Part shown: positions 1 through 64,000 of the stretch, piece by piece
Position numbering within the stretch: the stretch's first letter is position 1
Layout of the letters: each line of letters begins with the position of its first letter
NCBI GenBank assembly: GCA_963750935.1
Contig: CAVVSR010000014.1
Span: 834,847-898,846 of the forward strand
Reading direction: 5' to 3'
Source of the DNA: an uncultured Acidobacteriota bacterium
GTDB taxonomy: Bacteria; Acidobacteriota; Vicinamibacteria; Vicinamibacterales; 2-12-FULL-66-21
DNA: 64,000 nucleotides
Translations under genes and position numbers: made by a program
Notes under the pieces: generated by a model
What the model was told of the DNA's origin: nothing
Databases searched by the model: none
Seen by the model: the letters and a program-made list of their open reading frames with translations, nothing else

Positions 1-2
1 AG

Positions 3-161
3 GTCATCACGACCAGTGGCATCTACGGGACCATCACGCGCCTCACCGACAAGACCGTCCAGGTCCAGATCGCGGACAAGGTGCGGATCGAGGTCGCGCG
101 TCAGGCCGTCGCCGGCTACCAGGGCCAGGAACCCGTGGTGACCGAAGGCGGCAACCTCTAG
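3..161 (+). CDS. yajC: preprotein translocase subunit YajC, C-terminal fragment (5' end outside window)
   Basis: Frame-3 translation VITTSGIYGTITRLTDKTVQVQIADKVRIEVARQAV... ends at TAG 159-161. It resembles the YajC C-terminus and sits directly upstream of secD-secF, the usual synteny. Confidence 0.7.
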   Translation, partial: VITTSGIYGTITRLTDKTVQVQIADKVRIEVARQAVAGYQGQEPVVTEGGNL

Positions 162-169
162 GACGATCA

Positions 170-1774
170 ATGAAGAATCTTCGCTGGAAACTGCTCACGG
201 TACTCGGCGTGTTCGTCGTGTTCTTCACCATGGGTGTCTATCCGATCCTCGCCGCCAGGTACAACCTGCCGGCACCTGCCTGGGTGAAGGCCAAACAACT
301 CAAGCTGGGTCTGGACCTCAAGGGCGGCGTGCACCTCGTCATGCGCGTGCACACCGACGAAGCGCTGACGACCTCCGGGCAGACGACCGGCGAGCAGCTG
401 CGCGAGCGGCTGCGGACGGCGGGCGTCACGATTGGCGCGATCACCACGCCGGCACCGGCGACGATTCGCGTCGAGGGCGTGCCGCAGGATCGCGACGCCG
501 AGTTCCGGACCGTCTCGGACGAAATCCTCGGCACGAACTACGAACGGAACCCCGGCGCCGGCGGCGTCTACGAGTTCAAGCTGCGGCCGAACATCGAACG
601 GGACATGCGCGAGCAGACCGTGGTGCAGGCGCAGGAAACCATCGATCGCCGCGTCAACGAGCTCGGCGTGACCGAGCCGAACATCTCGCGCTTCGGCGAT
701 GCCGGCGATCAGCTGCTGGTGCAGCTGCCGGGCGTGTCCGAGGTGGCGCGCGCGAAAGAAGTCATCCGGTCCACCGCGCAGCTCCAGTTCAAGCTGGTCG
801 AGAGCGGCCCGTCCAGCTCGCAGGAGGCGCTGCTCCAGTCGCACGGCGGCAAGGTGCCGCCCGACATGGAGGTCGTGTCCGGCGCCGCGGGCTCGGCCGA
901 GGCCGGCACGTCGTACTACCTGCTGCGCCGGACGTCGGTGGTGACCGGGCAGGATCTCCGCGTCTCGCGTGCGACGCTCGACGAGAACGGCCGCCCGGCG
1001 GTGGGCTTCTCGCTGACCCGCGAGGGCGCGGCAAAGTTCGGCAAGGCGACCGGCGAGAACATCGGGCGATTCCTGGCGATCGTCCTCGACAACCGCGTCC
1101 AGTCGGCGCCGCGCATCGAGGGCCGCATCAATGACGAGGGGCGCATCGCCGGCAGCTTTACCCAGCAGGAAGTCGCGGATCTGGCGCTGGTCCTGAACTC
1201 CGGTGCGCTGCCCGCTTCGATGAGCTATCTCGAAGAGCGCACGATTGGTCCCACCCTCGGCGCCGACTCGATCCGGTCCGGCGTCGCGGCCTCGCTCGCG
1301 GGCCTCGCGCTGGTCGTCGTCTTCATGCTGGGGTATTACAAGCTTTCCGGCATCAACGCCGTCCTGGCGATGATCGTCAACCTGGTGATGGTGCTCGGGC
1401 TGATGGCGTACTTCGGCGCGGCCATGACGCTGCCCGGCATCGCCGGCTTCATCCTCACGATGGGCATGGGCGTCGACTCGAACGTGCTGATCTTCGAGCG
1501 CATCAAGGAGGAGCTCGCGGCGCAGCGCGGCGCGCGCGCGGCCGTGCACGCGAGCTTCTCGCGCGTGTTCCTGACGCTGCTCGACACGCACATCACGGCG
1601 CTCATCGCCGCCGCCTTCCTGTTCCAGTTCGGCACCGGACCGATCCGCGGGTTCGCCACCACGCTGGTCGTCGGTCTCGTGACCAACCTGTTCACGTCAA
1701 TTTTCGTGTCGAGGACGCTGTTCGAGGCCGCGCTCAGCCGGCAGTCAGCGGCGCAGCCCTCCTTGAGCATCTAG
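170..1774 (+). CDS. secD: protein translocase subunit SecD
   Basis: 534-aa ORF. N-terminal TM helix, periplasmic domain (LGLDLKGGVHLV motif) and C-terminal 6-TM region typical of SecD. Followed by secF. Confidence 0.95.
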   Translation: MKNLRWKLLTVLGVFVVFFTMGVYPILAARYNLPAPAWVKAKQLKLGLDLKGGVHLVMRVHTDEALTTSGQTTGEQLRERLRTAGVTIGAITTPAPATIRVEGVPQDRDAEFRTVSDEILGTNYERNPGAGGVYEFKLRPNIERDMREQTVVQAQETIDRRVNELGVTEPNISRFGDAGDQLLVQLPGVSEVARAKEVIRSTAQLQFKLVESGPSSSQEALLQSHGGKVPPDMEVVSGAAGSAEAGTSYYLLRRTSVVTGQDLRVSRATLDENGRPAVGFSLTREGAAKFGKATGENIGRFLAIVLDNRVQSAPRIEGRINDEGRIAGSFTQQEVADLALVLNSGALPASMSYLEERTIGPTLGADSIRSGVAASLAGLALVVVFMLGYYKLSGINAVLAMIVNLVMVLGLMAYFGAAMTLPGIAGFILTMGMGVDSNVLIFERIKEELAAQRGARAAVHASFSRVFLTLLDTHITALIAAAFLFQFGTGPIRGFATTLVVGLVTNLFTSIFVSRTLFEAALSRQSAAQPSLSI

Positions 1775-1781
1775 GGTCATC

Positions 1782-2771
1782 ATGCAGCTTTTCACGAACA
1801 CCAATTTCGACTTCGTCCGCTGGCGCTGGCACGCCATCGGGCTCTCCCTCGTGGTCATCCTCGCCGGCATGGGGCTGATCGCCACCCGCGGCCTTGCCAA
1901 GGGCGTCGACTTCGAAGGCGGCACCATCGTCATCGCCCGGTTCGATCAGCCGAAGCAGATCCAGGAAGTGCGGGCCGCGCTCGCCGCCAACCTGCCGAAC
2001 GGCGGGGATTCGGTGGTCCAGGAGTACGGCCCGCGCGAGAACAACACCGTGATGATCCGGGTGCGGCGCACCGGGTCCGAGTCCGGCGGCGACCTCAGTC
2101 GCGAGGCCGACCTGGTGGTCGCGGCGCTCAAGAAGAGCAACCTCGGTGGGTTCAGGGTCGAGGGCACGGAGATCGTCGGACCGGTGATCGGCGAGCAGCT
2201 GCGGCGCCGCGGCGTGCTGGCGACGGTGCTGGCGCTGGCCGGGATCCTCGCCTACATCGCGTTGCGCTTTCAGCTCAGTTTCGCGGTCGGCGCCGTCGCG
2301 GCGACCCTGCACGACCTCCTCGTCACGATGGCGTTCCTGGCGTTCTTCAACTACGAGCTGACGCTGAACATCATCGCCGGCCTCCTGACGATCACCGGCT
2401 ACTCGGTCAACGACACCATCGTGGTGTTCGACCGCGTGCGCGAGAACATGCGGGCGATGCGTCGTGACAACCTGGCGCACATCGTCAACGTCGCCGTCAA
2501 CCAGACGCTCAGCCGCACGGTCATCACCGCGGGCACGACGCTGCTCAGCGTCATCGCGCTGTATCTGTTCGGCGGCGAGGTGCTGGAAGGCTTTGCCTTC
2601 ACGATGCTGATCGGCATCATCAGCGGCACCTACTCGACGGTGTTCATCGCGGCGGCGATCGCGATCATGATTCAGGGACGCAAGCCGATTAAGGGGCAGG
2701 TGGCACCGGCCGCGCCCGCCTCGGCCCAGGCCCCCGCGGCGCGCAAGCCGGGCCGCCGGCGCGTCTCCTGA
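1782..2771 (+). CDS. secF: protein translocase subunit SecF
   Basis: 329-aa ORF 8 nt after secD. The FDFVRWRWHAIGLSLVV and GVDFEGGT motifs and the C-terminal TM bundle are typical of SecF. Confidence 0.95.
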   Translation: MQLFTNTNFDFVRWRWHAIGLSLVVILAGMGLIATRGLAKGVDFEGGTIVIARFDQPKQIQEVRAALAANLPNGGDSVVQEYGPRENNTVMIRVRRTGSESGGDLSREADLVVAALKKSNLGGFRVEGTEIVGPVIGEQLRRRGVLATVLALAGILAYIALRFQLSFAVGAVAATLHDLLVTMAFLAFFNYELTLNIIAGLLTITGYSVNDTIVVFDRVRENMRAMRRDNLAHIVNVAVNQTLSRTVITAGTTLLSVIALYLFGGEVLEGFAFTMLIGIISGTYSTVFIAAAIAIMIQGRKPIKGQVAPAAPASAQAPAARKPGRRRVS

Positions 2772-2781
2772 CGCCGGCCTG

Positions 2782-3582
2782 GTGACTCTGATCGCTGCCG
2801 CGCTCCTCGGGATCGTCCAGGGACTCACCGAGTTCCTGCCGGTGTCCTCGACGGCGCACCTGCTGATCGGCGCGCGGCTGATTGGGTTCGATGATCCGGG
2901 CGGCGTCTTCACGGTGACGATCCAGCTCGGAGCGATTCTCGCGGTCATGTGGTTGTACCGCGAGAAGATCCTCCGCGTCATCATCGGGCTGCCGTCGGAT
3001 CCCGACGCGCGCCACTTCGCCCTGATGGTGTTCGTGGCGTTCCTGCCGGCCGTCGTGGCCGGCGCGTTGTTCGCCGGCTACGTGAAGCGCGTCCTGTATA
3101 CGACGCCCGCGGTGATCGCGTGGTCGTTCATCATCGGCGGCATCGTGATGCTGATCGCGGAGCGGTATCGTCCTGAGCCGGTCGTGCGGAATGCCGATCA
3201 CACGTCGCTGGGGCGCGCGCTGGCGATTGGCGCCTGCCAGGTGCTGGCGATGATTCCCGGCGTCTCGCGATCCGGCGCCACCATCGTCGGGGCCATGCTG
3301 CTGCGGCTCGATCGTCCGGCCGCGGCCGAATTCTCGTTTTTTCTGGCGATGCCAACCATGACGGCGGCGTTCGCGCACGACATGCTCGAGGCCCGGCACA
3401 GCCTGGGAACGGACCGCCTCGCGGAGATCGCGGTGGGGTTCGTCCTGGCGTTCATCGCGGCGCTGGTCGTCGTCAAGCCGTTCCTTGCGGTGGTGCGGCG
3501 GGTCGGCTTCGTGCCGTTCGCCTGGTACAGGATTGGCGCCGGCGTGCTCCTGTTGATCGCGCTGGCCGCTCGCGCGTTGTAG
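2782..3582 (+). CDS. uppP: undecaprenyl-diphosphate phosphatase (BacA/UppP)
   Basis: 266-aa polytopic ORF with GTG start. Carries the signature GIVQGLTEFLPVSSTAHL and the PGVSRSGATI motif of the UppP family. Confidence 0.9.
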   Translation: MTLIAAALLGIVQGLTEFLPVSSTAHLLIGARLIGFDDPGGVFTVTIQLGAILAVMWLYREKILRVIIGLPSDPDARHFALMVFVAFLPAVVAGALFAGYVKRVLYTTPAVIAWSFIIGGIVMLIAERYRPEPVVRNADHTSLGRALAIGACQVLAMIPGVSRSGATIVGAMLLRLDRPAAAEFSFFLAMPTMTAAFAHDMLEARHSLGTDRLAEIAVGFVLAFIAALVVVKPFLAVVRRVGFVPFAWYRIGAGVLLLIALAARAL

Positions 3583-3592
3583 GGGCGGCGCG

Positions 3593-4240
3593 ATGCAGTG
3601 GTTGCGGCGCACCTTCATTGCCGGGTTCTTCGTCACGGTGCCGCTCGTGATCAGCGTCGCCGCGTTCGTCTGGATCTTCCGCGTCGTGGACGGGTTCGTC
3701 GGCCCGTTCTATGACGACTGGCTCCAGCGTCTCAGTGGCGATCCCGCCACGCCGATTCACATTCCGGGCCTCGGCATCCTCACCACCGCGCTGATCGTGC
3801 TGTTCGTCGGCGCATTGGCAACCAACGTGCTGGGCAAACGGGTGCTCCAGCGAACAGAGGGGTACCTGTTGAAGGTGCCGGTGTTCCGGACGATCTATTC
3901 TCCCGTGAAGCAGCTAGTTGTCGCCTTCTCGCCAGATAACGAGTACGGATTCAAACGCGTGGTGCTGGTCGAAGACAGCGCGCGCGGATTCCTCCTCGGC
4001 TTTCTCACGAAGGAATTCACGGTGGATCGCGGCGCCGGTCCGGAGCCGCTGGTGGCGGTCTACGTGCCGACCAATCATCTCTACCTGGGTGATGTCATCA
4101 TCTGTCCGCGCGACAAGGCCTCGTACCCCGACATCACGGTTGAACAAGGCATCCGGATTTTTCTGACCGGCGGCGTCGCGCTCTCCAGCCGGCTGCGCGC
4201 CCGGCGCGGCGGCGATCGCGTCGCCGACTTCCGCGTCTGA
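3593..4240 (+). CDS. DUF502 domain-containing membrane protein
   Basis: 215-aa ORF with two N-terminal TM helices (FIAGFFVTVPLVISV..., LGILTTALIVLFVG) and a conserved YSPVKQ-type segment, as in DUF502 proteins. Confidence 0.7.
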   Translation: MQWLRRTFIAGFFVTVPLVISVAAFVWIFRVVDGFVGPFYDDWLQRLSGDPATPIHIPGLGILTTALIVLFVGALATNVLGKRVLQRTEGYLLKVPVFRTIYSPVKQLVVAFSPDNEYGFKRVVLVEDSARGFLLGFLTKEFTVDRGAGPEPLVAVYVPTNHLYLGDVIICPRDKASYPDITVEQGIRIFLTGGVALSSRLRARRGGDRVADFRV

Positions 4241-4357
4241 CGACCTGGGCCGGGGGCCGGCCAGATTCCTCCGTCATCAGCCCGGGTTCGACGAGCATCT
4301 ATCGTACGATTCGGGGCTTTTATGTGCCGGGAACGTGACTGTTTTCAGAGGAGACCA

Positions 4358-6842
<2,485 letters not shown>

Positions 6843-6930
6843 AGTCTGCCTTACAGCGGACCAATGCGCATGCCGCCTCTCATGGGCCATTTCGCGGGTT
6901 GTGGTGTCTAAATCTCGCAAGGAAGGTTCG

Positions 6931-6960
6931 TTGACACTGGTTTTTCGGTCTGACTATAAT
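6931..6960 (+). promoter_or_regulatory. sigma70-type promoter for the tonB-exbB-exbD-exbD operon
   Basis: TTGACA (6931-6936), an 18-nt spacer, then TATAAT (6955-6960), 68 nt upstream of the tonB GTG. RBS GGAGGG lies at 7013-7018. Confidence 0.5.
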
Positions 6961-7027
6961 TCGCGGTCTTGCAAGGCCCCAGATTTGGCGGTATTGCGAG
7001 GTAAAAGGCCGCGAGGAGGGCTCAACC

Positions 7028-7752
7028 GTGCCGCGTGATATGTTCGGCGACGTCGTCGAAACGTCAATCAAACTCGGGTCGCAGAAGTGGTACACGGTGC
7101 CTCTCTCGATCATCGCGCACGTGGTGCTCTTCGGTGCCGTCATCATCATTCCGTTGATGGCGACGGACGTGCTGCCGACCCCACAGACCATGATGGCGTT
7201 TGCGGCACCGCCGCCACCGCCGCCACCGCCGCCACCGCCGCCTCCGGCCGCGGCTGCACCGCCGAAGGTGACGCCGACGCCGGTGACGAATCCCAACGCG
7301 GCGCCGACCGAGGCACCGAAAGAGATCGCTCCGGAACCGCCGGCGACCACGGGCGTCAGTGAAGGCGTACCGGGCGGCGTCGAAGGCGGCATTCCCGGCG
7401 GCACCATCGGTGGCGTCGTCGGCGGCCTGCCCTCGGCTCCGCCGCCACCCCCCCGCCGCCGACGGCGCCGGTCCGCGTCGGCGGCAACATCCGGGCCCCT
7501 ACGCGCGTGAAGAACGTCAACCCGATCTATCCGCCGATCGCGCAGTCGGCGCGCGTGTCGGGCATCGTCATCATCGAGGCGACGATTGGCCCCGACGGGC
7601 GGGTCAAGGATGCCAAGGTCCTGCGCTCCATTCCCCTGCTGGACCAGGCCGCGCTCGATGCGGTGAAGCAGTGGACGTACACCCCGACGCTGCTCAACGG
7701 CGTCCCGGTGCCGGTCATCATGACCGTGACGGTGAATTTCACGCTGCAGTGA
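7028..7752 (+). pseudogene. tonB: energy transducer TonB, frame broken inside a C7 run (7448-7454) in the Pro-rich linker
   Basis: N-terminal TM anchor and poly-Pro region are in frame 2. The C-terminal TonB domain (PVRVGGNIRAPTRVKNVNPIYPPIAQSARVSG...VNFTLQ) is in frame 1. The frames meet in caCCCCCCCgcc. Confidence 0.85.
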
Positions 7753-7901
7753 TATCCAGATTCTGACCGTCGAGCGGCGCCACGCACGGCGTCGCCCGGC
7801 GGTCCGTGTTCGGATTGAGGCGGGGCTCGTGGCCCCGCCGTTTGTTTCGATTAGGTGTGCAATATTCCCTGGAGAGTCTCCAGGACCGGAGGAGTGGCGC
7901 A

Positions 7902-8573
7902 ATGGACTTGATGCACATGTGGGATCAGATGGGCTTCGTGGCGAAGGCCATCGGCGTGATTTTGATCATCATGTCGATGATCTCGTTCGGCGTCGCCATC
8001 GAACGGATCTATACGTTCACGCAGGCGCGTAAGCAGTCGAAGCTCTATGCCCCCCAGGTCGCGAAGCACCTGAAAGAGGGACGGCTCAAGGACGCCATTG
8101 CGATTTCGTCCTCGAAGAACTACCGCTACAGTCATCTGGCGAAGGTCGTCCTCGCCGGATTGCAGGAATATCAGTTCCAGCAGGAAACCGGCGCCAATCT
8201 GAGCCGCGAGGACCTGGTGGACACCGTGCGCCGCGCCATTCAGCGCGCCTCGGCACTCACCGCGAACGACCTCAAGAAGGGCGTCGCCTCGCTCGCCACG
8301 ATCGGCTCGACGGCGCCGTTCGTCGGACTGCTCGGCACGGTCGTCGGCATCATCACCGCGTTCCAGGGCATCGCGGCCACCGGCTCCGGCGGTCTCGGCG
8401 CGGTCTCGGCCGGTATCTCGGAAGCGCTCGTCGAAACGGCGCTCGGCCTCGTCGTCGCGATTCCGGCGGTGTGGTTCTACAACTACCTCACCGGCCGCAT
8501 CGAGTACTTCAACGTCGAGATGGACAACTCGTCGTCCGAGCTGGTCGACTACTTCATCAAGAAGACCACCTAA
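7902..8573 (+). CDS. exbB: MotA/TolQ/ExbB proton channel family protein
   Basis: ATG 7902 is preceded by GGAGGAG. Three TM helices and the conserved LATIGSTAPFVGLLGTVVGI segment are present. Lies downstream of tonB. Confidence 0.9.
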   Translation: MDLMHMWDQMGFVAKAIGVILIIMSMISFGVAIERIYTFTQARKQSKLYAPQVAKHLKEGRLKDAIAISSSKNYRYSHLAKVVLAGLQEYQFQQETGANLSREDLVDTVRRAIQRASALTANDLKKGVASLATIGSTAPFVGLLGTVVGIITAFQGIAATGSGGLGAVSAGISEALVETALGLVVAIPAVWFYNYLTGRIEYFNVEMDNSSSELVDYFIKKTT

Positions 8574-8612
8574 GGCGGCTCACGTTTCCGGCATCAGCAA
8601 GGAGTCATCCCC

Positions 8613-9050
8613 ATGGCAATGTCAACCGGTAAAGGAGGAGGACTAAACTCCGACATCAACGTCACGCCGCTCGTCGACGTGATGCTGGTCCTCCTCATCA
8701 TCATGATGCTGATCGCGCCAATGCTGCAGAAGGGCGTGCCCGTGCAGCTGCCGCTGGCCGACAACACCGTCCAGAAGCCGGAAACGCAGGACCAGACGGT
8801 GCTCGCGGTCGACCGCAGCAACAAGTTCTACGTGAACAGCATCGAGGTCGACAGAGGGTCGATGGCGGATCGCGTCAAGGCCGCGCTCGAGGACAAGACC
8901 GAGCGCATCGTCCTGATCAAGGCTGACCAGGACGCCAGCTACGCGGCGGTCATGCAGGCGATGGACGACCTCCGCAAGGTCGGCATCGAAGACATCGGCC
9001 TCATCACCGATCCCAAGACCCGTCAGCCGGCGACGGCGGGAGGCAAGTAA
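8613..9050 (+). CDS. exbD: biopolymer transporter ExbD/TolR
   Basis: 145-aa ORF with the ExbD signature INVTPLVDVMLVLLIIFM-like N-terminus and a periplasmic domain. Confidence 0.9.
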   Translation: MAMSTGKGGGLNSDINVTPLVDVMLVLLIIMMLIAPMLQKGVPVQLPLADNTVQKPETQDQTVLAVDRSNKFYVNSIEVDRGSMADRVKAALEDKTERIVLIKADQDASYAAVMQAMDDLRKVGIEDIGLITDPKTRQPATAGGK

Positions 9051-9508
9051 TGGCTCACGCACATTCGCACCACGGCGCCGAGCGCGTCGTCAAGGGTGAG
9101 ACGCCGCACGCCAGTGCGGACATGAACGTCACGCCGCTCATCGACGTGCTGCTCGTGCTCCTGATCATCTTCATGGCGGCGCTGCCGTTGACGCAGAAGG
9201 GCGTCGACGTCAACCTGCCGCTCGAGACGAAGTCGGCGGACCAGGTCGTCGATCCCAACCAGATCGTCCTCGACATCACCGCCGACAAGTCGATCTCGGT
9301 GAACAAGCAGGTGGTCGCGCTCGACGGTCTGCAGGAGTTCCTGCGCACGACCTTCGAGGGGCGCAAGGAAAAGACGATGTTCATCATCGGCGCCCCGACC
9401 CTGAAGTATGGCGACATCATCGCCGTGATCGACGCAGCCAAGGGCGCCGGCGTCGACAAGGTCGGGATCGTCACCGAGGGCATGCGGGGCACGACCGCGT
9501 CGAACTGA
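9050..9508 (+). CDS. exbD: biopolymer transporter ExbD/TolR (second copy)
   Basis: 152-aa ORF whose start overlaps the previous stop (TAATG). Carries the MNVTPLIDVLLVLLIIFM motif. Confidence 0.9.
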   Translation: MAHAHSHHGAERVVKGETPHASADMNVTPLIDVLLVLLIIFMAALPLTQKGVDVNLPLETKSADQVVDPNQIVLDITADKSISVNKQVVALDGLQEFLRTTFEGRKEKTMFIIGAPTLKYGDIIAVIDAAKGAGVDKVGIVTEGMRGTTASN

Positions 9509-9529
9509 CGGCGGACGCTTCAGGACACG

Positions 9530-9566
9530 AAAAAAGGGCGGCACCGTGAGGTGCCGCCCTTTTTTG
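9530..9566. terminator. bidirectional rho-independent terminator
   Basis: AAAAAA-GGGCGGCACC-GTGA-GGTGCCGCCC-TTTTTT. A perfect 10-bp GC stem flanked by A and T runs, between convergent exbD and the TPR lipoprotein gene. Confidence 0.85.
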
Positions 9567-9766
9567 CTTCGTTCAGGCTCGGGCCCCCGGCGCCCGCGCT
9601 CCCTGCCGCCCTGTGCCCCCTGGGTCCGGGCCCCGTTCCCCTTCGTTCGTTCCTCTCGGGACGCCCTGACCGGCCTGCTGCGCCTCGTCGGGCCCGTCTC
9701 ACGGAAGCGGTCGGACGTCTTGACCTCGTCGCACCGCCTCGCGTGGGGCCGGGCCCGCCGGTTGGC

Positions 9767-10747
9767 TTACTGGCCGGACGGCTTGCCGCCGGTCTTCTGC
9801 AGCGACATCGCCTTGTTGCGGAGCTCGTCGGCTTCCTTGATGAGCGCCTGCTGCTTGTCCCGGTCCTTCTCGAGGTTGGCCTGCTGCCGCAGCAGGATGT
9901 TCTTGTAGACCAGCGCGTCGATGTAGTTGCCGTTGAGCGCGAGGGCCTTGTTCTCGGCCTCGATGCCCTTGGCGATGAACTCACGCTTCTGGGCGTCGTT
10001 GATGCGGAAGTCCTTGGCGGCCTTCTCCTGGTAGTAGCTGCCGACCAGGTGGTAGCCCTGCGGGTTGTTCGGTTCGAGGTCGGCGGCCTTGTGGAAGGCC
10101 TCCATGGTCTTGTCGAACTCTCCCTGGCGGTTGTAATAGCCGGCGATGGCGTTGTAGACGGCCGGGTCGTTCGGCTTGGCCTCACGGGCCTTCAGGAGCG
10201 CCTGCTCGGCATCGTCGTACCGGCCGGACTGTTCGTAAATCTGCGACAACTGGAAATAGGCGCCCGGATCGCTGGGGTCCAGTTGAATCATCCGCTGGAC
10301 CACCGGCTCGGCCTGGGCCGGGTCGTTCAGCTTGTCGGCGGCGTACGCGGCGACCAGGTATTCCAGCGAACGGCGCTTGATCAGGGGGTCCTTGGACCGT
10401 TCGGCGGCAATCGTGTAGTTCTCGATCGCCTTGGTCATGAAGCCGTCGTTCTCCGCCTCCCCCTTCTTGGCGGGCTTGAACAGGTTGTCGTAGCTGTTGC
10501 CGAGGAAGAAATAGGCCGCCAGGAAGTCCGGCTGGGACTCGTAGTCGGGGTTGGCGGCAAGGACCGCCTCGTACCGCTCGATGGCCTCGCGCCACCGCTG
10601 ACTCCGGTAGTGGTCGTTGGCTTCCTTGAAGGCCTTCATGGCCTTCAGATTCTGGAACGAATACTTGCCACAGCCGGCGGTCGCAGCGCTGAGGCCGATG
10701 ACGAGGACTGCCATCGCCACCGCGACTGCCCGAATACGGGTCTTCAT
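9767..10747 (-). CDS. tetratricopeptide-repeat lipoprotein
   Basis: 326-aa ORF. Signal peptide with lipobox (LSAATAGC) followed by multiple TPR-like repeats (AIERYEAVLAANPDY..., YFQLSQIYEQSGRYDDAEQAL...). Confidence 0.8.
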   Translation of the reverse strand: MKTRIRAVAVAMAVLVIGLSAATAGCGKYSFQNLKAMKAFKEANDHYRSQRWREAIERYEAVLAANPDYESQPDFLAAYFFLGNSYDNLFKPAKKGEAENDGFMTKAIENYTIAAERSKDPLIKRRSLEYLVAAYAADKLNDPAQAEPVVQRMIQLDPSDPGAYFQLSQIYEQSGRYDDAEQALLKAREAKPNDPAVYNAIAGYYNRQGEFDKTMEAFHKAADLEPNNPQGYHLVGSYYQEKAAKDFRINDAQKREFIAKGIEAENKALALNGNYIDALVYKNILLRQQANLEKDRDKQQALIKEADELRNKAMSLQKTGGKPSGQ

Positions 10748-10964
10748 GTTCTCCCTCGAAGGCGCGAGACGCTGTCACGTGGCGCGCTGAAAGTGGGTAT
10801 TAGAATGGTGCAGGCACGGACGGGGGGACTGCCGGGCGCCTGAACCGGGTCAGTATAGTGAACCAAAAAACGCGCCGTCAACCTGCCCCCATGAGCTGAT
10901 TTGGTCGACTGCGCGGGCCTTTCCAACGCAAGCTTCCGTCCTGAAGGTTTAGACACCGACATAA

Positions 10965-13118
10965 ATGATCCGGTTCGAGGACCTCGTCGAAAAGGTCCGG
11001 ATATCCAATCCGGACGCCGACATCGAGCTGCTGAGGCGGGCGTACGTCTTCTCCGCCTTCGAGCATAAGGGACAGGTCCGCCATTCGGGGGAGCCGTACC
11101 TCGTTCACCCGCTCGAAGTCGCCGACCAGCTCGCCGACATGAAGCTGGACGTCGTCGCCATCGCCGCGGGCCTGCTCCACGACATCGTCGAGGATACCCA
11201 GACCCCGATCGAGCGAATCAAGGAGCTGTTCGGCGTCGACGTCGCCCACGTGGTCGAAGGGGTGACCAAACTCGGATCGATCCAGTTCTCGTCGAGCGAG
11301 CAGCGCCAGGCCGAGAACTTCCGCAAGATGCTGCTGGCGATGGTGGACGACATCAGGGTGATCCTGGTGAAGCTCGCCGACCGGCTGCACAACATGCGGA
11401 CGCTGCACCACCTGCCCGAGGAGCGGCGGATCAAGATCGCGCAGGAGACCCGCGACATCTACGCGCCGATCGCCAACCGCCTCGGCATGAGCAAGGTGAA
11501 GAACGAGCTCGAAGAGCTCGCCTTCAAGTACCTCGAACCGAAGTCCTACGAGTCGCTGCGCCACCGGGTCGAGTCGCGGCGCCGGGCGACCGAGGGCATG
11601 ATCGAGGAGCTGAAGAAGAACATCACCGCGAAGCTGGTCGACGCGCAGATCCCGGTGATCCAGATCGACGGCCGCATCAAGCGCCTGTTCAGCATCCACC
11701 AGAAGCTGAAGCGCCAGAAGATCGATCTCGAGCAGGTCTACGACCTGGTGGCCCTGCGCATCATCACCGGCTCGGTCCGTGACTGCTACGCGACGCTCGG
11801 CATCATCCACCAGACGTGGGCGCCGGTGCCGGGGCGAATCAAGGACTTCATCGCGATGCCGCGCCCCAACGGCTACCAGTCGCTGCACACGTCGGTGGTC
11901 AGCGAGCGGGGCTTTCCGTTCGAGGTGCAGATTCGCTCGGCGGATATGCACCGGATCGCCGAGGAAGGGATCGCCGCGCACTGGAAGTACAAGGAAGGCC
12001 GCGTCGGCGCCGATCGCGACGAGCAGTACTTCATCTGGCTGCGCCAGCTGCTCGAGTGGCAGCAGGAGGTTCGCGATCCCCAGGAGTTCCTGCAGAACCT
12101 GAAGATCGAGCTCTACCCGGAAGAGGTCTACATCTTCACCCCGAAGGGCGAGGTCAAGGCGCTGCCGCGCGACGCGACGCCGGTCGACTTCGCCTACGCC
12201 ATTCACACGGACGTCGGCCATCAGTGTGTCGGCGCCCGCGTCAACGGCAAGATGGTGCCGCTCCGCACCAGGCTGCGCAACGGGGACATCGTCGAGATCG
12301 TCACCACGCCGGGCCACAAGCCGAGCCGCGACTGGCTCAACTTCGTCGCCACCTCCCGTGCCCGCAACAAGATCAAGCACTACATCCACGCCGAGGAGAA
12401 GATCCGCAGCCTCGAGCTGGGAAAGAAGCTGTTCGACAAGGAAGCGCGCCGCTTCGGCCTCAACGTGAAGTCGCTCACCGACGGGGAGCGCTTCGCCGCG
12501 CTGTTGACCGAGCAGGGCCTGCAGAAGGCGGACGAGCTCTTCACCGCGATCGCCTACGGACGGCTGTCGGCGAAGGCCGTGCTCGGCAAGCTGGTTCCCC
12601 AGGAGCAGCTGAAGGAGCCGCAGCAGGAAAGCGCGCTGTCGTCGGTCGTCCGCCGCGTGCTCGGCACCGGCGACGAGAAGATCAAGGTCCGCGGCATCGA
12701 CGATCTGATGGTGTTTCGCGCCCGCTGCTGCAATCCGATTCGCGGCGAGAAGATCGTCGGCTACATCACCCGCGGCAAGGGCGTCTCGGTGCACGCCGCG
12801 GCCTGTCCGAACGTCGTCAACCTGCTCTACGACCCGGAGCGGCGCATCGACGTCGAGTGGGACAAGGGCTCAGACCCGTCGCCCTACACGGTCAGGCTGA
12901 GCATCCAGGTCGAGGATCGCAAGGGCATCCTTGCGGACGTCAGCTCGAAGATCGCGGGCATCAACACCAACATCCGCAACGTCGAGGCGACGACGACGGA
13001 TCAGATGGGGCGGATTGACATGACGGTGGAGATCAGCGACGTGAAGCACCTGCAGAAGGTGATCAAGTCGCTGCGCAGCGTGGATGGGGTCGTCGACGTG
13101 GAGCGGGCGAGCCGCTGA
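10965..13118 (+). CDS. relA: bifunctional (p)ppGpp synthetase/guanosine-3',5'-bis(diphosphate) 3'-pyrophosphohydrolase
   Basis: 717-aa ORF with an HD hydrolase domain (HSGEPYLVHPLEVA), a RelA/SpoT synthetase domain (GYQSLHTSV), TGS and a C-terminal ACT-like domain. Confidence 0.95.
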   Translation: MIRFEDLVEKVRISNPDADIELLRRAYVFSAFEHKGQVRHSGEPYLVHPLEVADQLADMKLDVVAIAAGLLHDIVEDTQTPIERIKELFGVDVAHVVEGVTKLGSIQFSSSEQRQAENFRKMLLAMVDDIRVILVKLADRLHNMRTLHHLPEERRIKIAQETRDIYAPIANRLGMSKVKNELEELAFKYLEPKSYESLRHRVESRRRATEGMIEELKKNITAKLVDAQIPVIQIDGRIKRLFSIHQKLKRQKIDLEQVYDLVALRIITGSVRDCYATLGIIHQTWAPVPGRIKDFIAMPRPNGYQSLHTSVVSERGFPFEVQIRSADMHRIAEEGIAAHWKYKEGRVGADRDEQYFIWLRQLLEWQQEVRDPQEFLQNLKIELYPEEVYIFTPKGEVKALPRDATPVDFAYAIHTDVGHQCVGARVNGKMVPLRTRLRNGDIVEIVTTPGHKPSRDWLNFVATSRARNKIKHYIHAEEKIRSLELGKKLFDKEARRFGLNVKSLTDGERFAALLTEQGLQKADELFTAIAYGRLSAKAVLGKLVPQEQLKEPQQESALSSVVRRVLGTGDEKIKVRGIDDLMVFRARCCNPIRGEKIVGYITRGKGVSVHAAACPNVVNLLYDPERRIDVEWDKGSDPSPYTVRLSIQVEDRKGILADVSSKIAGINTNIRNVEATTTDQMGRIDMTVEISDVKHLQKVIKSLRSVDGVVDVERASR

Positions 13119-13150
13119 AGCACGTGCTACGTGCTACGTGCGCACGTGCG
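13119..13150. repeat. short ACGTGCT heptamer array with 10-nt palindromes
   Basis: agCACGTGCT ACGTGCT ACGTGCG CACGTGCG starts immediately after the relA stop and fills the gap to convergent ridA. AGCACGTGCT and CGCACGTGCG are perfect palindromes. Confidence 0.7.
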
Positions 13151-13154
13151 GTCG

Positions 13155-13532
13155 TCAGATCTCGGCGATGACGTCGATCTCGACGCGCGCGTCCTTGGGG
13201 AGCCTGGCGGCCTGGATCGTGGCGCGGGCCGGAGCGGGCGACGCGAAGTAGGTGCCGTAGACCTCGTTCATCGCCGCGAAGTCGTTCATGTCGGCGAGAT
13301 AGACCGTGGTGCGGACGACGCGATCGAGGGAGCTGCCGGCCGCTTCGAGGATGGCGGCCAGGTTCCGGAAGACGCGATGAGTCTGGACGGCGATGTCGCC
13401 GTCCACCATCGTGGAGGTTTCCGGGTCGAGCGGGATCTGTCCCGACACGAACAGCAGCGTCCCCGCGCGAACGGCCTGGGAGTACGGGCCTATCGCCGCC
13501 GGGGCTGCGGGGGTCGAGACGGCCTGCCGCAT
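13155..13532 (-). CDS. ridA: RidA family enamine/imine deaminase
   Basis: 125-aa ORF, AIGPYSQAV...LFVSGQIPLDP...ARVEIDVIAEI, typical of the YjgF/RidA family. Confidence 0.9.
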   Translation of the reverse strand: MRQAVSTPAAPAAIGPYSQAVRAGTLLFVSGQIPLDPETSTMVDGDIAVQTHRVFRNLAAILEAAGSSLDRVVRTTVYLADMNDFAAMNEVYGTYFASPAPARATIQAARLPKDARVEIDVIAEI

Positions 13533-13537
13533 CGACG

Positions 13538-13729
13538 CTACGCGGCCTTGGTGACCTTGCCCGAGCGGAGGCAGCGCGTGCAGACCCGCAGCCGCTGGAT
13601 GCCGCCGTTGACCAGCGCACGGACGCGCTGGAGGTTCGGCTCGAACCGGCGCGGGGTGACGTTATGCGCGTGGCTGATGTTCCGGCCCACGACCGGACCC
13701 TTACCGCAGATTTCGCAACGTTTAGCCAT
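13538..13729 (-). CDS. rpmB: 50S ribosomal protein L28
   Basis: The internal ATG at 13729 gives a 63-aa product, [43 protein letters not shown]...SGKVTKAA, a classic L28. The longer listed ORF is an upstream over-extension. Confidence 0.9.
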
Positions 13730-13989
13730 GATAGTGAAGTGACGTCCCCGACCGGTGCGGCAGGGCCCATCATGGCCCGGCAGGGTCGGCGCAAACGACA
13801 GATTATAGCATCCGGCCCGCGCCCAGGTCCAAGCGCTGGCCAACGAATGTCGCCTCCCGCGGCGCCCCGGTCCAGACTCTTGATCGCAGCCCCCGTAATA
13901 CCGTGACAAAACACGGGGGGCGCTACGGTATGACAGTTGCAACAGGCTCAGCAGCCGGAGACGTCTTCCGGATACGGAGGTGGGATCCC

Positions 13990-14577
13990 ATGGAACCTCG
14001 TCCGATCCTGCAGGAGCAGACACCAGTCGAATACTTCAAGGAGTTGGTGGAGTCGTCGCTCGCCCGACAGCACATCAAGGCTGGCGACCTGACGGAGTAC
14101 TACCTGGTCAACCTGCTTTGCCAGTACGTCCGGCTCGACGGCGCGGCCGATGCCGAGATGGGAGAGCCGCTCGCCGTCCGCCTTGCGCGGGCGATGCAGA
14201 CGGCAGGGATGGAGCAGCGCACCCGGCTTCGCAATCTTGGCGATTTCTCCCTGTTTACGGCCGGTTTTTTCTCAGACAGCTTCAAGCGGCGCCACGTCGA
14301 CGTCGATTATTACGTGTCGATGGGAGAGTACGCGTATGGGTCGCTGAGCCGCGCCGAGGATGCCTTCCGCGAGGTCTTCGTGGAACTGTCGCGGAAGTTC
14401 GTGGGCTACAGCGACGTGCTCGCGGACATCAGCGAGCGGACGGCGATGGCGTCCAGCACCGACGTACTCCGCATGTATGAGAAGTGGCTGCGGACCGGTA
14501 GTCATCGCGACGGCCAGCGCCTCATCGAGCGCGGCATCGTGCCGAACAGCTCAGTAGGCCAGCGTTTCCTTCAGTAG
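13990..14577 (+). CDS. hypothetical protein
   Basis: The ORF is in frame from 13903. ATG 13990 is preferred because GGAGGTGGG lies 5-13 nt upstream. Coding-like composition, but I recognise no family. Confidence 0.5.
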
Positions 14578-14996
14578 TCACCTGTCCCCCTGATGCGCCA
14601 CAGGCCATGAAGGCACGTGGCGCATCGCCTACACATTTGTAATTCCCGTACAGCTCTGCAGTTCAAACTTACCGAACCAGATCGCGGGTGTCTGGCGTCT
14701 AAAGCTTCAGTAGCGTAGCCAGACGCGCCTACTTGACGGAGATACGGGTTGTAAATTGTTGCAATCAAAAGTGATAACACCACATAGCTGCCGTGGACGA
14801 GGTGCGTGAGGGACAGGTCGACTGCTGACCTGCCACCTCCCCCGCCTCGAGTCACCTCAGAATTTTCACGGTAGCGCTTCCCGGGCAAGCCGGCCGTGGT
14901 GTAAACTGACAGGATTTATTACGTGGCAAGTCCGTTGCATATCGGCCTACGAATTATTCGGCGTGGGCCGTGCGGGAGAGAAGGAGCGGAATCATC

Positions 14997-15449
14997 ATGA
15001 GCGTCAAGAAAGTGCCTGGTGGGCAGATGAACCGGGATCGGTACGCGGAGCTGAAGCGGATTCTCGAGGAGCGCCGGCGGGAAATCCTCAGCGCGGTGCA
15101 CGACAAGATTCGCGATGTGCGGACCGAGGGAGCGAACAGCACGACTCACGGAGTCCTCGACGCCGCGGAGACCTCCGAAGCGGATATTCAGGATGAGATC
15201 GAGTTCGCGCTGATTCAGATGAAGGCCGAGACGCTGACCAAGATCGAGGAGGCTCTGCGCCGCCTCGAGGAAGGCACGTTCGGCTACTGCTTCGAGTGTG
15301 GCGAGGAGATCTCCGAACGCCGCCTTCGCGCGCTGCCGTTCGCGGTCCGCTGCAAGGATTGTGAAGAGGCTCGCGAGGTCGCGCAGCAGCGCGAGCGCCT
15401 GCTGCAGCGCCGTGGTTCCGCCTCCCTCTTCCTCGATATGCAGGGCTGA
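14997..15449 (+). CDS. dksA: TraR/DksA family zinc-finger transcriptional regulator
   Basis: ATG 14997 follows the RBS AAGGAG (14981-14986). Coiled-coil region plus a C4 zinc finger, CFECGEEISERRLRALPFAVRCKDCEE. Confidence 0.85.
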   Translation: MSVKKVPGGQMNRDRYAELKRILEERRREILSAVHDKIRDVRTEGANSTTHGVLDAAETSEADIQDEIEFALIQMKAETLTKIEEALRRLEEGTFGYCFECGEEISERRLRALPFAVRCKDCEEAREVAQQRERLLQRRGSASLFLDMQG

Positions 15450-15510
15450 GCAATGACCTGGGGCGGGCCACCCGCCCGCCCGCGCACCCGTGCTACATTT
15501 CCGCTGACCT

Positions 15511-15533
15511 CCGGGGGCCACTCCGGCCCCCGG
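15511..15533 (+). terminator. GC-rich hairpin downstream of dksA (possible terminator, no U-tract)
   Basis: CCGGGGGCC-actcc-GGCCCCCGG, a 9-bp perfect stem about 60 nt after the dksA stop. Confidence 0.35.
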
Positions 15534-15608
15534 GGGCGGCGAACAGACAATCCCTGAACAGATGAATCGCGGCTACTGGTGGGGTCGGCCGCTCGAGGAA
15601 CATCGCCC

Positions 15609-18062
<2,454 letters not shown>

Positions 18063-18068
18063 GGCGAC

Positions 18069-18590
18069 ATGCCCGACCCCGATCGCCTCCAGCATCAGCG
18101 CACCTTCGACGGCAAGGTCTTCGACGTGGACCGGGACACGGTCCGGATGCCGAACGGCCGCGAGGTCACCGTCGACGTGATCCGCCATCCGCCGTCCGCG
18201 GTGATTGCCCCGGTGCCCGAACCAGGACACGTCATCCTCATCCGCCAGTACCGCTATGCGGTGAACCGCTGGCTGTGGGAGCTCCCGGCCGGGAGCGTTG
18301 ACGAAGGGGAAACTCCCGAACAGGCGGCGCGGCGCGAGTGCCACGAGGAGATCGGCCAGGTTCCCGACACCATCGTCCGGCTCGGGTCGATGTTTCCGAC
18401 GCCCGGCTACTGTGACGAGGAGATGTTCTTCTTCCGTGCCTCCGGCCTCAGCGTTCCCCCCGAAGCGGCGGAACTGGACGAGGACGAGGACATCGAAGTC
18501 CGCACGTTCACCCTCAAGGACGCGCGCGAAATGGTCCGCCGCGGCGAGATCACCGACATGAAGACCGTCGTCGGGCTCTCGCTCCTCTGA
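18069..18590 (+). CDS. NUDIX hydrolase (ADP-ribose pyrophosphatase-like)
   Basis: 173-aa ORF with the Nudix box GSVDEGETPEQAARRECHEEIG. Confidence 0.85.
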   Translation: MPDPDRLQHQRTFDGKVFDVDRDTVRMPNGREVTVDVIRHPPSAVIAPVPEPGHVILIRQYRYAVNRWLWELPAGSVDEGETPEQAARRECHEEIGQVPDTIVRLGSMFPTPGYCDEEMFFFRASGLSVPPEAAELDEDEDIEVRTFTLKDAREMVRRGEITDMKTVVGLSLL

Positions 18591-18591
18591 T

Positions 18592-19539
18592 TCACAGCTC
18601 TTCCTGCGCCGCGAGGTCGTCGAGGATGGCCTCGAGCTCCGGCGGCAGCGGCGAGTCGAACTCGACGCGGCGGCCGTCGCTCGGATGCGTGAAGCACAGC
18701 CGCCCGGCATGCAGGAACGGCCGCTCGAGCCGCAACACGGCGCGAAGGTGGTTGCCGACGCGGCGGTGCACGCCGCCGTAGGTGACGTCGCCGACGACCG
18801 GATGGCCGATGTCGCTCAGGTGCACGCGAATCTGATGGGTCCGTCCGGTGGCGATCGCGACCTTGATGAACGTCACGCCCTTGAAATGACGCGCGAAGGT
18901 GACGCGCGTCACCGCGCTCCGCGCCCGGCGCGCCCTCGTCGACATCTTCTGCCGGTCCTTCGGGTCGCGCCCGATCGGCGAGTCGATTCGCTTCCCGGCG
19001 TGCACTACGCCCCAGACCAGCGCGAGGTACTCCTTCTCGACCTCGCGGTCCTGGAATTGCCGCGCCAGCTCCTGGTGCGAGCGGTCGTGCTTCGCGACCA
19101 CCATCAGGCCTGACGTGCCGCGATCCAGCCGGTGAACGATACCCGGTCGCGCCTCGCCGCCGATGCCGCTCAGGTCCTTCACGTGATGGAGCAGCGCATT
19201 GACGAGCGTGCCGCTCTCGTGTCCGGCGCCCGGATGCACGACCATGCCGGCCGGCTTGTCGAGCACGACGAGGTCGGGATCTTCGAACACGATGCGCAGC
19301 GGCAGCGCCTCGGGCTCGGGCGTCGCCCGCTTGATCGCCGGGACGTCCACCGTATAGCGCTCGCCGGCGCGGACCGGTGTGCTGGCGCGGAACCGGCCCG
19401 GTCCGGTGACGCGCCCCTCCCGGATCAGCCGCTGAATCTGCGATCGCGACTGGCCGGCCAGAACGGTGGTCAGGAACGTGTCGAGGCGAAGCCCCTCATG
19501 TTCAGGTTCGACAACGAGCTCGGACGGGGCGTCTGGCAT
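18592..19539 (-). CDS. rluD: RluA-family 23S rRNA pseudouridine synthase (RluD-like)
   Basis: 315-aa ORF. N-terminal S4 domain (RLDTFL...SRSQIQRLI) and catalytic HRLDRGTSGLMVVAK motif. Confidence 0.9.
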   Translation of the reverse strand: MPDAPSELVVEPEHEGLRLDTFLTTVLAGQSRSQIQRLIREGRVTGPGRFRASTPVRAGERYTVDVPAIKRATPEPEALPLRIVFEDPDLVVLDKPAGMVVHPGAGHESGTLVNALLHHVKDLSGIGGEARPGIVHRLDRGTSGLMVVAKHDRSHQELARQFQDREVEKEYLALVWGVVHAGKRIDSPIGRDPKDRQKMSTRARRARSAVTRVTFARHFKGVTFIKVAIATGRTHQIRVHLSDIGHPVVGDVTYGGVHRRVGNHLRAVLRLERPFLHAGRLCFTHPSDGRRVEFDSPLPPELEAILDDLAAQEEL

Positions 19540-19572
19540 GGTGTGCTCGATCGTCGCCGTTTCCTCGCGCGA

Positions 19573-20379
19573 TCAGGCGGCGCGGCGGCCGGCCGCGACC
19601 GTCGGCGCGGGCTCGGTGCGGCGCGACAGGTAGAGCAGCATGGCGATGCTGACCGGGACGATCAGCAGGGACACGAACTGCGACGTCGAGAACATGGCGA
19701 CGGCCCCGCGGGCATCGCCGCGGTAGAACTCGATGGCGAAGCGCGACAGCCCGTACATCAGCATGTAGGCCCAGAACGTCCGCCCCGGAAACGTCCGGCC
19801 GCGCTTCTCGGTGGCCAGCAGCAGGCCGAGGATCAGCAGCTCCGCGCCGGCCTCGTACAGCTGCGTCGGATGGAGCGGAACGTTGAGCGGCGTGCCGACG
19901 TTCCGCGCGGCGTACTCATTGTGGAACGTCACCGCCCATGGCACCGACGTCTCCCGGCCGAAACAGCAGCCGGCGAAGAAACAGCCGAGCCGCCCGATCG
20001 TGTGCCCGAGCGCGATGCCGGGTGCGAAGACGTCCGCGACCGACCACATCGGCATGCGGTACTTCCACAGGTAGAACAGCGCCACCGCCACCGCCACGAT
20101 CAGGCCGCCGTAGAACACGCCCGCCGAGCGCACCAGCGTCAGCATGTCGGCGCCGCTTCGCGAGTAGGTGTCCCACTCGACGACGAGCAGCAGCAGCTTC
20201 GCGCCGACCAGGGCGCTGACGATGATCCAGATGCCGAGGTCCATCACCCGCTCGGGCTTGAGTCCACGCGACCGGGCGCGCACCAGCGCGAACTGCAGGC
20301 CGAGCAGGTACGCTGCGGCGAGCATGACGCCGTAGGTGTAGACGGGGAAGCCCCGAATCTCAAACAGGATGGGATGCAT
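19573..20379 (-). CDS. lgt: prolipoprotein diacylglyceryl transferase
   Basis: 268-aa polytopic [18 protein letters not shown]..., [13 protein letters not shown] motif. Downstream of lspA. Confidence 0.9.
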
Positions 20380-20908
20380 GGTGCTGCCGTCCGAGACCGA
20401 TCATGTCGAGCAGGACGAGCGTCGCGCCGATGGTGATTGCCGCATCGGCCACGTTGAACGCCCAGAAGTGCGTCGTCCCCCAATAGACATCGACGAAATC
20501 GACGACGTGCCCGACCGCCGCGCGGTCGATCAGGTTGCCGAACGCGCCGCCGAGAATCAGGGACAGTCCGAACCGCGCCAGCCGCTCGTGGAAGCCGAGC
20601 TGCGCGCCGTACGCCGCGATCGCCACCAGCGCGATCGCCGCGATCCCGATCATGATCACCGGCTTGTAGGGGAAGTCGGCCGCATTCAGCAGGCCGAACG
20701 CGGCGCCGGTGTTCTGCACGTGGGTCAGATCGAGGAACCCCGGAATCACGTTGAACGTTTCGTGCAGGGGCAGCATCTTCCGCACGATCAGCTTGGTCAG
20801 CTGATCGAGCAACAGCACCGCGAGAATGGTAACGACTTCGGTCGGCCGGGCGAACGCACGCGCCGCGCCCTGCTGCGGAACCTCCGGCGACGAGGCCGAG
20901 GCGGTCAC
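20360..20908 (-). CDS. lspA: lipoprotein signal peptidase II
   Basis: GTG at 20908 overlaps the ileS TGA (GTGA). Product contains [10 protein letters not shown]..., [17 protein letters not shown] and FNVADAAI motifs of LspA. Confidence 0.9.
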
Positions 20909-23719
20909 GCCGCCTGCTGCCCCCCGACGGCAGTGATACAGCGGTCGCAGATGCCATCGGTCTGCGCCTCGGACGACAGCGCCTCGACGATGCGCCAGCA
21001 CCGGGCGCACTTGTGGCCTTCGGCGCGCACCACGTCGATGTGCAGCGCATCCTGCTCGCCGAGCGACGTGTCCAGCTCCGCCTGCGAGACGATGAACAGC
21101 ATCGGCAGCTGGTCGCGATAGCTGGCCAGCAGCGCGCCGGTCGCCCCGCCGGCGCGGAGCGATACCCGTGCGCCCAGCGAGTTGCCGATGGTCTTTCCCT
21201 GCCGCGCGCCTTCGAGCGCGCGATTGACCTCGTCGCGAATCGCGATCAGCCGTTCCCATCGCGCCACCAGCGCCGGATCGGTGAGCGCCTCGACGGCGGC
21301 GCGGACGGGGAATTCGGCGACGTGCACCGAGGCCTCGCGCGTGCCGGGCAGGTGGCGCCACATCTCGTCGGCGGTGAATGGCAGGATCGGCGCGAGCAGC
21401 CGCGCCAGGCCGTCGGCGATGGTGTACATCGCGGTCTGCGCGGAGCGGCGTTCGGGCGATCCCGCCGCGAACGTGTACAGGCGGTCCTTCGACACGTCCG
21501 CGTAGAACGCCGACAGATCGACCGTCGTCAGCTGGTTGATGCGCTGGAAGATGGTCGGGAAGTCGTAGGCGTCGTAGGCGTCGAGCACGTCGCGCGCGCT
21601 GGCCGCGTAGCGCGCCAGCGCGTAGCGGTCCACTTCCTGGAGCGCGTCGACCGCGACCTGGTCGCGCGCCGGATCGAAGTCGTAGAGGTTCGCGAGCAGG
21701 TAGCGGCACGTGTTGCGGATCTTTCGATACGCCTCGACCACGCGCTGCAGGATCTGCTTGCCGACCCGGAGCTCCTCGCGGAAGTCGCTCATCGCGACCC
21801 ACAGCCGCAGCGTTTCCGCGCCGCTCTCCTTGATGACTTCCTGCGGCAGGATGGTGTTGCCGAGCGACTTCGACATCTTGCGGCCGTCGACGTCGATCAG
21901 GAAGCCGTGGGTCAGCACCTCGCGGAACGGCGCCCGTCCACGCGTGCCGAGCCCGACCAGCAGGGAGCTCTGGAACCAGCCGCGATGCTGATCGCTGCCC
22001 TCGAGGTAGATCTCGGCCGGCCACGTCAGATCCGTTCGGACCGACAGCACGGCTTCGTGGCTGGAGCCCGAATCGAACCACACGTCCAGGATGTCGCGCT
22101 CCCGCTCGAAGCTGGTGCCGCCGCACGACGGGCACGTCAGGCCGGGCGGGATGAACTCTTCGAGCGGCCGCTCGTACCAGGCGTCGGCGCCGTATTCGTC
22201 GAAGACGAGCGCGGCCCGTTCGACCAGTGCCGACGTCAGCAGCGCCTCGCCGCACTTCGTGCAGTCCACGGCCGGGATCGGCACACCCCAGGCGCGCTGC
22301 CGCGAGATGCACCAGTCGGGACGGTTCGCCAGCATGTTGTAGATGCGGTCGCGCCCCCACGACGGGATCCATTTGACGTCGCCGTCCACGGCATCGAGCC
22401 CGGCCTGACGCAGCGCCTTCCCCTCGATCACCGGCTCGCCGTCCATGCGGATGAACCACTGCGACGTGGCGAGGAAGATCACCGGATGGTGGCAGCGCCA
22501 GCAGTGCGGATAGGTATGGGCGAAGTCCTCGCGGTGCCACAGCCGTCCGCGCTCCTTGAGCGCTTCTTCGACCCGCGGGTTCGCGTCGAACACCCGCTGG
22601 CCGCCAAACAACTCGACGGTATCGAGGAAGTGGCCGCCGGGGCCCACCGGTGCGTAGATCTCGAGCCCGTAGCGCACACCCGTGTTGAAGTCGTCGGCTC
22701 CGTGGCCAGGCGCCGTGTGCACCGCACCCGTGCCGGCCTCGAGTGTGACGTAGTCGCCGAGCACGCCCACGGACGGACGGGCGTAGAGCGGATGCTGAAA
22801 CCGGATGTGCTCGAGCAGCGGCGCCCTTCATCCGCGCGACCGGCGGTCCGAACGTGCGGCCCGCCACTGACGCCACGCGCTCCGCGAGCGCCTCCGCCAC
22901 GATGATCGCGCGGCCGTCGACGTCGTACGCCGCGTAGTCGAAGTCGGGGTGGAAGGCGATCGCCAGGTTCGACGGGATCGTCCACGGGGTCGTCGTCCAG
23001 ATCAGCACCGACACCTGGCGCCCGGCGAGGGCCGGGACGCGCGACGCCAGCTCGTCGGCGCTGGACGGATCGAGCATGAACTCGACGTAGATCGACGGCG
23101 AGGTGTGATCCTCGTACTCGACTTCCGCTTCGGCGAGCGCGGTGCGGCAATGGATGCACCAGTGCACCGGCTTCTTGCCCTTGTAGACGAGGCCGCGGTC
23201 GACGAACCGTCCCAGCGCGCGCGCGATCGCCGCCTGGTACTTGAAGTTCATCGTCAGGTACGGGTGCTCCCAGTCGCCGAACACACCCAGCCGCTGGAAC
23301 TCCTCGGTCATCACGCCGATGAACCGCTCGGCGTAGGCGCGGCAGGCGCGGCGGAAGTCCGCCGGGCTCATGTCCCGCTTCTTCGACCCCAGCTCCCGAT
23401 CCACCTTGAGCTCGATCGGCAGGCCGTGGCAGTCGTAGCCGGGGACATATGGCGAATCGAACCCCGCCATGGTCCGCGACTTCACCACGAAGTCCTTGAG
23501 GATCTTGTTCAGCGCCGTGCCGAGGTGAATCTGGCCGTTGGCGTACGGAGGGCCGTCGTGCAGCACGAATTTCGGCCGTCCGGCCCGCGCCTGGCGGATT
23601 TGCTCGTACAGCCCCATGTCGGCCCAGCGGGCGAGCGCCTGCGGCTCAGCCATCTGAAGATTGGCCTTCATCGGGAAATCGGTCCGGGGCAGGTTGAGTG
23701 TGTCCTTCCAGTCGGCCAT
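20905..23719 (-). pseudogene. ileS: isoleucine--tRNA ligase, frame broken by a 1-nt indel near 22822
   Basis: The N-terminal 299 codons (HIGH-like [12 protein letters not shown]) are in one frame down to ...GPPVARMKG. The remainder ([24 protein letters not shown]...KMSKS...C-terminal Zn-finger CxxC) is in the ORF 20905..22770 frame. Confidence 0.95.
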
Positions 23720-23806
23720 GGGTATCCGCTCATTTTAGGGCACGGACTACATGGATGGGAACGACGCCATTTGGGAGGCTGCCGCGTCCCAGACCAAAAT
23801 GGACGG

Positions 23807-24544
23807 ATGGACGGGGGGGAACTGCGGTCGCGGGTGGCCGCGCTGCGCTGGTATCACTCGATCGATTTGGGCCAGGGCGTCGTCACGCCGGGCACCGACA
23901 ACAGCCCGTATCGCCTGGCCCGCCTCGATCTTCCGGCGTCCCTGGCGGGCAAGACCGTGCTGGACGTCGGCGCCTGGGACGGCTTCTTTTCATTCGAATG
24001 CGAGCGGCGCGGCGCCGCGCGGGTCGTCGCGGCGGACTTTTACTCGTGGCACGACACCGGCTGGGGCACGAAAGCCGGGTTTCAGCTGGCGCGCCAGGCG
24101 CTGGGGTCGCGGGTCGAGGACGTCGACATCGACGTGATGGACCTCTCGCCGGAGCGGATCGGGACCTTCGACGTGGTGCTGTTTCTCGGAGTCCTCTATC
24201 ACCTCCGCCATCCGCTCCTGGCCCTCGAGCGGATTGCCTCGGTCGCCCGCGACCTGCTGATCCTCGAGACCGTGGTCGACATGGTCGGCGTCAGCCGCCC
24301 GGCGATGGCGTTCTATCCGGGGCGGGAGCTGAACAACGATCCGACGAACTGGTGGGCGCCCAACATCCCGGCCGTCCACGGCATGCTGAACAGCGTGGGG
24401 TTCCACCGCGTCCGCACCGTGACCGATCCGCCCGGTCCGGTCTATCGCGCCGCGCGCGCGGTCTCGCACCACCTGCGCGGCAAGAACCGGCTGGTGCCAG
24501 CGTATCGCCAGGACCGCGCGGTCTTTCATGCCCGCAAGGGCTGA
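23807..24544 (+). CDS. class I SAM-dependent methyltransferase
   Basis: ATG 23807 in the frame of the long ORF. WYHSIDLG..., the GKTVLDVGAWDGFFSFE SAM-binding motif, and FDVVLFLGVLYHLRHP. Confidence 0.75.
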   Translation: MDGGELRSRVAALRWYHSIDLGQGVVTPGTDNSPYRLARLDLPASLAGKTVLDVGAWDGFFSFECERRGAARVVAADFYSWHDTGWGTKAGFQLARQALGSRVEDVDIDVMDLSPERIGTFDVVLFLGVLYHLRHPLLALERIASVARDLLILETVVDMVGVSRPAMAFYPGRELNNDPTNWWAPNIPAVHGMLNSVGFHRVRTVTDPPGPVYRAARAVSHHLRGKNRLVPAYRQDRAVFHARKG

Positions 24545-24568
24545 CGGGGCTGCGAACCGACCCCACAG

Positions 24569-24606
24569 AAAAAAAGGCTGGCGATCCAGCGGATCACCAG
24601 CCTTTT
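24569..24606. terminator. bidirectional rho-independent terminator
   Basis: AAAAAAA-GGCTGGCGATCC-agc-GGATCACCAGCC-TTTT, between the convergent methyltransferase and secreted-protein genes. Confidence 0.75.
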
Positions 24607-24626
24607 CCGTGTCGACCGAGTTGTCG

Positions 24627-25481
24627 TTACCGGCGCGAGGCGCGCTGGATAGTGGCGCGGTAGCCACCCTGGTTGTCGGCCACGTGGTCGTCGTTGATCC
24701 CGAGGAACAGCTGTCCGTTCGCCGGCATGGTCACCATCGATCCTTCGCTGATAACGAAGGGGGCGCTGTTGCCGACGCGGCCGATGAGCGCGCCCGCGGG
24801 GGCCTGCGGCAGCGGTGCGTTCGCCGACAAGCGGCCCGCGCGCGACCCGTTCGGCGCCGACACGTCCGCGGCGTCAGTGCTCAGCCGCGCTTCACCGGTG
24901 GCATTGATGGTCAGCGATTCGCCGCGTCGTACCGTCAACCCGGTTGGCGTCCAGGCCTGGGTCGCCGACACGGCGATGCCGGAACCTTCCGGCACGCTCA
25001 CGCTGCCCGAGGACGACCCGCCGCCCGTGCCAACGCTGCGGCCGCCCGAGAAGTAGACGCGCCCGACCTGGCTCGCGGGGACACGGCGTTCTTCACCCGC
25101 CGTGGTGCGGAAGATCACGAGGAACGTGGAGGACTCGTCTCCTGCCTTCTCGTGTCCGAGCTCGATGATCTGCCCCTTGACCACCGCTCCGTCGCGCATC
25201 ACGACGGCGTTCTCCGATCCGCTCAGCTCCACCGTGCTGTCCGGCGTCCCGCCGAAGTCGACATACGCGACCTGGTCGACGTTGACGCGCGGTTCCTCGT
25301 GCAGGCTGACGCGCACCGCGAGCTCGCGGCGGTCCACCCGGTAGGTCAGGTTGCGGCCGGTATGCCGCTGACCATTTTTGAGGACAATGGTTGAGTTGGT
25401 CTGTGCGTCCAAGGGAGCGGTTGCCGCCCCAATGCCCAGGACGAGTGCCAACATGCTCACTCTCTTGAACTTAGCGAACAT
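24627..25481 (-). CDS. secreted protein with C-terminal PA-IL/LecA-like lectin domain
   Basis: ATG 25481 follows the RBS AGGAGGAAAAG. Signal peptide MFAKFKRVSMLALVLGIGAATAPLDAQ. The C-terminus (WTPTGLTVRRGESLTINATG...GALIGRVG...GQLFLGINDDHVADNQGGY) resembles PA-IL-type lectin folds. Confidence 0.6.
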   Translation of the reverse strand: MFAKFKRVSMLALVLGIGAATAPLDAQTNSTIVLKNGQRHTGRNLTYRVDRRELAVRVSLHEEPRVNVDQVAYVDFGGTPDSTVELSGSENAVVMRDGAVVKGQIIELGHEKAGDESSTFLVIFRTTAGEERRVPASQVGRVYFSGGRSVGTGGGSSSGSVSVPEGSGIAVSATQAWTPTGLTVRRGESLTINATGEARLSTDAADVSAPNGSRAGRLSANAPLPQAPAGALIGRVGNSAPFVISEGSMVTMPANGQLFLGINDDHVADNQGGYRATIQRASRR

Positions 25482-25640
25482 CTTTTCCTCCTGAAGAGCT
25501 GCCGCCCGCGCCTCAATCGCTGCCGGCGGATATCGTTTCAACGTTCATGCTCCGGCTCAATGCAAGTTGGCAGCCCAGGCAAGCCCAGCCGTGCGCGAAC
25601 TATTCCTCGGCAGCGCCCCGGAACGCCGGAATCCGGCCGA

Positions 25641-25646
25641 TATAAT
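25641..25646 (+). promoter_or_regulatory. TATAAT -10 box 6 nt upstream of the M16 peptidase ATG (possible leaderless transcript)
   Basis: gaTATAATcgagccATG, with no Shine-Dalgarno between the box and the ATG at 25653. Confidence 0.35.
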
Positions 25647-25652
25647 CGAGCC

Positions 25653-26963
25653 ATGGTCCCCCTTGCCGCGCCGTTTCCCGCATTTCTACGCGCTGAAACG
25701 CTCCAGAACGGCTTGCGGGTGCTCGTCAAGGAAGTGCATACGGCGCCGCTCGTCTCGGTGTGGTGCTGGTACCGCGTCGGCTCGCGTGACGAGGTCACCG
25801 GCCTCACCGGTGCGTCGCACTGGGTCGAGCACATGAATTTCAAGGGCACCACGAACATCCCTCGCGAAGACATGAAAGGGATCGTCGAACGCTTCGGCGG
25901 GATGTGGAACGGCTACACCTGGATCGACCAGACGACCTACCTCGAAACCGCCTCCCGGGACGCGCTCGACCAGATGCTGTTCATCGAAGCCGAGCGCATG
26001 CAGGAGAGCCTGTTCGATCCGGACGAGTGCGAGTCGGAGCGGACGGTCATCATCTCCGAGCTGCAGGGGGGCGACAACGATCCCGAGCAGGTGCTCGACA
26101 CCGAGGTGACGGCGACGGCGTTCCGCGCCCACACCTACCGGCATCCGACGATCGGCTGGCTGCACGATCTCCAGTCGATGACCCGCGACGACCTCTATCA
26201 GCACTACCGGCGCCACTACGTCCCCGCCAACGCCACCCTCGTCATCGTCGGGGATGTGGTGACCGACGACGTGCTCCGTGGTGTCGAGCGCCGGTTCGGG
26301 AGGATTCCAGAGCGACCGCGGCCCGAGCGGCTGCGGATGGTCGAGCCGCCGCAGCTCGGCGAGCGGCGCGTGGCGATCGAGCGCGAAGGCACCACCGCCT
26401 ACCTCAAGTTCGCGTATCACGCGCCGTCGGCGACCGATCCCGACTTCTTCGCGATGCTCGTGCTCGACGCGGTGCTGACCGGCGCCAAGGGGCTCAATCT
26501 CTGGTCCAGCTTCCGGGTGGCCCCGCCGCAGCGGAAGTCGCGGCTGTATACGGCACTGGTCGAGCGCGGCCTGGCCTCGCAGGTCAACGGCGCGCTCCTC
26601 GCGACGGCCGATCCGTTCCTGTACACGCTGTCGTTCACGGCGGCCGACGGCGTGCCGCTGGCGGCGCTGGAAGAAGCGGCGCTGGCGGCAATCGAGCCGG
26701 TCGCGGGCACGATCACCGAAGATGAAGTCGCGCGGGCGAAGCGCCAGCTGCGGGCGCGGCTCGTGTTCGAGGACGACAGCGTCACCACCGTGGCGCATCA
26801 GCTCGGCTTCTTCGAAACCGTCGTCGGGCCCGGCTACTACCCGCGGCTGCAGGAGTGCATCGACGCGGTCACGCCCGAGGCCGTCAGCGCCGTGGCGTGC
26901 CGCCGGCTGCGCCGGTCGTGCCTCACGATCGGCTCGTTCCAGCCGACCGAGGGGGCGCAATGA
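25653..26963 (+). CDS. M16 family (pitrilysin-like) zinc metallopeptidase, active-type subunit
   Basis: Start chosen at ATG 25653. The inverted zinc motif HWVEH (HxxEH) lies in ...GASHWVEHMNFKGT. Two M16 lobes. Confidence 0.9.
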   Translation: MVPLAAPFPAFLRAETLQNGLRVLVKEVHTAPLVSVWCWYRVGSRDEVTGLTGASHWVEHMNFKGTTNIPREDMKGIVERFGGMWNGYTWIDQTTYLETASRDALDQMLFIEAERMQESLFDPDECESERTVIISELQGGDNDPEQVLDTEVTATAFRAHTYRHPTIGWLHDLQSMTRDDLYQHYRRHYVPANATLVIVGDVVTDDVLRGVERRFGRIPERPRPERLRMVEPPQLGERRVAIEREGTTAYLKFAYHAPSATDPDFFAMLVLDAVLTGAKGLNLWSSFRVAPPQRKSRLYTALVERGLASQVNGALLATADPFLYTLSFTAADGVPLAALEEAALAAIEPVAGTITEDEVARAKRQLRARLVFEDDSVTTVAHQLGFFETVVGPGYYPRLQECIDAVTPEAVSAVACRRLRRSCLTIGSFQPTEGAQ

Positions 26964-28255
26964 CCGCCACGCTCGCCGAAGGGCTCTCGCCCGTTCGGGC
27001 CGAGCTGGACAATCGCGCCGTCGTCATCGTCCAGGAAACGTCGATGACGCCGGCCGTGACGATCAGCGCATCCTTCCGCGCCGGCAGCATGTTCGATCCC
27101 CCGGGGCTCGAAGGGCTGTCGTACCTCACCGGGCGGACCATCGATCGCGGGACCGAGCACCGCAGCGCCGGGCAGATCGCCCAGGCGCTCGACGATCTCG
27201 GCGTCTCGCTCAAGGTCTCGACCAACCGGCATGCGATGACGCTGTCGTGCACCTGCCTGTCGGAGGACTTCGACAGCGTGCTCGCCGTGATCGCGGACGT
27301 CTCGCGGCGTCCGACGTTCCCGGAGGACGAGATTGCCAAGCGCCGCGTCGAGGCCCTGACGACGCTGCGGCAGATCGAGGACAACCCGGCGACGCGAGCG
27401 ATCGATGCCGTGCTCGAGCTGCTGTACACCGGGAATCATCCGTACGGACGGCCGCCGAAGGGGACGGTCGCCGGTGTGGAGCGCGTGTCGGGCGCGGACA
27501 TGACCGCCTTCCACGCGCGCCGGCTGCGGCCGTCGGTCCTGTCGCTGGTGATCGTCGGGGACATTCCCCCCTCGCACGCGCTCGCGCGCGCCGCGGCAGA
27601 GCTCGACGACTGGCGCGCCGAGCCCGCCGAGCGCTATGACGTGCCGGCGCCGCCGCCGCCGTCCGGCCGCCACCAGCGCGTCATTGCGATGCCCGGCAAG
27701 CCGCAGGCGGACGTGGCGTATGGCCTGATGGCGATCCGCCGCCTCGATCCGCGCTACGACGCCCACTGGATGATGAACAACATCCTCGGCCAGTTCGGCC
27801 TTGGCGGACGCCTGGCCGAGAACATCCGCGAGCGACAGGGCATGGCCTACTACGCGTTCAGCTCGCTGGAGCCGGCGGCCGTGGAAGCGCCGCTGCTGAT
27901 TCGCGCCGGCGTCGACCCGGCCAACGTCGATCGAGTCCTCGACGCGATCAGCCACGAAGTCGCGACGCTGGCGGCGGACGGTCCGACCGAACGGGAAGTC
28001 GAGGAAACGCGCGCCTACCTGATCGGATCGATTCCGCGGATGCTCGAAACCAACCAGAGCATCGCCGGCTTCCTGCAGATGGCGGAGGAGTACGGCCTCG
28101 GGCTCGATTTCGATCAACGCCTGCCGGGCCTGCTGCGCGCCGTGACCATCGAGGAGATCCGTTCGGCCGCCGCCGAGACGCTCCAGCCCGATCGCGCCGC
28201 GATCGCGATCGCCGGGCCGCCTCCGGGCGCCGAACCCGATCGGGCGGGCGCATGA
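26960..28255 (+). CDS. M16 family peptidase, non-catalytic-type subunit (no HxxEH)
   Basis: ATGA start/stop overlap with the preceding gene. M16 fold (GLSYLTGRTIDRGT...) but I see no HxxEH motif. Confidence 0.85.
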   Translation: MTATLAEGLSPVRAELDNRAVVIVQETSMTPAVTISASFRAGSMFDPPGLEGLSYLTGRTIDRGTEHRSAGQIAQALDDLGVSLKVSTNRHAMTLSCTCLSEDFDSVLAVIADVSRRPTFPEDEIAKRRVEALTTLRQIEDNPATRAIDAVLELLYTGNHPYGRPPKGTVAGVERVSGADMTAFHARRLRPSVLSLVIVGDIPPSHALARAAAELDDWRAEPAERYDVPAPPPPSGRHQRVIAMPGKPQADVAYGLMAIRRLDPRYDAHWMMNNILGQFGLGGRLAENIRERQGMAYYAFSSLEPAAVEAPLLIRAGVDPANVDRVLDAISHEVATLAADGPTEREVEETRAYLIGSIPRMLETNQSIAGFLQMAEEYGLGLDFDQRLPGLLRAVTIEEIRSAAAETLQPDRAAIAIAGPPPGAEPDRAGA

Positions 28256-28954
28256 CGCCACCGGCTACGCGCCGGCCGACGCGCGCGGTCTTCTTCGACG
28301 TCGACTTCACCCTGATCCACCCCGGGTCCGATGTTTCAGGGCGCCGGGTATCGCGACTTCTGCGCCAGGTACGGCATCACGACCGACCCGGCGCGGTTCG
28401 GCGACGCCGTCGCCGCGGCGTCGGCGCTGCTCGACTCGTCGGGCGGCATCTACGATCCGCAGATCTTCGTGAACTACACGCGCGAGATCATCGAGCGGAT
28501 GGGCGGTTCTGGACCCGGCGTCGATCAGGCCTCGCGCGACATCTACGAGGAATGGGCGGCGTGCCAGCACTTCTCGCTCTACGACGACGTTCCCGGCGTG
28601 ATTCGCGAGCTCCACGCACGCGGCCTGACCATCGGCCTGATCTCGAACACGCAGCGCTGCCTGTCGTCCTTCCAGTCGCACTTCGACCTCGACGGCATGT
28701 TCGCGGTCGCGGTGTCGTCTGCGGCACATGGCTTCATGAAGCCGCATCCGAGCATCTTTCAGGCGGCGCTGGCGCAGGCGAACGCCACGGTGGACGAGGC
28801 GGTGATGGTTGGCGACAGCCTCGACCATGACATCCATGGCGCCCGCCGCGTCGGCATGCGCGCGGTGCTGGTGTCCCGCTCCGGCCTGCCGGCGTCGTGT
28901 CCGGAGGACGTGCCGGTGATCACGACCCTGCGCGACCTGCCGGCGCTGCTGTGA
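28252..28954 (+). pseudogene. HAD-superfamily hydrolase, frame broken by a 1-nt indel near 28327
   Basis: HAD motif I (AVFFDVDFTLIHPG) is in frame 1 from ATG 28252, which forms an ATGA overlap with the M16 gene. The rest, including motifs II-IV (GLISNT, KPHP, VGDSLDHDIHGA), is in frame 2 (ORF 28331..28954). Confidence 0.8.
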
Positions 28955-29025
28955 GCGGCGCGTGAGAGTATTGGCCTGACACGTTCGACCGAGCGGCAAC
29001 CTGGCATCAGAGGAAGGACACAGCG

Positions 29026-29412
29026 ATGAACGGCAACTCCCTGGTCGCACCCGTCCCGGGCGCGGAGCGGAAGGAAGTCGGCGGCGTCGTCGTCGACATC
29101 TCGCCGGCCGGATCGGGCCGGGTGAAGCGCGTCATCTATCAGCCGGGCTTCCGGTGGTCGACCCACATGCGTTCGATTGTCGGCACCGACCTCTGCATGC
29201 ACGCGCACGTCGGCTTTCTGCTGCAGGGCGAGGTGCACGTCCGCTACGGCGACGGCTGCACGCAGCAGTTCAAGGCTCCGCAGGCCGTTGCGATCGAGCC
29301 CGGGCACGACGGCTGGGTGGTCGGCGATCAGCCGGCGGTGCTCGTCGAGTTCGATTTCGAGGGACAGACCGCCAGCCGATTCGGCATGCCCGCGGTCCAC
29401 GCCCACAGCTGA
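29026..29412 (+). CDS. cupin domain-containing protein
   Basis: 128-aa ORF behind the RBS GAGGAAGG. Small beta-barrel-like sequence with a His-rich motif (CMHAHVGFLLQGEVHVRYGDG). Confidence 0.65.
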   Translation: MNGNSLVAPVPGAERKEVGGVVVDISPAGSGRVKRVIYQPGFRWSTHMRSIVGTDLCMHAHVGFLLQGEVHVRYGDGCTQQFKAPQAVAIEPGHDGWVVGDQPAVLVEFDFEGQTASRFGMPAVHAHS

Positions 29413-29444
29413 TCGGCCCCGCCGGAGCCGACCTGCCGCCATCG

Positions 29445-30267
29445 ATGCAGATCCGTCCGCTCACGACGGTGGAGGAGTGCCGTCACGTCGCGGCGCTCGA
29501 GCGCGTCATCTGGGGCTACACCGACGCGGAAGACGTCGTCCCGCCGCCGGTGCTGATCGTCTCGGCCAAACGCGGCGGCATCCTGCTCGGCGCCTTCGAC
29601 GGCGACCGCATGGTCGGGTTCGTCTACTCGATTCCCGCGGTGAAGGATGGCCGGTTGTCGCAGTGGTCGCACATGCTCGGCGTGCTGCCCGAGGCGCGGG
29701 ACAGCGGGATCGGTGCGCGGTTGAAGCTGGCGCAGCGCGACGCCGCGCGCGCGGCCGGCATCGACCTGATCGAGTGGACGTTCGATCCCCTCCAGGCGCT
29801 CAACGCGCATTTCAACTTCGCCAAGCTCGGCGTCGTCGTCCACGAGTACCGAGGAGAACGCCTACGGCGAGTCGACGAGCCCGCTCCACGCGGCCACCCC
29901 AACCGATCGCTTCATCGCCGAGTGGCACGTCACGCTGCCCCACGTCGAGCGTCGGCTTGCCTCGTGGAACCAGCCCGTCGTGCGCGACCGTTCGATTGCG
30001 GAGGCGCCGCTGGTGAATCCGGCGGTGGCGGGGCAGACGTGGATTGCTCCCGGTCCACCCGATCTGACGCTCGCGGCGCGGCGCGTTCTCGTCGAGATCC
30101 CGGTGGGGTTCGGTGAGATGCAGCTTGGCGACCCCGCGCTGGCGCGGCAGTGGCGCATGCACACGCGCGAGGTCTTCCAGTCCTACTTCCGCCGCGGCTA
30201 CCGGGCCGTGGATTTCTTTCTCTCGAAATCGGCCGGCCGCGGCCACTACCTGCTCAGCCTTCCCTAG
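29445..30267 (+). pseudogene. GNAT-family acetyltransferase-like protein, frame broken by a 1-nt indel near 29850
   Basis: MQIRPLTTVEECRHVAALERVIWGY...FAKLGVVVHEY is in frame 3. The continuation EENAYGESTSPLHAATPTDRFIAEWHV...GRGHYLLSLP is in frame 1. Confidence 0.75.
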
Positions 30268-30284
30268 CCGCGACCCGCGCCGCG

Positions 30285-30632
30285 TCAGCGTTTCTTGACC
30301 GCCTTGCGGGTCCGCGATCCTGTCGTTTTCTTGCGTGACGCCGTCTTGCGCGCGCCTCCCGACGTCTTCTTTGCGGACGTGCGCGTGGTGCGTTTGCGCG
30401 CCACCGACTTGCCTCCCTTGCGGCCGCCGCGCCGCATCGGCTCGTGGTTCTCGGGCTTGCCGTAGCCGCTGCCGCCAGGTTTCTCGCCGCCGCCGTGCAC
30501 CTTGTTGACGGTCGCCCAGGCGCGGCGCTCCGCCTCATCTTCCGGGACGCCCTGCGCCTCGTAGCCTTCCTCGATGTGCTCGGCCTGACGCTTCTGCTTG
30601 CCCGTGTACTTGCGCTTGTCGCCTCGTGGCAT
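30285..30632 (-). CDS. small basic protein (family often annotated 'plasmid stabilization protein') with Lys/Arg-rich tail
   Basis: 115-aa ORF. Conserved N-terminus MPRGDKRKYTGKQKRQAEHIEEGYEAQGVPEDEAERRAWATVNK, then a Gly-rich linker and a K/R/T/S-rich histone-H1-like tail. Confidence 0.7.
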   Translation of the reverse strand: MPRGDKRKYTGKQKRQAEHIEEGYEAQGVPEDEAERRAWATVNKVHGGGEKPGGSGYGKPENHEPMRRGGRKGGKSVARKRTTRTSAKKTSGGARKTASRKKTTGSRTRKAVKKR

Positions 30633-30641
30633 CGTGCTCTC

Positions 30642-30678
30642 CGTTCGTCAGCCGGCCCAGGCCGGCTGACGACGAACG
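30642..30678 (-). terminator. long GC hairpin between the HIT gene and the small basic protein gene
   Basis: CGTTCGTCAGCCGGC-ccag-GCCGGCTGAC(gac)GAACG. About 15 bp of stem with one 3-nt bulge, and no U-tract. Confidence 0.4.
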
Positions 30679-30701
30679 AGCATATTCGAGGCCAATCCGG
30701 C

Positions 30702-31046
30702 CTAACCCGGCGGCCAGTGGAGGGAGCGTCCGCCGAGCACGTGGAGATGAATGTGGAAGACCGTCTGCCCCGCATCTGCGTTGCAGTTGAAGACGGTTCG
30801 ATAGCCGCGGTCGCCGTGGCCGTGTTCCACCGCCAGCGCGGCAGCCCGCCTGATCATCTCCCCGACCAGCCCATCGTCGGCGGGCGTGAGGTCGTTGAGG
30901 GTGGCGATATGCCGGCGCGGCACGATCAGCACGTGCATCGGCGCCTGCGGATTGATGTCCTTGAAGGCGATGAGGTGCTCGTCCTTGTGGACCAGCGTCG
31001 CGGGGATTTCGCCCGCGGCGATCTTGCAGAACAGGCAGTCTGCCAC
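30702..31046 (-). CDS. histidine triad (HIT) nucleotide-binding protein
   Basis: GTG 31046 is preceded by GGGGAGG. Product VADCLFCKIAAGEIP...INPQAPMHVLIVPRRH...QTVFHIHLHVLGG carries the HxHxHxx motif. Confidence 0.85.
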   Translation of the reverse strand: MADCLFCKIAAGEIPATLVHKDEHLIAFKDINPQAPMHVLIVPRRHIATLNDLTPADDGLVGEMIRRAAALAVEHGHGDRGYRTVFNCNADAGQTVFHIHLHVLGGRSLHWPPG

Positions 31047-31047
31047 G

Positions 31048-31926
31048 TTACCTCCCCAGCACGAGGGTTCGGGGAATGCCCTGCAGGTCGTGGAGCACTT
31101 CCTGGATCCGCCACCCGGCAGCCTCGGCGATTCCGCGAACCTCGTCTTCCTGCCCGAACCCGAATTCAACAATGAACCGTGCTGACGGGGCAAGGTGCCC
31201 GGACGCGGACGTCAGCAGCCGTCGCATCACCGACAGACCGTCGAGGCCTCCGAACAACGCGGTCGACGGCTCGTAGCGGACGACGTCGGCGGGGAGCCTG
31301 GCCGCGGACTGATCCGGCACGTACGGCGGGTTCGACACGATCAGGTCGGCGACGACCGCGAGGCCCGCCATCAAGTCGGCGCAGACGAAGTGCAGGCGAT
31401 CCGCGACGTCATGACGGCGCGCGTTGCCGGCGGCCACGCGCAGCGCGTCGTGCGAGATGTCGGTCGCGATGACCCGGGCCCGCGGGCGCTCGTGCGCGAG
31501 CGCGATCGCCAGGCAGCCGGTTCCGGTGCCGACGTCGACGATCGTCGCGTCGCGGTCCCAGGGCACGAAACGCAGGGCTTCCTCGACGATCATCTCCGTT
31601 TCCGGCCGCGGCACGAGCGTAGCCGGCGTGACCTGGAAATCGAGCCCCCAGAACTCGCGATGGCCGGTGATCATCGCCACCGGCTCGCGCCGGACCCGCC
31701 GGTCGATGGCCTGCCGATACCGCACCGCGAAGCCTGGCGGCGCAGGGTCGCGGCCGTGCGCGAGCAGCCGCGCGCGATCCCAGCCGAGCACGTCGCGCGC
31801 CAGGACCTCGGCGTCGACGGCCGCGTCCTCCGGGCGGAACCGGGCGTCGACGAGCTCCTGCCGCGCCGCGGCAATGCGGCCGGTCAGGCTGTCGGCGTGA
31901 TCGCCGCTCGCTCCGGAACTGCTCAT
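31048..31926 (-). CDS. prmC: peptide chain release factor N(5)-glutamine methyltransferase
   Basis: 292-aa ORF downstream of prfA. SAM motif VDVGTGTGCLAIAL and catalytic NPPY (IVSNPPYV). Confidence 0.9.
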   Translation of the reverse strand: MSSSGASGDHADSLTGRIAAARQELVDARFRPEDAAVDAEVLARDVLGWDRARLLAHGRDPAPPGFAVRYRQAIDRRVRREPVAMITGHREFWGLDFQVTPATLVPRPETEMIVEEALRFVPWDRDATIVDVGTGTGCLAIALAHERPRARVIATDISHDALRVAAGNARRHDVADRLHFVCADLMAGLAVVADLIVSNPPYVPDQSAARLPADVVRYEPSTALFGGLDGLSVMRRLLTSASGHLAPSARFIVEFGFGQEDEVRGIAEAAGWRIQEVLHDLQGIPRTLVLGR

Positions 31927-31957
31927 GGTCGCGCGCGCTGGACGGGCGAGGACGGGA

Positions 31958-33036
<1,079 letters not shown>

Positions 33037-33052
<16 letters not shown>

Positions 33053-33372
33053 GAGAAATCACTAATCCCTAGTCCCGACTCCCGCGTCCCGACTCCCGCG
33101 TCCCGAGTCCCGACTCCCGCGTCCCCAATTCCCCCCGACACTGGCGGCAGGAACGCGACCTCATCGCCGGGGGCGAGCGGGGTCGTGAACTTCGCGTACT
33201 CCTCGTTGACCGCGCACGAGATCACGCCGGTGTAGCGCGCCAGCTCGGGATGCTCGCGCTCGAGCAGGTGCCAGACGTCCTGTGCCGTCGCGGCGTCCGG
33301 GACCTCTCGTGCCAGCTCTCCGGTCCCGGCGATGTCACGCAGCCGGGCGAAGAGGCGGACGTTCACGCGCAT
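33037..33372 (-). CDS. moaD: molybdopterin synthase sulfur-carrier subunit MoaD, with 30 extra codons after the canonical C-terminal GG
   Basis: MRVNVRLFARLRDIAG...GDEVAFLPPVSGG is 81 aa. The ORF then continues as IGDAGVGTRDAGVGTRESGLGISDFSCLTS through the heptamer array and overlaps the prfA start by 16 nt. Confidence 0.75.
33065..33137 (-). repeat. GGGACGC/GGGAGTC heptamer array (G-rich on the minus, sense, strand)
   Basis: The plus strand reads GTCCCGA CTCCCGC GTCCCGA CTCCCGC GTCCCGA GTCCCGA CTCCCGC GTCCCCA ATTCCCC. Located between the MoaD GG codons and the prfA ATG. Confidence 0.9.
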
Positions 33373-33869
33373 GCGCGGGCCATCGCCTGGCTTCGGGCGT
33401 CCTCGTCGTCCGGATCGGCGGTGGCGCCCTCGATCCACACGTCGCCGCCTTCGAAGTGCTCGTGCTTCCAGATCGGGACGATCTGCTTGATGCGCTCGAT
33501 CGCATACCGGCACGCGGCAAACGCGTCGGCGCGGTGCGCCGAGCCCGCGGCGATCGCCACGCTGGCCTCGCCGATCTGCAGGCGTCCGATCCGGTGATCG
33601 ATCGCCAGCCGCGCGCCGGGCCAGCGCTCGGCGGCTTCGTCGCCGATCCGCTGGAGCGCCTTCAGGGCGAGCGCGTCAAAGCACTCGTACTCCAGGAACA
33701 GCACCTGCCGGCCGGCATTGTGATCCCGAACCAGGCCGACGAACGTGGCGACCGCGCCGTGTCCCGCTTCGCTGACCGCCGACGCCGTCCGGGCCGGATC
33801 GAGCCGTTCGCTGGTGATCCGGAATCGGGTGACGCCACTGTCGCGAACGCTTCCTGAAGAGGCGGTCAC
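33363..33869 (-). CDS. moaE: molybdopterin synthase catalytic subunit MoaE
   Basis: 168-aa ORF, GAVATFVGLVRDHN...EASVAIAAGSAHRADAF...IPIWKHE, typical of MoaE. Overlaps the moaD start by 10 nt. Confidence 0.9.
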   Translation of the reverse strand: MTASSGSVRDSGVTRFRITSERLDPARTASAVSEAGHGAVATFVGLVRDHNAGRQVLFLEYECFDALALKALQRIGDEAAERWPGARLAIDHRIGRLQIGEASVAIAAGSAHRADAFAACRYAIERIKQIVPIWKHEHFEGGDVWIEGATADPDDEDARSQAMARACA

Positions 33870-33873
33870 GTCT

Positions 33874-34659
33874 TCAGTATAACCGCCACATATGGTTGAG
33901 CGGGCCGTGTCCGGTGCCGATCGCGGGGGCGTTCAGCAGCGCGCCCTCGAGATACGCGCGCGCCTCTCGAAGCGCCTCGGGCACGCTCAGACCCCGCGCC
34001 AGGTGCGCGGCGATCGCGGACGACATCGTGCATCCCGTGCCGTGCGTACTGCGCGTGGCGATGCGTTGTCCGCGCAGTTCGATGACCTCGTCCCGGGTGC
34101 AGGCGACGTCAATCGACTCGGCGCCCTCGAGGTGCCCGCCCTTGACGAGTACGACGCGCGGCCCCAGATCGAGGATTCGGCGTGCCGCGTCCCGCATGTC
34201 GTCGAGCGACGCTACGCGGCGGCCGGTGAGGGCCTCGGCCTCCGGGACATTGGGCGTGACCACGTCGGCCAGTGGGAACAGCACGGTCCGGAGCGCCTGC
34301 ACGGCTTCCTCTTCAATCAGGCGGGCGCCCCCCTTCGCCACCATCACGGGATCGACGACGACGTGGGGAAGCTGACGGTCGCGGATGGCTTCGGCGACCG
34401 CGCGGATGATGCCGGCGTTGGCGAGCATCCCGACCTTGACGGCATCTGCGCCGATGTCGTCGACCACCGACGTGATCTGCGCGACCACCAGTTCGACCGG
34501 CAGCGCCTGCCATGCCTGGACCCCGAGCGTATTCTGGGCGGTCACGGCGGTGATCGCGCTGGTCCCGTAGACGCCGAGCGCGGCGAAGGTCTTCAGGTCC
34601 GCCTGGATTCCCGCCCCGCCGCCGGAATCGCTGCCGGCGATTGTCAGTGCTGTCTGCAT
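33874..34659 (-). CDS. thiD: bifunctional hydroxymethylpyrimidine/phosphomethylpyrimidine kinase
   Basis: 261-aa [24 protein letters not shown]..., [13 protein letters not shown] motif. Confidence 0.9.
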
Positions 34660-34679
34660 ACAGTAAAATTCCGGGTTCT

Positions 34680-35303
34680 ATGACCGTTCGCGCTGCACGC
34701 GCAGAAGCCATCACGCTGCTCGGGACGCTGGCGGCACGCCGCAACCTGGATCGACCGATTCAGATCGCCGGCGTGCTCTTCATTACCGCGCTGACCGCAG
34801 CCGCGGCGCAAATCAGCATCCCGCTGCCATTCACCCCTGTTCCCTTCACGTTGCAGCCGATGGTGGTGCTGCTCGGCGGGGCAGCGCTGGGCTCCCGGCT
34901 CGGCATGGCGAGCCAGGTGCTCTACCTGATGCTCGGCATTGCCGGTCTGCCGGTGTTTGCCGCCTCGCCCGTCCTGCCGCAGGGGGTGTTCCGTCTGCTG
35001 GGCCCGACCGGCGGCTACCTGTTGAGTTATCCGTTCGCCGCGTTCGTCACCGGCTTGCTGGCCGAGCGCGGTTTCGATCGCCGCTACCTGACGTCGGTGA
35101 TCGCGATGGCCGCCGGCCTCGCGATTGTGTTCGCCAGCGGCGTCGCGTGGCTCGCCTGGTTCGCCCGGCCGACCCATCTCGGCCTGAACGCCGCGCTTGC
35201 CACCGGGCTGTATCCGTTCGTGCCGGCCGACCTCTTCAAGATCTGCCTCGCCGCCGCGGTGATGCCGGCTGTCTGGCGAATCGTCGGCAGCCCGCGCCGC
35301 TGA
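34680..35303 (+). CDS. bioY: biotin transporter BioY
   Basis: ATG 34680 avoids overlap with the thiD start. PLPFTPVPFTLQPMVVLLGGAALG and GYLLSYPFAAFVTG are typical of BioY. Confidence 0.85.
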   Translation: MTVRAARAEAITLLGTLAARRNLDRPIQIAGVLFITALTAAAAQISIPLPFTPVPFTLQPMVVLLGGAALGSRLGMASQVLYLMLGIAGLPVFAASPVLPQGVFRLLGPTGGYLLSYPFAAFVTGLLAERGFDRRYLTSVIAMAAGLAIVFASGVAWLAWFARPTHLGLNAALATGLYPFVPADLFKICLAAAVMPAVWRIVGSPRR

Positions 35304-35318
35304 CCGCGCCGGGGTTCG

Positions 35319-37264
35319 CTACTTCACATACCCGAGGCTCCGCAGCCGATCGATCATCTCCTGATCGAGCGGCTGGCCGCTGCGGCGCGCCTGCCCCGCG
35401 GACGGCGCCCCATACGTCGTCACGTCGCGTACCGGATAGCGGCGCGCGAACTCCACCGAGAACAATTCGACCAGCGGACGTCCTGACAGCTCGCGGCTGA
35501 TCGGCACGCCGAGCGCGTGCAGCACCGTGGGCATGATGTCCGTGGGCCGGGCCACGGCGTCCCTCGCGAGCGGATTGGCCGCGCTGCCCTGGATCGCGAA
35601 GAGACCGGCGGTGCCGCTCTCGACGCGCCCGGGCGACGTCAACACGACGACCGTATCGGCGCCGCCGGGGGTCAGCACCGGCGCGAGCAATCTGTCGAGG
35701 AAGACGTAGTACGCGTCGAGCGCCTCGAGCCGCGCCGCCATCGCCGACGGCGCCGTCGCGGCGCCGTCGCCGCCCGACATCAGCCCGTGCTGCGCGAGGT
35801 CGAGCCCGGGGAGATACGTGCACACCAGATCGGTCTCGCGCGTCCGTGACGTGTCGAGCGAGCTCGAGCTGAAGGGTATCGAGCTCCGCGGAGCGGTGGA
35901 GCAACGAGTGCTGCTCTGACGCCGTCACGGTCTTGGCTGTTTCCGCGGCGCGCTGACGCAGCTCGGGCCAGCGGGCGCGCAAGGCCTCATACAGCGCCGG
36001 CGGCGCGATCTCGGCGTCCAGCTCGCCGCCGCGCTCGAGCCGAAGCGTGGCACGGTCGCGTGATGACCGTACCGCTGTCGGCCGGAGCCGGCCACGTCGC
36101 CCACCAGTTGACGACCGCCGTCCGCAGGCCCGCGCCCGACGCGACTTCCCAGAGCGACTTGACGCGCCGCTGGTCGCGGCTTGCGATCGAGGGCCGCGTC
36201 AGGCGGACGAGATCGGTCGCGGCGCCGAGCGCACGTGCCAGCGGCGACGGTTCGCCGGCGGCGAGCGATCCGTCCAGGCCGAGGACACGCCGGGTTTCGA
36301 GGCCGCGCACCGCGTGCTTGTCCGCGGTCTGACCGGTGGCGATCGTGGTCCAGGCCCGCGCGGGATCGCGCGTGTCGTCAATCTGCACGGTGGCGCGGGC
36401 GACGATCCGGCCGGATGGCGGTGGTGGCGTGTGCGGGAGATCCAGCGCCGCCGCGAGCGCCGGGATCCGCCCCGCCTCGGCGAGGCGCGTCGCGATGCCG
36501 GGGTCGAAGCCGTCGATCGCGAACAGGCGGATGCGAAGACCGCTCGGCACGACCGTCAGCGCCGGGACGGCGGCCGCACCTCGATCGGCGCGCGAGGACA
36601 GCGTGAACAGCAGCACCGCCCCCGCAAAAGTGAGCAGCGTGGCCGCGATCAGCGCCCGCCGCGACGCCCCGGGCACACCGCGCGTCGCGACATCGCTCGC
36701 GCCGCGGGCCACGCTCACCGCCAGCGACGCCACGGTGACGAGGTGTCCGATCAGCAGGCTGACGGCGGCGACGAACGCGAGGGCCAGCGCCGTCCACAGC
36801 AGTCCGCCCGCACCGGGCGCGGCGCTCAGCGTCGAGGCGTCCCACCACAGCGTGAGATACGCCAGGCTCGCGCCCGTGATCGCGACGCCTGCCGCGATCG
36901 CGAACGCCCGGCTGCGTCGCGGGTTCCGGCCGGCCATCGACGACACCAGCAGCGTGGCGAGCAGCGACGCCGCGAACACACCCGCGGCAAACAGGGCGCC
37001 GACGTAGACGGCGACGACGAAGCCGTCACGCGGACCGGTGATGAGTCCGGGCATGCGGGTGGCGATGCCGATTGCGGCAGCCGGGCCCATCAGCAGCGCG
37101 GCCACGATGCCGATGCGCAGGCTGGCGAGCGCGGCAATCGCCAGCGGCCGCCGCGTCTCGCGGGCCGAGCCGAGCACGAATCGATCGACGCCGGCATCGA
37201 GATAGCCGAGCGAACGCAGCCGCTGCCGCAGTTCGTCGACGCGGGGATCCCGCTCCGTGCTCAT
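35319..37264 (-). pseudogene. membrane-anchored alkaline-phosphatase-superfamily (nucleotide pyrophosphatase/phosphodiesterase-like) protein, two 1-nt frame breaks (about 36058 and about 35841)
   Basis: MSTERDPRV..., a multi-TM N-terminus and LFAIDGFDP...VVNWWATWPA...SGTVIT are in one frame. DRATLRLERGGELD...RARWPELRQ...HVTD is in a second frame. RETDLVCTYLPGLDLAQHG...MPTVLHALGVP...SLGYVK is in a third. Confidence 0.75.
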
Positions 37265-37266
37265 CC

Positions 37267-38148
37267 CTACATCATCCTGCCGGCGACGAACTCCGACAGC
37301 TCGCGCAGCCGATCGGCGCGCCGCCCGAAGGGAGCGAGCGCGCGATCCGCGGTGTGACAGAGCTCGCCGGCGAGCTGCCGCGCCCCCGCCACCCCGCTGA
37401 ACGACACGAACGTCGTCTTCTTGAGATCCTCCCGCACCGGCTTGCCGGTGATCAGGGGATCGCCTTCGACGTCGAGCAGGTCGTCGATGATCTGGAACGC
37501 GAGCCCGAGGTTCTTCGCGAACGCCTGCAGCAGCGCGATCGAGTCGGCCGGGCCGTCGACGGCGATGGCGCCTGCCGTTGCCGCGGCGCTGAACAGCGCG
37601 CCGGTCTTGCCGCGATGGATGCGCTCCAGCATCTCGAACGTAATCTGCTGATCCGTGGCCAGCAGGTCGGCTGCCTGCCCGCCGATCAGCCCCTGCGATC
37701 CGACCGCGTCGGCGACGAGCGCGGTCAGCTTCGACGCGGCCGCCGGCTCGTACGAGCGCGCGATGACGCTGAAGGCGCCGTCGAGCAGGCCGAACGCGGC
37801 GAGGATCGCGATCGCTTCGCCGAACTCGACGTGGTTCGCCGGCTTCCCGCGCCGCAGCGGCGCGTTGTCCATCGACGGCAGGTCGTCGAGGATCAGCGAG
37901 GAGGCGTGGATCATCTCGATGGCGCAGGCGGCGGGAAGCGCCTTCGCGCGGTCGCCGCCGCACAGCTCCGCGGCCAGCATCGCGAGGACCGCGCGCACGC
38001 GCTTCGACGGCGCGTGAAGCGTGTAGCCCATCGATGCCTCGACGGCCTCGACGGCCTCGACGCGATCGCGACTGTCCGGAACCAGGCGGCGCAACTCCGC
38101 TTCGACGCGGACGTGATAGTCCGCGAAGAACGGCGGCACCGGCGTCAT
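37267..38148 (-). CDS. polyprenyl diphosphate synthase (FPP/GGPP synthase family)
   Basis: ATG 38148 forms an ATGA overlap with the upstream gene's stop. First and second Asp-rich motifs are present (LILDDLPSMDN, FQIIDDLLD). Confidence 0.85.
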   Translation of the reverse strand: MTPVPPFFADYHVRVEAELRRLVPDSRDRVEAVEAVEASMGYTLHAPSKRVRAVLAMLAAELCGGDRAKALPAACAIEMIHASSLILDDLPSMDNAPLRRGKPANHVEFGEAIAILAAFGLLDGAFSVIARSYEPAAASKLTALVADAVGSQGLIGGQAADLLATDQQITFEMLERIHRGKTGALFSAAATAGAIAVDGPADSIALLQAFAKNLGLAFQIIDDLLDVEGDPLITGKPVREDLKKTTFVSFSGVAGARQLAGELCHTADRALAPFGRRADRLRELSEFVAGRMM

Positions 38149-38819
38149 TTCCGGGCGAAGACCAGCATGTATTGATACGGCGGGATCGTTTCGGTCGACA
38201 GGAGCCGGAGGCCCGCGGCCTCGGCATCGCGAATCACGCGTTCGGGTTCCACGCGCTCTTCCATCGACGGGCCTGGCCCCAGTCCCTTCTTGGTGAATTC
38301 GACGATGCCGAGGCGTCCGGTTGGCTTCATCGCGGCCGCGACGTTCCGCAGCATGACCACGGGCTGACGCCACTCGTGGAAGGAGTCGACGATCAGGACG
38401 GCGTCCACCGGCACGCGCAGGCGGGGATCGGAGTCGGTGCCGAGAATGGGCACGACATGCTTCAGCGCCGCCTTTTCGACCCGGCGCTTGATCGCCTCGA
38501 TCATCTCGGGCTGCACGTCCTCGGCATAGACGCGACCGTTCGGCCCGACGCGAGTCGCCAGTCGGACGGTGAACCAGCCGGCGCCGGCGCCGAGGTCAGC
38601 GACGCTGCTTCCCTCGGCGATCTGCAGCGCGTCCATTATCTGTTCGGGACGCTGCCAGGCGGCTCGATCCGGCCCTTCGAGCATCCCGAGCTGGTCGGGA
38701 GGAAACAGACGCCCGTGCTGAGCCGTCATCGGCAGCACGGCGGCCGCGATCAGCGCCAGCACGGCGGCGAGGCGGCGGGGTCTTAGCGCTCTTCTTGGCA
38801 CGGCTCTCTTCATTCTCAC
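38145..38819 (-). CDS. secreted class I SAM-dependent methyltransferase
   Basis: 224-aa ORF. Signal-peptide-like N-terminus (RRLAAVLALIAAAVLPMTAQ) and the SAM motif VADLGAGAGWFTVRLA. The start is GTG 38819 or ATG 38813. Confidence 0.75.
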   Translation of the reverse strand: MRMKRAVPRRALRPRRLAAVLALIAAAVLPMTAQHGRLFPPDQLGMLEGPDRAAWQRPEQIMDALQIAEGSSVADLGAGAGWFTVRLATRVGPNGRVYAEDVQPEMIEAIKRRVEKAALKHVVPILGTDSDPRLRVPVDAVLIVDSFHEWRQPVVMLRNVAAAMKPTGRLGIVEFTKKGLGPGPSMEERVEPERVIRDAEAAGLRLLSTETIPPYQYMLVFARK

Positions 38820-40263
38820 CCGGGATGCCCGGTGACGTCATCGCCTTCGCCGACAGGATGCGATCGAGCCGGTCGGGCGGGACCAGCTTGCGCTGCCGCA
38901 CCAGCTCGCGGACCGGCGTGCCGGTTTTGACCGCCGTCTTCGCGATGTCGGCGGTCGCGGCGTAGCCGATGTACGGGCTGAGCGCGGTCGCCACCGCGGT
39001 GCTCCGATCGAGCAGCTCGGTGCACCGCTCGACGTCGGCCTGGATGCCGGCGACGCAGCGCGCCTGGAGGACGCGCATCGCCTGCCGCAGGATCCGCGTC
39101 GCGTGCAGGGCGTTCCAGGCGATCACCGGCATCATCACGTTGAGCTCGAGCTGGCCGGCGTCGGCGGCGGCATGGATCGCGGCGTCGCAGCCGACGACCT
39201 GGAAGCACACCTGGTTGACCATCTCGGGCACCGACGGGTTGACCTTGCCCGGCATGATCGACGACCCGGGCTGCACGGCGGGCAGCCGGATCTCGGCGAT
39301 GCCCGCGCGCGGCCCCATGCTGAGCAGCCGCAGGTCCGACGCCACCTTGCCGACCTCGGTGGCCAGCCGGCGGAGCGCGCCCGAGTAGCCGAGCAGGTCG
39401 CCCATGCTCTGGGTGACGCGAAACGGGTTCGCGGCCGGCCGCACGCGCAGGCCCGTCGCGGACGCGATCGCGCCGATCGCGCGCGCGGTGTAGAGCGGGC
39501 CGGCGTTCAGCCCGGTGCCGACGGCGGTGGCGCCGAGATTCAGCTCGAGGAGCTGCTCGGCGTTGCGCGCCACCTCGTCGATCGCATGCGTCACGTTGGC
39601 CGCGTATCCGCCGAACTCCTGGCCGAGCGTCATCGGCACCGCATCCTGCAGGTGCGTCCGGCCGGTCTTCAGGACGTCGGCGAACTCGCGGCTCTTCTCG
39701 TTGAGACCGGCGGCGAGCTCGCGCGCCGCGGCGATCAGGTCCGGCAGCATCTCCAGGACGGCCAGACGCGTCGCCGTCGGGAACACGTCGTTGGTCGACT
39801 GTCCCATGTTGACGTGATCGTTCGGATGGACCCGCGAATAGTCGCCGCGAGTGGCGCCCAGCCGTTCGGCGGCCCGGTTCGCCAGCACCTCGTTCGCGTT
39901 CATGTTGTGCGAGGTCCCGGCGCCGGCCTGGTAGACGTCGACCACGAACTGATCGCGCAGCTGGCCGCCAAGGATCTCGTCGGCCGAGGCGATGATCGCG
40001 GCGGCGATGTCGGGCTCGAGGCGGCCGAGGCTGGTGTTCGCGATCGCCGCCGCCTTCTTGATCTGGATCGTGGCGGTCACGAGCTCTGGCGGCGCGGTGA
40101 GGCCGCTGATCGGGAAGTTCTCGACGGCGCGCCGGGTCTGGGCGCCGTAGTAGGCGGTGGCGGGAACGCGGACGTCGCCGAGCGGGTCGGTTTCGATTCG
40201 CGTGGACGGTACCGCCGTCGCGCGTCGCGGCCGTCCTGCCCGACGCGGCGAGACGTGGGCCAT
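38596..40263 (-). CDS. aspA: aspartate ammonia-lyase / class II fumarase family lyase (3' end probably over-extended, see findings)
   Basis: ATG 40263. RIETDPLGDVRVPATAYYGAQT, the GSSIMPGKVNP signature, and MTSPGIPG near the usual C-terminus. The ORF then runs about 74 further codons out of frame across the next gene. Confidence 0.85.
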   Translation of the reverse strand: MAHVSPRRAGRPRRATAVPSTRIETDPLGDVRVPATAYYGAQTRRAVENFPISGLTAPPELVTATIQIKKAAAIANTSLGRLEPDIAAAIIASADEILGGQLRDQFVVDVYQAGAGTSHNMNANEVLANRAAERLGATRGDYSRVHPNDHVNMGQSTNDVFPTATRLAVLEMLPDLIAAARELAAGLNEKSREFADVLKTGRTHLQDAVPMTLGQEFGGYAANVTHAIDEVARNAEQLLELNLGATAVGTGLNAGPLYTARAIGAIASATGLRVRPAANPFRVTQSMGDLLGYSGALRRLATEVGKVASDLRLLSMGPRAGIAEIRLPAVQPGSSIMPGKVNPSVPEMVNQVCFQVVGCDAAIHAAADAGQLELNVMMPVIAWNALHATRILRQAMRVLQARCVAGIQADVERCTELLDRSTAVATALSPYIGYAATADIAKTAVKTGTPVRELVRQRKLVPPDRLDRILSAKAMTSPGIPGENEESRAKKSAKTPPPRRRAGADRGRRAADDGSARASVSSRPARDARRAGSSRLAASRTDNGRAADRRGKQRR

Positions 40264-40285
40264 TTGGCTCAATTATACTGCTCGA
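40264..40285. promoter_or_regulatory. 22-bp divergent intergenic region with overlapping -10-like boxes (both genes possibly leaderless)
   Basis: Plus strand: TATACT (40274-40279), 6 nt, then ATG 40286. Minus strand: TATAAT (complement of 40272-40277), 8 nt, then ATG 40263. There is no room for Shine-Dalgarno sites. Confidence 0.4.
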
Positions 40286-41815
40286 ATGTTGCCGTCCTTC
40301 GTTTCGAGCATGGTCGATCTCATCACCCGCACCTCGACCGATCTGCCTCCCGACGTGCGCGCCGCGATGCGGGTCGCGGTGGCCACGGAAGAGAAGTCGT
40401 CGCGGGCCGGGCAGGCGCTCAGCATCATCGCCCAGAACATCGATCAGGCCGCCTCGTGCGAAGGGCCGATCTGCCAGGACACCGGCATGCCGACGTTCGA
40501 AGTGCGGGTTCCGGTCGGCATCAACCAGATCTGGATGAAGCAGCAGATTCGCGAGGCGGTTGCCGAGGCGACCCGGCGCGGCAAGTTGCGGCCCAATTCC
40601 GTCGATTCGATCACCGGCGAGAACTCCGGCAACAACCTCGGCCCTGGTACCCCGATCGTGCATTTCGAGCAGTGGGAAGAGCCGCACATCGAAGTCAGAC
40701 TGATCCTGAAAGGCGGCGGCTGCGAGAACACCAACGCGCAGTACGCGCTGCCCGCCGAGCTCGATCACCTCGGCCGCGCCGACCGCTCGCTCGACGGCGT
40801 CCGCAAGTGCATCCTGCACGCGGTCTGGAAGGCGCAGGGCAAGGGGTGCAGCCCCGGCGCCGTCGGCGTCTGCATCGGCGGCGATCGCACCTCGGGCTAC
40901 CTCCACGCCAAGGAGCAGCTGTTCCGCACACTCGACGACAGCAACGGCGATCCGCGGCTGGCCGCGCTCGAACAGTCGGTGATGGACGAAGGGAACCGTC
41001 TTGCGGTGGGGCCGATGGGCTTCAGCGGCAAGACGTCGCTGATCGGGTGCAAGGTCGGTGCGCTCAACCGGCTGCCCGCCAGCTTCTTCGTGTCGGTCGC
41101 GTACGACTGCTGGGCGTTCCGCCGCCTCGGCGTCCATCTCGACGCCTCGTCTGGCGAGATCACGAAATGGCTCTATCGCGAGGACGCGCCGTCACAGCCG
41201 ATGTTGTCGCCCGAGGAGGTGGCCGCCGGCTTCCCGCGCACCGGCCGAGAGATTCCTCTCGAGGCGCCGATCTCGGACGAGCAGATTCGATCGCTCCGCG
41301 TCGGCGACGTGGTCCTGGTGTCCGGTCGCGTCTACACCGGACGCGACGCCGTCCACGCCCACCTGATGAAGCACGAGCCGCCGGTGGATCTGCGCGGCGG
41401 CGTGCTGTATCACTGCGGGCCGGTCGTGGCGAAGGAGGGAGACGGCTGGCGCATCAACGCCGCGGGGCCGACCACCAGCATCCGCGAAGAGCCGTACCAG
41501 GCCGACATCCTCGCTCGTTACGGCGTGCGCGTCGTGATCGGCAAGGGCGGGATGGGGGCGAAAACACTGGCCGGACTCCAGGCCTCCGGCGCCGTCTACC
41601 TCAACGCCATCGGCGGCGCGGCGCAGTTCTACGCCCGCTGCATCGAGCGCGTCGACGGCGTCTCGCTGACCGAGTTCGGCACCCCCGAGGCGATGTGGCA
41701 CCTCCAGGTCCGCGATTTCCCGGCCATCGTCACCATGGACGCGCACGGCAACAGCCTGCACAAGGACGTCGAAACGGAGTCGGGCAAGCTGCTGGCGACG
41801 CTCACGCTGCGATAA
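40286..41815 (+). CDS. class I (Fe-S) fumarate hydratase / tartrate dehydratase family, fused alpha-beta
   Basis: 509 aa from ATG 40286. GPICQDTGMPTF in the alpha region and SGRVYTGRDAVHAHL...LYHCGPV in the beta region. Confidence 0.9.
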   Translation: MLPSFVSSMVDLITRTSTDLPPDVRAAMRVAVATEEKSSRAGQALSIIAQNIDQAASCEGPICQDTGMPTFEVRVPVGINQIWMKQQIREAVAEATRRGKLRPNSVDSITGENSGNNLGPGTPIVHFEQWEEPHIEVRLILKGGGCENTNAQYALPAELDHLGRADRSLDGVRKCILHAVWKAQGKGCSPGAVGVCIGGDRTSGYLHAKEQLFRTLDDSNGDPRLAALEQSVMDEGNRLAVGPMGFSGKTSLIGCKVGALNRLPASFFVSVAYDCWAFRRLGVHLDASSGEITKWLYREDAPSQPMLSPEEVAAGFPRTGREIPLEAPISDEQIRSLRVGDVVLVSGRVYTGRDAVHAHLMKHEPPVDLRGGVLYHCGPVVAKEGDGWRINAAGPTTSIREEPYQADILARYGVRVVIGKGGMGAKTLAGLQASGAVYLNAIGGAAQFYARCIERVDGVSLTEFGTPEAMWHLQVRDFPAIVTMDAHGNSLHKDVETESGKLLATLTLR

Positions 41816-41964
41816 CTCCCAATTTCCCAACTCCCAACTCCCAACTCGGAATCGTTCGAGACATCTGGGTAGAAGTCGCGGCGATCGGGCAGTTCGGTGC
41901 GTATTGAGCCCAGATGTCTCGGATGACTCTGCTTGGAAGTTGGGAGTTGGAAGTTGGGAGTTGA
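41814..41964. repeat. 151-nt GGGAGTT-heptamer palindromic element that fills the convergent gap
   Basis: Left arm AACTCCC AATTTCCC AACTCCC AACTCCC AACTCGG. Right arm GGAAGT TGGGAGT TGGAAGT TGGGAGT TGAC. Inner perfect 13-bp inverted repeat CGAGACATCTGGG (41857-41869) / CCCAGATGTCTCG (41909-41921). Confidence 0.9.
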
Positions 41965-41966
41965 CG

Positions 41967-43638
41967 CTATCGATCCTTCAGAGCGTCCGCGAAGACCCGC
42001 TCGATGGCGGCGGCCGGATCGGCGGCGGTGACGTGCAGCCGGACCACGCGACGGTCGTGCGCCTCCAGCGTCTCGAAGTCGCCGAGCGCCTGCGCGCGCT
42101 TCAGCACCGCAAACGACGAGCCCGCCTCCGGGATCTCCGTCTCGCTGTCGTCGTCGGCCGTGATCACGAATGCCAGTGCCGTGTTCGGTCCGCCTTTGTG
42201 GTATTGCCCGGTCGAGTGCAGGTAGCGGGGCCCGACGCCAAAGGTGCTCGCGGCGCGCGACCGGCGTCTGATCGCGAGTCGCGCTTCGGCGATCGCGCGT
42301 TCGACCTCAGGTGTCGCTGGGAGATAGGAGAGGAACGCGACGTAGTCGCCCGGCTTCAGGGACGCGATCGCAGCGCGCACGACTGCGGCGGGACTCGACC
42401 CCGCGAAGTCACGGGTGAACACCGCGACACCGTCTGACGTGGCCAGCGGCGACCCCTCGTCGAAGCGCCTCTGCTTCGCGTGGACCGCGAGCAGCGTCCT
42501 GGTTTTCTCCTTCGCTTCCGACACGTTCGGCTCGTCGAACGGGTTGATGCCGAGCGCCGCGCCGGCGACCGCCGTCGCGAACTCCCACCGGAAGAACTCC
42601 GCGCCCAGGCCGTCGAGCCGGGTGCTCAGGCGCAGCACCGGGTACCCCGCCGCCGCGAGCTCCGCGAGCCGATCCTTGTCCGGGGCGTCCCGGTCAGACG
42701 CCAGCGCGACGAACGCGCGATCCTGGCCGTATTCGTCCGGCCGACCGAGCGGCTCGTCCACCACGGGCAGGGCCCCCTTGCCGTGCTTGCCGGTGCTCTC
42801 GGCCACCAGCTGCTCGATCCACAGACCCAGCGTCGCCAGCGAGGGGGGCAGGACGACCGTCAGCTTGTCGCGTCCCGCGAGCGTCGTGGCGGCGATGAAC
42901 GCCCCCAGCTCGAGGCCCGCGTTGGCGTGGTTCTCCTGATGACATCCCTCGGCCATCGCGGTGCCGGCATCGAGCAGCTGTCGCGGCGAGGCGCCGAGGA
43001 GGGCGGTCGGCACCAGCCCGAACAGCGACAACGCCGAGAAGCGGCCGCCGATGTCGGCCGGATTGACGAACGTCTCGCGGTAGCCGCGGCTTGCCGCCAG
43101 CTGTCTCGAGCGCAGTTCCCGGATCCGTGATGGCGATGAACTGCCGTCCGGCGCGATCGCCCAGCGCCGCGGCCACACGCGACCAGAAGAACCGTTCCAT
43201 CGACGCGACTTCGACCGTGCCTCCGCTCTTGCTGGCGACGATCACCCATGTGCGCTCGGGAACCATTCGCGCCGCGGCGTTGACGATGGTGCGCTCGTCG
43301 GTGGTGTCGAGGACGTAGAGCTCGGGATGCCCCTCAGCCACGCCGGAGACCGCGCGCAGGACCTCGGCGCAGAGGCTGCTGCCGCCCATGCCGAGCAGGT
43401 AAACAGCTTCGACCTGCTCCTCGCGCGCGGCGCGTCCGAGATCCGTCACCCGATCCAGATGCGGCGCCATCGTCTTGCCGACGTCGAGCCACCCGAGCCG
43501 GTTCGAGATCGATCGCGCGGCGTCCGAGTCGGGTGCGGCGTTCCACACGGAGATGTCGCGCTTCCAGATGCGCGACACCACATGGTCGTGGAGCAGGCGG
43601 TTGGCGAGCGCGGCGGCGGGTTCGTACGGAAGTGTCAT
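41967..43638 (-). pseudogene. pgi: glucose-6-phosphate isomerase, frame broken by a 1-nt indel near 43104
   Basis: The N-terminal part (MTLPYEPAAALANRLL...LLGMGGSSL...VASKSGGTVE...FIAITDPGTALE) is in one frame. QLAASRGYRETFVNPADIGGRFSALS...GPRYLHSTGQYHKGGP... is in the ORF 41967..43178 frame. Confidence 0.9.
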
Positions 43639-43939
43639 GGTCCTGCTCAGGAAAGCTGCCGGTTGATGACGAGGAGCCGTGGCTCGGCGTCGAACTCGGC
43701 GGGGCCGGCGAGCCAGGTCCGCGCCACGACTGAGCCGTCGAAGGGGTTGGTAATCTCGAGGGGACGGTCGGAGCGGCCGGGCTTGCCCGCGAGGTAGAAC
43801 GGAAACTCGCGCACCGATGAATCCTGACACAGCGGCCGCAGCGCGACAACGGGGACGTATGGCCCCGCTGCGACGTCTAATCCCTTGAAGACTAGTGACT
43901 TAACCGTTGTGCCAGGTGGGCGGCCCGCGGCGGTCGCGG

Positions 43940-43968
43940 TTGAACGCCGGGGCTGCAGCCGCTATAAT
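43940..43968 (+). promoter_or_regulatory. sigma70-type promoter upstream of erpA
   Basis: TTGAAC (43940-43945), a 17-nt spacer, then TATAAT (43963-43968). RBS AGGAGA lies at 43990-43995 and the ATG at 44003. Confidence 0.5.
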
Positions 43969-44002
43969 TCTGTAAGTCCTTGGAAGTTCAGGAGATTAGC
44001 TG

Positions 44003-44332
44003 ATGATCAACGTCACCGAAGTTGCGGCCTCGAAAATCAACGAGCTGCTCACGGAAGAAAACAAGTTGAACGCCGGGCTGCGCGTGTTCGTTCAGGGCGG
44101 CGGCTGTTCCGGGTTTCAGTACGGCCTGATGATCGACGAAGGCGAAGGCGACGCGACCACCGACGCGGTGATCGAGTCGAACGGCGTCAAGCTGCTGGTC
44201 GACCCGATCAGTGCCAGGTATCTGACCGGTGCCGAGGTCGATTTCGTCGACAACATCACCGGCGGTGGCTTCACGATCAAGAATCCGAACGCCAAGTCGA
44301 CCTGCGGCTGCGGTTCATCCTTCAGCGTCTAG
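44003..44332 (+). CDS. erpA: iron-sulfur cluster insertion protein (HesB/IscA/ErpA family)
   Basis: 109-aa ORF, LRVFVQGGGCSGFQYG...KSTCGCGSSFSV, with the three conserved Cys. Confidence 0.9.
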   Translation: MINVTEVAASKINELLTEENKLNAGLRVFVQGGGCSGFQYGLMIDEGEGDATTDAVIESNGVKLLVDPISARYLTGAEVDFVDNITGGGFTIKNPNAKSTCGCGSSFSV

Positions 44333-44432
44333 TGTCGATGGCTTCCAGCTCACAGCTGTCAGCCGTCAGCAGTCCACCGGCACGCGACTGCTGACGCTGA
44401 TGGCTGGCAGCTGACGGGACTGGAGAGCTGTC

Positions 44433-45407
44433 ATGGAACCGACGTCTGCCTACCTCGACAGCCTGAGGCCCGCCGGCAGCAAGCGCTCCGGCAAGCGCGA
44501 CCTCATCGTCAACGTCTTCCTCCGCCAGGAAGGCCACCTCACGGCCGACGACCTGTACGATCTGATCCGCCGCGAGGATCAGAAGATCAGCCGCGCCACC
44601 GTCTACCGCACGCTGCAGTGGATGGAGGAGGCTGGCATTGCGCGCAAGGTCGACTTCGGCGAGGGCCGGTTCCGGTTCGAGCACTCCTATCGCCATCCGC
44701 GCCACTTCCACCTGATTTGCAAGACCTGTAACCGATCGTTCGAGTTCCTCAGCTCCGACATCGAGGCGTTGCTCGAGGAGGTGGCGGCGGCGCGGAACTT
44801 CACGGCGCGTCAGAGCATCCTCCAGATTCACGGCACCTGCGAGGCGTGCCGCACCGGCCGTGCGCCGATCGCCGAGGGGGGCACCACCGAGCTGCTGTTC
44901 GCGCGCGACGCCCTGCGGATCGCGATTGCCACCGAGCGGAGCGGCCTCGAGTTCTACTCGCGCGGCGCCCGGATGACGAAGGACGCGCGCGGCCGCAAGG
45001 TCTTCGAGAAGCTCGCCGAAGAAGAGAAGGAGCACCTCGGTACGCTCGAGGCGCGCTACAAGGAGCTGCTGCTGCAGGACCCGCTGCTCGAGTCGCGGCC
45101 GACGTTCCTGTTCTTCAAGGGGGCCGCCAACGGCCTGTTCGCCGCCGGCGCCGAGCAGCTCTCCAAGGGCGTGGACGATCGGCAGGCGCTGATGATCGGC
45201 ATCCGCTGCGAGCGCGCGTCGCACCGCTTCTTCAAGCGCTACGGCGATCGCTTCGAGGACTCCGAGGGCAAGCAGATCTTCCTCGAGTTCGCCACGGAAG
45301 AGCGCGAGCATCTGGAGCTGCTGATTCGTGAATACCGCGCGCTGCTCGAACGGCAGCGGCGCCGGCCCGGGCCCAAGCGCAAGACGCGGCCGCAGGCCTC
45401 GGCCTGA
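44433..45407 (+). CDS. Fur-family DNA-binding domain fused to a rubrerythrin/ferritin-like di-iron domain
   Basis: Residues about 1-145 form a Fur-like winged helix (ISRATVYRTLQWMEEAGI) plus CKTC...CEAC. Residues about 155-305 form a four-helix ferritin-like region with ExxH-type motifs (IATERSGLEFY, EEEKEHL, IRCERASHRFF, TEEREHLELL). Single uninterrupted 324-aa ORF. Confidence 0.8.
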   Translation: MEPTSAYLDSLRPAGSKRSGKRDLIVNVFLRQEGHLTADDLYDLIRREDQKISRATVYRTLQWMEEAGIARKVDFGEGRFRFEHSYRHPRHFHLICKTCNRSFEFLSSDIEALLEEVAAARNFTARQSILQIHGTCEACRTGRAPIAEGGTTELLFARDALRIAIATERSGLEFYSRGARMTKDARGRKVFEKLAEEEKEHLGTLEARYKELLLQDPLLESRPTFLFFKGAANGLFAAGAEQLSKGVDDRQALMIGIRCERASHRFFKRYGDRFEDSEGKQIFLEFATEEREHLELLIREYRALLERQRRRPGPKRKTRPQASA

Positions 45408-45476
45408 TCCGGTCGCCCGTGCCTCCCGCCTCACGTCACGCGACGTTTCTCAGTCGAGTCCGCGAGTGACCTGCCG

Positions 45477-46301
45477 GTGATCGATCTGCATCTCCACACC
45501 ACCGCGTCCGACGGCCTGTTGTCGCCGACCGCGCTGGTCGAGCGCGCGCGCGAGGTCGGGCTGACGGTGATGAGCGTGACCGATCACGACACCGTCGGCG
45601 GCATCAGCGAAGCCAGCCGCGCCGCCGCTGCCTGCGGCATCCGCGTCGTGCCGGGCATCGAGATGACCGCGGTTGAGCAGGAGCAGGACGTCCATATCCT
45701 CGGCTATTTCATCGATCCCGACGACGTCGCCCTGGCGGCGTTCCTGACCGGGCAGCGGAGCGATCGGCTCAGGCGCGTGACGATCATCGCCGGCCGGCTC
45801 GCGTCACTCGGCCATCCCATCGACGTGACCGCGCTCCTGTCCCGAGCGGACAGCAGCAGCCGGAGCATCGGGCGGCCGGCGATTGCCGACGCGCTGGTCG
45901 CGGCCGGTCACGCCACCGATCGCGGCGATGCGTTCGAGCGCCTGCTCGGTCGCGGCCGGCCGGCGTTCGTGCCCCGGCGCGGCGTGCCCGGCGCCGACGT
46001 CGTACGCGTGATTCATCGCGCCGGCGGCATCGCGTCGTTGGCGCATCCCGGGATCGCCGGTGACGACGCGCTGATTCCCGCGCTGGCCGGGGCCGGCCTC
46101 GACGCCATCGAGGTGTGGCACAGCGATCATCGGCCCGACGACGTCGCGAGGTATTCGGCGATGGCCGACGAGCTCGGGCTGGGCAAGTCCGGAGGCTCGG
46201 ACTTTCACGGCGACGGCGTCCACCGCGCCTGCCGGATCGGCGAGATCGCGCTGCCCGCCGACGCGTTCGCGGCACTCGAGGCGCGAGTGCGCCGGCGATG
46301 A
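45477..46301 (+). CDS. PHP-domain metal-dependent phosphoesterase (TrpH/YciV-like)
   Basis: GTG start. IDLHLHTTASDGLLSP...VTDHDTVGG...AHPG...GGSDFHG motifs of the PHP family. Confidence 0.85.
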   Translation: MIDLHLHTTASDGLLSPTALVERAREVGLTVMSVTDHDTVGGISEASRAAAACGIRVVPGIEMTAVEQEQDVHILGYFIDPDDVALAAFLTGQRSDRLRRVTIIAGRLASLGHPIDVTALLSRADSSSRSIGRPAIADALVAAGHATDRGDAFERLLGRGRPAFVPRRGVPGADVVRVIHRAGGIASLAHPGIAGDDALIPALAGAGLDAIEVWHSDHRPDDVARYSAMADELGLGKSGGSDFHGDGVHRACRIGEIALPADAFAALEARVRRR

Positions 46302-47017
46302 GCGCGCCGGGTCCGGAGCCGGTCCTCGAAATCCGCCAGGTCGCGAAGAACTACAGCGCGCTGCGGCCGCTGCGGATCGCCGAGCTGACGATGATGGCAG
46401 GGGAGCGCGTCTCGATCGGGAGTATCGACGCCGGCGCCGGCGAGGTCATCGTGAACCTGGTCACCGGGGCGTCGGTGCCGGATGCCGGCGAGGTGCGCGT
46501 CTTCGGCCGGCCGACGTCGGCAATCGCGGACGGAGACGAGTGGCTCGAGTTCCTCGAACGCTTCGGCATCGTCTCGCCGCGCGGCGTGCTGCTGGAGGGA
46601 TCGACCCTCGAGCAGAACCTCGCGATGCCGTTCACGCTGGCGATCGATCCCGTCCCGCCGGCCGTGGTCGAGCAGGTGCGGCAGCTCGCGCGGGAGTGCG
46701 GCATCGATCCCGACCGCTGGCTGAGCGTGCAGGCGGGACAGCTGCCGGCCGACGTGCGCGTCCGCACGCACGTGGCGCGAGCGCTCGCGCTGAATCCGGC
46801 GTTCGTGGTGATCGAGCATCCGACCGCCGACGTCGCGCCCGAGGCGCTTCCGGCGCTCGCCGCCGACATCGCGCGTGCCTGCGCGGGACGCCAGCTGACC
46901 GCGCTGATCCTGACCAACGATGAAGGGTTTGCGAAAGTCGCCGCGCCGCGCAACCTGATGCTGCACGGCGCGACTGGAGCATTGAAGCGGATCGGAAAAG
47001 GCTGGCTGTCCTGGTGA
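46298..47017 (+). CDS. ABC-ATPase-like protein with degenerate nucleotide-binding motifs
   Basis: ATGA overlap with the PHP gene. It aligns by eye to the ABC ATPase layout. The Walker A position reads GSIDAGAGEV, the signature QLPADVR, and Walker B VVIEHPTADV. Confidence 0.55.
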   Translation: MSAPGPEPVLEIRQVAKNYSALRPLRIAELTMMAGERVSIGSIDAGAGEVIVNLVTGASVPDAGEVRVFGRPTSAIADGDEWLEFLERFGIVSPRGVLLEGSTLEQNLAMPFTLAIDPVPPAVVEQVRQLARECGIDPDRWLSVQAGQLPADVRVRTHVARALALNPAFVVIEHPTADVAPEALPALAADIARACAGRQLTALILTNDEGFAKVAAPRNLMLHGATGALKRIGKGWLSW

Positions 47018-47031
47018 CCCGTCCGCGGCCG

Positions 47032-47457
47032 CTACTTCACGGTGATGGTGATCTTCTGCGACACGATCGGCTTCTCGTGCGGGATGTGGAGGTAGTCACC
47101 CAGCACCAGCTGCAGCGTGTGCTTGCCCGGCGGCAGCGTGAGCTCGGTCTCGGTCTGCCCGGCGCCGAAGTGGCGGATGTTGTCGGTCACCGGCAGCGCG
47201 GCGTTGAAGTCGGGCTCCTTGGCCATGTCGACGAGCAGGTGATGATGGCCGGTGTTCGCCTGATCGATGCCAGCCGGCGCGACTCCCATACCCTTGAGGC
47301 CGAATCGGATCGTCACCGGCGACGACACCGTCTCGCCATCCTTGGGCGACAGGAAGTAAACCGTGGCGTTCTCCGGCGCCTTGCTCTTCGGCACCTGGGC
47401 CAGGCCGGTGGCGGCAAGGACCGCGAACGCAACACAGGTGAAAACAGGCTTGTTCAT
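47032..47457 (-). CDS. DUF4399 domain-containing secreted protein
   Basis: 141-aa ORF with a signal peptide. GHHHLLVD and GKHTLQLVLGD segments are characteristic of DUF4399. Confidence 0.8.
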   Translation of the reverse strand: MNKPVFTCVAFAVLAATGLAQVPKSKAPENATVYFLSPKDGETVSSPVTIRFGLKGMGVAPAGIDQANTGHHHLLVDMAKEPDFNAALPVTDNIRHFGAGQTETELTLPPGKHTLQLVLGDYLHIPHEKPIVSQKITITVK

Positions 47458-47513
47458 GACGTGTACTCTCCAGTGGGGAAATCATATGACAAGCGACCTC
47501 GGGACCGGTGGTG

Positions 47514-48224
47514 ATGGAGTCCAGGCACAAACTCGTTCTCTTTGACATCGACGGGACGCTGGTGCTGACCGGCGGCGCCGGCATCCGCGCCATGAACCGC
47601 GCCGGCCAGTCGGTGCTCGGCGTGCCGCGCATTCTCGACGGCGTCCCGGTCGCGGGGCGCACCGACTGGAGCATCTTTCGCGACGCGCTCGACCGGATCG
47701 GCCGCGACCTGGACGGCGAGCTGTTCGCGCGGCTCCGCGAGGCGCACGTCGCCAACCTGCGCGAGGAGATTCTCGCGCGCGGCGACGGCGTCAAGGCGGT
47801 GATGCCGGGCGTCCACGATCTGCTGTCGGCGCTGGGCTCGCGCGGCGACGTGTCGCTCGGACTGGTGACCGGCAACTTCCACGAGGCGGCGCGGATCAAG
47901 CTCGAACACTTCGACCTGTGGCGGCACTTCCGCTGCGGCGCGTTCGGCGAGGATGCGGTCGATCGCAACGATCTGGTACCGTTCGCGCTCGAGCGCGCGC
48001 GCGGCTGCGGCGTGCCAGACGTCCCCTACGAAGACGTCCTCGTGGTCGGCGATACGCCGCACGACGTGGCATGCGCGGCGGCGGTGGGCGCCGTGCCGAT
48101 CGCGGTCGCGACCGGGACGTTCACGGTCGACCAGCTGCGCCAGGCCGGCGCGCCGGTGGTGCTGTCCGACCTGAGCGACACGGCGGGATTCGTGCGGCTG
48201 ATGGACGACGGTGCGGCGCGATGA
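47514..48224 (+). CDS. HAD-superfamily hydrolase (phosphoglycolate phosphatase-like)
   Basis: KLVLFDIDGTLV (motif I), LVTGN (motif II) and VVGDTPHDVACA (motif IV). ATG 47514, with in-frame GTGs at 47508 and 47511. Confidence 0.8.
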   Translation: MESRHKLVLFDIDGTLVLTGGAGIRAMNRAGQSVLGVPRILDGVPVAGRTDWSIFRDALDRIGRDLDGELFARLREAHVANLREEILARGDGVKAVMPGVHDLLSALGSRGDVSLGLVTGNFHEAARIKLEHFDLWRHFRCGAFGEDAVDRNDLVPFALERARGCGVPDVPYEDVLVVGDTPHDVACAAAVGAVPIAVATGTFTVDQLRQAGAPVVLSDLSDTAGFVRLMDDGAAR

Positions 48225-48486
48225 GCCACGTGCTAGCAGGCTGCTGCGAACGTGCTGACAGGTCTCGCCGAAGCGCTGATGCGCCGAAGGGCGGACTTGG
48301 CGATGCTCTGCCTCGCGCCGATGCAGCTTCGGCGCGCGCAGGGGCGTGGCTTTGGTCCGCCGAGGCCTGGGGCGTAGGTCAGTGAGGCGCGCCAAGGGCG
48401 CGCCCCGCCGGAAGCGGAGCGGGGATCGTGGGGCCCCCGCGAGCGACGGCGATGGGGGTCCGGGGGCGAAGCCCCCGGGTCTATAA

Positions 48487-48582
48487 GGAAGCGAATGGGA
48501 CCCGGTGGTCCTCCCGGTCTTCAAAACCGGTCGCTGCCCGCGTTGCGGGCAGGCTGGGTTCGACTCCCAGGCGCTTCCGCCA
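48487..48582 (+). tRNA. selC: tRNA-Sec (anticodon UCA)
   Basis: 96 nt, GGAAGCGA...GCGCTTCC-G-CCA. 6-bp D-stem GGGACC/GGTCCT with the 4-nt loop CGGT. Anticodon loop CUUCAAA. Long variable arm CTGCCCGC-GTT-GCGGGCAG. T-arm CTGGG-TTCGACT-CCCAG. Layout parallels E. coli selC. Confidence 0.9.
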
Positions 48583-48589
48583 ACTATCC

Positions 48590-48638
48590 ACGTGCTACGT
48601 GCCACGTGCTACGTGCTACGTGCTACGTGCGACGTGCT
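48590..48638. repeat. ACGTGCT heptamer array (7 units)
   Basis: ACGTGCT ACGTGCC ACGTGCT ACGTGCT ACGTGCT ACGTGCG ACGTGCT, between the tRNA-Sec 3' end and the stop of the convergent DUF218 gene. Confidence 0.9.
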
Positions 48639-48641
48639 CAG

Positions 48642-49292
48642 CTACTCGCCGAGGCCGGCGAGGTAGGCGACGAGCTTCGGCAGCTCCGTCATCACGAACC
48701 TGATCTCGCTGCGTCGCCGCCACCAGCGGGTGGGCGCGGACGCGCTGTAGCGGCTGCCGCGGATCACGATCTCGACGCCGTGCTCCTTGAACTGACGACG
48801 GAAGGCGAAGCCGGTGCGGCGCGTGTGGTACGGCGACGTGACCACGATGATGCGGCGCAGCTGACCGGAGAACATCCGCTGCAGCGCCGCGGCCTCCTGC
48901 GCGGTATTGTCCACGTCCCCTGCGAGCACATCCACCGCACTGGCCGGCACGCCGAGGGCGACCGCCGTGTCCCTCGCCAGATCCCCATCGCGCGGATACA
49001 TGACGCCGCGCTTCCGCAGATCGATCTCCGCGAGCTCGATCTGCCCGGGGCTCATCACGAGACGCGGCGCCCAGCCTTCCTTGTACAACTCGATGCCTTC
49101 GAGCACGCGCTCGACCCGCGCCCCGGCGAGCACGTAGATCAGATCGGACTTGGCGAGCGGATCCTGATGATCGAGGAAGCGGCCGGCGAACGGCAGAAAG
49201 ACCAGGAACGCGACGAAGGCGAGACCGGCGAGGAGAACGGAGAGCCTGAGCGCGCGAACGGCGAGAGGGTGCCGCTGGGCGGCGCTGCTCAT
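48642..49292 (-). CDS. DUF218 (YdcF/ElyC/SanA family) protein
   Basis: 216-aa ORF. N-terminal TM helix, IYVLAGA..., and the VVTSPYHTRR motif typical of DUF218. Confidence 0.8.
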   Translation of the reverse strand: MSSAAQRHPLAVRALRLSVLLAGLAFVAFLVFLPFAGRFLDHQDPLAKSDLIYVLAGARVERVLEGIELYKEGWAPRLVMSPGQIELAEIDLRKRGVMYPRDGDLARDTAVALGVPASAVDVLAGDVDNTAQEAAALQRMFSGQLRRIIVVTSPYHTRRTGFAFRRQFKEHGVEIVIRGSRYSASAPTRWWRRRSEIRFVMTELPKLVAYLAGLGE

Positions 49293-49331
49293 CAGGGGGA
49301 CGCGAATGGGGGCTTTGAGGGGCTGTGTGAA

Positions 49332-49355
49332 GCGGGACGCGTCAAAGCGTCCCGC
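49332..49355 (-). terminator. hairpin downstream of the cold-shock gene
   Basis: GCGGGACGC-gtcaaa-GCGTCCCGC, a 9-bp perfect stem 17 nt after the csp stop, extendable by TTGAGG/CCTCAA. No clear U-tract. Confidence 0.4.
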
Positions 49356-49371
49356 CTCAAGGACCGCGGGA

Positions 49372-49578
49372 TCAGCTTTCGATCAGTCGAACTTCTCCGG
49401 CGCGCGGGCCCTTGCCCGATTCCTCCGGAGTGAATTCGACACGCTGCCCTTCGCGCAGTAGCTCGAACACGGCGCCCCTGACCGAGCTGCGGTGGAAGAA
49501 ATGCTCGATTCCGCTTTCATCGCGGATGAAACCGAAGCCCTTGTCGATCAGAAGTCGAGCGATCGTCCCGCTTGGCAT
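49372..49578 (-). CDS. cspA: cold-shock domain protein
   Basis: 68-aa ORF. The RNP1-like KGFGFI motif and the remainder of the CSD fold. Confidence 0.9.
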   Translation of the reverse strand: MPSGTIARLLIDKGFGFIRDESGIEHFFHRSSVRGAVFELLREGQRVEFTPEESGKGPRAGEVRLIES

Positions 49579-49855
49579 ACCGTGTCCTCCGATTCAGCGG
49601 CCCCCCAGGAACATCCTGGAGGTCGGTCAAGCTCGGTAAACGGAGGAGGGGCCGGCGGAGGACGCGGCCCGCGCAGTATCCGGGAGCGCCGACGACCGTC
49701 CGAAACTTCCCATCCTCGAGCGGACGCCGCCGTCGTGTCAGGCGCACGCTGAGCTTGAAACCGGGGGCCACTATAGGGAGTTCCTTAGGCGAAGTCAAGA
49801 AAACGCACCAGAATTTCGCTGACCGGCCGGACCCCTCCCATGGCAGGATTCTGCC

Positions 49856-50491
49856 GTGTCCAGGCGCGATCGCATCGTCGGGATCGTGCTCGCGGCGGGG
49901 CAATCCCGCCGGATGGGCCGCCCTAAAGCTCTGCTGCAGTGCGGTCCTGGCGGTGAAAAGTTCGTCACCCGACTCATCCGTGTGCTCGTCGAAGCCGGAA
50001 TCCGCGATGTGGTCATCGTCTCGCGCCCCAACGACGCCGCACTCGCCGCGGCGGTGGCGGAGGAGCCCGGTGCCACGCTGATTGAGAATCCTGATCCCGA
50101 TCGCGGCCAGTTGTCGTCGCTGCAGTCGGGCATCGCCGAGGCCGAGCGGCGGGGGGCCGCCGGCGTGCTGGTGATCCCCGTCGACATCCCGATGGTGCAG
50201 GCGGCGACGATCGCGCGCGCCGCCACATTCTTCAAGGCGTCGGTCGCGCCAATCGTGCGGGTGACGCACCAGGGACGCCACGGGCACCCGGTGGTGTTCG
50301 CCGCACAACTGTTCGACGAGCTGCGCCGCGCCGACGTGGCGGTTGGCGCGAAGGCGGTGCTCTCCAGCCACGCCGCCGATCTCGTCAACCTGGAAGTGGA
50401 CGACCCCGGCGTGCTGCGCGACGTTGACGAGCCCGCGGACTATCGCGCGTTGTTCGGGCAGTCGCCGATCGAGGTGGACCGCAGCGACTGA
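49856..50491 (+). CDS. MobA/MocA-like nucleotidyltransferase (molybdenum cofactor nucleotidylyltransferase family)
   Basis: GIVLAAGQSRRMGRPKALL N-terminal motif, and the PVD motif in VIPVDIPMV. Confidence 0.8.
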   Translation: MSRRDRIVGIVLAAGQSRRMGRPKALLQCGPGGEKFVTRLIRVLVEAGIRDVVIVSRPNDAALAAAVAEEPGATLIENPDPDRGQLSSLQSGIAEAERRGAAGVLVIPVDIPMVQAATIARAATFFKASVAPIVRVTHQGRHGHPVVFAAQLFDELRRADVAVGAKAVLSSHAADLVNLEVDDPGVLRDVDEPADYRALFGQSPIEVDRSD

Positions 50492-50501
50492 GGCGATCCG
50501 C

Positions 50502-51011
50502 TCAGGACGGCGCGCCCGCGAACGGGCTCTCGTCGGCGGTCGGTCCGTAGATGGAGGGCAGCGCCACGCCGAGCTGCCGCAGATAGACCGAAAGCTGGCC
50601 GCGATGGTGGTACCAGTGGTTCAGCATCAGCGACCGCAGCAGCCCGATCCGCGGAGTCGCCCACAGCTCGCGCTCGCCGTCGACCATCCGCCACGTCTCG
50701 CCAATCCACGCGTCGTCTTTTCCGCCGAGGATCGACCGTACCTTGGCCAGGCTCGCCTCGAAGGCCGGCACGAGATCGGCGGCGCTGGCCGCGCTCGGGT
50801 GTTCGAACCTCGGCGCCTGGAACGGGGACTTCGTGGCTATCTCCGCGATCGCGCCGGGGACCACGGCCACGTGCAGCGACAGCTGACCGAGGCTCATCGA
50901 CTTGGGATGCGGCCGCCACGCCAGTTGATCGTCAGGGACGCGCTCGAGCAGGCGGCGCGTCGCCCGGGCTTCCTGTTCCACTTCCTTCAGCAGCGTTTCC
51001 GCGATGGTCAT
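50502..51011 (-). CDS. DinB-family protein
   Basis: 169-aa ORF. Four-helix DinB pattern with conserved His residues (LSLHVA..., MLNHWYHHRGQLSVYLR). Confidence 0.85.
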   Translation of the reverse strand: MTIAETLLKEVEQEARATRRLLERVPDDQLAWRPHPKSMSLGQLSLHVAVVPGAIAEIATKSPFQAPRFEHPSAASAADLVPAFEASLAKVRSILGGKDDAWIGETWRMVDGERELWATPRIGLLRSLMLNHWYHHRGQLSVYLRQLGVALPSIYGPTADESPFAGAPS

Positions 51012-51067
51012 GCAGGACTCCAGTCGGGGTCGGCCCCGATGCGGCGGGGCGCCCTCGTTCGATAATA

Positions 51068-51175
51068 GTTCTACGGGTTCTACGGGTTCTACGGGTTCTA
51101 CGGGTTCTACGGGTTCTACGGGTTCTACGGGTTCTACGGGTTCTACGGGTTCTACCAGGTTCTACGGGTTCGACG
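51068..51175 (+). repeat. 9-nt tandem array GTTCTACGG (9 perfect plus about 3 degenerate units)
   Basis: Perfect units from 51068 to 51148, then GTTCTACCA, GGTTCTACG and GGTTCGACG. Lies in the divergent region between the dinB-like gene and the histidine kinase, and is preceded by GATAAT (51061-51066). Confidence 0.95.
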
Positions 51176-51219
51176 AGGGGCGCGTCCGGCCGAGCCGGCC
51201 GCCGCCACGCGGGAGGACC

Positions 51220-52371
51220 GTGCCGAGAGTCCGCAAGGCCGTTCAGGAGTCGCGCGATCTGCAGGTGCTGCGCACCATCGCCGAGGCGTTGAACGCGGCA
51301 CCCAATGTCGGCGACGCGCTCACCACCACGCTCGACCAGGTGACCACGCTGCTCGGCCTCGAAGCGGGGTGGATCTGGCTGATCGATCCGCAGACCGGCC
51401 GGTTCTACAGCGCGGCGGCGCGGCAGCTGCCGCCGTTCCTGCGCGAGCCGGTGCGGATGACCGGGCAGTCCTGCTGGTGCCTGAAGGCGTTCAAGGCCGG
51501 CGAGCTCACCGCCGGGAACATCGACGTGATGGAGTGCAGCCGGCTGCGCGGCGCCGTCGCCGCGCGCGATCGGGCCGGCACCCGGGGCCTGCGCTCTCAC
51601 GCCAGCATCCCGCTGTACTTCGCCAATCGACCGCTCGGCATCATGAACGTCGCCGCGCCGGCATGGCGGCGTCTCACCCGGCGCGAGCTCGATCTGCTCT
51701 CGACGATCGCGTCGCAGGTCGGGGTGGCGATCGAGCGCGCCAGGCTCGCCGGCGAACGCATCGCCAGCGCCCGGATCGAGGAGCGGACGCGCCTGGCGCG
51801 GGAGATTCACGACACGCTGGCGCAGAGCCTGACCGCCATCGGCCTGCAGATCGAGAGCGCGCTCGACGCCGCGCCGTCGGCCGCGGCCGCGCCGCTGCAC
51901 CGTGCGCTGGAGCTGTCGCGGTCCGCGCTCGATCGCACGCGCGACTCGATCCGCGCGCTGCGGTCGGCCGACGTGGCGCCGCTGCCGGAAGCGCTGGCTG
52001 GCCTCGCCCACACCGTCGCCGCCGACTCCGGCGTCCGCGTGCACGTACGGACGGGTGGCGCCTCCAGCCTGACCGTGGAACAGGAAGAGGAAGTGATCCG
52101 CATCGCGACCGAGGCGCTGACGAACGTCCGCAAGCACGCGCACGCCACCGACGTGCACCTCTCGCTCACGATGCGCGGCGGCGGGCTGCGGCTCGAGATT
52201 GCCGACAACGGCCGCGGCTTCTCGCCGCGCGCCGCCTCGTCCGGCTTCGGGATCGTCGGCATGCGCGAGCGGGCGGCGAATCTCGGCGGCCGGCTGGCGA
52301 TCGCGAAGCCGTCGCGCGGATCGGGCACGCGGGTGGTTCTCACCATCGGCGGGCGGAGGGCCACCCGATGA
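51220..52371 (+). CDS. GAF-domain sensor histidine kinase (HisKA_3/NarL-type)
   Basis: GAF region (LQVLRTIAEALN...GWIWLIDP...), H-box REIHDTLAQSL, and an HATPase_c domain (ATEALTNVRKHA, DNGRGF, GFGIVGMRERA). The start is uncertain: GTG 51220 is chosen, and the ORF is open back to 51004 through the 9-mer array. Confidence 0.8.
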   Translation: MPRVRKAVQESRDLQVLRTIAEALNAAPNVGDALTTTLDQVTTLLGLEAGWIWLIDPQTGRFYSAAARQLPPFLREPVRMTGQSCWCLKAFKAGELTAGNIDVMECSRLRGAVAARDRAGTRGLRSHASIPLYFANRPLGIMNVAAPAWRRLTRRELDLLSTIASQVGVAIERARLAGERIASARIEERTRLAREIHDTLAQSLTAIGLQIESALDAAPSAAAAPLHRALELSRSALDRTRDSIRALRSADVAPLPEALAGLAHTVAADSGVRVHVRTGGASSLTVEQEEEVIRIATEALTNVRKHAHATDVHLSLTMRGGGLRLEIADNGRGFSPRAASSGFGIVGMRERAANLGGRLAIAKPSRGSGTRVVLTIGGRRATR

Positions 52372-52997
52372 TCCGCGTGGCGATCGTCGACGACCACCCG
52401 ATCGTGCACGACGGCGTTGCCGCCGCGCTCAATCGCACGCCGGACGTCCGTCTGGTCGACGCCGCCGAGAGCGTCGAGGCGGCGATCGCGGCGCTGCCCC
52501 GATCGAACCCCGACGTCATCCTGCTCGACGTCCGGCTCCACGGCGCCGACGGCCTGTCGTCGATCGCGACGCTGCTGGCGGCCCGCCCCGCGGCGCGCAT
52601 CATCGTGTTCTCGGCCTACGACCTCGACGAGTACATCTTCGGCGCGATGCGGTCGGGCGCCAAGGGCTACGTCCTGAAGGGCACGGCCGGCACCGAGCTG
52701 GTCGCCGCGATCCGCCGCGTGCATGCCGGGGACTCGTACGTCTCGCCCACGCTCAGCGCCAGGCTGGTGGAGCAGCTCCAGCCGCGCACGCGGGGCTCCC
52801 GCACCCTGACCGCACGCGAGCTGATGGTGCTGCGTCTGGTGGCCTCCGGCCTCTCGAATCGCGACATCGCCGCCGCGCTGTCGATCACCGAACGCACCGT
52901 CAAGTTCCACGTCACCGCCATCCTCAACCGCCTCGGCGCCGACAACCGCACCCAGGCCGTCGCCCTCGCCGTTCGCCGCGGAATCCTCAATATGTGA
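52368..52997 (+). CDS. NarL/FixJ-family response regulator (REC plus LuxR HTH)
   Basis: ATGA overlap with the kinase gene. IRVAIVDDHP...VILLDVRL receiver domain and LTARELMVLRLVASGLSNRDIAAALSITERTVKFHV HTH. Confidence 0.9.
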   Translation: MIRVAIVDDHPIVHDGVAAALNRTPDVRLVDAAESVEAAIAALPRSNPDVILLDVRLHGADGLSSIATLLAARPAARIIVFSAYDLDEYIFGAMRSGAKGYVLKGTAGTELVAAIRRVHAGDSYVSPTLSARLVEQLQPRTRGSRTLTARELMVLRLVASGLSNRDIAAALSITERTVKFHVTAILNRLGADNRTQAVALAVRRGILNM

Positions 52998-53005
52998 TCG
53001 TCGTC

Positions 53006-53068
53006 GGGACGCGGGACTCGGGACTCGGGACGCGGGACTCGGGACTCGGGATGCGGGACGCGGGATGC
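53006..53068 (+). repeat. GGGACGC/GGGACTC heptamer array (9 units, G-rich on the plus strand)
   Basis: GGGACGC GGGACTC GGGACTC GGGACGC GGGACTC GGGACTC GGGATGC GGGACGC GGGATGC, beginning 9 nt after the response-regulator stop. Confidence 0.95.
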
Positions 53069-53158
53069 CCTGTCCATTAGTCCAGTGACGCCCCTGCCAG
53101 GTCGCCGGGACCGCGGCGGCGGCGGACGGGCGATACTCTTCGCGAACGGAGGGTTCGC

Positions 53159-53887
53159 ATGAGCGACAGGCAGCGGGTGGCGGTCGTCACCGGCGGCAGC
53201 CGGGGCCTGGGGAACGTGATCGCGCGGGTGCTGGCGGTGCGCGGCTACGACCTGGTGATTGGCGGGCGCGAGAAGAGGGCACTGAACGACGCGGCGACGA
53301 CGCTGCGCGGGCTGGGGCGGCGGGTCGTCACCGTTGACGGGGACATCTCCGACCCGGCCGTCTGCACCTGGCTCGTCGACGAAGCGCGGCAGCTCGGCGG
53401 CCTGCAGGTGCTCGTCAACAACGCCTCGGAGCTCGGCGGCGTCAAGCCGCTCGCCGACACCGACGCGCCGCTCGCCGAGCACATCCTCCGCGTCAACGTC
53501 GTCTCGCCGATCGTCCTGGTGAAGCTGGCGACGCCGCTGCTGCAGCAGGACGGCGGCCTGATCGTCAACGTGTCGAGCGACGCGGCCCGCGGCGCGTACC
53601 CTGGCTGGGGCGTCTACGGCGCGAGCAAGGCCGCGCTCGAACTGATCACGAGGACGATGGATGCGGAGCTGCGATCGGGGCGGGTGTTCGCCGTCGCCGT
53701 CGATCCGGGTGACATGCGCACGCGCATGCAGCAGGAAGCCTTTCCCGGCGAGGACATCTCCGACCGCCCCGAGCCGGAAGTGACGGCGCCGTTCTGGAAC
53801 TGGCTGTTTGCGCAGGATCCCGCCGCGGTCGGCGGCCAGCGGTTCACCGCGCAGGAGGATCTCGAGCGATGGCTGCTGCCGGCGTAA
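53159..53887 (+). CDS. SDR-family oxidoreductase
   Basis: 242-aa ORF. VVTGGSRGLG cofactor motif, NNAS, and catalytic YGASKAAL. Confidence 0.85.
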   Translation: MSDRQRVAVVTGGSRGLGNVIARVLAVRGYDLVIGGREKRALNDAATTLRGLGRRVVTVDGDISDPAVCTWLVDEARQLGGLQVLVNNASELGGVKPLADTDAPLAEHILRVNVVSPIVLVKLATPLLQQDGGLIVNVSSDAARGAYPGWGVYGASKAALELITRTMDAELRSGRVFAVAVDPGDMRTRMQQEAFPGEDISDRPEPEVTAPFWNWLFAQDPAAVGGQRFTAQEDLERWLLPA

Positions 53888-54990
53888 TCGCCGACTTCGA
53901 GCTGCCGGCGTCGCTCGAAGCCGCGGAGCCGCCCGAGGCCCGCGGCCTGGCGCGCGATTCGGTGCGGCTGCTGGTGTCGAACACCGCGGACGACACGATC
54001 ACCCACGCGCGGTTCAGCGATCTGCCGCAGTGGCTGGACGAGGGCGATCTGATCGTCGTCAACACCAGCGGAACGCTGAACGCCGCGCTGTCGGTGGACG
54101 CGGACGGCCGTCCGTACGACCTGCATCTCTCGACCCGCCTGCCGGGCGGCTTCTGGAGCGTCGAGCTGCGGGTGTTCGAGCAGATGAAGTCGCGGCCGAC
54201 ACGGGACGCACGCGCGGGGCTGCACCTGCGATTGCCCGGCGGCGGGAATGCCACGCTGCTGGCGCCTTACCCGTTCGATCGTTCGCCGGCGAGCGGCTCG
54301 CGCCTCTGGCTGGCCGCTCTCGATCTTCCCGAGGCCGTCGAGCCGTACCTCGCGCGGCATGGATTTCCGATCCGCTACGGGTACGTGCCGGAGCCGTGGC
54401 CGGCGTCGATGTATCAGACGATTTTCGCGACCGAGCCCGGCAGCGCCGAGATGCCGTCAGCCGGCCGCCCGTTCACCGACGCGCTGGTGACGCGGTTGAT
54501 CGCGCGTGGCGTGCAGGTTGCGCCGCTCCTGCTGCACACCGGCGTGGCCAGCCTGGAAGATCACGAGCCGCCGTACGAAGAGTTCTACCGTGTCTCGGCG
54601 GAGACGGCCGAGCGGGTGACCACGGCGCGCCGTCGCGGTCATCGGATCATCGCGGTCGGCACCACGGTTGTTCGCGCCCTCGAGACCGTGACCGACGGGA
54701 ACGGTGTCACCCACCCCGGGTCGGGCTGGACCGGCCTGGTGATCGGGCCGGACCGCCCGCTGCGCTCGGTCGACTCGCTGATCACCGGCCTCCACGAGCC
54801 GCGTGCTACCCACCTCGCCATGCTCGAACGGGTACTCGACGCCGCATCCCGCGCCCGCTCGCGTGATGCGCGCGTCACCGAGAGTCTCTGCGGTCCCTGC
54901 CATCTCGACCGCGCCTACGCCGAAGCCCGCGCCGCCGGCTACCTCTGGCACGAGTTCGGCGACTCCCACCTGATCCTGGGACCTCAATAG
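53869..54990 (+). CDS. queA: S-adenosylmethionine:tRNA ribosyltransferase-isomerase family protein
   Basis: 373-aa ORF. FELPASL...RDSVRLLV...GDLIVVNTSGTL...VGTTVVRALE are typical of QueA. Overlaps the SDR gene by 19 nt. Confidence 0.8.
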   Translation: MAAAGVIADFELPASLEAAEPPEARGLARDSVRLLVSNTADDTITHARFSDLPQWLDEGDLIVVNTSGTLNAALSVDADGRPYDLHLSTRLPGGFWSVELRVFEQMKSRPTRDARAGLHLRLPGGGNATLLAPYPFDRSPASGSRLWLAALDLPEAVEPYLARHGFPIRYGYVPEPWPASMYQTIFATEPGSAEMPSAGRPFTDALVTRLIARGVQVAPLLLHTGVASLEDHEPPYEEFYRVSAETAERVTTARRRGHRIIAVGTTVVRALETVTDGNGVTHPGSGWTGLVIGPDRPLRSVDSLITGLHEPRATHLAMLERVLDAASRARSRDARVTESLCGPCHLDRAYAEARAAGYLWHEFGDSHLILGPQ

Positions 54991-55055
54991 GGATTCGGGA
55001 AGCGGGATTCGGGAAGCGGGATTCGGGAAGCGGGAACGCGGGGACGCGGGGAGCC
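54990..55055 (+). repeat. GGGATTC/GGGAAGC heptamer array grading into GGGGACGC units
   Basis: (GGGATTC GGGAAGC) x3, then GGGAACGC GGGGACGC GGGGAGCC. It starts on the last base of the queA stop codon and ends 22 nt before the next ATG. Confidence 0.95.
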
Positions 55056-55076
55056 GGTTATGTTAGCCTCCCCATC

Positions 55077-55940
55077 ATGTCCCCACTCACCAGACGCGAG
55101 GCGCTTGCCGGCGCGGCGGCCATGCTGGCTGCGCCATCCATAGCATCCAGCCAGTCACCCGGTCAGGGTAAAGCCGTGGTGAAGGGCCGCCTGAAACAGT
55201 CGGTGTGCCGGTGGTGCTACGCCAAGATCCCGCTCAACGACTTCTTCAAGGCGGTCGCGGATATGGGTCTGACCGCGGTCGATCTCCTCACCGAGAAGGA
55301 GTGGCCGATCGCGGCGGAGCACGGCCTGATCTGCTCGATGGGATCGGGCGCGGGCGGCGGCATCAACGACGGCCTGAACGTCAAGGGCAATCACGACAAG
55401 ATCGTCGCCAGCCTCGAGCGCGCCATTCCGATCGCGGCGAAGGCCAAGGTGCCGAACCTGATCACGTTCTTCGGCAACCGCCGCGGCATGGGTGACGAGG
55501 AGGCGGCGGCCAATTGCGTCGAGGGGCTCAACCGCATCAAGAAGGTGGCCGAGGATCACGGCGTGACGATCTGCCTCGAGCTCCTCAACAGCAAGGTCGA
55601 TCACAAGGACTACCACGGCGACCACTCGGCGTTCGGCGTCAACGTGGTCAAGGCGGTCGGATCACCGCGCGTGAAGCTGCTCTACGACATCTACCATATG
55701 CAGATCATGGAAGGGGATCTGATCCGCACCATTCGCGACAACCGCGAGTACTTCGCGCACTTCCATACCGGCGGCGTCCCCGGCCGCCACGAGCTCGACG
55801 ACACCCAGGAAATCCAGTGGCGATCCGTCGCCACGGCCATCGTCGACATGGGCTTCCAGGGCTACTTCGCGCACGAGTTCATCCCCGTGCGCGATCCGCT
55901 GCCGTCACTGCGCGAAGCAGTCGTGCTGTGCGACGTTTAA
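55077..55940 (+). CDS. TIM-barrel sugar phosphate isomerase/epimerase (hydroxypyruvate isomerase-like) with Tat-type signal
   Basis: N-terminus MSPLTRREALAGAAAMLAAPSIA. Xylose-isomerase-like TIM-barrel segments (CLELLNS, HFHTGG, GYFAHEF). Confidence 0.8.
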   Translation: MSPLTRREALAGAAAMLAAPSIASSQSPGQGKAVVKGRLKQSVCRWCYAKIPLNDFFKAVADMGLTAVDLLTEKEWPIAAEHGLICSMGSGAGGGINDGLNVKGNHDKIVASLERAIPIAAKAKVPNLITFFGNRRGMGDEEAAANCVEGLNRIKKVAEDHGVTICLELLNSKVDHKDYHGDHSAFGVNVVKAVGSPRVKLLYDIYHMQIMEGDLIRTIRDNREYFAHFHTGGVPGRHELDDTQEIQWRSVATAIVDMGFQGYFAHEFIPVRDPLPSLREAVVLCDV

Positions 55941-55962
55941 GCACGTTCGCACGCAGCACGTA
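55939..55962. repeat. degenerate AGCACGT (reverse ACGTGCT-family) units
   Basis: aaGCACGTtcGCACGcAGCACGTaa, starting within the stop codon. Only about 3 imperfect units. Confidence 0.3.
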
Positions 55963-55982
55963 ACCCGCGCTACGATTTGCCC

Positions 55983-56918
55983 ATGACGACTTCCTCATTC
56001 CTCCGCCGCGCCGCCTGGTTCGCCGTCGCCGGCGCGCTGATGCTCTCCACGCTGCCCGTCCGCGGGGCGGACAAGCGGATTGTGCTGATTGCCGGCAAGC
56101 CGAGCCATCCGCCCGGCATGCACGAGTTCCGCGCCGGGTGCCTGCTGTTTCAGAAAGCGCTGGCCGCGGTGCCCGGCGTCACCGTTCAGGTTTACGACAT
56201 GGGCTGGCCGGCGAAGATGGTCGACGGCGCGCGCGTCGACGACAGCGCCGCCCTCGACACGGCCGACGCGGTGCTGATCTATGCGGACGGCGGCAAGGGT
56301 CATCCCGCGATCCAGGGCGAGCGGCTCAAGGTCATCGAGGCGCTGGCCGCAAAGGGCGTCGGCCTCGGCTTCGCGCACTACGGCGTCGAGGTCCCGACCG
56401 GCGTGCCTGGCGACGCACTGCACCAGCTCATCGGCGGGTTCTACGAGGACAAGTTCTCGGTCAATCCGATGTGGACGCCGTCGTTTCAGAAGATGCCGAA
56501 CCATCCGGTGACGCGCGGCGTCGGACCGTTCGCGACCCACGACGAGTGGTACTTCAACATGCGCTGGACCGCCGATCCCGCGGTGAAGTCCCGCATCACG
56601 CCGATTCTCGTGGATACGCCGAGCGACGACGTGCGTGACGGGCCGTACGTGTACCCGCGCGGGCCCTACGAACACGTCGTGGCCGACAAGGGCAAGGTCG
56701 AAACGATGATGTGGGTCTACGAACGGCCCAACGGCGGGCGTGGGTTCGGGTTCACCGGCGGCCACACGCACGCGAACTGGGGCGACGCCAACCAGCGTCG
56801 GGTCATGCTCAACGCGCTGCTGTGGATCGCGAAGATCGACGTGCCGGCCGGCGGCGTCGTCGACAAAATCACCGCCGAGGATGTGACCCAGAACCTCGAC
56901 GACAAGCGGAAGAAGTAA
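55983..56918 (+). CDS. ThuA domain-containing protein (secreted)
   Basis: Signal peptide, then KRIVLIAGKPSHPPGMHEF...ADAVLIYADGG...HDEWY, typical of ThuA-like class I glutamine-amidotransferase-like folds. ATG 55983, with an in-frame TTG at 55977. Confidence 0.8.
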   Translation: MTTSSFLRRAAWFAVAGALMLSTLPVRGADKRIVLIAGKPSHPPGMHEFRAGCLLFQKALAAVPGVTVQVYDMGWPAKMVDGARVDDSAALDTADAVLIYADGGKGHPAIQGERLKVIEALAAKGVGLGFAHYGVEVPTGVPGDALHQLIGGFYEDKFSVNPMWTPSFQKMPNHPVTRGVGPFATHDEWYFNMRWTADPAVKSRITPILVDTPSDDVRDGPYVYPRGPYEHVVADKGKVETMMWVYERPNGGRGFGFTGGHTHANWGDANQRRVMLNALLWIAKIDVPAGGVVDKITAEDVTQNLDDKRKK

Positions 56919-56927
56919 GCCGGCGGT

Positions 56928-57587
56928 TCAGCGCACGCCGGCCAGCTCGCGAATGCGATCGAGGGTGAGGTCGGCAGCCGACGACAGCTCCAGATCGGCC
57001 CCCTCGAAGTCATGGGTCAGGCGATTGAGGTGATGGGGAATGGCGACGGTGCGCATCCCGGCCGCGCGCGCCGCCGTCAGCCCCGGTCCCGAGTCCTCAA
57101 TCGCGACGCAATGCGCGGGCTCGACGCCGAGCCGACGCGCCGCCTCCAGATACACGTCAGGCGCCGGCTTCGGGTGCGCCACCTGGTCGGCTGTGACGAT
57201 GACGTCGAACGACGGCGTCAGGTCCAGCTCCTCCAGCGCCCGGGCCACCCAGTTCGATGAGGCCGCGGAGGCGATCGCGCGCGGCACGCCCGCCGAGACC
57301 AGAGCGGTGACCAGCGTGGCGATTCCCGGCATCGGCTCCATCCGCAGGTGGTCGACGAAATAGGTCCGCGTTTTCTTGCGGAATCGCTCGTAGCTGGGGG
57401 GCGTTGCCGTCCGCTCGCACAGCCAGTCCCACCAGTGGTTCCGCGGCTGCACCCGCCCGATGCACGTGCACCACTCCTCCTCGGTCAGCTCGACGCCGTG
57501 TTCGGCAAAGAACTGCCGGTGTGACTGATATTCCGCGCTCTCACTGTCCAGAATCGTTCCGTCGAAATCGAAGATCACCGCAATCAT
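56928..57587 (-). CDS. HAD-IA family hydrolase
   Basis: ATG 57587. MIAVIFDFDGTILDSE (motif I), ASAAS, KPAPDVYL, and IEDSGPGLTAARAAGM (motif IV). This is the real gene inside the long listed ORF 56928..58883. Confidence 0.85.
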   Translation of the reverse strand: MIAVIFDFDGTILDSESAEYQSHRQFFAEHGVELTEEEWCTCIGRVQPRNHWWDWLCERTATPPSYERFRKKTRTYFVDHLRMEPMPGIATLVTALVSAGVPRAIASAASSNWVARALEELDLTPSFDVIVTADQVAHPKPAPDVYLEAARRLGVEPAHCVAIEDSGPGLTAARAAGMRTVAIPHHLNRLTHDFEGADLELSSAADLTLDRIRELAGVR

Positions 57588-57695
57588 CGGCACGTTGACT
57601 GGTATCCGTTCCTGGCTGCCGGGCGCCCCATCGCCGCCGTGGCATGAGTGTCCCCTCTCAGAGGTAGGATACGTTCGTTTCAAGGAAGGATCCCG

Positions 57696-59345
57696 ATGGT
57701 GGCTGGGCTTTGCCTCATGCTTGTCGCCGTGCTGTGGGCGCCGCAGCAGGCGGCCCCGGTGCGCGACGCCAGGGCGACGCCGGGCGGCACCGCGACAGTA
57801 CGCGGCCGGATCACGGCCGCTGCCAGCGGTCAGCCGCTCCATCGCGTCCGCATCACGCTCAACGGCGCGGTGCAGAACGCGCCGACCGGCGTCACCAACA
57901 CGCGCGGCGAGTTCGAAGTCACCGACGTCCCGCCAGGTGTCTATACCCTCACCGTCGCGCGAAGCGGCTATCTCACACTCCAGTACGGCCAGCGGCGTCC
58001 GCGCGAAGCCGGACGCACGCTCGAGCTGGCCGCCGGCCAGGTGCTGGAGAAGGTGGATATGCAGATGTTCCGCGGCGCAGCGATCGCCGGACGCATCACC
58101 GACGAGCTCGGCGATCCGGCTGCGGGCGTCCGCGTCGAGGCGATCGAGCTGCGCTACATGCGCGGCAGGCGGGTCGCGGTGCCAGCCCGAATCGCCACGG
58201 CCAATGACGCCGGCGAGTACCGGCTCGGCGGCCTCGAACCCGGCAGCTACCACGTGCGCGCGACCTCGACCGAGATGTGGGCGGCCGAGGACGGCAAGCA
58301 GACGTACGCCTACGGCGCCACGCTGCATCCGGGCGTGCCCGGAACCGATCAGGCCCAGAGCATCACGCTTGCCGTCGGCCAGGATCAGGGCGGCGTCGAC
58401 TTCAGGATGATCGCCGGGCGCGCCGCACGGCTGACCGGGGTCGTCGAAGACGCGGCAGGCAATCCGCTTGCGGATCAGACCGTCAACGTCGACGTCATCA
58501 CGCGCACGGTCGGCGGGGCGCTGCTGAGCGCCGGCTTCGGCGGCCGCGCCAGAACCGACGCCAAGGGCGGGTTCGACTTCGCCACGCTCGCACCCGGCGA
58601 ATACATGGTCTACACGGGCGCGCAGACGGAGCGCGTGGCGGTGCCGGCGGTGCTCGGCGAGGGCGACGTCGAGCACGTCGTGTTGTCGCCTCGCAAGCCC
58701 ACCGTCGTCAACGGCATGGTGATCACCGACGAGCAGACGCCGCCGCCCTTCCCCGCGGCACGCATCCGCGTCGCGGCGATCGGCGCCGATCCTGCCCAGG
58801 CGCTGCCGCAATGGGGCGCACCTGGTGAATCGGCGGTCAGGCCGGATTGGGCCTTCAGAGTGGGCAACGTCGAGGGGCCGCACCTGTTCCGCGTCACAAG
58901 CCTGCCCTCCGAGTGGATGCTGAAGGCCGTTACGCTGGGCGGCCGGGACATCACCGACCAGCCGCTGACGCTGATCCGCGGCGCGCCGGACGTCGACGGC
59001 CTGCAGATTGTGATCAGCCGCAAGGGCGCGAAGGTCAGTGGTGAGGTTGCCGATGCCGGCGGCGCACCCGCACCTGACGTGACCGTGATCGTCTTCGCCG
59101 AGAACCCGGCGCAGTGGGGCGTCGGCTCACGCTTCGTTCGCGCGACCCGTCCGGACGACGCAGGCCGGTTTTCGATCGCGGGCCTGCCCGCCGCTGCCTA
59201 TCGCGTCGCGGTTCGGACCGTCATTGCCGACGGCCAGTGGGAGGACCGCGAGTTCCTGCTGGAGCTGATGAAGGACGCGGTTCGAGTCGAGCTGGCCGAG
59301 TCCGGCGCTGAAGCCATCAAGCTGACGACGGTGGAAGGACGATGA
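57696..59345 (+). CDS. carboxypeptidase-regulatory-like domain protein (secreted)
   Basis: ATG 57696 follows AAGGAAGGA. Signal peptide, then repeated CarboxypepD_reg-like modules (VRGRITAAASGQPL...TNTRGEFEVTDVPPGVYTLTV, AGRITDELGDPAAGVRVEA...). Confidence 0.8.
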   Translation: MVAGLCLMLVAVLWAPQQAAPVRDARATPGGTATVRGRITAAASGQPLHRVRITLNGAVQNAPTGVTNTRGEFEVTDVPPGVYTLTVARSGYLTLQYGQRRPREAGRTLELAAGQVLEKVDMQMFRGAAIAGRITDELGDPAAGVRVEAIELRYMRGRRVAVPARIATANDAGEYRLGGLEPGSYHVRATSTEMWAAEDGKQTYAYGATLHPGVPGTDQAQSITLAVGQDQGGVDFRMIAGRAARLTGVVEDAAGNPLADQTVNVDVITRTVGGALLSAGFGGRARTDAKGGFDFATLAPGEYMVYTGAQTERVAVPAVLGEGDVEHVVLSPRKPTVVNGMVITDEQTPPPFPAARIRVAAIGADPAQALPQWGAPGESAVRPDWAFRVGNVEGPHLFRVTSLPSEWMLKAVTLGGRDITDQPLTLIRGAPDVDGLQIVISRKGAKVSGEVADAGGAPAPDVTVIVFAENPAQWGVGSRFVRATRPDDAGRFSIAGLPAAAYRVAVRTVIADGQWEDREFLLELMKDAVRVELAESGAEAIKLTTVEGR

Positions 59346-60967
59346 TCGCGCGTGTGCTCGTGCTCGTGATGGCCGTCATCGTGCTGGCGTCGGCCCCGTC
59401 GGCCGCGCAGACCGCCCCGGCGCCGCCCTCGCCCGAGAAGCCCGCCAGCATTCGCGGCCGCGTGACCGCGGTGGACACCGGACGGCCGCTGCGTCGCGCG
59501 CGCATCACCCTGCGCAGCGTGTCCGAGACGGCGGGCAACGCGCCGATCGTGGCGAACAGCAATGTCGCGGGCCACTTCGAGCTCGAGAACGTTCCGCCTG
59601 GCGGCTACATCGTGCACGTCGCGAGAGCGGGATACGAGGGCAGCCAGTACGGGCAGCGGCGGCCCGGCGACCGCGGCATGACCATCGACGTCGCCGCCGG
59701 CCAGGCCGTGACCGGCATCGACGTCGTGCTGGCGCGGGCCGCGGTGTTGTCCGGCCGCGTCTTCGACGACCTTGGGGAGCCATACGCCGGCGTCCGTGTC
59801 GACGCGCTCACGACCCGGTACTTGCGCGGCCAGCGCGTGCCGGCGCCGGCCTCGGTCGCCACCACCGACGATCTCGGCTACTACCGCTTCTCGGGTCTGG
59901 CGCCCGGCCGCTACTACGTCGTGGCCTCGTCCACCGAAACGTGGAAGACGGCGAAGAACGAAACCCACGGCTACGCGTCCACGTACTTTCCGGCCGGTGG
60001 CCTCGACACGGCGCAGCTCATCACCCTCGGGCCGTCCGAGCAGCGCACCGACCTGAACATCACGCTGTCCAGCAGCCGCGCCGCGCGCATCAGCGGCCGC
60101 GTGCTGCGCGAGAACGGCGAACCCTCGCCGGCCGCCGGCGTGCAGCTGTCCTACAGCTATCCCGGTGCGATCATGGTTGCCGGATCGCGGACGGTGCGAA
60201 CCGGCGGCGACGGGTCGTTCGAATTCAAGGACGTGCCCGGCGGCGTCTACATGGTCGGCGGCGGCAGCGCGGACCAGATCGTCACCGTCGCCGGCGCCGA
60301 CATCGACAACATCGTGCTCGTGCCGAAGACCGGCAGCGTCGTCACCGGAACGATGGTGACCGACGACGGCGTGGCGCCGCCGTTTCCTTCGTCCGGCGTG
60401 CGCGTGACGCTGACGGCGCCGTTCGCGAAGGTCCTGCCGACCGGGTATGTCAACGCCGTCGATCCGAATTGGTCGTTCAAGCTGACCAACCTGGGCGGGC
60501 CGTTCATGTTCCGCGTCGCCGGCCTGCCGCCCGAGTGGACGCTGACCTCGGTCCGGTTGAACGACAAGGACATCACCGACGTGCCCTGGGACGTGCCCAC
60601 CGGCGGCAAGGAGATCGCCGGGCTCCAGATCGTCGTGTCGCGCCGCGTCGGGCGCATTTCCGGCTCGGTCCTCGACGGCCGCGGCAAGCCGTCGTCCGCC
60701 GCGACGATCCTGGTGTTCCCGGAGGACAGCGATCACTGGATTCCTGGATCGCGGCTGGTCAAGACCGCGCGGCCCGGGCCCGACGGAGCGTTCACACTCC
60801 GGGACCTGCCGGCCGGTACCTATCGCGCGCTGGCCCGCGACTACGTCGAGGAAGGACAGTGGGAAGATCCGAAATTCCTCGAGAGCGTCCGCGATGCCGG
60901 TGTGCGGGTCGTGCTCGCTGACGGCGGGACGGAGTCGGTCACGCTGAAGCTGCCGGCCGTGCGCTGA
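59342..60967 (+). CDS. carboxypeptidase-regulatory-like domain protein (tandem paralogue)
   Basis: ATGA overlap with the previous gene. Same architecture, and alignable by eye along its length (IRGRVTAVDTGRPL...GHFELENVPPGGYIVHV...). Confidence 0.8.
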   Translation: MIARVLVLVMAVIVLASAPSAAQTAPAPPSPEKPASIRGRVTAVDTGRPLRRARITLRSVSETAGNAPIVANSNVAGHFELENVPPGGYIVHVARAGYEGSQYGQRRPGDRGMTIDVAAGQAVTGIDVVLARAAVLSGRVFDDLGEPYAGVRVDALTTRYLRGQRVPAPASVATTDDLGYYRFSGLAPGRYYVVASSTETWKTAKNETHGYASTYFPAGGLDTAQLITLGPSEQRTDLNITLSSSRAARISGRVLRENGEPSPAAGVQLSYSYPGAIMVAGSRTVRTGGDGSFEFKDVPGGVYMVGGGSADQIVTVAGADIDNIVLVPKTGSVVTGTMVTDDGVAPPFPSSGVRVTLTAPFAKVLPTGYVNAVDPNWSFKLTNLGGPFMFRVAGLPPEWTLTSVRLNDKDITDVPWDVPTGGKEIAGLQIVVSRRVGRISGSVLDGRGKPSSAATILVFPEDSDHWIPGSRLVKTARPGPDGAFTLRDLPAGTYRALARDYVEEGQWEDPKFLESVRDAGVRVVLADGGTESVTLKLPAVR

Positions 60968-60986
60968 TGGGGCAGTTGATCTTCCG

Positions 60987-61085
60987 TCTAGAGAGAGACG
61001 AATAAGACGTGTCAATTCCCAACTCCCAACTCCCAACTCCCAAATTGGACAATTGGGAATTGGAGGTTGGGGATTGGGAGTTGAC
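60987..61085. repeat. TCTAGAGAGAGACG box plus GTCAA-terminated GGGAGTT-heptamer palindrome
   Basis: 60987-61000 is TCTAGAGAGAGACG. 61011-61046 is GTCAATTCCC(AACTCCC)3AAATT, followed by the loop GGAC. 61051-61085 is AATTGGGAATTGGAGGTTGGGGATTGGGAGTTGAC, the inverted copy, followed by a T7 run. Confidence 0.9.
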
Positions 61086-61099
61086 GCGCTGCGCTTTTT

Positions 61100-61954
61100 T
61101 TACGCGTCGGCCGACCAGCGCTTGACGAGAATCGCCCGGGCGTAGAGCAGCTCGAAGCCGCGCCGCATCACGTTGTCCTGCGAGCGCGTGCCGGGTGCGG
61201 TGGCCACCACCGCGAGACCGCAGCCGGCGGCCTGCGCCTCGAGCAGGCGGTGCTGCACCAGCGCCTTCTGCACGCCACGGCCGCGGAACGCGGGCAGGGT
61301 GCCGGCGCCCGCCATCTGCGCGATGTCGCCGTCGATGCGCATCGCCGCTTCGCCCACCGGTGTGCCGTCGATCCGCGCCAGGTACCGCACCAGGCCGGGC
61401 ATCGTCGCGTAACTGTGCAGGGTCTCTTTGAGCTGCTCGCGCGACAACGTGTCGTCCGGCACGCTGCCGGTGCCGTCGAGATTGAGGAAGGCATCGATGG
61501 CGATGTCGGCCCAGACGTCGAAGTCGCCGTCGCGGAGTGGTTCGACGGTGACGCCGGCCGGCATCTCGTCGGGCATTGTGCCGTTGATCGGGCACGCCAG
61601 CACGTTCTCGAAGCCGTGCAGCCCGTAGCCGCGATCGGTCAGCGCGCCGCCGAGCGCCGGGTCGGTGAGGATCGACATCTCGATGCGCACCGGCTCGCCG
61701 CGGTCGCGCCACTGGTCTTCGATCTCGGCCAGCGCCGCCATGTCCAGCGGCTGATCGAAGCCAAGGCCAATCAGCTTGTTGATCGGGGAGCCCTGGCCCG
61801 CGAACACGGCGACGCCGCCGCTGATCGGCAGCACCAGCGGCCCCATATCCTGGCCCGCCCCGTTGCTGCCGTAGTCGGCGAACAACGCGCACATCCGGCC
61901 TTCCGCACGGTCGATCCGGGCGCCGAGCGTCGAGTCAGCAAACATGTCGCGCAT
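61100..61954 (-). CDS. GNAT-family N-acetyltransferase
   Basis: 284-aa ORF. The C-terminal acetyl-CoA binding region (MAGAGTLPAFRGRGVQKALV) is typical of GNAT. Confidence 0.8.
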   Translation of the reverse strand: MRDMFADSTLGARIDRAEGRMCALFADYGSNGAGQDMGPLVLPISGGVAVFAGQGSPINKLIGLGFDQPLDMAALAEIEDQWRDRGEPVRIEMSILTDPALGGALTDRGYGLHGFENVLACPINGTMPDEMPAGVTVEPLRDGDFDVWADIAIDAFLNLDGTGSVPDDTLSREQLKETLHSYATMPGLVRYLARIDGTPVGEAAMRIDGDIAQMAGAGTLPAFRGRGVQKALVQHRLLEAQAAGCGLAVVATAPGTRSQDNVMRRGFELLYARAILVKRWSADA

Positions 61955-61970
61955 TGTACGCCTCGGTGAC

Positions 61971-62040
61971 GGGAGTCGGGACGCGGGACTCGGGACGCGG
62001 GACGCGGGACGCGGGACGCGGGGACGCGGGACGGGGACTG
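61971..62040 (+). repeat. GGGACGC heptamer array (about 10 units, G-rich on the plus strand)
   Basis: GGGAGTC GGGACGC GGGACTC GGGACGC x4 GGGGACGC GGGAC GGGGACTG, 17 nt upstream (antisense side) of the GNAT start codon. Confidence 0.95.
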
Positions 62041-62066
62041 GAGCATCTCAGACCCGGGCATGAGGT

Positions 62067-62130
62067 TTTGGGAGTTGGAAGTTGGGAGTTGGGAGTTGAC
62101 AACCATCCCCATCCCCGTCTCTCTCTAAGA
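62067..62130. repeat. half-element: GGGAGTT heptamers plus GTTGAC plus CGTCTCTCTCTAAGA box (inverted copy of 60987-61046)
   Basis: TTTTGGGAGTTGGAAGTTGGGAGTTGGGAGTTGAC...CGTCTCTCTCTAAGA. Its reverse complement aligns with the left element. It overlaps the kinase stop codon (62125-62127). Confidence 0.85.
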
Positions 62131-64000
62131 GTCGAACCCCGAGGCTGCGGCGATTTCCGGCGCCCGGCGTTTCATGAAGGCGATCAATTCCGGCCAGTCG
62201 GGATGGGTACGGAGCGGCGCCAGCATCGCGTCGAACTCGTCGACGAATCTGGCGGCGACGAATCCGCGTTCCGCGGCCCGGCGCAGCCACATCATCGCGT
62301 CGTCTGGCGCGCCGGCGTGGGCGAGGATCTGCGCGAGCTGCCAGGCGAACTGGTCGTCCACCATGGCAAGCCCGGTGACGATGGGGTTCTCGAGCGCCTG
62401 GCGGGCCCCGGCGAGATCGCCGTCGAGCGAGCGGGCGAACCCGTCGGCAAGCAGGCCCCAGAGCGCCGCGTTCTCGCGGTTGATGCGGCCGAAGTGGCGG
62501 CGCGCGACGTCGAAGTGGCCGGCCGTCGCGCTGAAGACCGCGAGATAGAAGCGCGCGGCCTCGTCGTGCGGCTCGCGCTCGACCGCCTGCGCCACCGGCA
62601 CCAGCGCCTCGTCCGGCCGGCCCATGAAGCAGAGCGGCACCGCGCGCGCGCCGGTGATCATCGGCGTCAGCGGATCGAGCTCCGCGGCGCGGCGCCCGTA
62701 CTTCAATCCGAGCTCGGGCCGTCCGGTCTGGCTCAACATCAGCGCGAGCCAGAGATGCGCGTCCGCGTGCCGTTCCGACTGGCAGGCGCGGTGAAGCAGG
62801 CGCAGCACGAGCGGCGAGTCGACCTCCGGCGCATGAATTTCGAGCGAGCGCCTTCGCGACCAGCGCCTCGGCGAGATCGGGTTCGATCGCGAGGGCGTGG
62901 TCGATGCACACGTACGCCTCGTGCAGGGCCTCGGGACCGCGCGCCCCGATGTTGTGCAGGTTCCAGAGCAGCGACCCTTTGAGCGCGAGCAGCGGCGCGC
63001 GCTCGCCTTCGATCGCCATGGCGCGCTCGACCAGCTCCATCGCCTGGTTGAGCGCCGAGTCCGAGAACTGCAGGTTGAGCTGCCGGGCGCGCAGGTACCA
63101 CTCGTACGCCTGGACGTCCTGGATGGTGCGGGCAGCCAGCCGGCGATCCTCGTCCGGACTCAGCCGCACCTCCAGCGCCTCGACGATCTGCCGGGCGATC
63201 CGCTCTTCGATCTCGAAGACCTCGGCGACCGTGCCGGTGAACCGCTCGGCCCAGAGCTGGGTGTCGGTATCGGTCGCGACCAGGTGCGCGGTGACGCGCA
63301 GCGACGTCCCGGCGCGTCGCACCGTGCCCTGCAGCAGATAGCGGACGTTGAGCTCGCGCCCGATGGCGCCGGTCGTCTTTTCGCTGTCCTTGTAGCGCGC
63401 CGACGAATTGCGCGAGATGACGCGGAGGTCGTTCACGCGCGACAGGTCGGTGATGATCTCCTCGGTGAGGCCGTCGGCGAAGAACGCGTTGTCGGGATCG
63501 GGGCTGAGGCTCGTGAACGGCAGCACCGCGATCGATCGTTCGGGCCGGCGCGCCGGCAGATCGGTGAACGTCGCCGTCGACTCGTCGCTGAGCGCGGTCG
63601 CGAACGCGGCGGCGCTCTGGAATCGATCCGCGGGATCGCGCGCCAGCGCCCGGGCGATCACCGCGTCGACGGCGGCCGCCACGTCGGCCCGCCGCTCGCT
63701 GACGCGCGGCGCCGGCTCGGTGAGGCGGCGGGTCATCACCGCCTGCGCGTTGCCGCCGGTGAACGGCCGCTCGCCGGTCAACATCTCGAACAGCACGCAG
63801 CCGAGTGAATAGACGTCCGACCGCCCGTCGAGGCCGGCATCGCCGGCGATCTGCTCGGGGCTCATGTAGGCGGGCGTCCCGATCACCGCGGTCGCGTGGG
63901 TGATCGTCTCGCCGCCCGGCGCGGTCAGCGCCCGGGCGACGCCGAAGTCGGTGACCAGCGCATGCCCGCGCGACAGCATGATGTTCTCGGGCTTGATGTC
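62125..64000 (-). pseudogene. Ser/Thr protein kinase with periplasmic-type domain and TPR tail. The 5' end lies outside the window, and the frame is broken by a 1-nt indel near 62845
   Basis: Kinase subdomains VII-XI (LVTDFGVARAL, GTPAYMSPEQ, DVYSLGCVLFEMLTG) and SIAVLPFTSLS... down to ...EALVAKALA are in one frame. LEIHAPEVDSPLVLRLLHRAC... with TPR-like repeats is in the ORF 62125..62808 frame. Confidence 0.85.

Follow-up and report, generated by a model that had tools for sequence, protein, structure and literature searches.

It has been reported that G-rich heptamer SSRs (GGGAATC or GGGNATC in Xanthomonas, GGGGA(C/T)T in Nostoc) are intergenic, overlap stop codons, form inverted pairs and vary between strains, and that the Xanthomonas arrays prefer four G tracts (Rehm et al. 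2015, PLoS One, PMC4692102). The STRR of the heterocystous cyanobacteria Nostoc and Calothrix are also heptanucleotides (Mazel et al. 1990, cited in PMC4692102), and TAACTGA direct repeats, for which a post-transcriptional role was proposed, occur in Beggiatoaceae, cyanobacteria and Bacteroidetes (MacGregor 2015, PMC4679880). The arrays described here were found in a 64-kb window, the whole stretch of DNA that was analysed, from the genome of a Vicinamibacterales-like soil acidobacterium. They correspond to the intergenic heptamers known from Xanthomonas, Nostoc/Calothrix and Beggiatoaceae and belong to a kind already described; with these three precedents, the statement of the first-pass annotation that no described element corresponds to them does not hold.

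The resemblance to the heptamers of Rehm et al. (PMC4692102) is close. In both cases there are 7-nt units starting with GGGA, a strong intergenic bias, use of both strands, inverted pairs capable of forming hairpins, and occupation of the same spacers in related genomes with varying length and sequence, without a link to surface or virulence genes. Of the flanking ORFs, the nearest to the array is also the one 5' of the G strand, stop-codon overlap included, as was found at 5/5 independent sites of our family 1. The differences concern the phylum (Acidobacteriota), the units (GGGA(C/T)(G/T)C and GGGAGTT instead of the GGGAATC of Xanthomonas), the greater length (6-17 tracts, without the preference for four seen in Xanthomonas), the coexistence of several G-less heptamer families, and one array that replaces a stop codon. 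In the inverted pairs of the window, the C arm comes before the G arm (G strands diverging) and the GTCAAC termini are fixed, whereas the Xanthomonas pairs were described as convergent. In the STRR (cited in PMC4692102), several kinds of heptanucleotide form tandem arrays at many intergenic positions within a single genome, as here, but the genomes are cyanobacterial and of lower GC and the unit sequences are others. The TAACTGA repeats are likewise tandem intergenic heptamers at many sites per genome and beside housekeeping genes; however, they mostly comprise 2-6 copies of a single A/T-rich unit just upstream of start codons (PMC4679880), whereas the arrays here are longer, fall into several families and lie mainly at gene 3' ends.

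Ten of the eleven arrays listed in the first-pass annotation were recovered by Tandem Repeats Finder (TRF) and direct reading of the window (Table 1), at 13120-13150, 33066-33125 (continuing to 33137), 41814-41847 with 41933-41963, 48590-48638, 51068-51175, 53005-53065, 54990-55054, 61013-61083, 61970-62038 and 62068-62098. Ten arrays of period 7, 14 or 21 reached a TRF score of at least 50, and at this cut-off 30 dinucleotide-preserving shuffles of the window gave means of 0, 0.03 and 0.2 for periods 7, 14 and 21, respectively. This recovery and the excess over shuffled windows show that the arrays are real. The weak array at 55939-55962, which is under the TRF threshold, proved to be a genuine array that has contracted, as the orthologous spacers expand (ACGT cores: 2 in the window, 4 in L204, 7 in L207 and 11 in L081). 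An assembly or sequencing artefact might be suspected from short-read contigs that often break at arrays (L081 starts on an array edge), from several family 2 matches less than 100 nt from contig ends and from frameshifts in the long-read-like assembly L207. However, independent assemblies of related genomes (L081, L204, L205, L207 and L239-L241) hold arrays in the same spacers, and therefore the arrays are no artefact; seven or more independent assemblies, which come from different samples and sequencing centres, contain orthologous arrays and refute this explanation, whose probability is close to nil.

Table 1 Repeat arrays of the window and their neighbourhood (TRF and direct reading of the sequence; Pfam for genes)
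Feature	Position	Strand	Composition	Neighbourhood
Family 3 array	13119..13150	+	ACGTGCT, ~4 units	fills the entire 36-nt spacer between the relA/spoT stop (13118) and the convergent RidA-like (L-PSP) stop (13155)
Family 1 array	33063..33137	-	GGGASKC, 10 G tracts, G-rich on sense strand	from the moaD GG codons (moaD ends 33130) to 12 nt before the prfA ATG (33052)
Family 2 long palindrome	41814..41964	.	(AACTCCC)n arm, ~85-nt inner palindromic core, (GGGAGTT)n arm, end GTTGAC; TRF arms 41814-41847 and 41933-41963, inverted pair	occupies the full spacer from the convergent fumarase stop (41815) to the next gene's stop (41967)
CAGCNGT hairpin	44337..44432	.	heptamers and inverted copies (TRF 44353-44374)	co-directional spacer
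Family 3 array	48590..48638	+	ACGTGCT x7	between the tRNA-Sec 3' end (48582) and the convergent DUF218 gene stop (48642)
9-nt array	51068..51175	+	(GTTCTACGG)x11.9, equivalent to (GGGTTCTAC)n	between the divergent DinB-family gene (start 51011, -) and GAF histidine kinase gene (start 51220, +)
Family 1 array	53006..53068	+	9 units, 21-nt higher-order period	8 nt past the response-regulator stop (52997); then conserved motif CCTGTCCATTAGTCCAGTG and adh_short gene
Family 1 array	54990..55055	+	(GGGATTCGGGAAGC)x3 and degenerate units	first G is the last base of the queA stop TAG; 3' limit just ahead of a -10-like box and the AP_endonuc_2 gene start
Contracted family 3 array	55939..55962	-	AGCACGT orientation	directly 3' of the TAA stop at 55940; ends 10 nt upstream of TACGAT-N6-ATG (ThuA-like gene, start 55983)
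Family 2 short palindrome	61011..61085	.	GTCAA, 4 units, 9-nt loop, 4 units, TTGAC	between convergent stops 60967 and 61100
Family 1 array	61971..62040	+	10 G tracts; G-rich strand antisense to flanking - strand genes	16 nt upstream of the GNAT gene start (61954)
Family 2 half element	62067..62100	+	4 units and TTGAC, without partner arm	24 nt past the TPR gene stop (62125)

The claim of a dense repeat system of common architecture in the spacers is supported by these data. At least four unit families lie side by side in the window, GGGANNC (family 1), GGGAGTT/AACTCCC (family 2), ACGTGCT (family 3) and CAGCNGT, together with one GGGTTCTAC 9-mer. The CAGCNGT heptamer hairpin at 44337-44432 and degenerate ACGTGCT units at ~48226-48262 had been missed previously. 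Arrays do touch stop codons, as had been noticed (stop codon before the hyphen: TGA-AGCACGT at 13118, TAA-CTCCC at 41815, TAG-GGATTC at 54990, TAA-GCACGT at 55940), and the upstream neighbour of the 48590 array is a tRNA-Sec gene (48487-48582), not a protein-coding gene. A location strictly between genes was found everywhere except at 33065, where the array starts on the C-terminal GG codons of moaD. No moaD stop codon precedes this array and the ORF continues through it to 33037, i.e. the moaD-prfA array replaces the stop codon. Orthologues of this array were present in L239, L240 and L241 with the same synteny and a MoaD identity of 58-61%; it is kept across the order in fixed orientation, and the moaD stop codon is overwritten, the gene not being lost, in 52 of 119 homologue clusters. 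Its retention could result from repeated re-seeding by GGGGGGA, the conserved coding sequence of the GG terminus.

In five related genomes, every array site and its outer limits were kept, but the number and type of the units differed; flank identity in the genomes compared was 86-97%. One outer limit is formed by a stop codon or the end of a gene, the opposite one by a -10-like box or a start codon. Between these limits, whole units or 14- and 21-nt blocks have been gained, lost or replaced, which is the signature of replication slippage or unequal exchange. The queA spacer held (GGGATGC)x9 in L204, (GGGATTCGGGAAGC)x4 in L207 and mixed units in L081, with 9/15/12/8 G tracts (window first), and perfect higher-order blocks such as this (GGGATGC)x9 and (GGGATTCGGGAAGC)x3-4 point to recent expansion. 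The 53006 array had 9 G tracts in the window, 10 in L204 and 8 in L207 (in L081, the contig starts on the edge of this array), and the array upstream of the GNAT gene had 10 in the window, 17 in L204 and 6 in both L207 and L205, with the gene-proximal units in common. At the 61011 palindrome, the G arm comprised 5 units in L207 (4 in the window), the termini were mutated in L204 and the arms were reduced to 3 and 1 units in L205.

The arrays had been interpreted as one G-quadruplex (G4)/i-motif element family, with G4 formation as the selected property. The formal G3N1-7 motif occurs in families 1 and 2 and in the 9-mer GGGTTCTAC (G3N6), seven of the ten canonical G4 motifs of the window fall inside arrays, and at least six G tracts are retained in all family 1 orthologues. 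With ViennaRNA and G4 energies, the predicted minimum-energy fold contained an rG4 for three of the four G strands of family 1, the C strands being less structured than shuffles, and G4 formation in vitro is known for closely similar repeats of Xanthomonas and Nostoc (PMC4692102). However, G tracts are absent from ACGTGCT, CAGCNGT and most other heptamers of the relatives (TCTGTCC, GTCTCTT, TTTGCAT, CGAATCA, GGCAACT). The 9-mer array was predicted to fold without G4 by the same program, both its strands being less structured than shuffles (z +5.8/+5.9), the family 2 hairpin would outcompete a three-tetrad G4, and four tracts are not preferred. The G4 interpretation therefore stands for the GGGANNN families, and formally for the 9-mer, but not for ACGTGCT and many other heptamers; as a single selected element family it is quite unlikely, and the common factor of the arrays is the 7-nt period, G4 not being unifying. 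This strict period over unrelated units, with GGA in each family 1 and family 2 unit, might also reflect multimeric binding sites for a protein reading ~7 nt per subunit, such as a cold-shock/S1-type or CsrA-type RNA binder, as proposed for the TAACTGA repeats (MacGregor 2015, PMC4679880), or a nucleoid protein. The units are nevertheless too diverse for a single sequence-specific binder, both orientations relative to transcription are used and no candidate protein was found here, and we regard such binding sites as very unlikely.

Family 2 is a dispersed REP-like palindrome located a few bases past stop codons. From the 3' ends of genes, REPs affect how the upstream gene is terminated and translated and how stable its mRNA is. 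Like proteobacterial REP/BIME/REPIN elements, family 2 is an imperfect, dispersed extragenic palindrome located 3' of genes, in convergent or co-directional spacers; unlike them, it has arms of tandem heptamers in variable number, GTCAAC termini without a GTAG-type head, no known RAYT association, and a median distance of only 8 nt from the stop codon (at most 20 nt in 46 of 53 stop-codon flanks). We know of no dispersed palindrome with fixed termini described for the STRR. The median distance to start codons was 53 nt, only 1 of 24 elements lay between divergent starts, and the partner arm was present at 65 of 84 ends. The palindromes are predicted to be very stable hairpins of -52 to -101 kcal/mol (z -8.5 to -10.5), with -101/-85 kcal/mol (z ~-10) for the long copy at 41814 and -52/-51 kcal/mol (z -8.5/-9.4) for the short one at 61011. 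Own-arm complementarity was no higher than that to the arms of other elements (0.81 vs 0.84), and since wobble-type mismatches were not biased towards the sense transcript (44 vs 47), compensatory selection at the RNA level is not apparent in family 2.

Family 2 matches were found on at least 120 metagenome contigs, with one consensus and the GTCAAC termini kept, and therefore local slippage alone is insufficient for this family. Family 2, and perhaps the seeds of other families, might be a non-autonomous mobile element of the MITE/REPIN type, spread by a transposase encoded elsewhere and with heptamer arms that expand secondarily. The GTCAAC...GTTGAC termini and the GGGAGTT unit recur on these contigs beside unrelated genes, and the ~85-nt inner core of the 41814 palindrome is also present in L124, L149 and L161, with 68% column identity among the long copies. 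Presence varies between close relatives at the half element 62067, whose 33-nt core (GTCAAC and 4 units) is identical in L205 and absent from L204 and L207, and L092 has an element at a position that is empty in the window. However, the ends that were read show no target-site duplication, filled and empty sites show no clean insertion difference, the arms diverge in place, unit after unit, no transposase is linked to family 2 and no copies of it were found in viral contigs. A mobile origin is thus considered unlikely.

The window has six convergent spacers. Classical hairpin and T-run terminators occur in two of them (~9530-9565 and ~24569-24606), and the remaining four are filled by array-built hairpins, the relA/ridA and tRNA-Sec/DUF218 spacers holding essentially array only; arrays and canonical terminators show a complementary distribution. 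The RNA folds of the two family 3 arrays concerned were also predicted (-20/-18 kcal/mol, z -2.8/-3.2 at 13119; z -2.5/-2.8 at 48590), as was that of the CAGCNGT hairpin (-61.5 kcal/mol, z -5.9). Against a 3'-end role, arrays also lie upstream of genes or in a divergent promoter region (33065, 61971, 51068), and closeness to stop codons could simply come from promoters and ribosome-binding sites excluding arrays 5' of genes. The low predicted structure of the family 1 C strands and of the 9-mer array, and the complementarity and wobble results for family 2, also weigh against such a role. It is possible, though doubtful, that the arrays are a neutral or selfish by-product, i.e. slippage-prone microsatellites without cellular function that build up where selection permits and are sustained by the rate at which they expand. 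Close relatives differ several-fold in array length, evidence against a tight functional constraint, and the units differ greatly as well; the unrelated unit sequences, the missing compensatory signal in family 2 arms and the overwriting of the moaD stop with the gene kept point in the same direction. Arrays are flush with stop codons and ~50 nt off start codons, a spacing that exclusion by constrained DNA alone would produce, and a regulatory role was not found by Rehm et al. (PMC4692102). On the other hand, all examined sites are kept in all close relatives, the moaD-prfA array is order-wide in one orientation, family 2 keeps its consensus and termini with palindromic pairing as the rule, and arrays alternate with canonical terminators across the convergent spacers.

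The arrays are hypervariable heptanucleotide microsatellites (one nonanucleotide), and with moderate confidence we favour the reading that they renew themselves and have a terminator-like or insulating role in this acidobacterial genome. They would persist as self-renewing, slippage-prone sequence in the only DNA free from coding constraint, and would form hairpins (family 2, family 3 and CAGCNGT) or G-quadruplexes (family 1). At the ends of transcription units, such structures may act as terminator-like, 3'-end-protecting or insulating elements, and would replace canonical hairpin and U-tract terminators where these are absent.

Ten of the eleven repeat arrays listed in the first-pass annotation were confirmed at the listed positions by Tandem Repeats Finder (TRF) on the whole window and by direct reading. 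Their units belong to family 1 (GGGANNC heptamers), family 2 (GGGAGTT/AACTCCC), family 3 (ACGTGCT) or a 9-mer type, and both G-rich (GGGACGC, GGGAGTT, GGGTTCTAC) and G-less (ACGTGCT) units occur. The eleventh array, at 55939-55962, fell under the TRF threshold. It represents a true array that has contracted, as ACGT cores number 4, 7 and 11 in the orthologous spacers of three relatives. Ten non-overlapping arrays of period 7, 14 or 21 with a TRF score of at least 50 were found in the window, against chance means of 0, 0.03 and 0.2 for the three periods in 30 dinucleotide-preserving shuffles. Since independent assemblies of related genomes were occupied at every covered array site, the arrays are not assembly artefacts. 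A fourth family (CAGCNGT) and a stretch of degenerate ACGTGCT units had been missed.

The window has a G+C content of 63-73%, and its genes are housekeeping genes, among them relA/spoT, lon, prfA, moaE-moaD, fumarase and queA, a pair encoding a GAF histidine kinase and the response regulator that goes with it, and genes for CarboxypepD_reg-domain proteins. Named homologues are annotated as 'Vicinamibacterales bacterium', and the best species-representative matches of QueA are Acidobacteriota/Vicinamibacteria MAGs with only 64-67% identity. The tRNA-Sec gene was the sole match in an Rfam scan of the window. According to a rough codon-bias gene map, every array lies in a spacer, although the claim that arrays are strictly intergenic fails for the moaD-prfA array. 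Four convergent spacers are nearly filled by arrays, namely relA/ridA (36 nt), fumarase/next gene (151 nt), tRNA-Sec/DUF218 and 60968-61099, while the co-directional spacers hold five arrays. The 9-mer array occupies a divergent spacer. A further 9-nt repeat, CACCGCCGC, was seen in a stretch left unassigned by the gene caller and may be coding, because its period is a multiple of 3.

Repeat arrays and associated features of the window and of related loci (L-numbers; loci from other assemblies)
Feature	Location	Context	Remarks
Family 1 array	33063-33137	moaD-prfA	
Family 1 array	53006-53068		
Family 1 array	54990-55055	queA spacer	
Family 1 array	61971-62040	upstream of GNAT	
Family 2 array	41814-41964		
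Family 2 array	61011-61085		
Family 2 half element	62067-62100		
Family 2 long core	41845-41935; L124 12040-12125; L149 1035-1125; L161 1-95		
Family 3 array	13119-13150		
Family 3 array	48590-48638	8 nt downstream of tRNA-Sec	ACGTGCT x7
Family 3 array	55939-55962		
Degenerate ACGTGCT units	just after 48224	stop codon at 48224	
CAGCNGT hairpin	44337-44432	co-directional spacer, filled	heptamers and inverted copies; -61.5 kcal/mol, z -5.9
9-mer array	51068-51175	between DinB-family and histidine-kinase genes	
9-nt repeat	7206-7251		CACCGCCGC x5, 94% matches
tRNA-Sec gene	48487-48582		ARAGORN; Rfam RF01852, 68.9 bits
Classical terminators	~9530-9565; 24569-24606	convergent spacers	
Classical terminator	7819-7849		
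-10-like boxes	55060-55079; 55965-55985; 61940-61970	behind arrays	~6-13 nt before starts; conserved in L081, L204, L205, L207
ThiS/MoaD-family gene	33130-33372 (-)		
Extended moaD ORF	33037-33372 (-); L239 1639-2003; L241 5394-5717		
Array-rich spacer	L204 2745-3316		ACGTGCG arrays, CACGACGGG 9-mer, CGATCAC units
Inverted heptamer pairs	L183 418-501; L192 2313-2494		TCAATGC/GCATTGA; CAAATCC/TTGGGAT
One-armed perfect arrays	L083 6813-6856; L089 10295-10349		GGCAACT x6; TCTGTCC x7.9
Heptamers 3' of queA stop	L069 6973-6993	Gemmatimonas MAG	GGGAATCGGGAATCGGGACGC

Comparison with close relatives revealed whole-unit turnover of the arrays, at sites and within boundaries that persist. Four related loci were located by look-ups of close homologues: L204 (ENA ERZ25039547, 89-97% nucleotide identity to the window), L207 (ENA ERZ25039531, 90-97%), L081 (ENA soil contig, 88-91%) and L205 (JGI contig, 86%). 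The GNAT protein is identical in L204 and the window, and L204 represents a different strain. All covered array sites were occupied in the four loci and their interiors differed. For example, the queA spacer contains three copies of GGGATTCGGGAAGC in the window and four in L207; the L204 spacer has (GGGATGC)x9, and that of L081 has mixed units. Its array starts at TAG/GGATTC in the window, L204 and L207 and at TAG/GGACAC in L081, and ends at one common -10-like box in all four. Similarly, the spacer between the response regulator and adh_short genes holds 9, 10 and 8 G tracts, and the array upstream of GNAT 10, 17, 6 and 6, with gene-proximal units in common. The family 2 hairpin after GNAT consists of 4+4 units in the window, 4+5 in L207 and 3+1 in L205, and its termini are mutated in L204. 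The 33-nt core of the half element (GTCAAC plus four units) is identical in L205, and the half element is absent from L204 and L207. Such whole-unit changes, together with perfect 14- and 21-nt blocks, are the expected products of replication slippage or unequal exchange. Polar growth from the gene-proximal end was also considered; the queA array varies mostly near the gene and the GNAT-upstream array distally, and thus no consistent polarity was found.

In the orthologous spacers of more distant relatives (L082, L083 and L206, with 76-77% identity for QueA and 65% for GNAT), these arrays are mostly missing and others are present, such as GGCAACT x6 in L083. The three genomes of the window, L204 and L207 are mosaics, with blocks of 89-97% identity over window positions 51195-64000. 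A 2.3-kb segment carrying the TPR gene is missing in L207, one end of this indel being the family 1 array upstream of GNAT, and one array-rich spacer shows a difference of about 360 nt between L204 and L207.

The arrays had not been recognised as any described element, but published precedents exist. Rehm et al. 2015 reported arrays of GGGAATC (Xanthomonas) and of GGGGA(C/T)T (Nostoc), 89-93% of them intergenic (PMC4692102). [quoted passage not shown] Related species share occupied spacers with different array lengths, and the repeats form G-quadruplexes (G4) in vitro; the study identified no function (PMC4692102). The intergenic bias, the stop-codon overlap and the occupancy of the same spacers with variable length and sequence were all found here, and the 5'-proximity rule is obeyed by family 1, whose G-strand 5' end is at most 16 nt from a gene boundary at five of five independent sites. 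The four-unit preference was not seen, with 6-17 G tracts in a small sample of 14 array copies. Other differences are the phylum and unit sequences, the longer arrays, the presence of G-less families beside the G-rich ones, a family 2 that has fixed GTCAAC termini and places its C arm first, and the stop-less moaD. In a Gemmatimonas MAG, GGGAATCGGGAATCGGGACGC lies directly 3' of the queA stop, so GGGA-type heptamers occur at this gene end in another phylum too. Further precedents are the STRR heptanucleotide arrays (Mazel 1990, as cited in PMC4692102) and the TAACTGA repeats (PMC4679880). As with STRR, several dispersed heptanucleotide unit types are present in one genome, whereas the host is a member of Acidobacteriota and not a cyanobacterium. 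The STRR units differ from those described here. In a literature search, neither the exact unit strings nor repeats of Vicinamibacteria led to a relevant paper. The arrays are real, and they are the acidobacterial representatives of a class already known, that of intergenic heptanucleotide arrays. CRISPR arrays, which have repeats of 25-40 nt and unique spacers of similar length, were rejected because the units here are of 7 or 9 nt and contiguous.

It had also been proposed that the arrays form a G4/i-motif element family. Folding was calculated by ViennaRNA with G4 energies. The Watson-Crick structure of family 1 was unremarkable (z at least 0), with an RNA G4 predicted in the minimum free energy structure of three of its four G strands, while its C strands and both strands of the 9-mer array were less structured than shuffles (up to z +5.9). 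The palindromes of family 2 gave very stable predicted hairpins (-101/-85 and -52/-51 kcal/mol, with z from -8.5 to -10.5), and family 3 gave modest ones (z between -2.5 and -3.2). All units of families 1 and 2 are GGGANNN, a G3 tract followed by A, and these two families and the 9-mer contain the formal G4 motif. The G4 proposal fits only part of the arrays; as unrelated units share the period, the common property is the 7-nt period and not G richness. Further period-7 units are AATCTTA, CGGACAG and GATCAGT in other Acidobacteriota, CAGTGAT and others in Chloroflexia, and AGTTCTC in Rubrobacteraceae. Soil contigs with family 2 also carry TCTGTCC, GTCTCTT, TTTGCAT and CGAATCA, and GGCAACT was seen on soil contig L083, which lacks family 2. 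Period 7 dominates in TRF output for 787 kb of related loci, with 153 arrays of period 7, 3 of period 6 and 18 of period 8, a biased figure as the loci had been chosen for family 2. Inverted heptamer pairs were seen on two contigs (L183 and L192) that also carry family 2, and perfect one-armed arrays on L083 and L089, the latter also with family 2.

Family 2 is dispersed and adjoins stop codons. Three copies are present in the window, and GGRRRTTGGGAGTTGAC was matched on at least 120 JGI metagenome contigs, mostly from soil or rhizosphere and with 62-72% G+C. A wider clade is indicated by L092, which carries family 2 and is syntenic with the window at 15-28 kb (Lon 80% identical). Among the matches listed, the typical layout is (G)TCAA(CTCCCAA)n, a variable loop of 10-60 nt and (TTGGGAG)nTTGAC, with a length of 46 to about 160 nt, a partner arm at 65 of 84 ends and A as the base after GTTGAC in 32 of 84. 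All listed elements are extragenic. A codon-bias gene caller placed 53 stops and 31 starts within 150 nt of them; 46 of the 53 stops lay within 20 nt (median 8), and the median distance to starts was 53 nt. Of the fully flanked elements listed, 1/24 lay between divergent starts and 7/24 between convergent stops, the background being 17/204 and 29/204, respectively.

The long copies of family 2 have in common a palindromic core of about 85 nt with 68% column identity, a GGGTGAAA motif, few compensatory pairs and no match in Rfam; it may represent a small structured RNA or else the central part of a MITE-like element. Family 2 as a whole resembles REP/BIME/REPIN in being a many-copy, short, imperfect extragenic palindrome. 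It was not accepted as a MITE: the termini are inverted (GTCAAC/GTTGAC), but no direct repeat (target-site duplication) was found around the elements read, and comparison of filled and empty sites did not give a clean insertion. A phage origin was likewise rejected, as the 31 viral-contig 17-mer matches were isolated or coding, in low-GC phages without arrays. The GTTGAC terminus is not an outward -35 box, since among the matches listed TANNNT was found 16-18 nt downstream in 2, 0 and 0 of 124 ends; no -10 box follows the terminal TTGAC. Selection on the hairpins at the RNA level was not supported by two tests on the matches listed: arm complementarity was not higher within elements than between them (0.81 vs 0.84), and a sense-transcript bias of wobble mismatches was absent (44 vs 47).

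Classical terminators of hairpin plus T run exist in the window, and two of them, flanked by A and T runs, are bidirectional. Gene ends other than array-filled spacers thus occur. Two of the six convergent spacers have such terminators and the other four have little beyond an array-built hairpin. The arrays themselves do not qualify as intrinsic (Rho-independent) terminators: hairpins are predicted in family 2, family 3 and CAGCNGT, but a T run follows the array at 61011-61085 only, and consensus terminator sites in the 44-64 kb region were not in excess (8 vs 6.6 by chance). In co-directional spacers, the array lies between the upstream stop and a conserved -10-like box near the next ATG (TACGAT-N6-ATG at 55983, TTATAGT/TGTTAGCCT before 55077 and TACAAT before GNAT). 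The closeness of these putative boxes to the start codons suggests leaderless or very short-leader mRNAs at the genes behind arrays. From position chiefly, in convergent and co-directional spacers, we infer that the arrays would act as structure-forming boundary elements of transcription units. A strong alternative is that they are self-perpetuating slippage products, tolerated wherever constraint is absent, and this accounts for how variable the arrays and how diverse their units are, and for the negative outcome of the covariation tests. Contingency loci have simple repeats in the 5' part of an ORF or between -35 and -10 boxes, where unit number switches expression. Such a phase-variable role was rejected here, as the neighbours are housekeeping genes and not surface or virulence genes, the promoter-proximal array boundary is fixed while the interior varies, and the arrays, whose 7-nt period is not a multiple of 3, lie outside ORFs but for the moaD tail.

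The moaD-prfA array begins at the C-terminal Gly-Gly codons of the ThiS/MoaD-family protein, whose Pfam match extends to the last profile position. There is no stop codon after GG, and the ORF runs through the array for 30 codons, ending 15 nt inside prfA. Among the closest MoaD clusters with the PPVSGG motif (n=119), the protein stops at GG in 55, has a short tail of 1-7 residues in 12 and a longer one of at least 8 residues in 52; 33 of these 52 long tails are G/R/D/S-rich, the peptide type encoded by a GGGANNN array. DNA of three tailed relatives (MoaD 58-61% identity), one being the Vicinamibacterales MAG GCA_035700625.1, has the gene order thiD-moaE-moaD-[array]-prfA-prmC-HIT as in the window. 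Their arrays are G-rich on the sense strand and extend with 9-15 G tracts from the GG codons to the prfA ATG. Extended moaD ORFs were read in L239 and L241, and the tail stop of L241 overlaps the prfA start (ATGA). The same array and synteny in the three relatives indicate that an array has been retained at this site throughout the order, always with the same orientation. The cause may be selection, or else the conserved GGGGGGA that encodes GG may perpetually seed the array anew.

It is improbable, in our estimate, that the moaD array is a functional translated stop-less linker and that heptamer arrays of Vicinamibacterales in general are tunable boundary elements of transcription units. Under such a scheme, ribosomes leaving moaD would read through the array, unwinding its quadruplex, and would terminate at or near the prfA start, as at the ATGA of L241 or just inside prfA in the window. 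Release-factor synthesis would be coupled to upstream translation, and MoaD would be a precursor whose array-encoded tail must come off to expose the GG terminus. The strength of boundary elements elsewhere would be set by unit number.

The class of arrays is a known one: intergenic heptanucleotide arrays have been described since 1990 (STRR), and in 2015 in Xanthomonas and Nostoc. This lineage provides unusually good comparative material together with an unexpected moaD read-through. It is a dense multi-family example, with about a dozen arrays in 64 kb and with G4-prone and G-less units, and it also offers close relatives with unit-level turnover and one site conserved across the order. Comparisons within this material can test which of structure, period and sequence matters. 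Vicinamibacterales are abundant in soil, and the arrays appear to break short-read assemblies; they are VNTR-type strain markers and can mislead gene callers, as with the array-encoded MoaD tails. If true, the reading of the arrays as a translated linker and tunable boundaries would give a testable function to a heptamer-repeat puzzle of 35 years.
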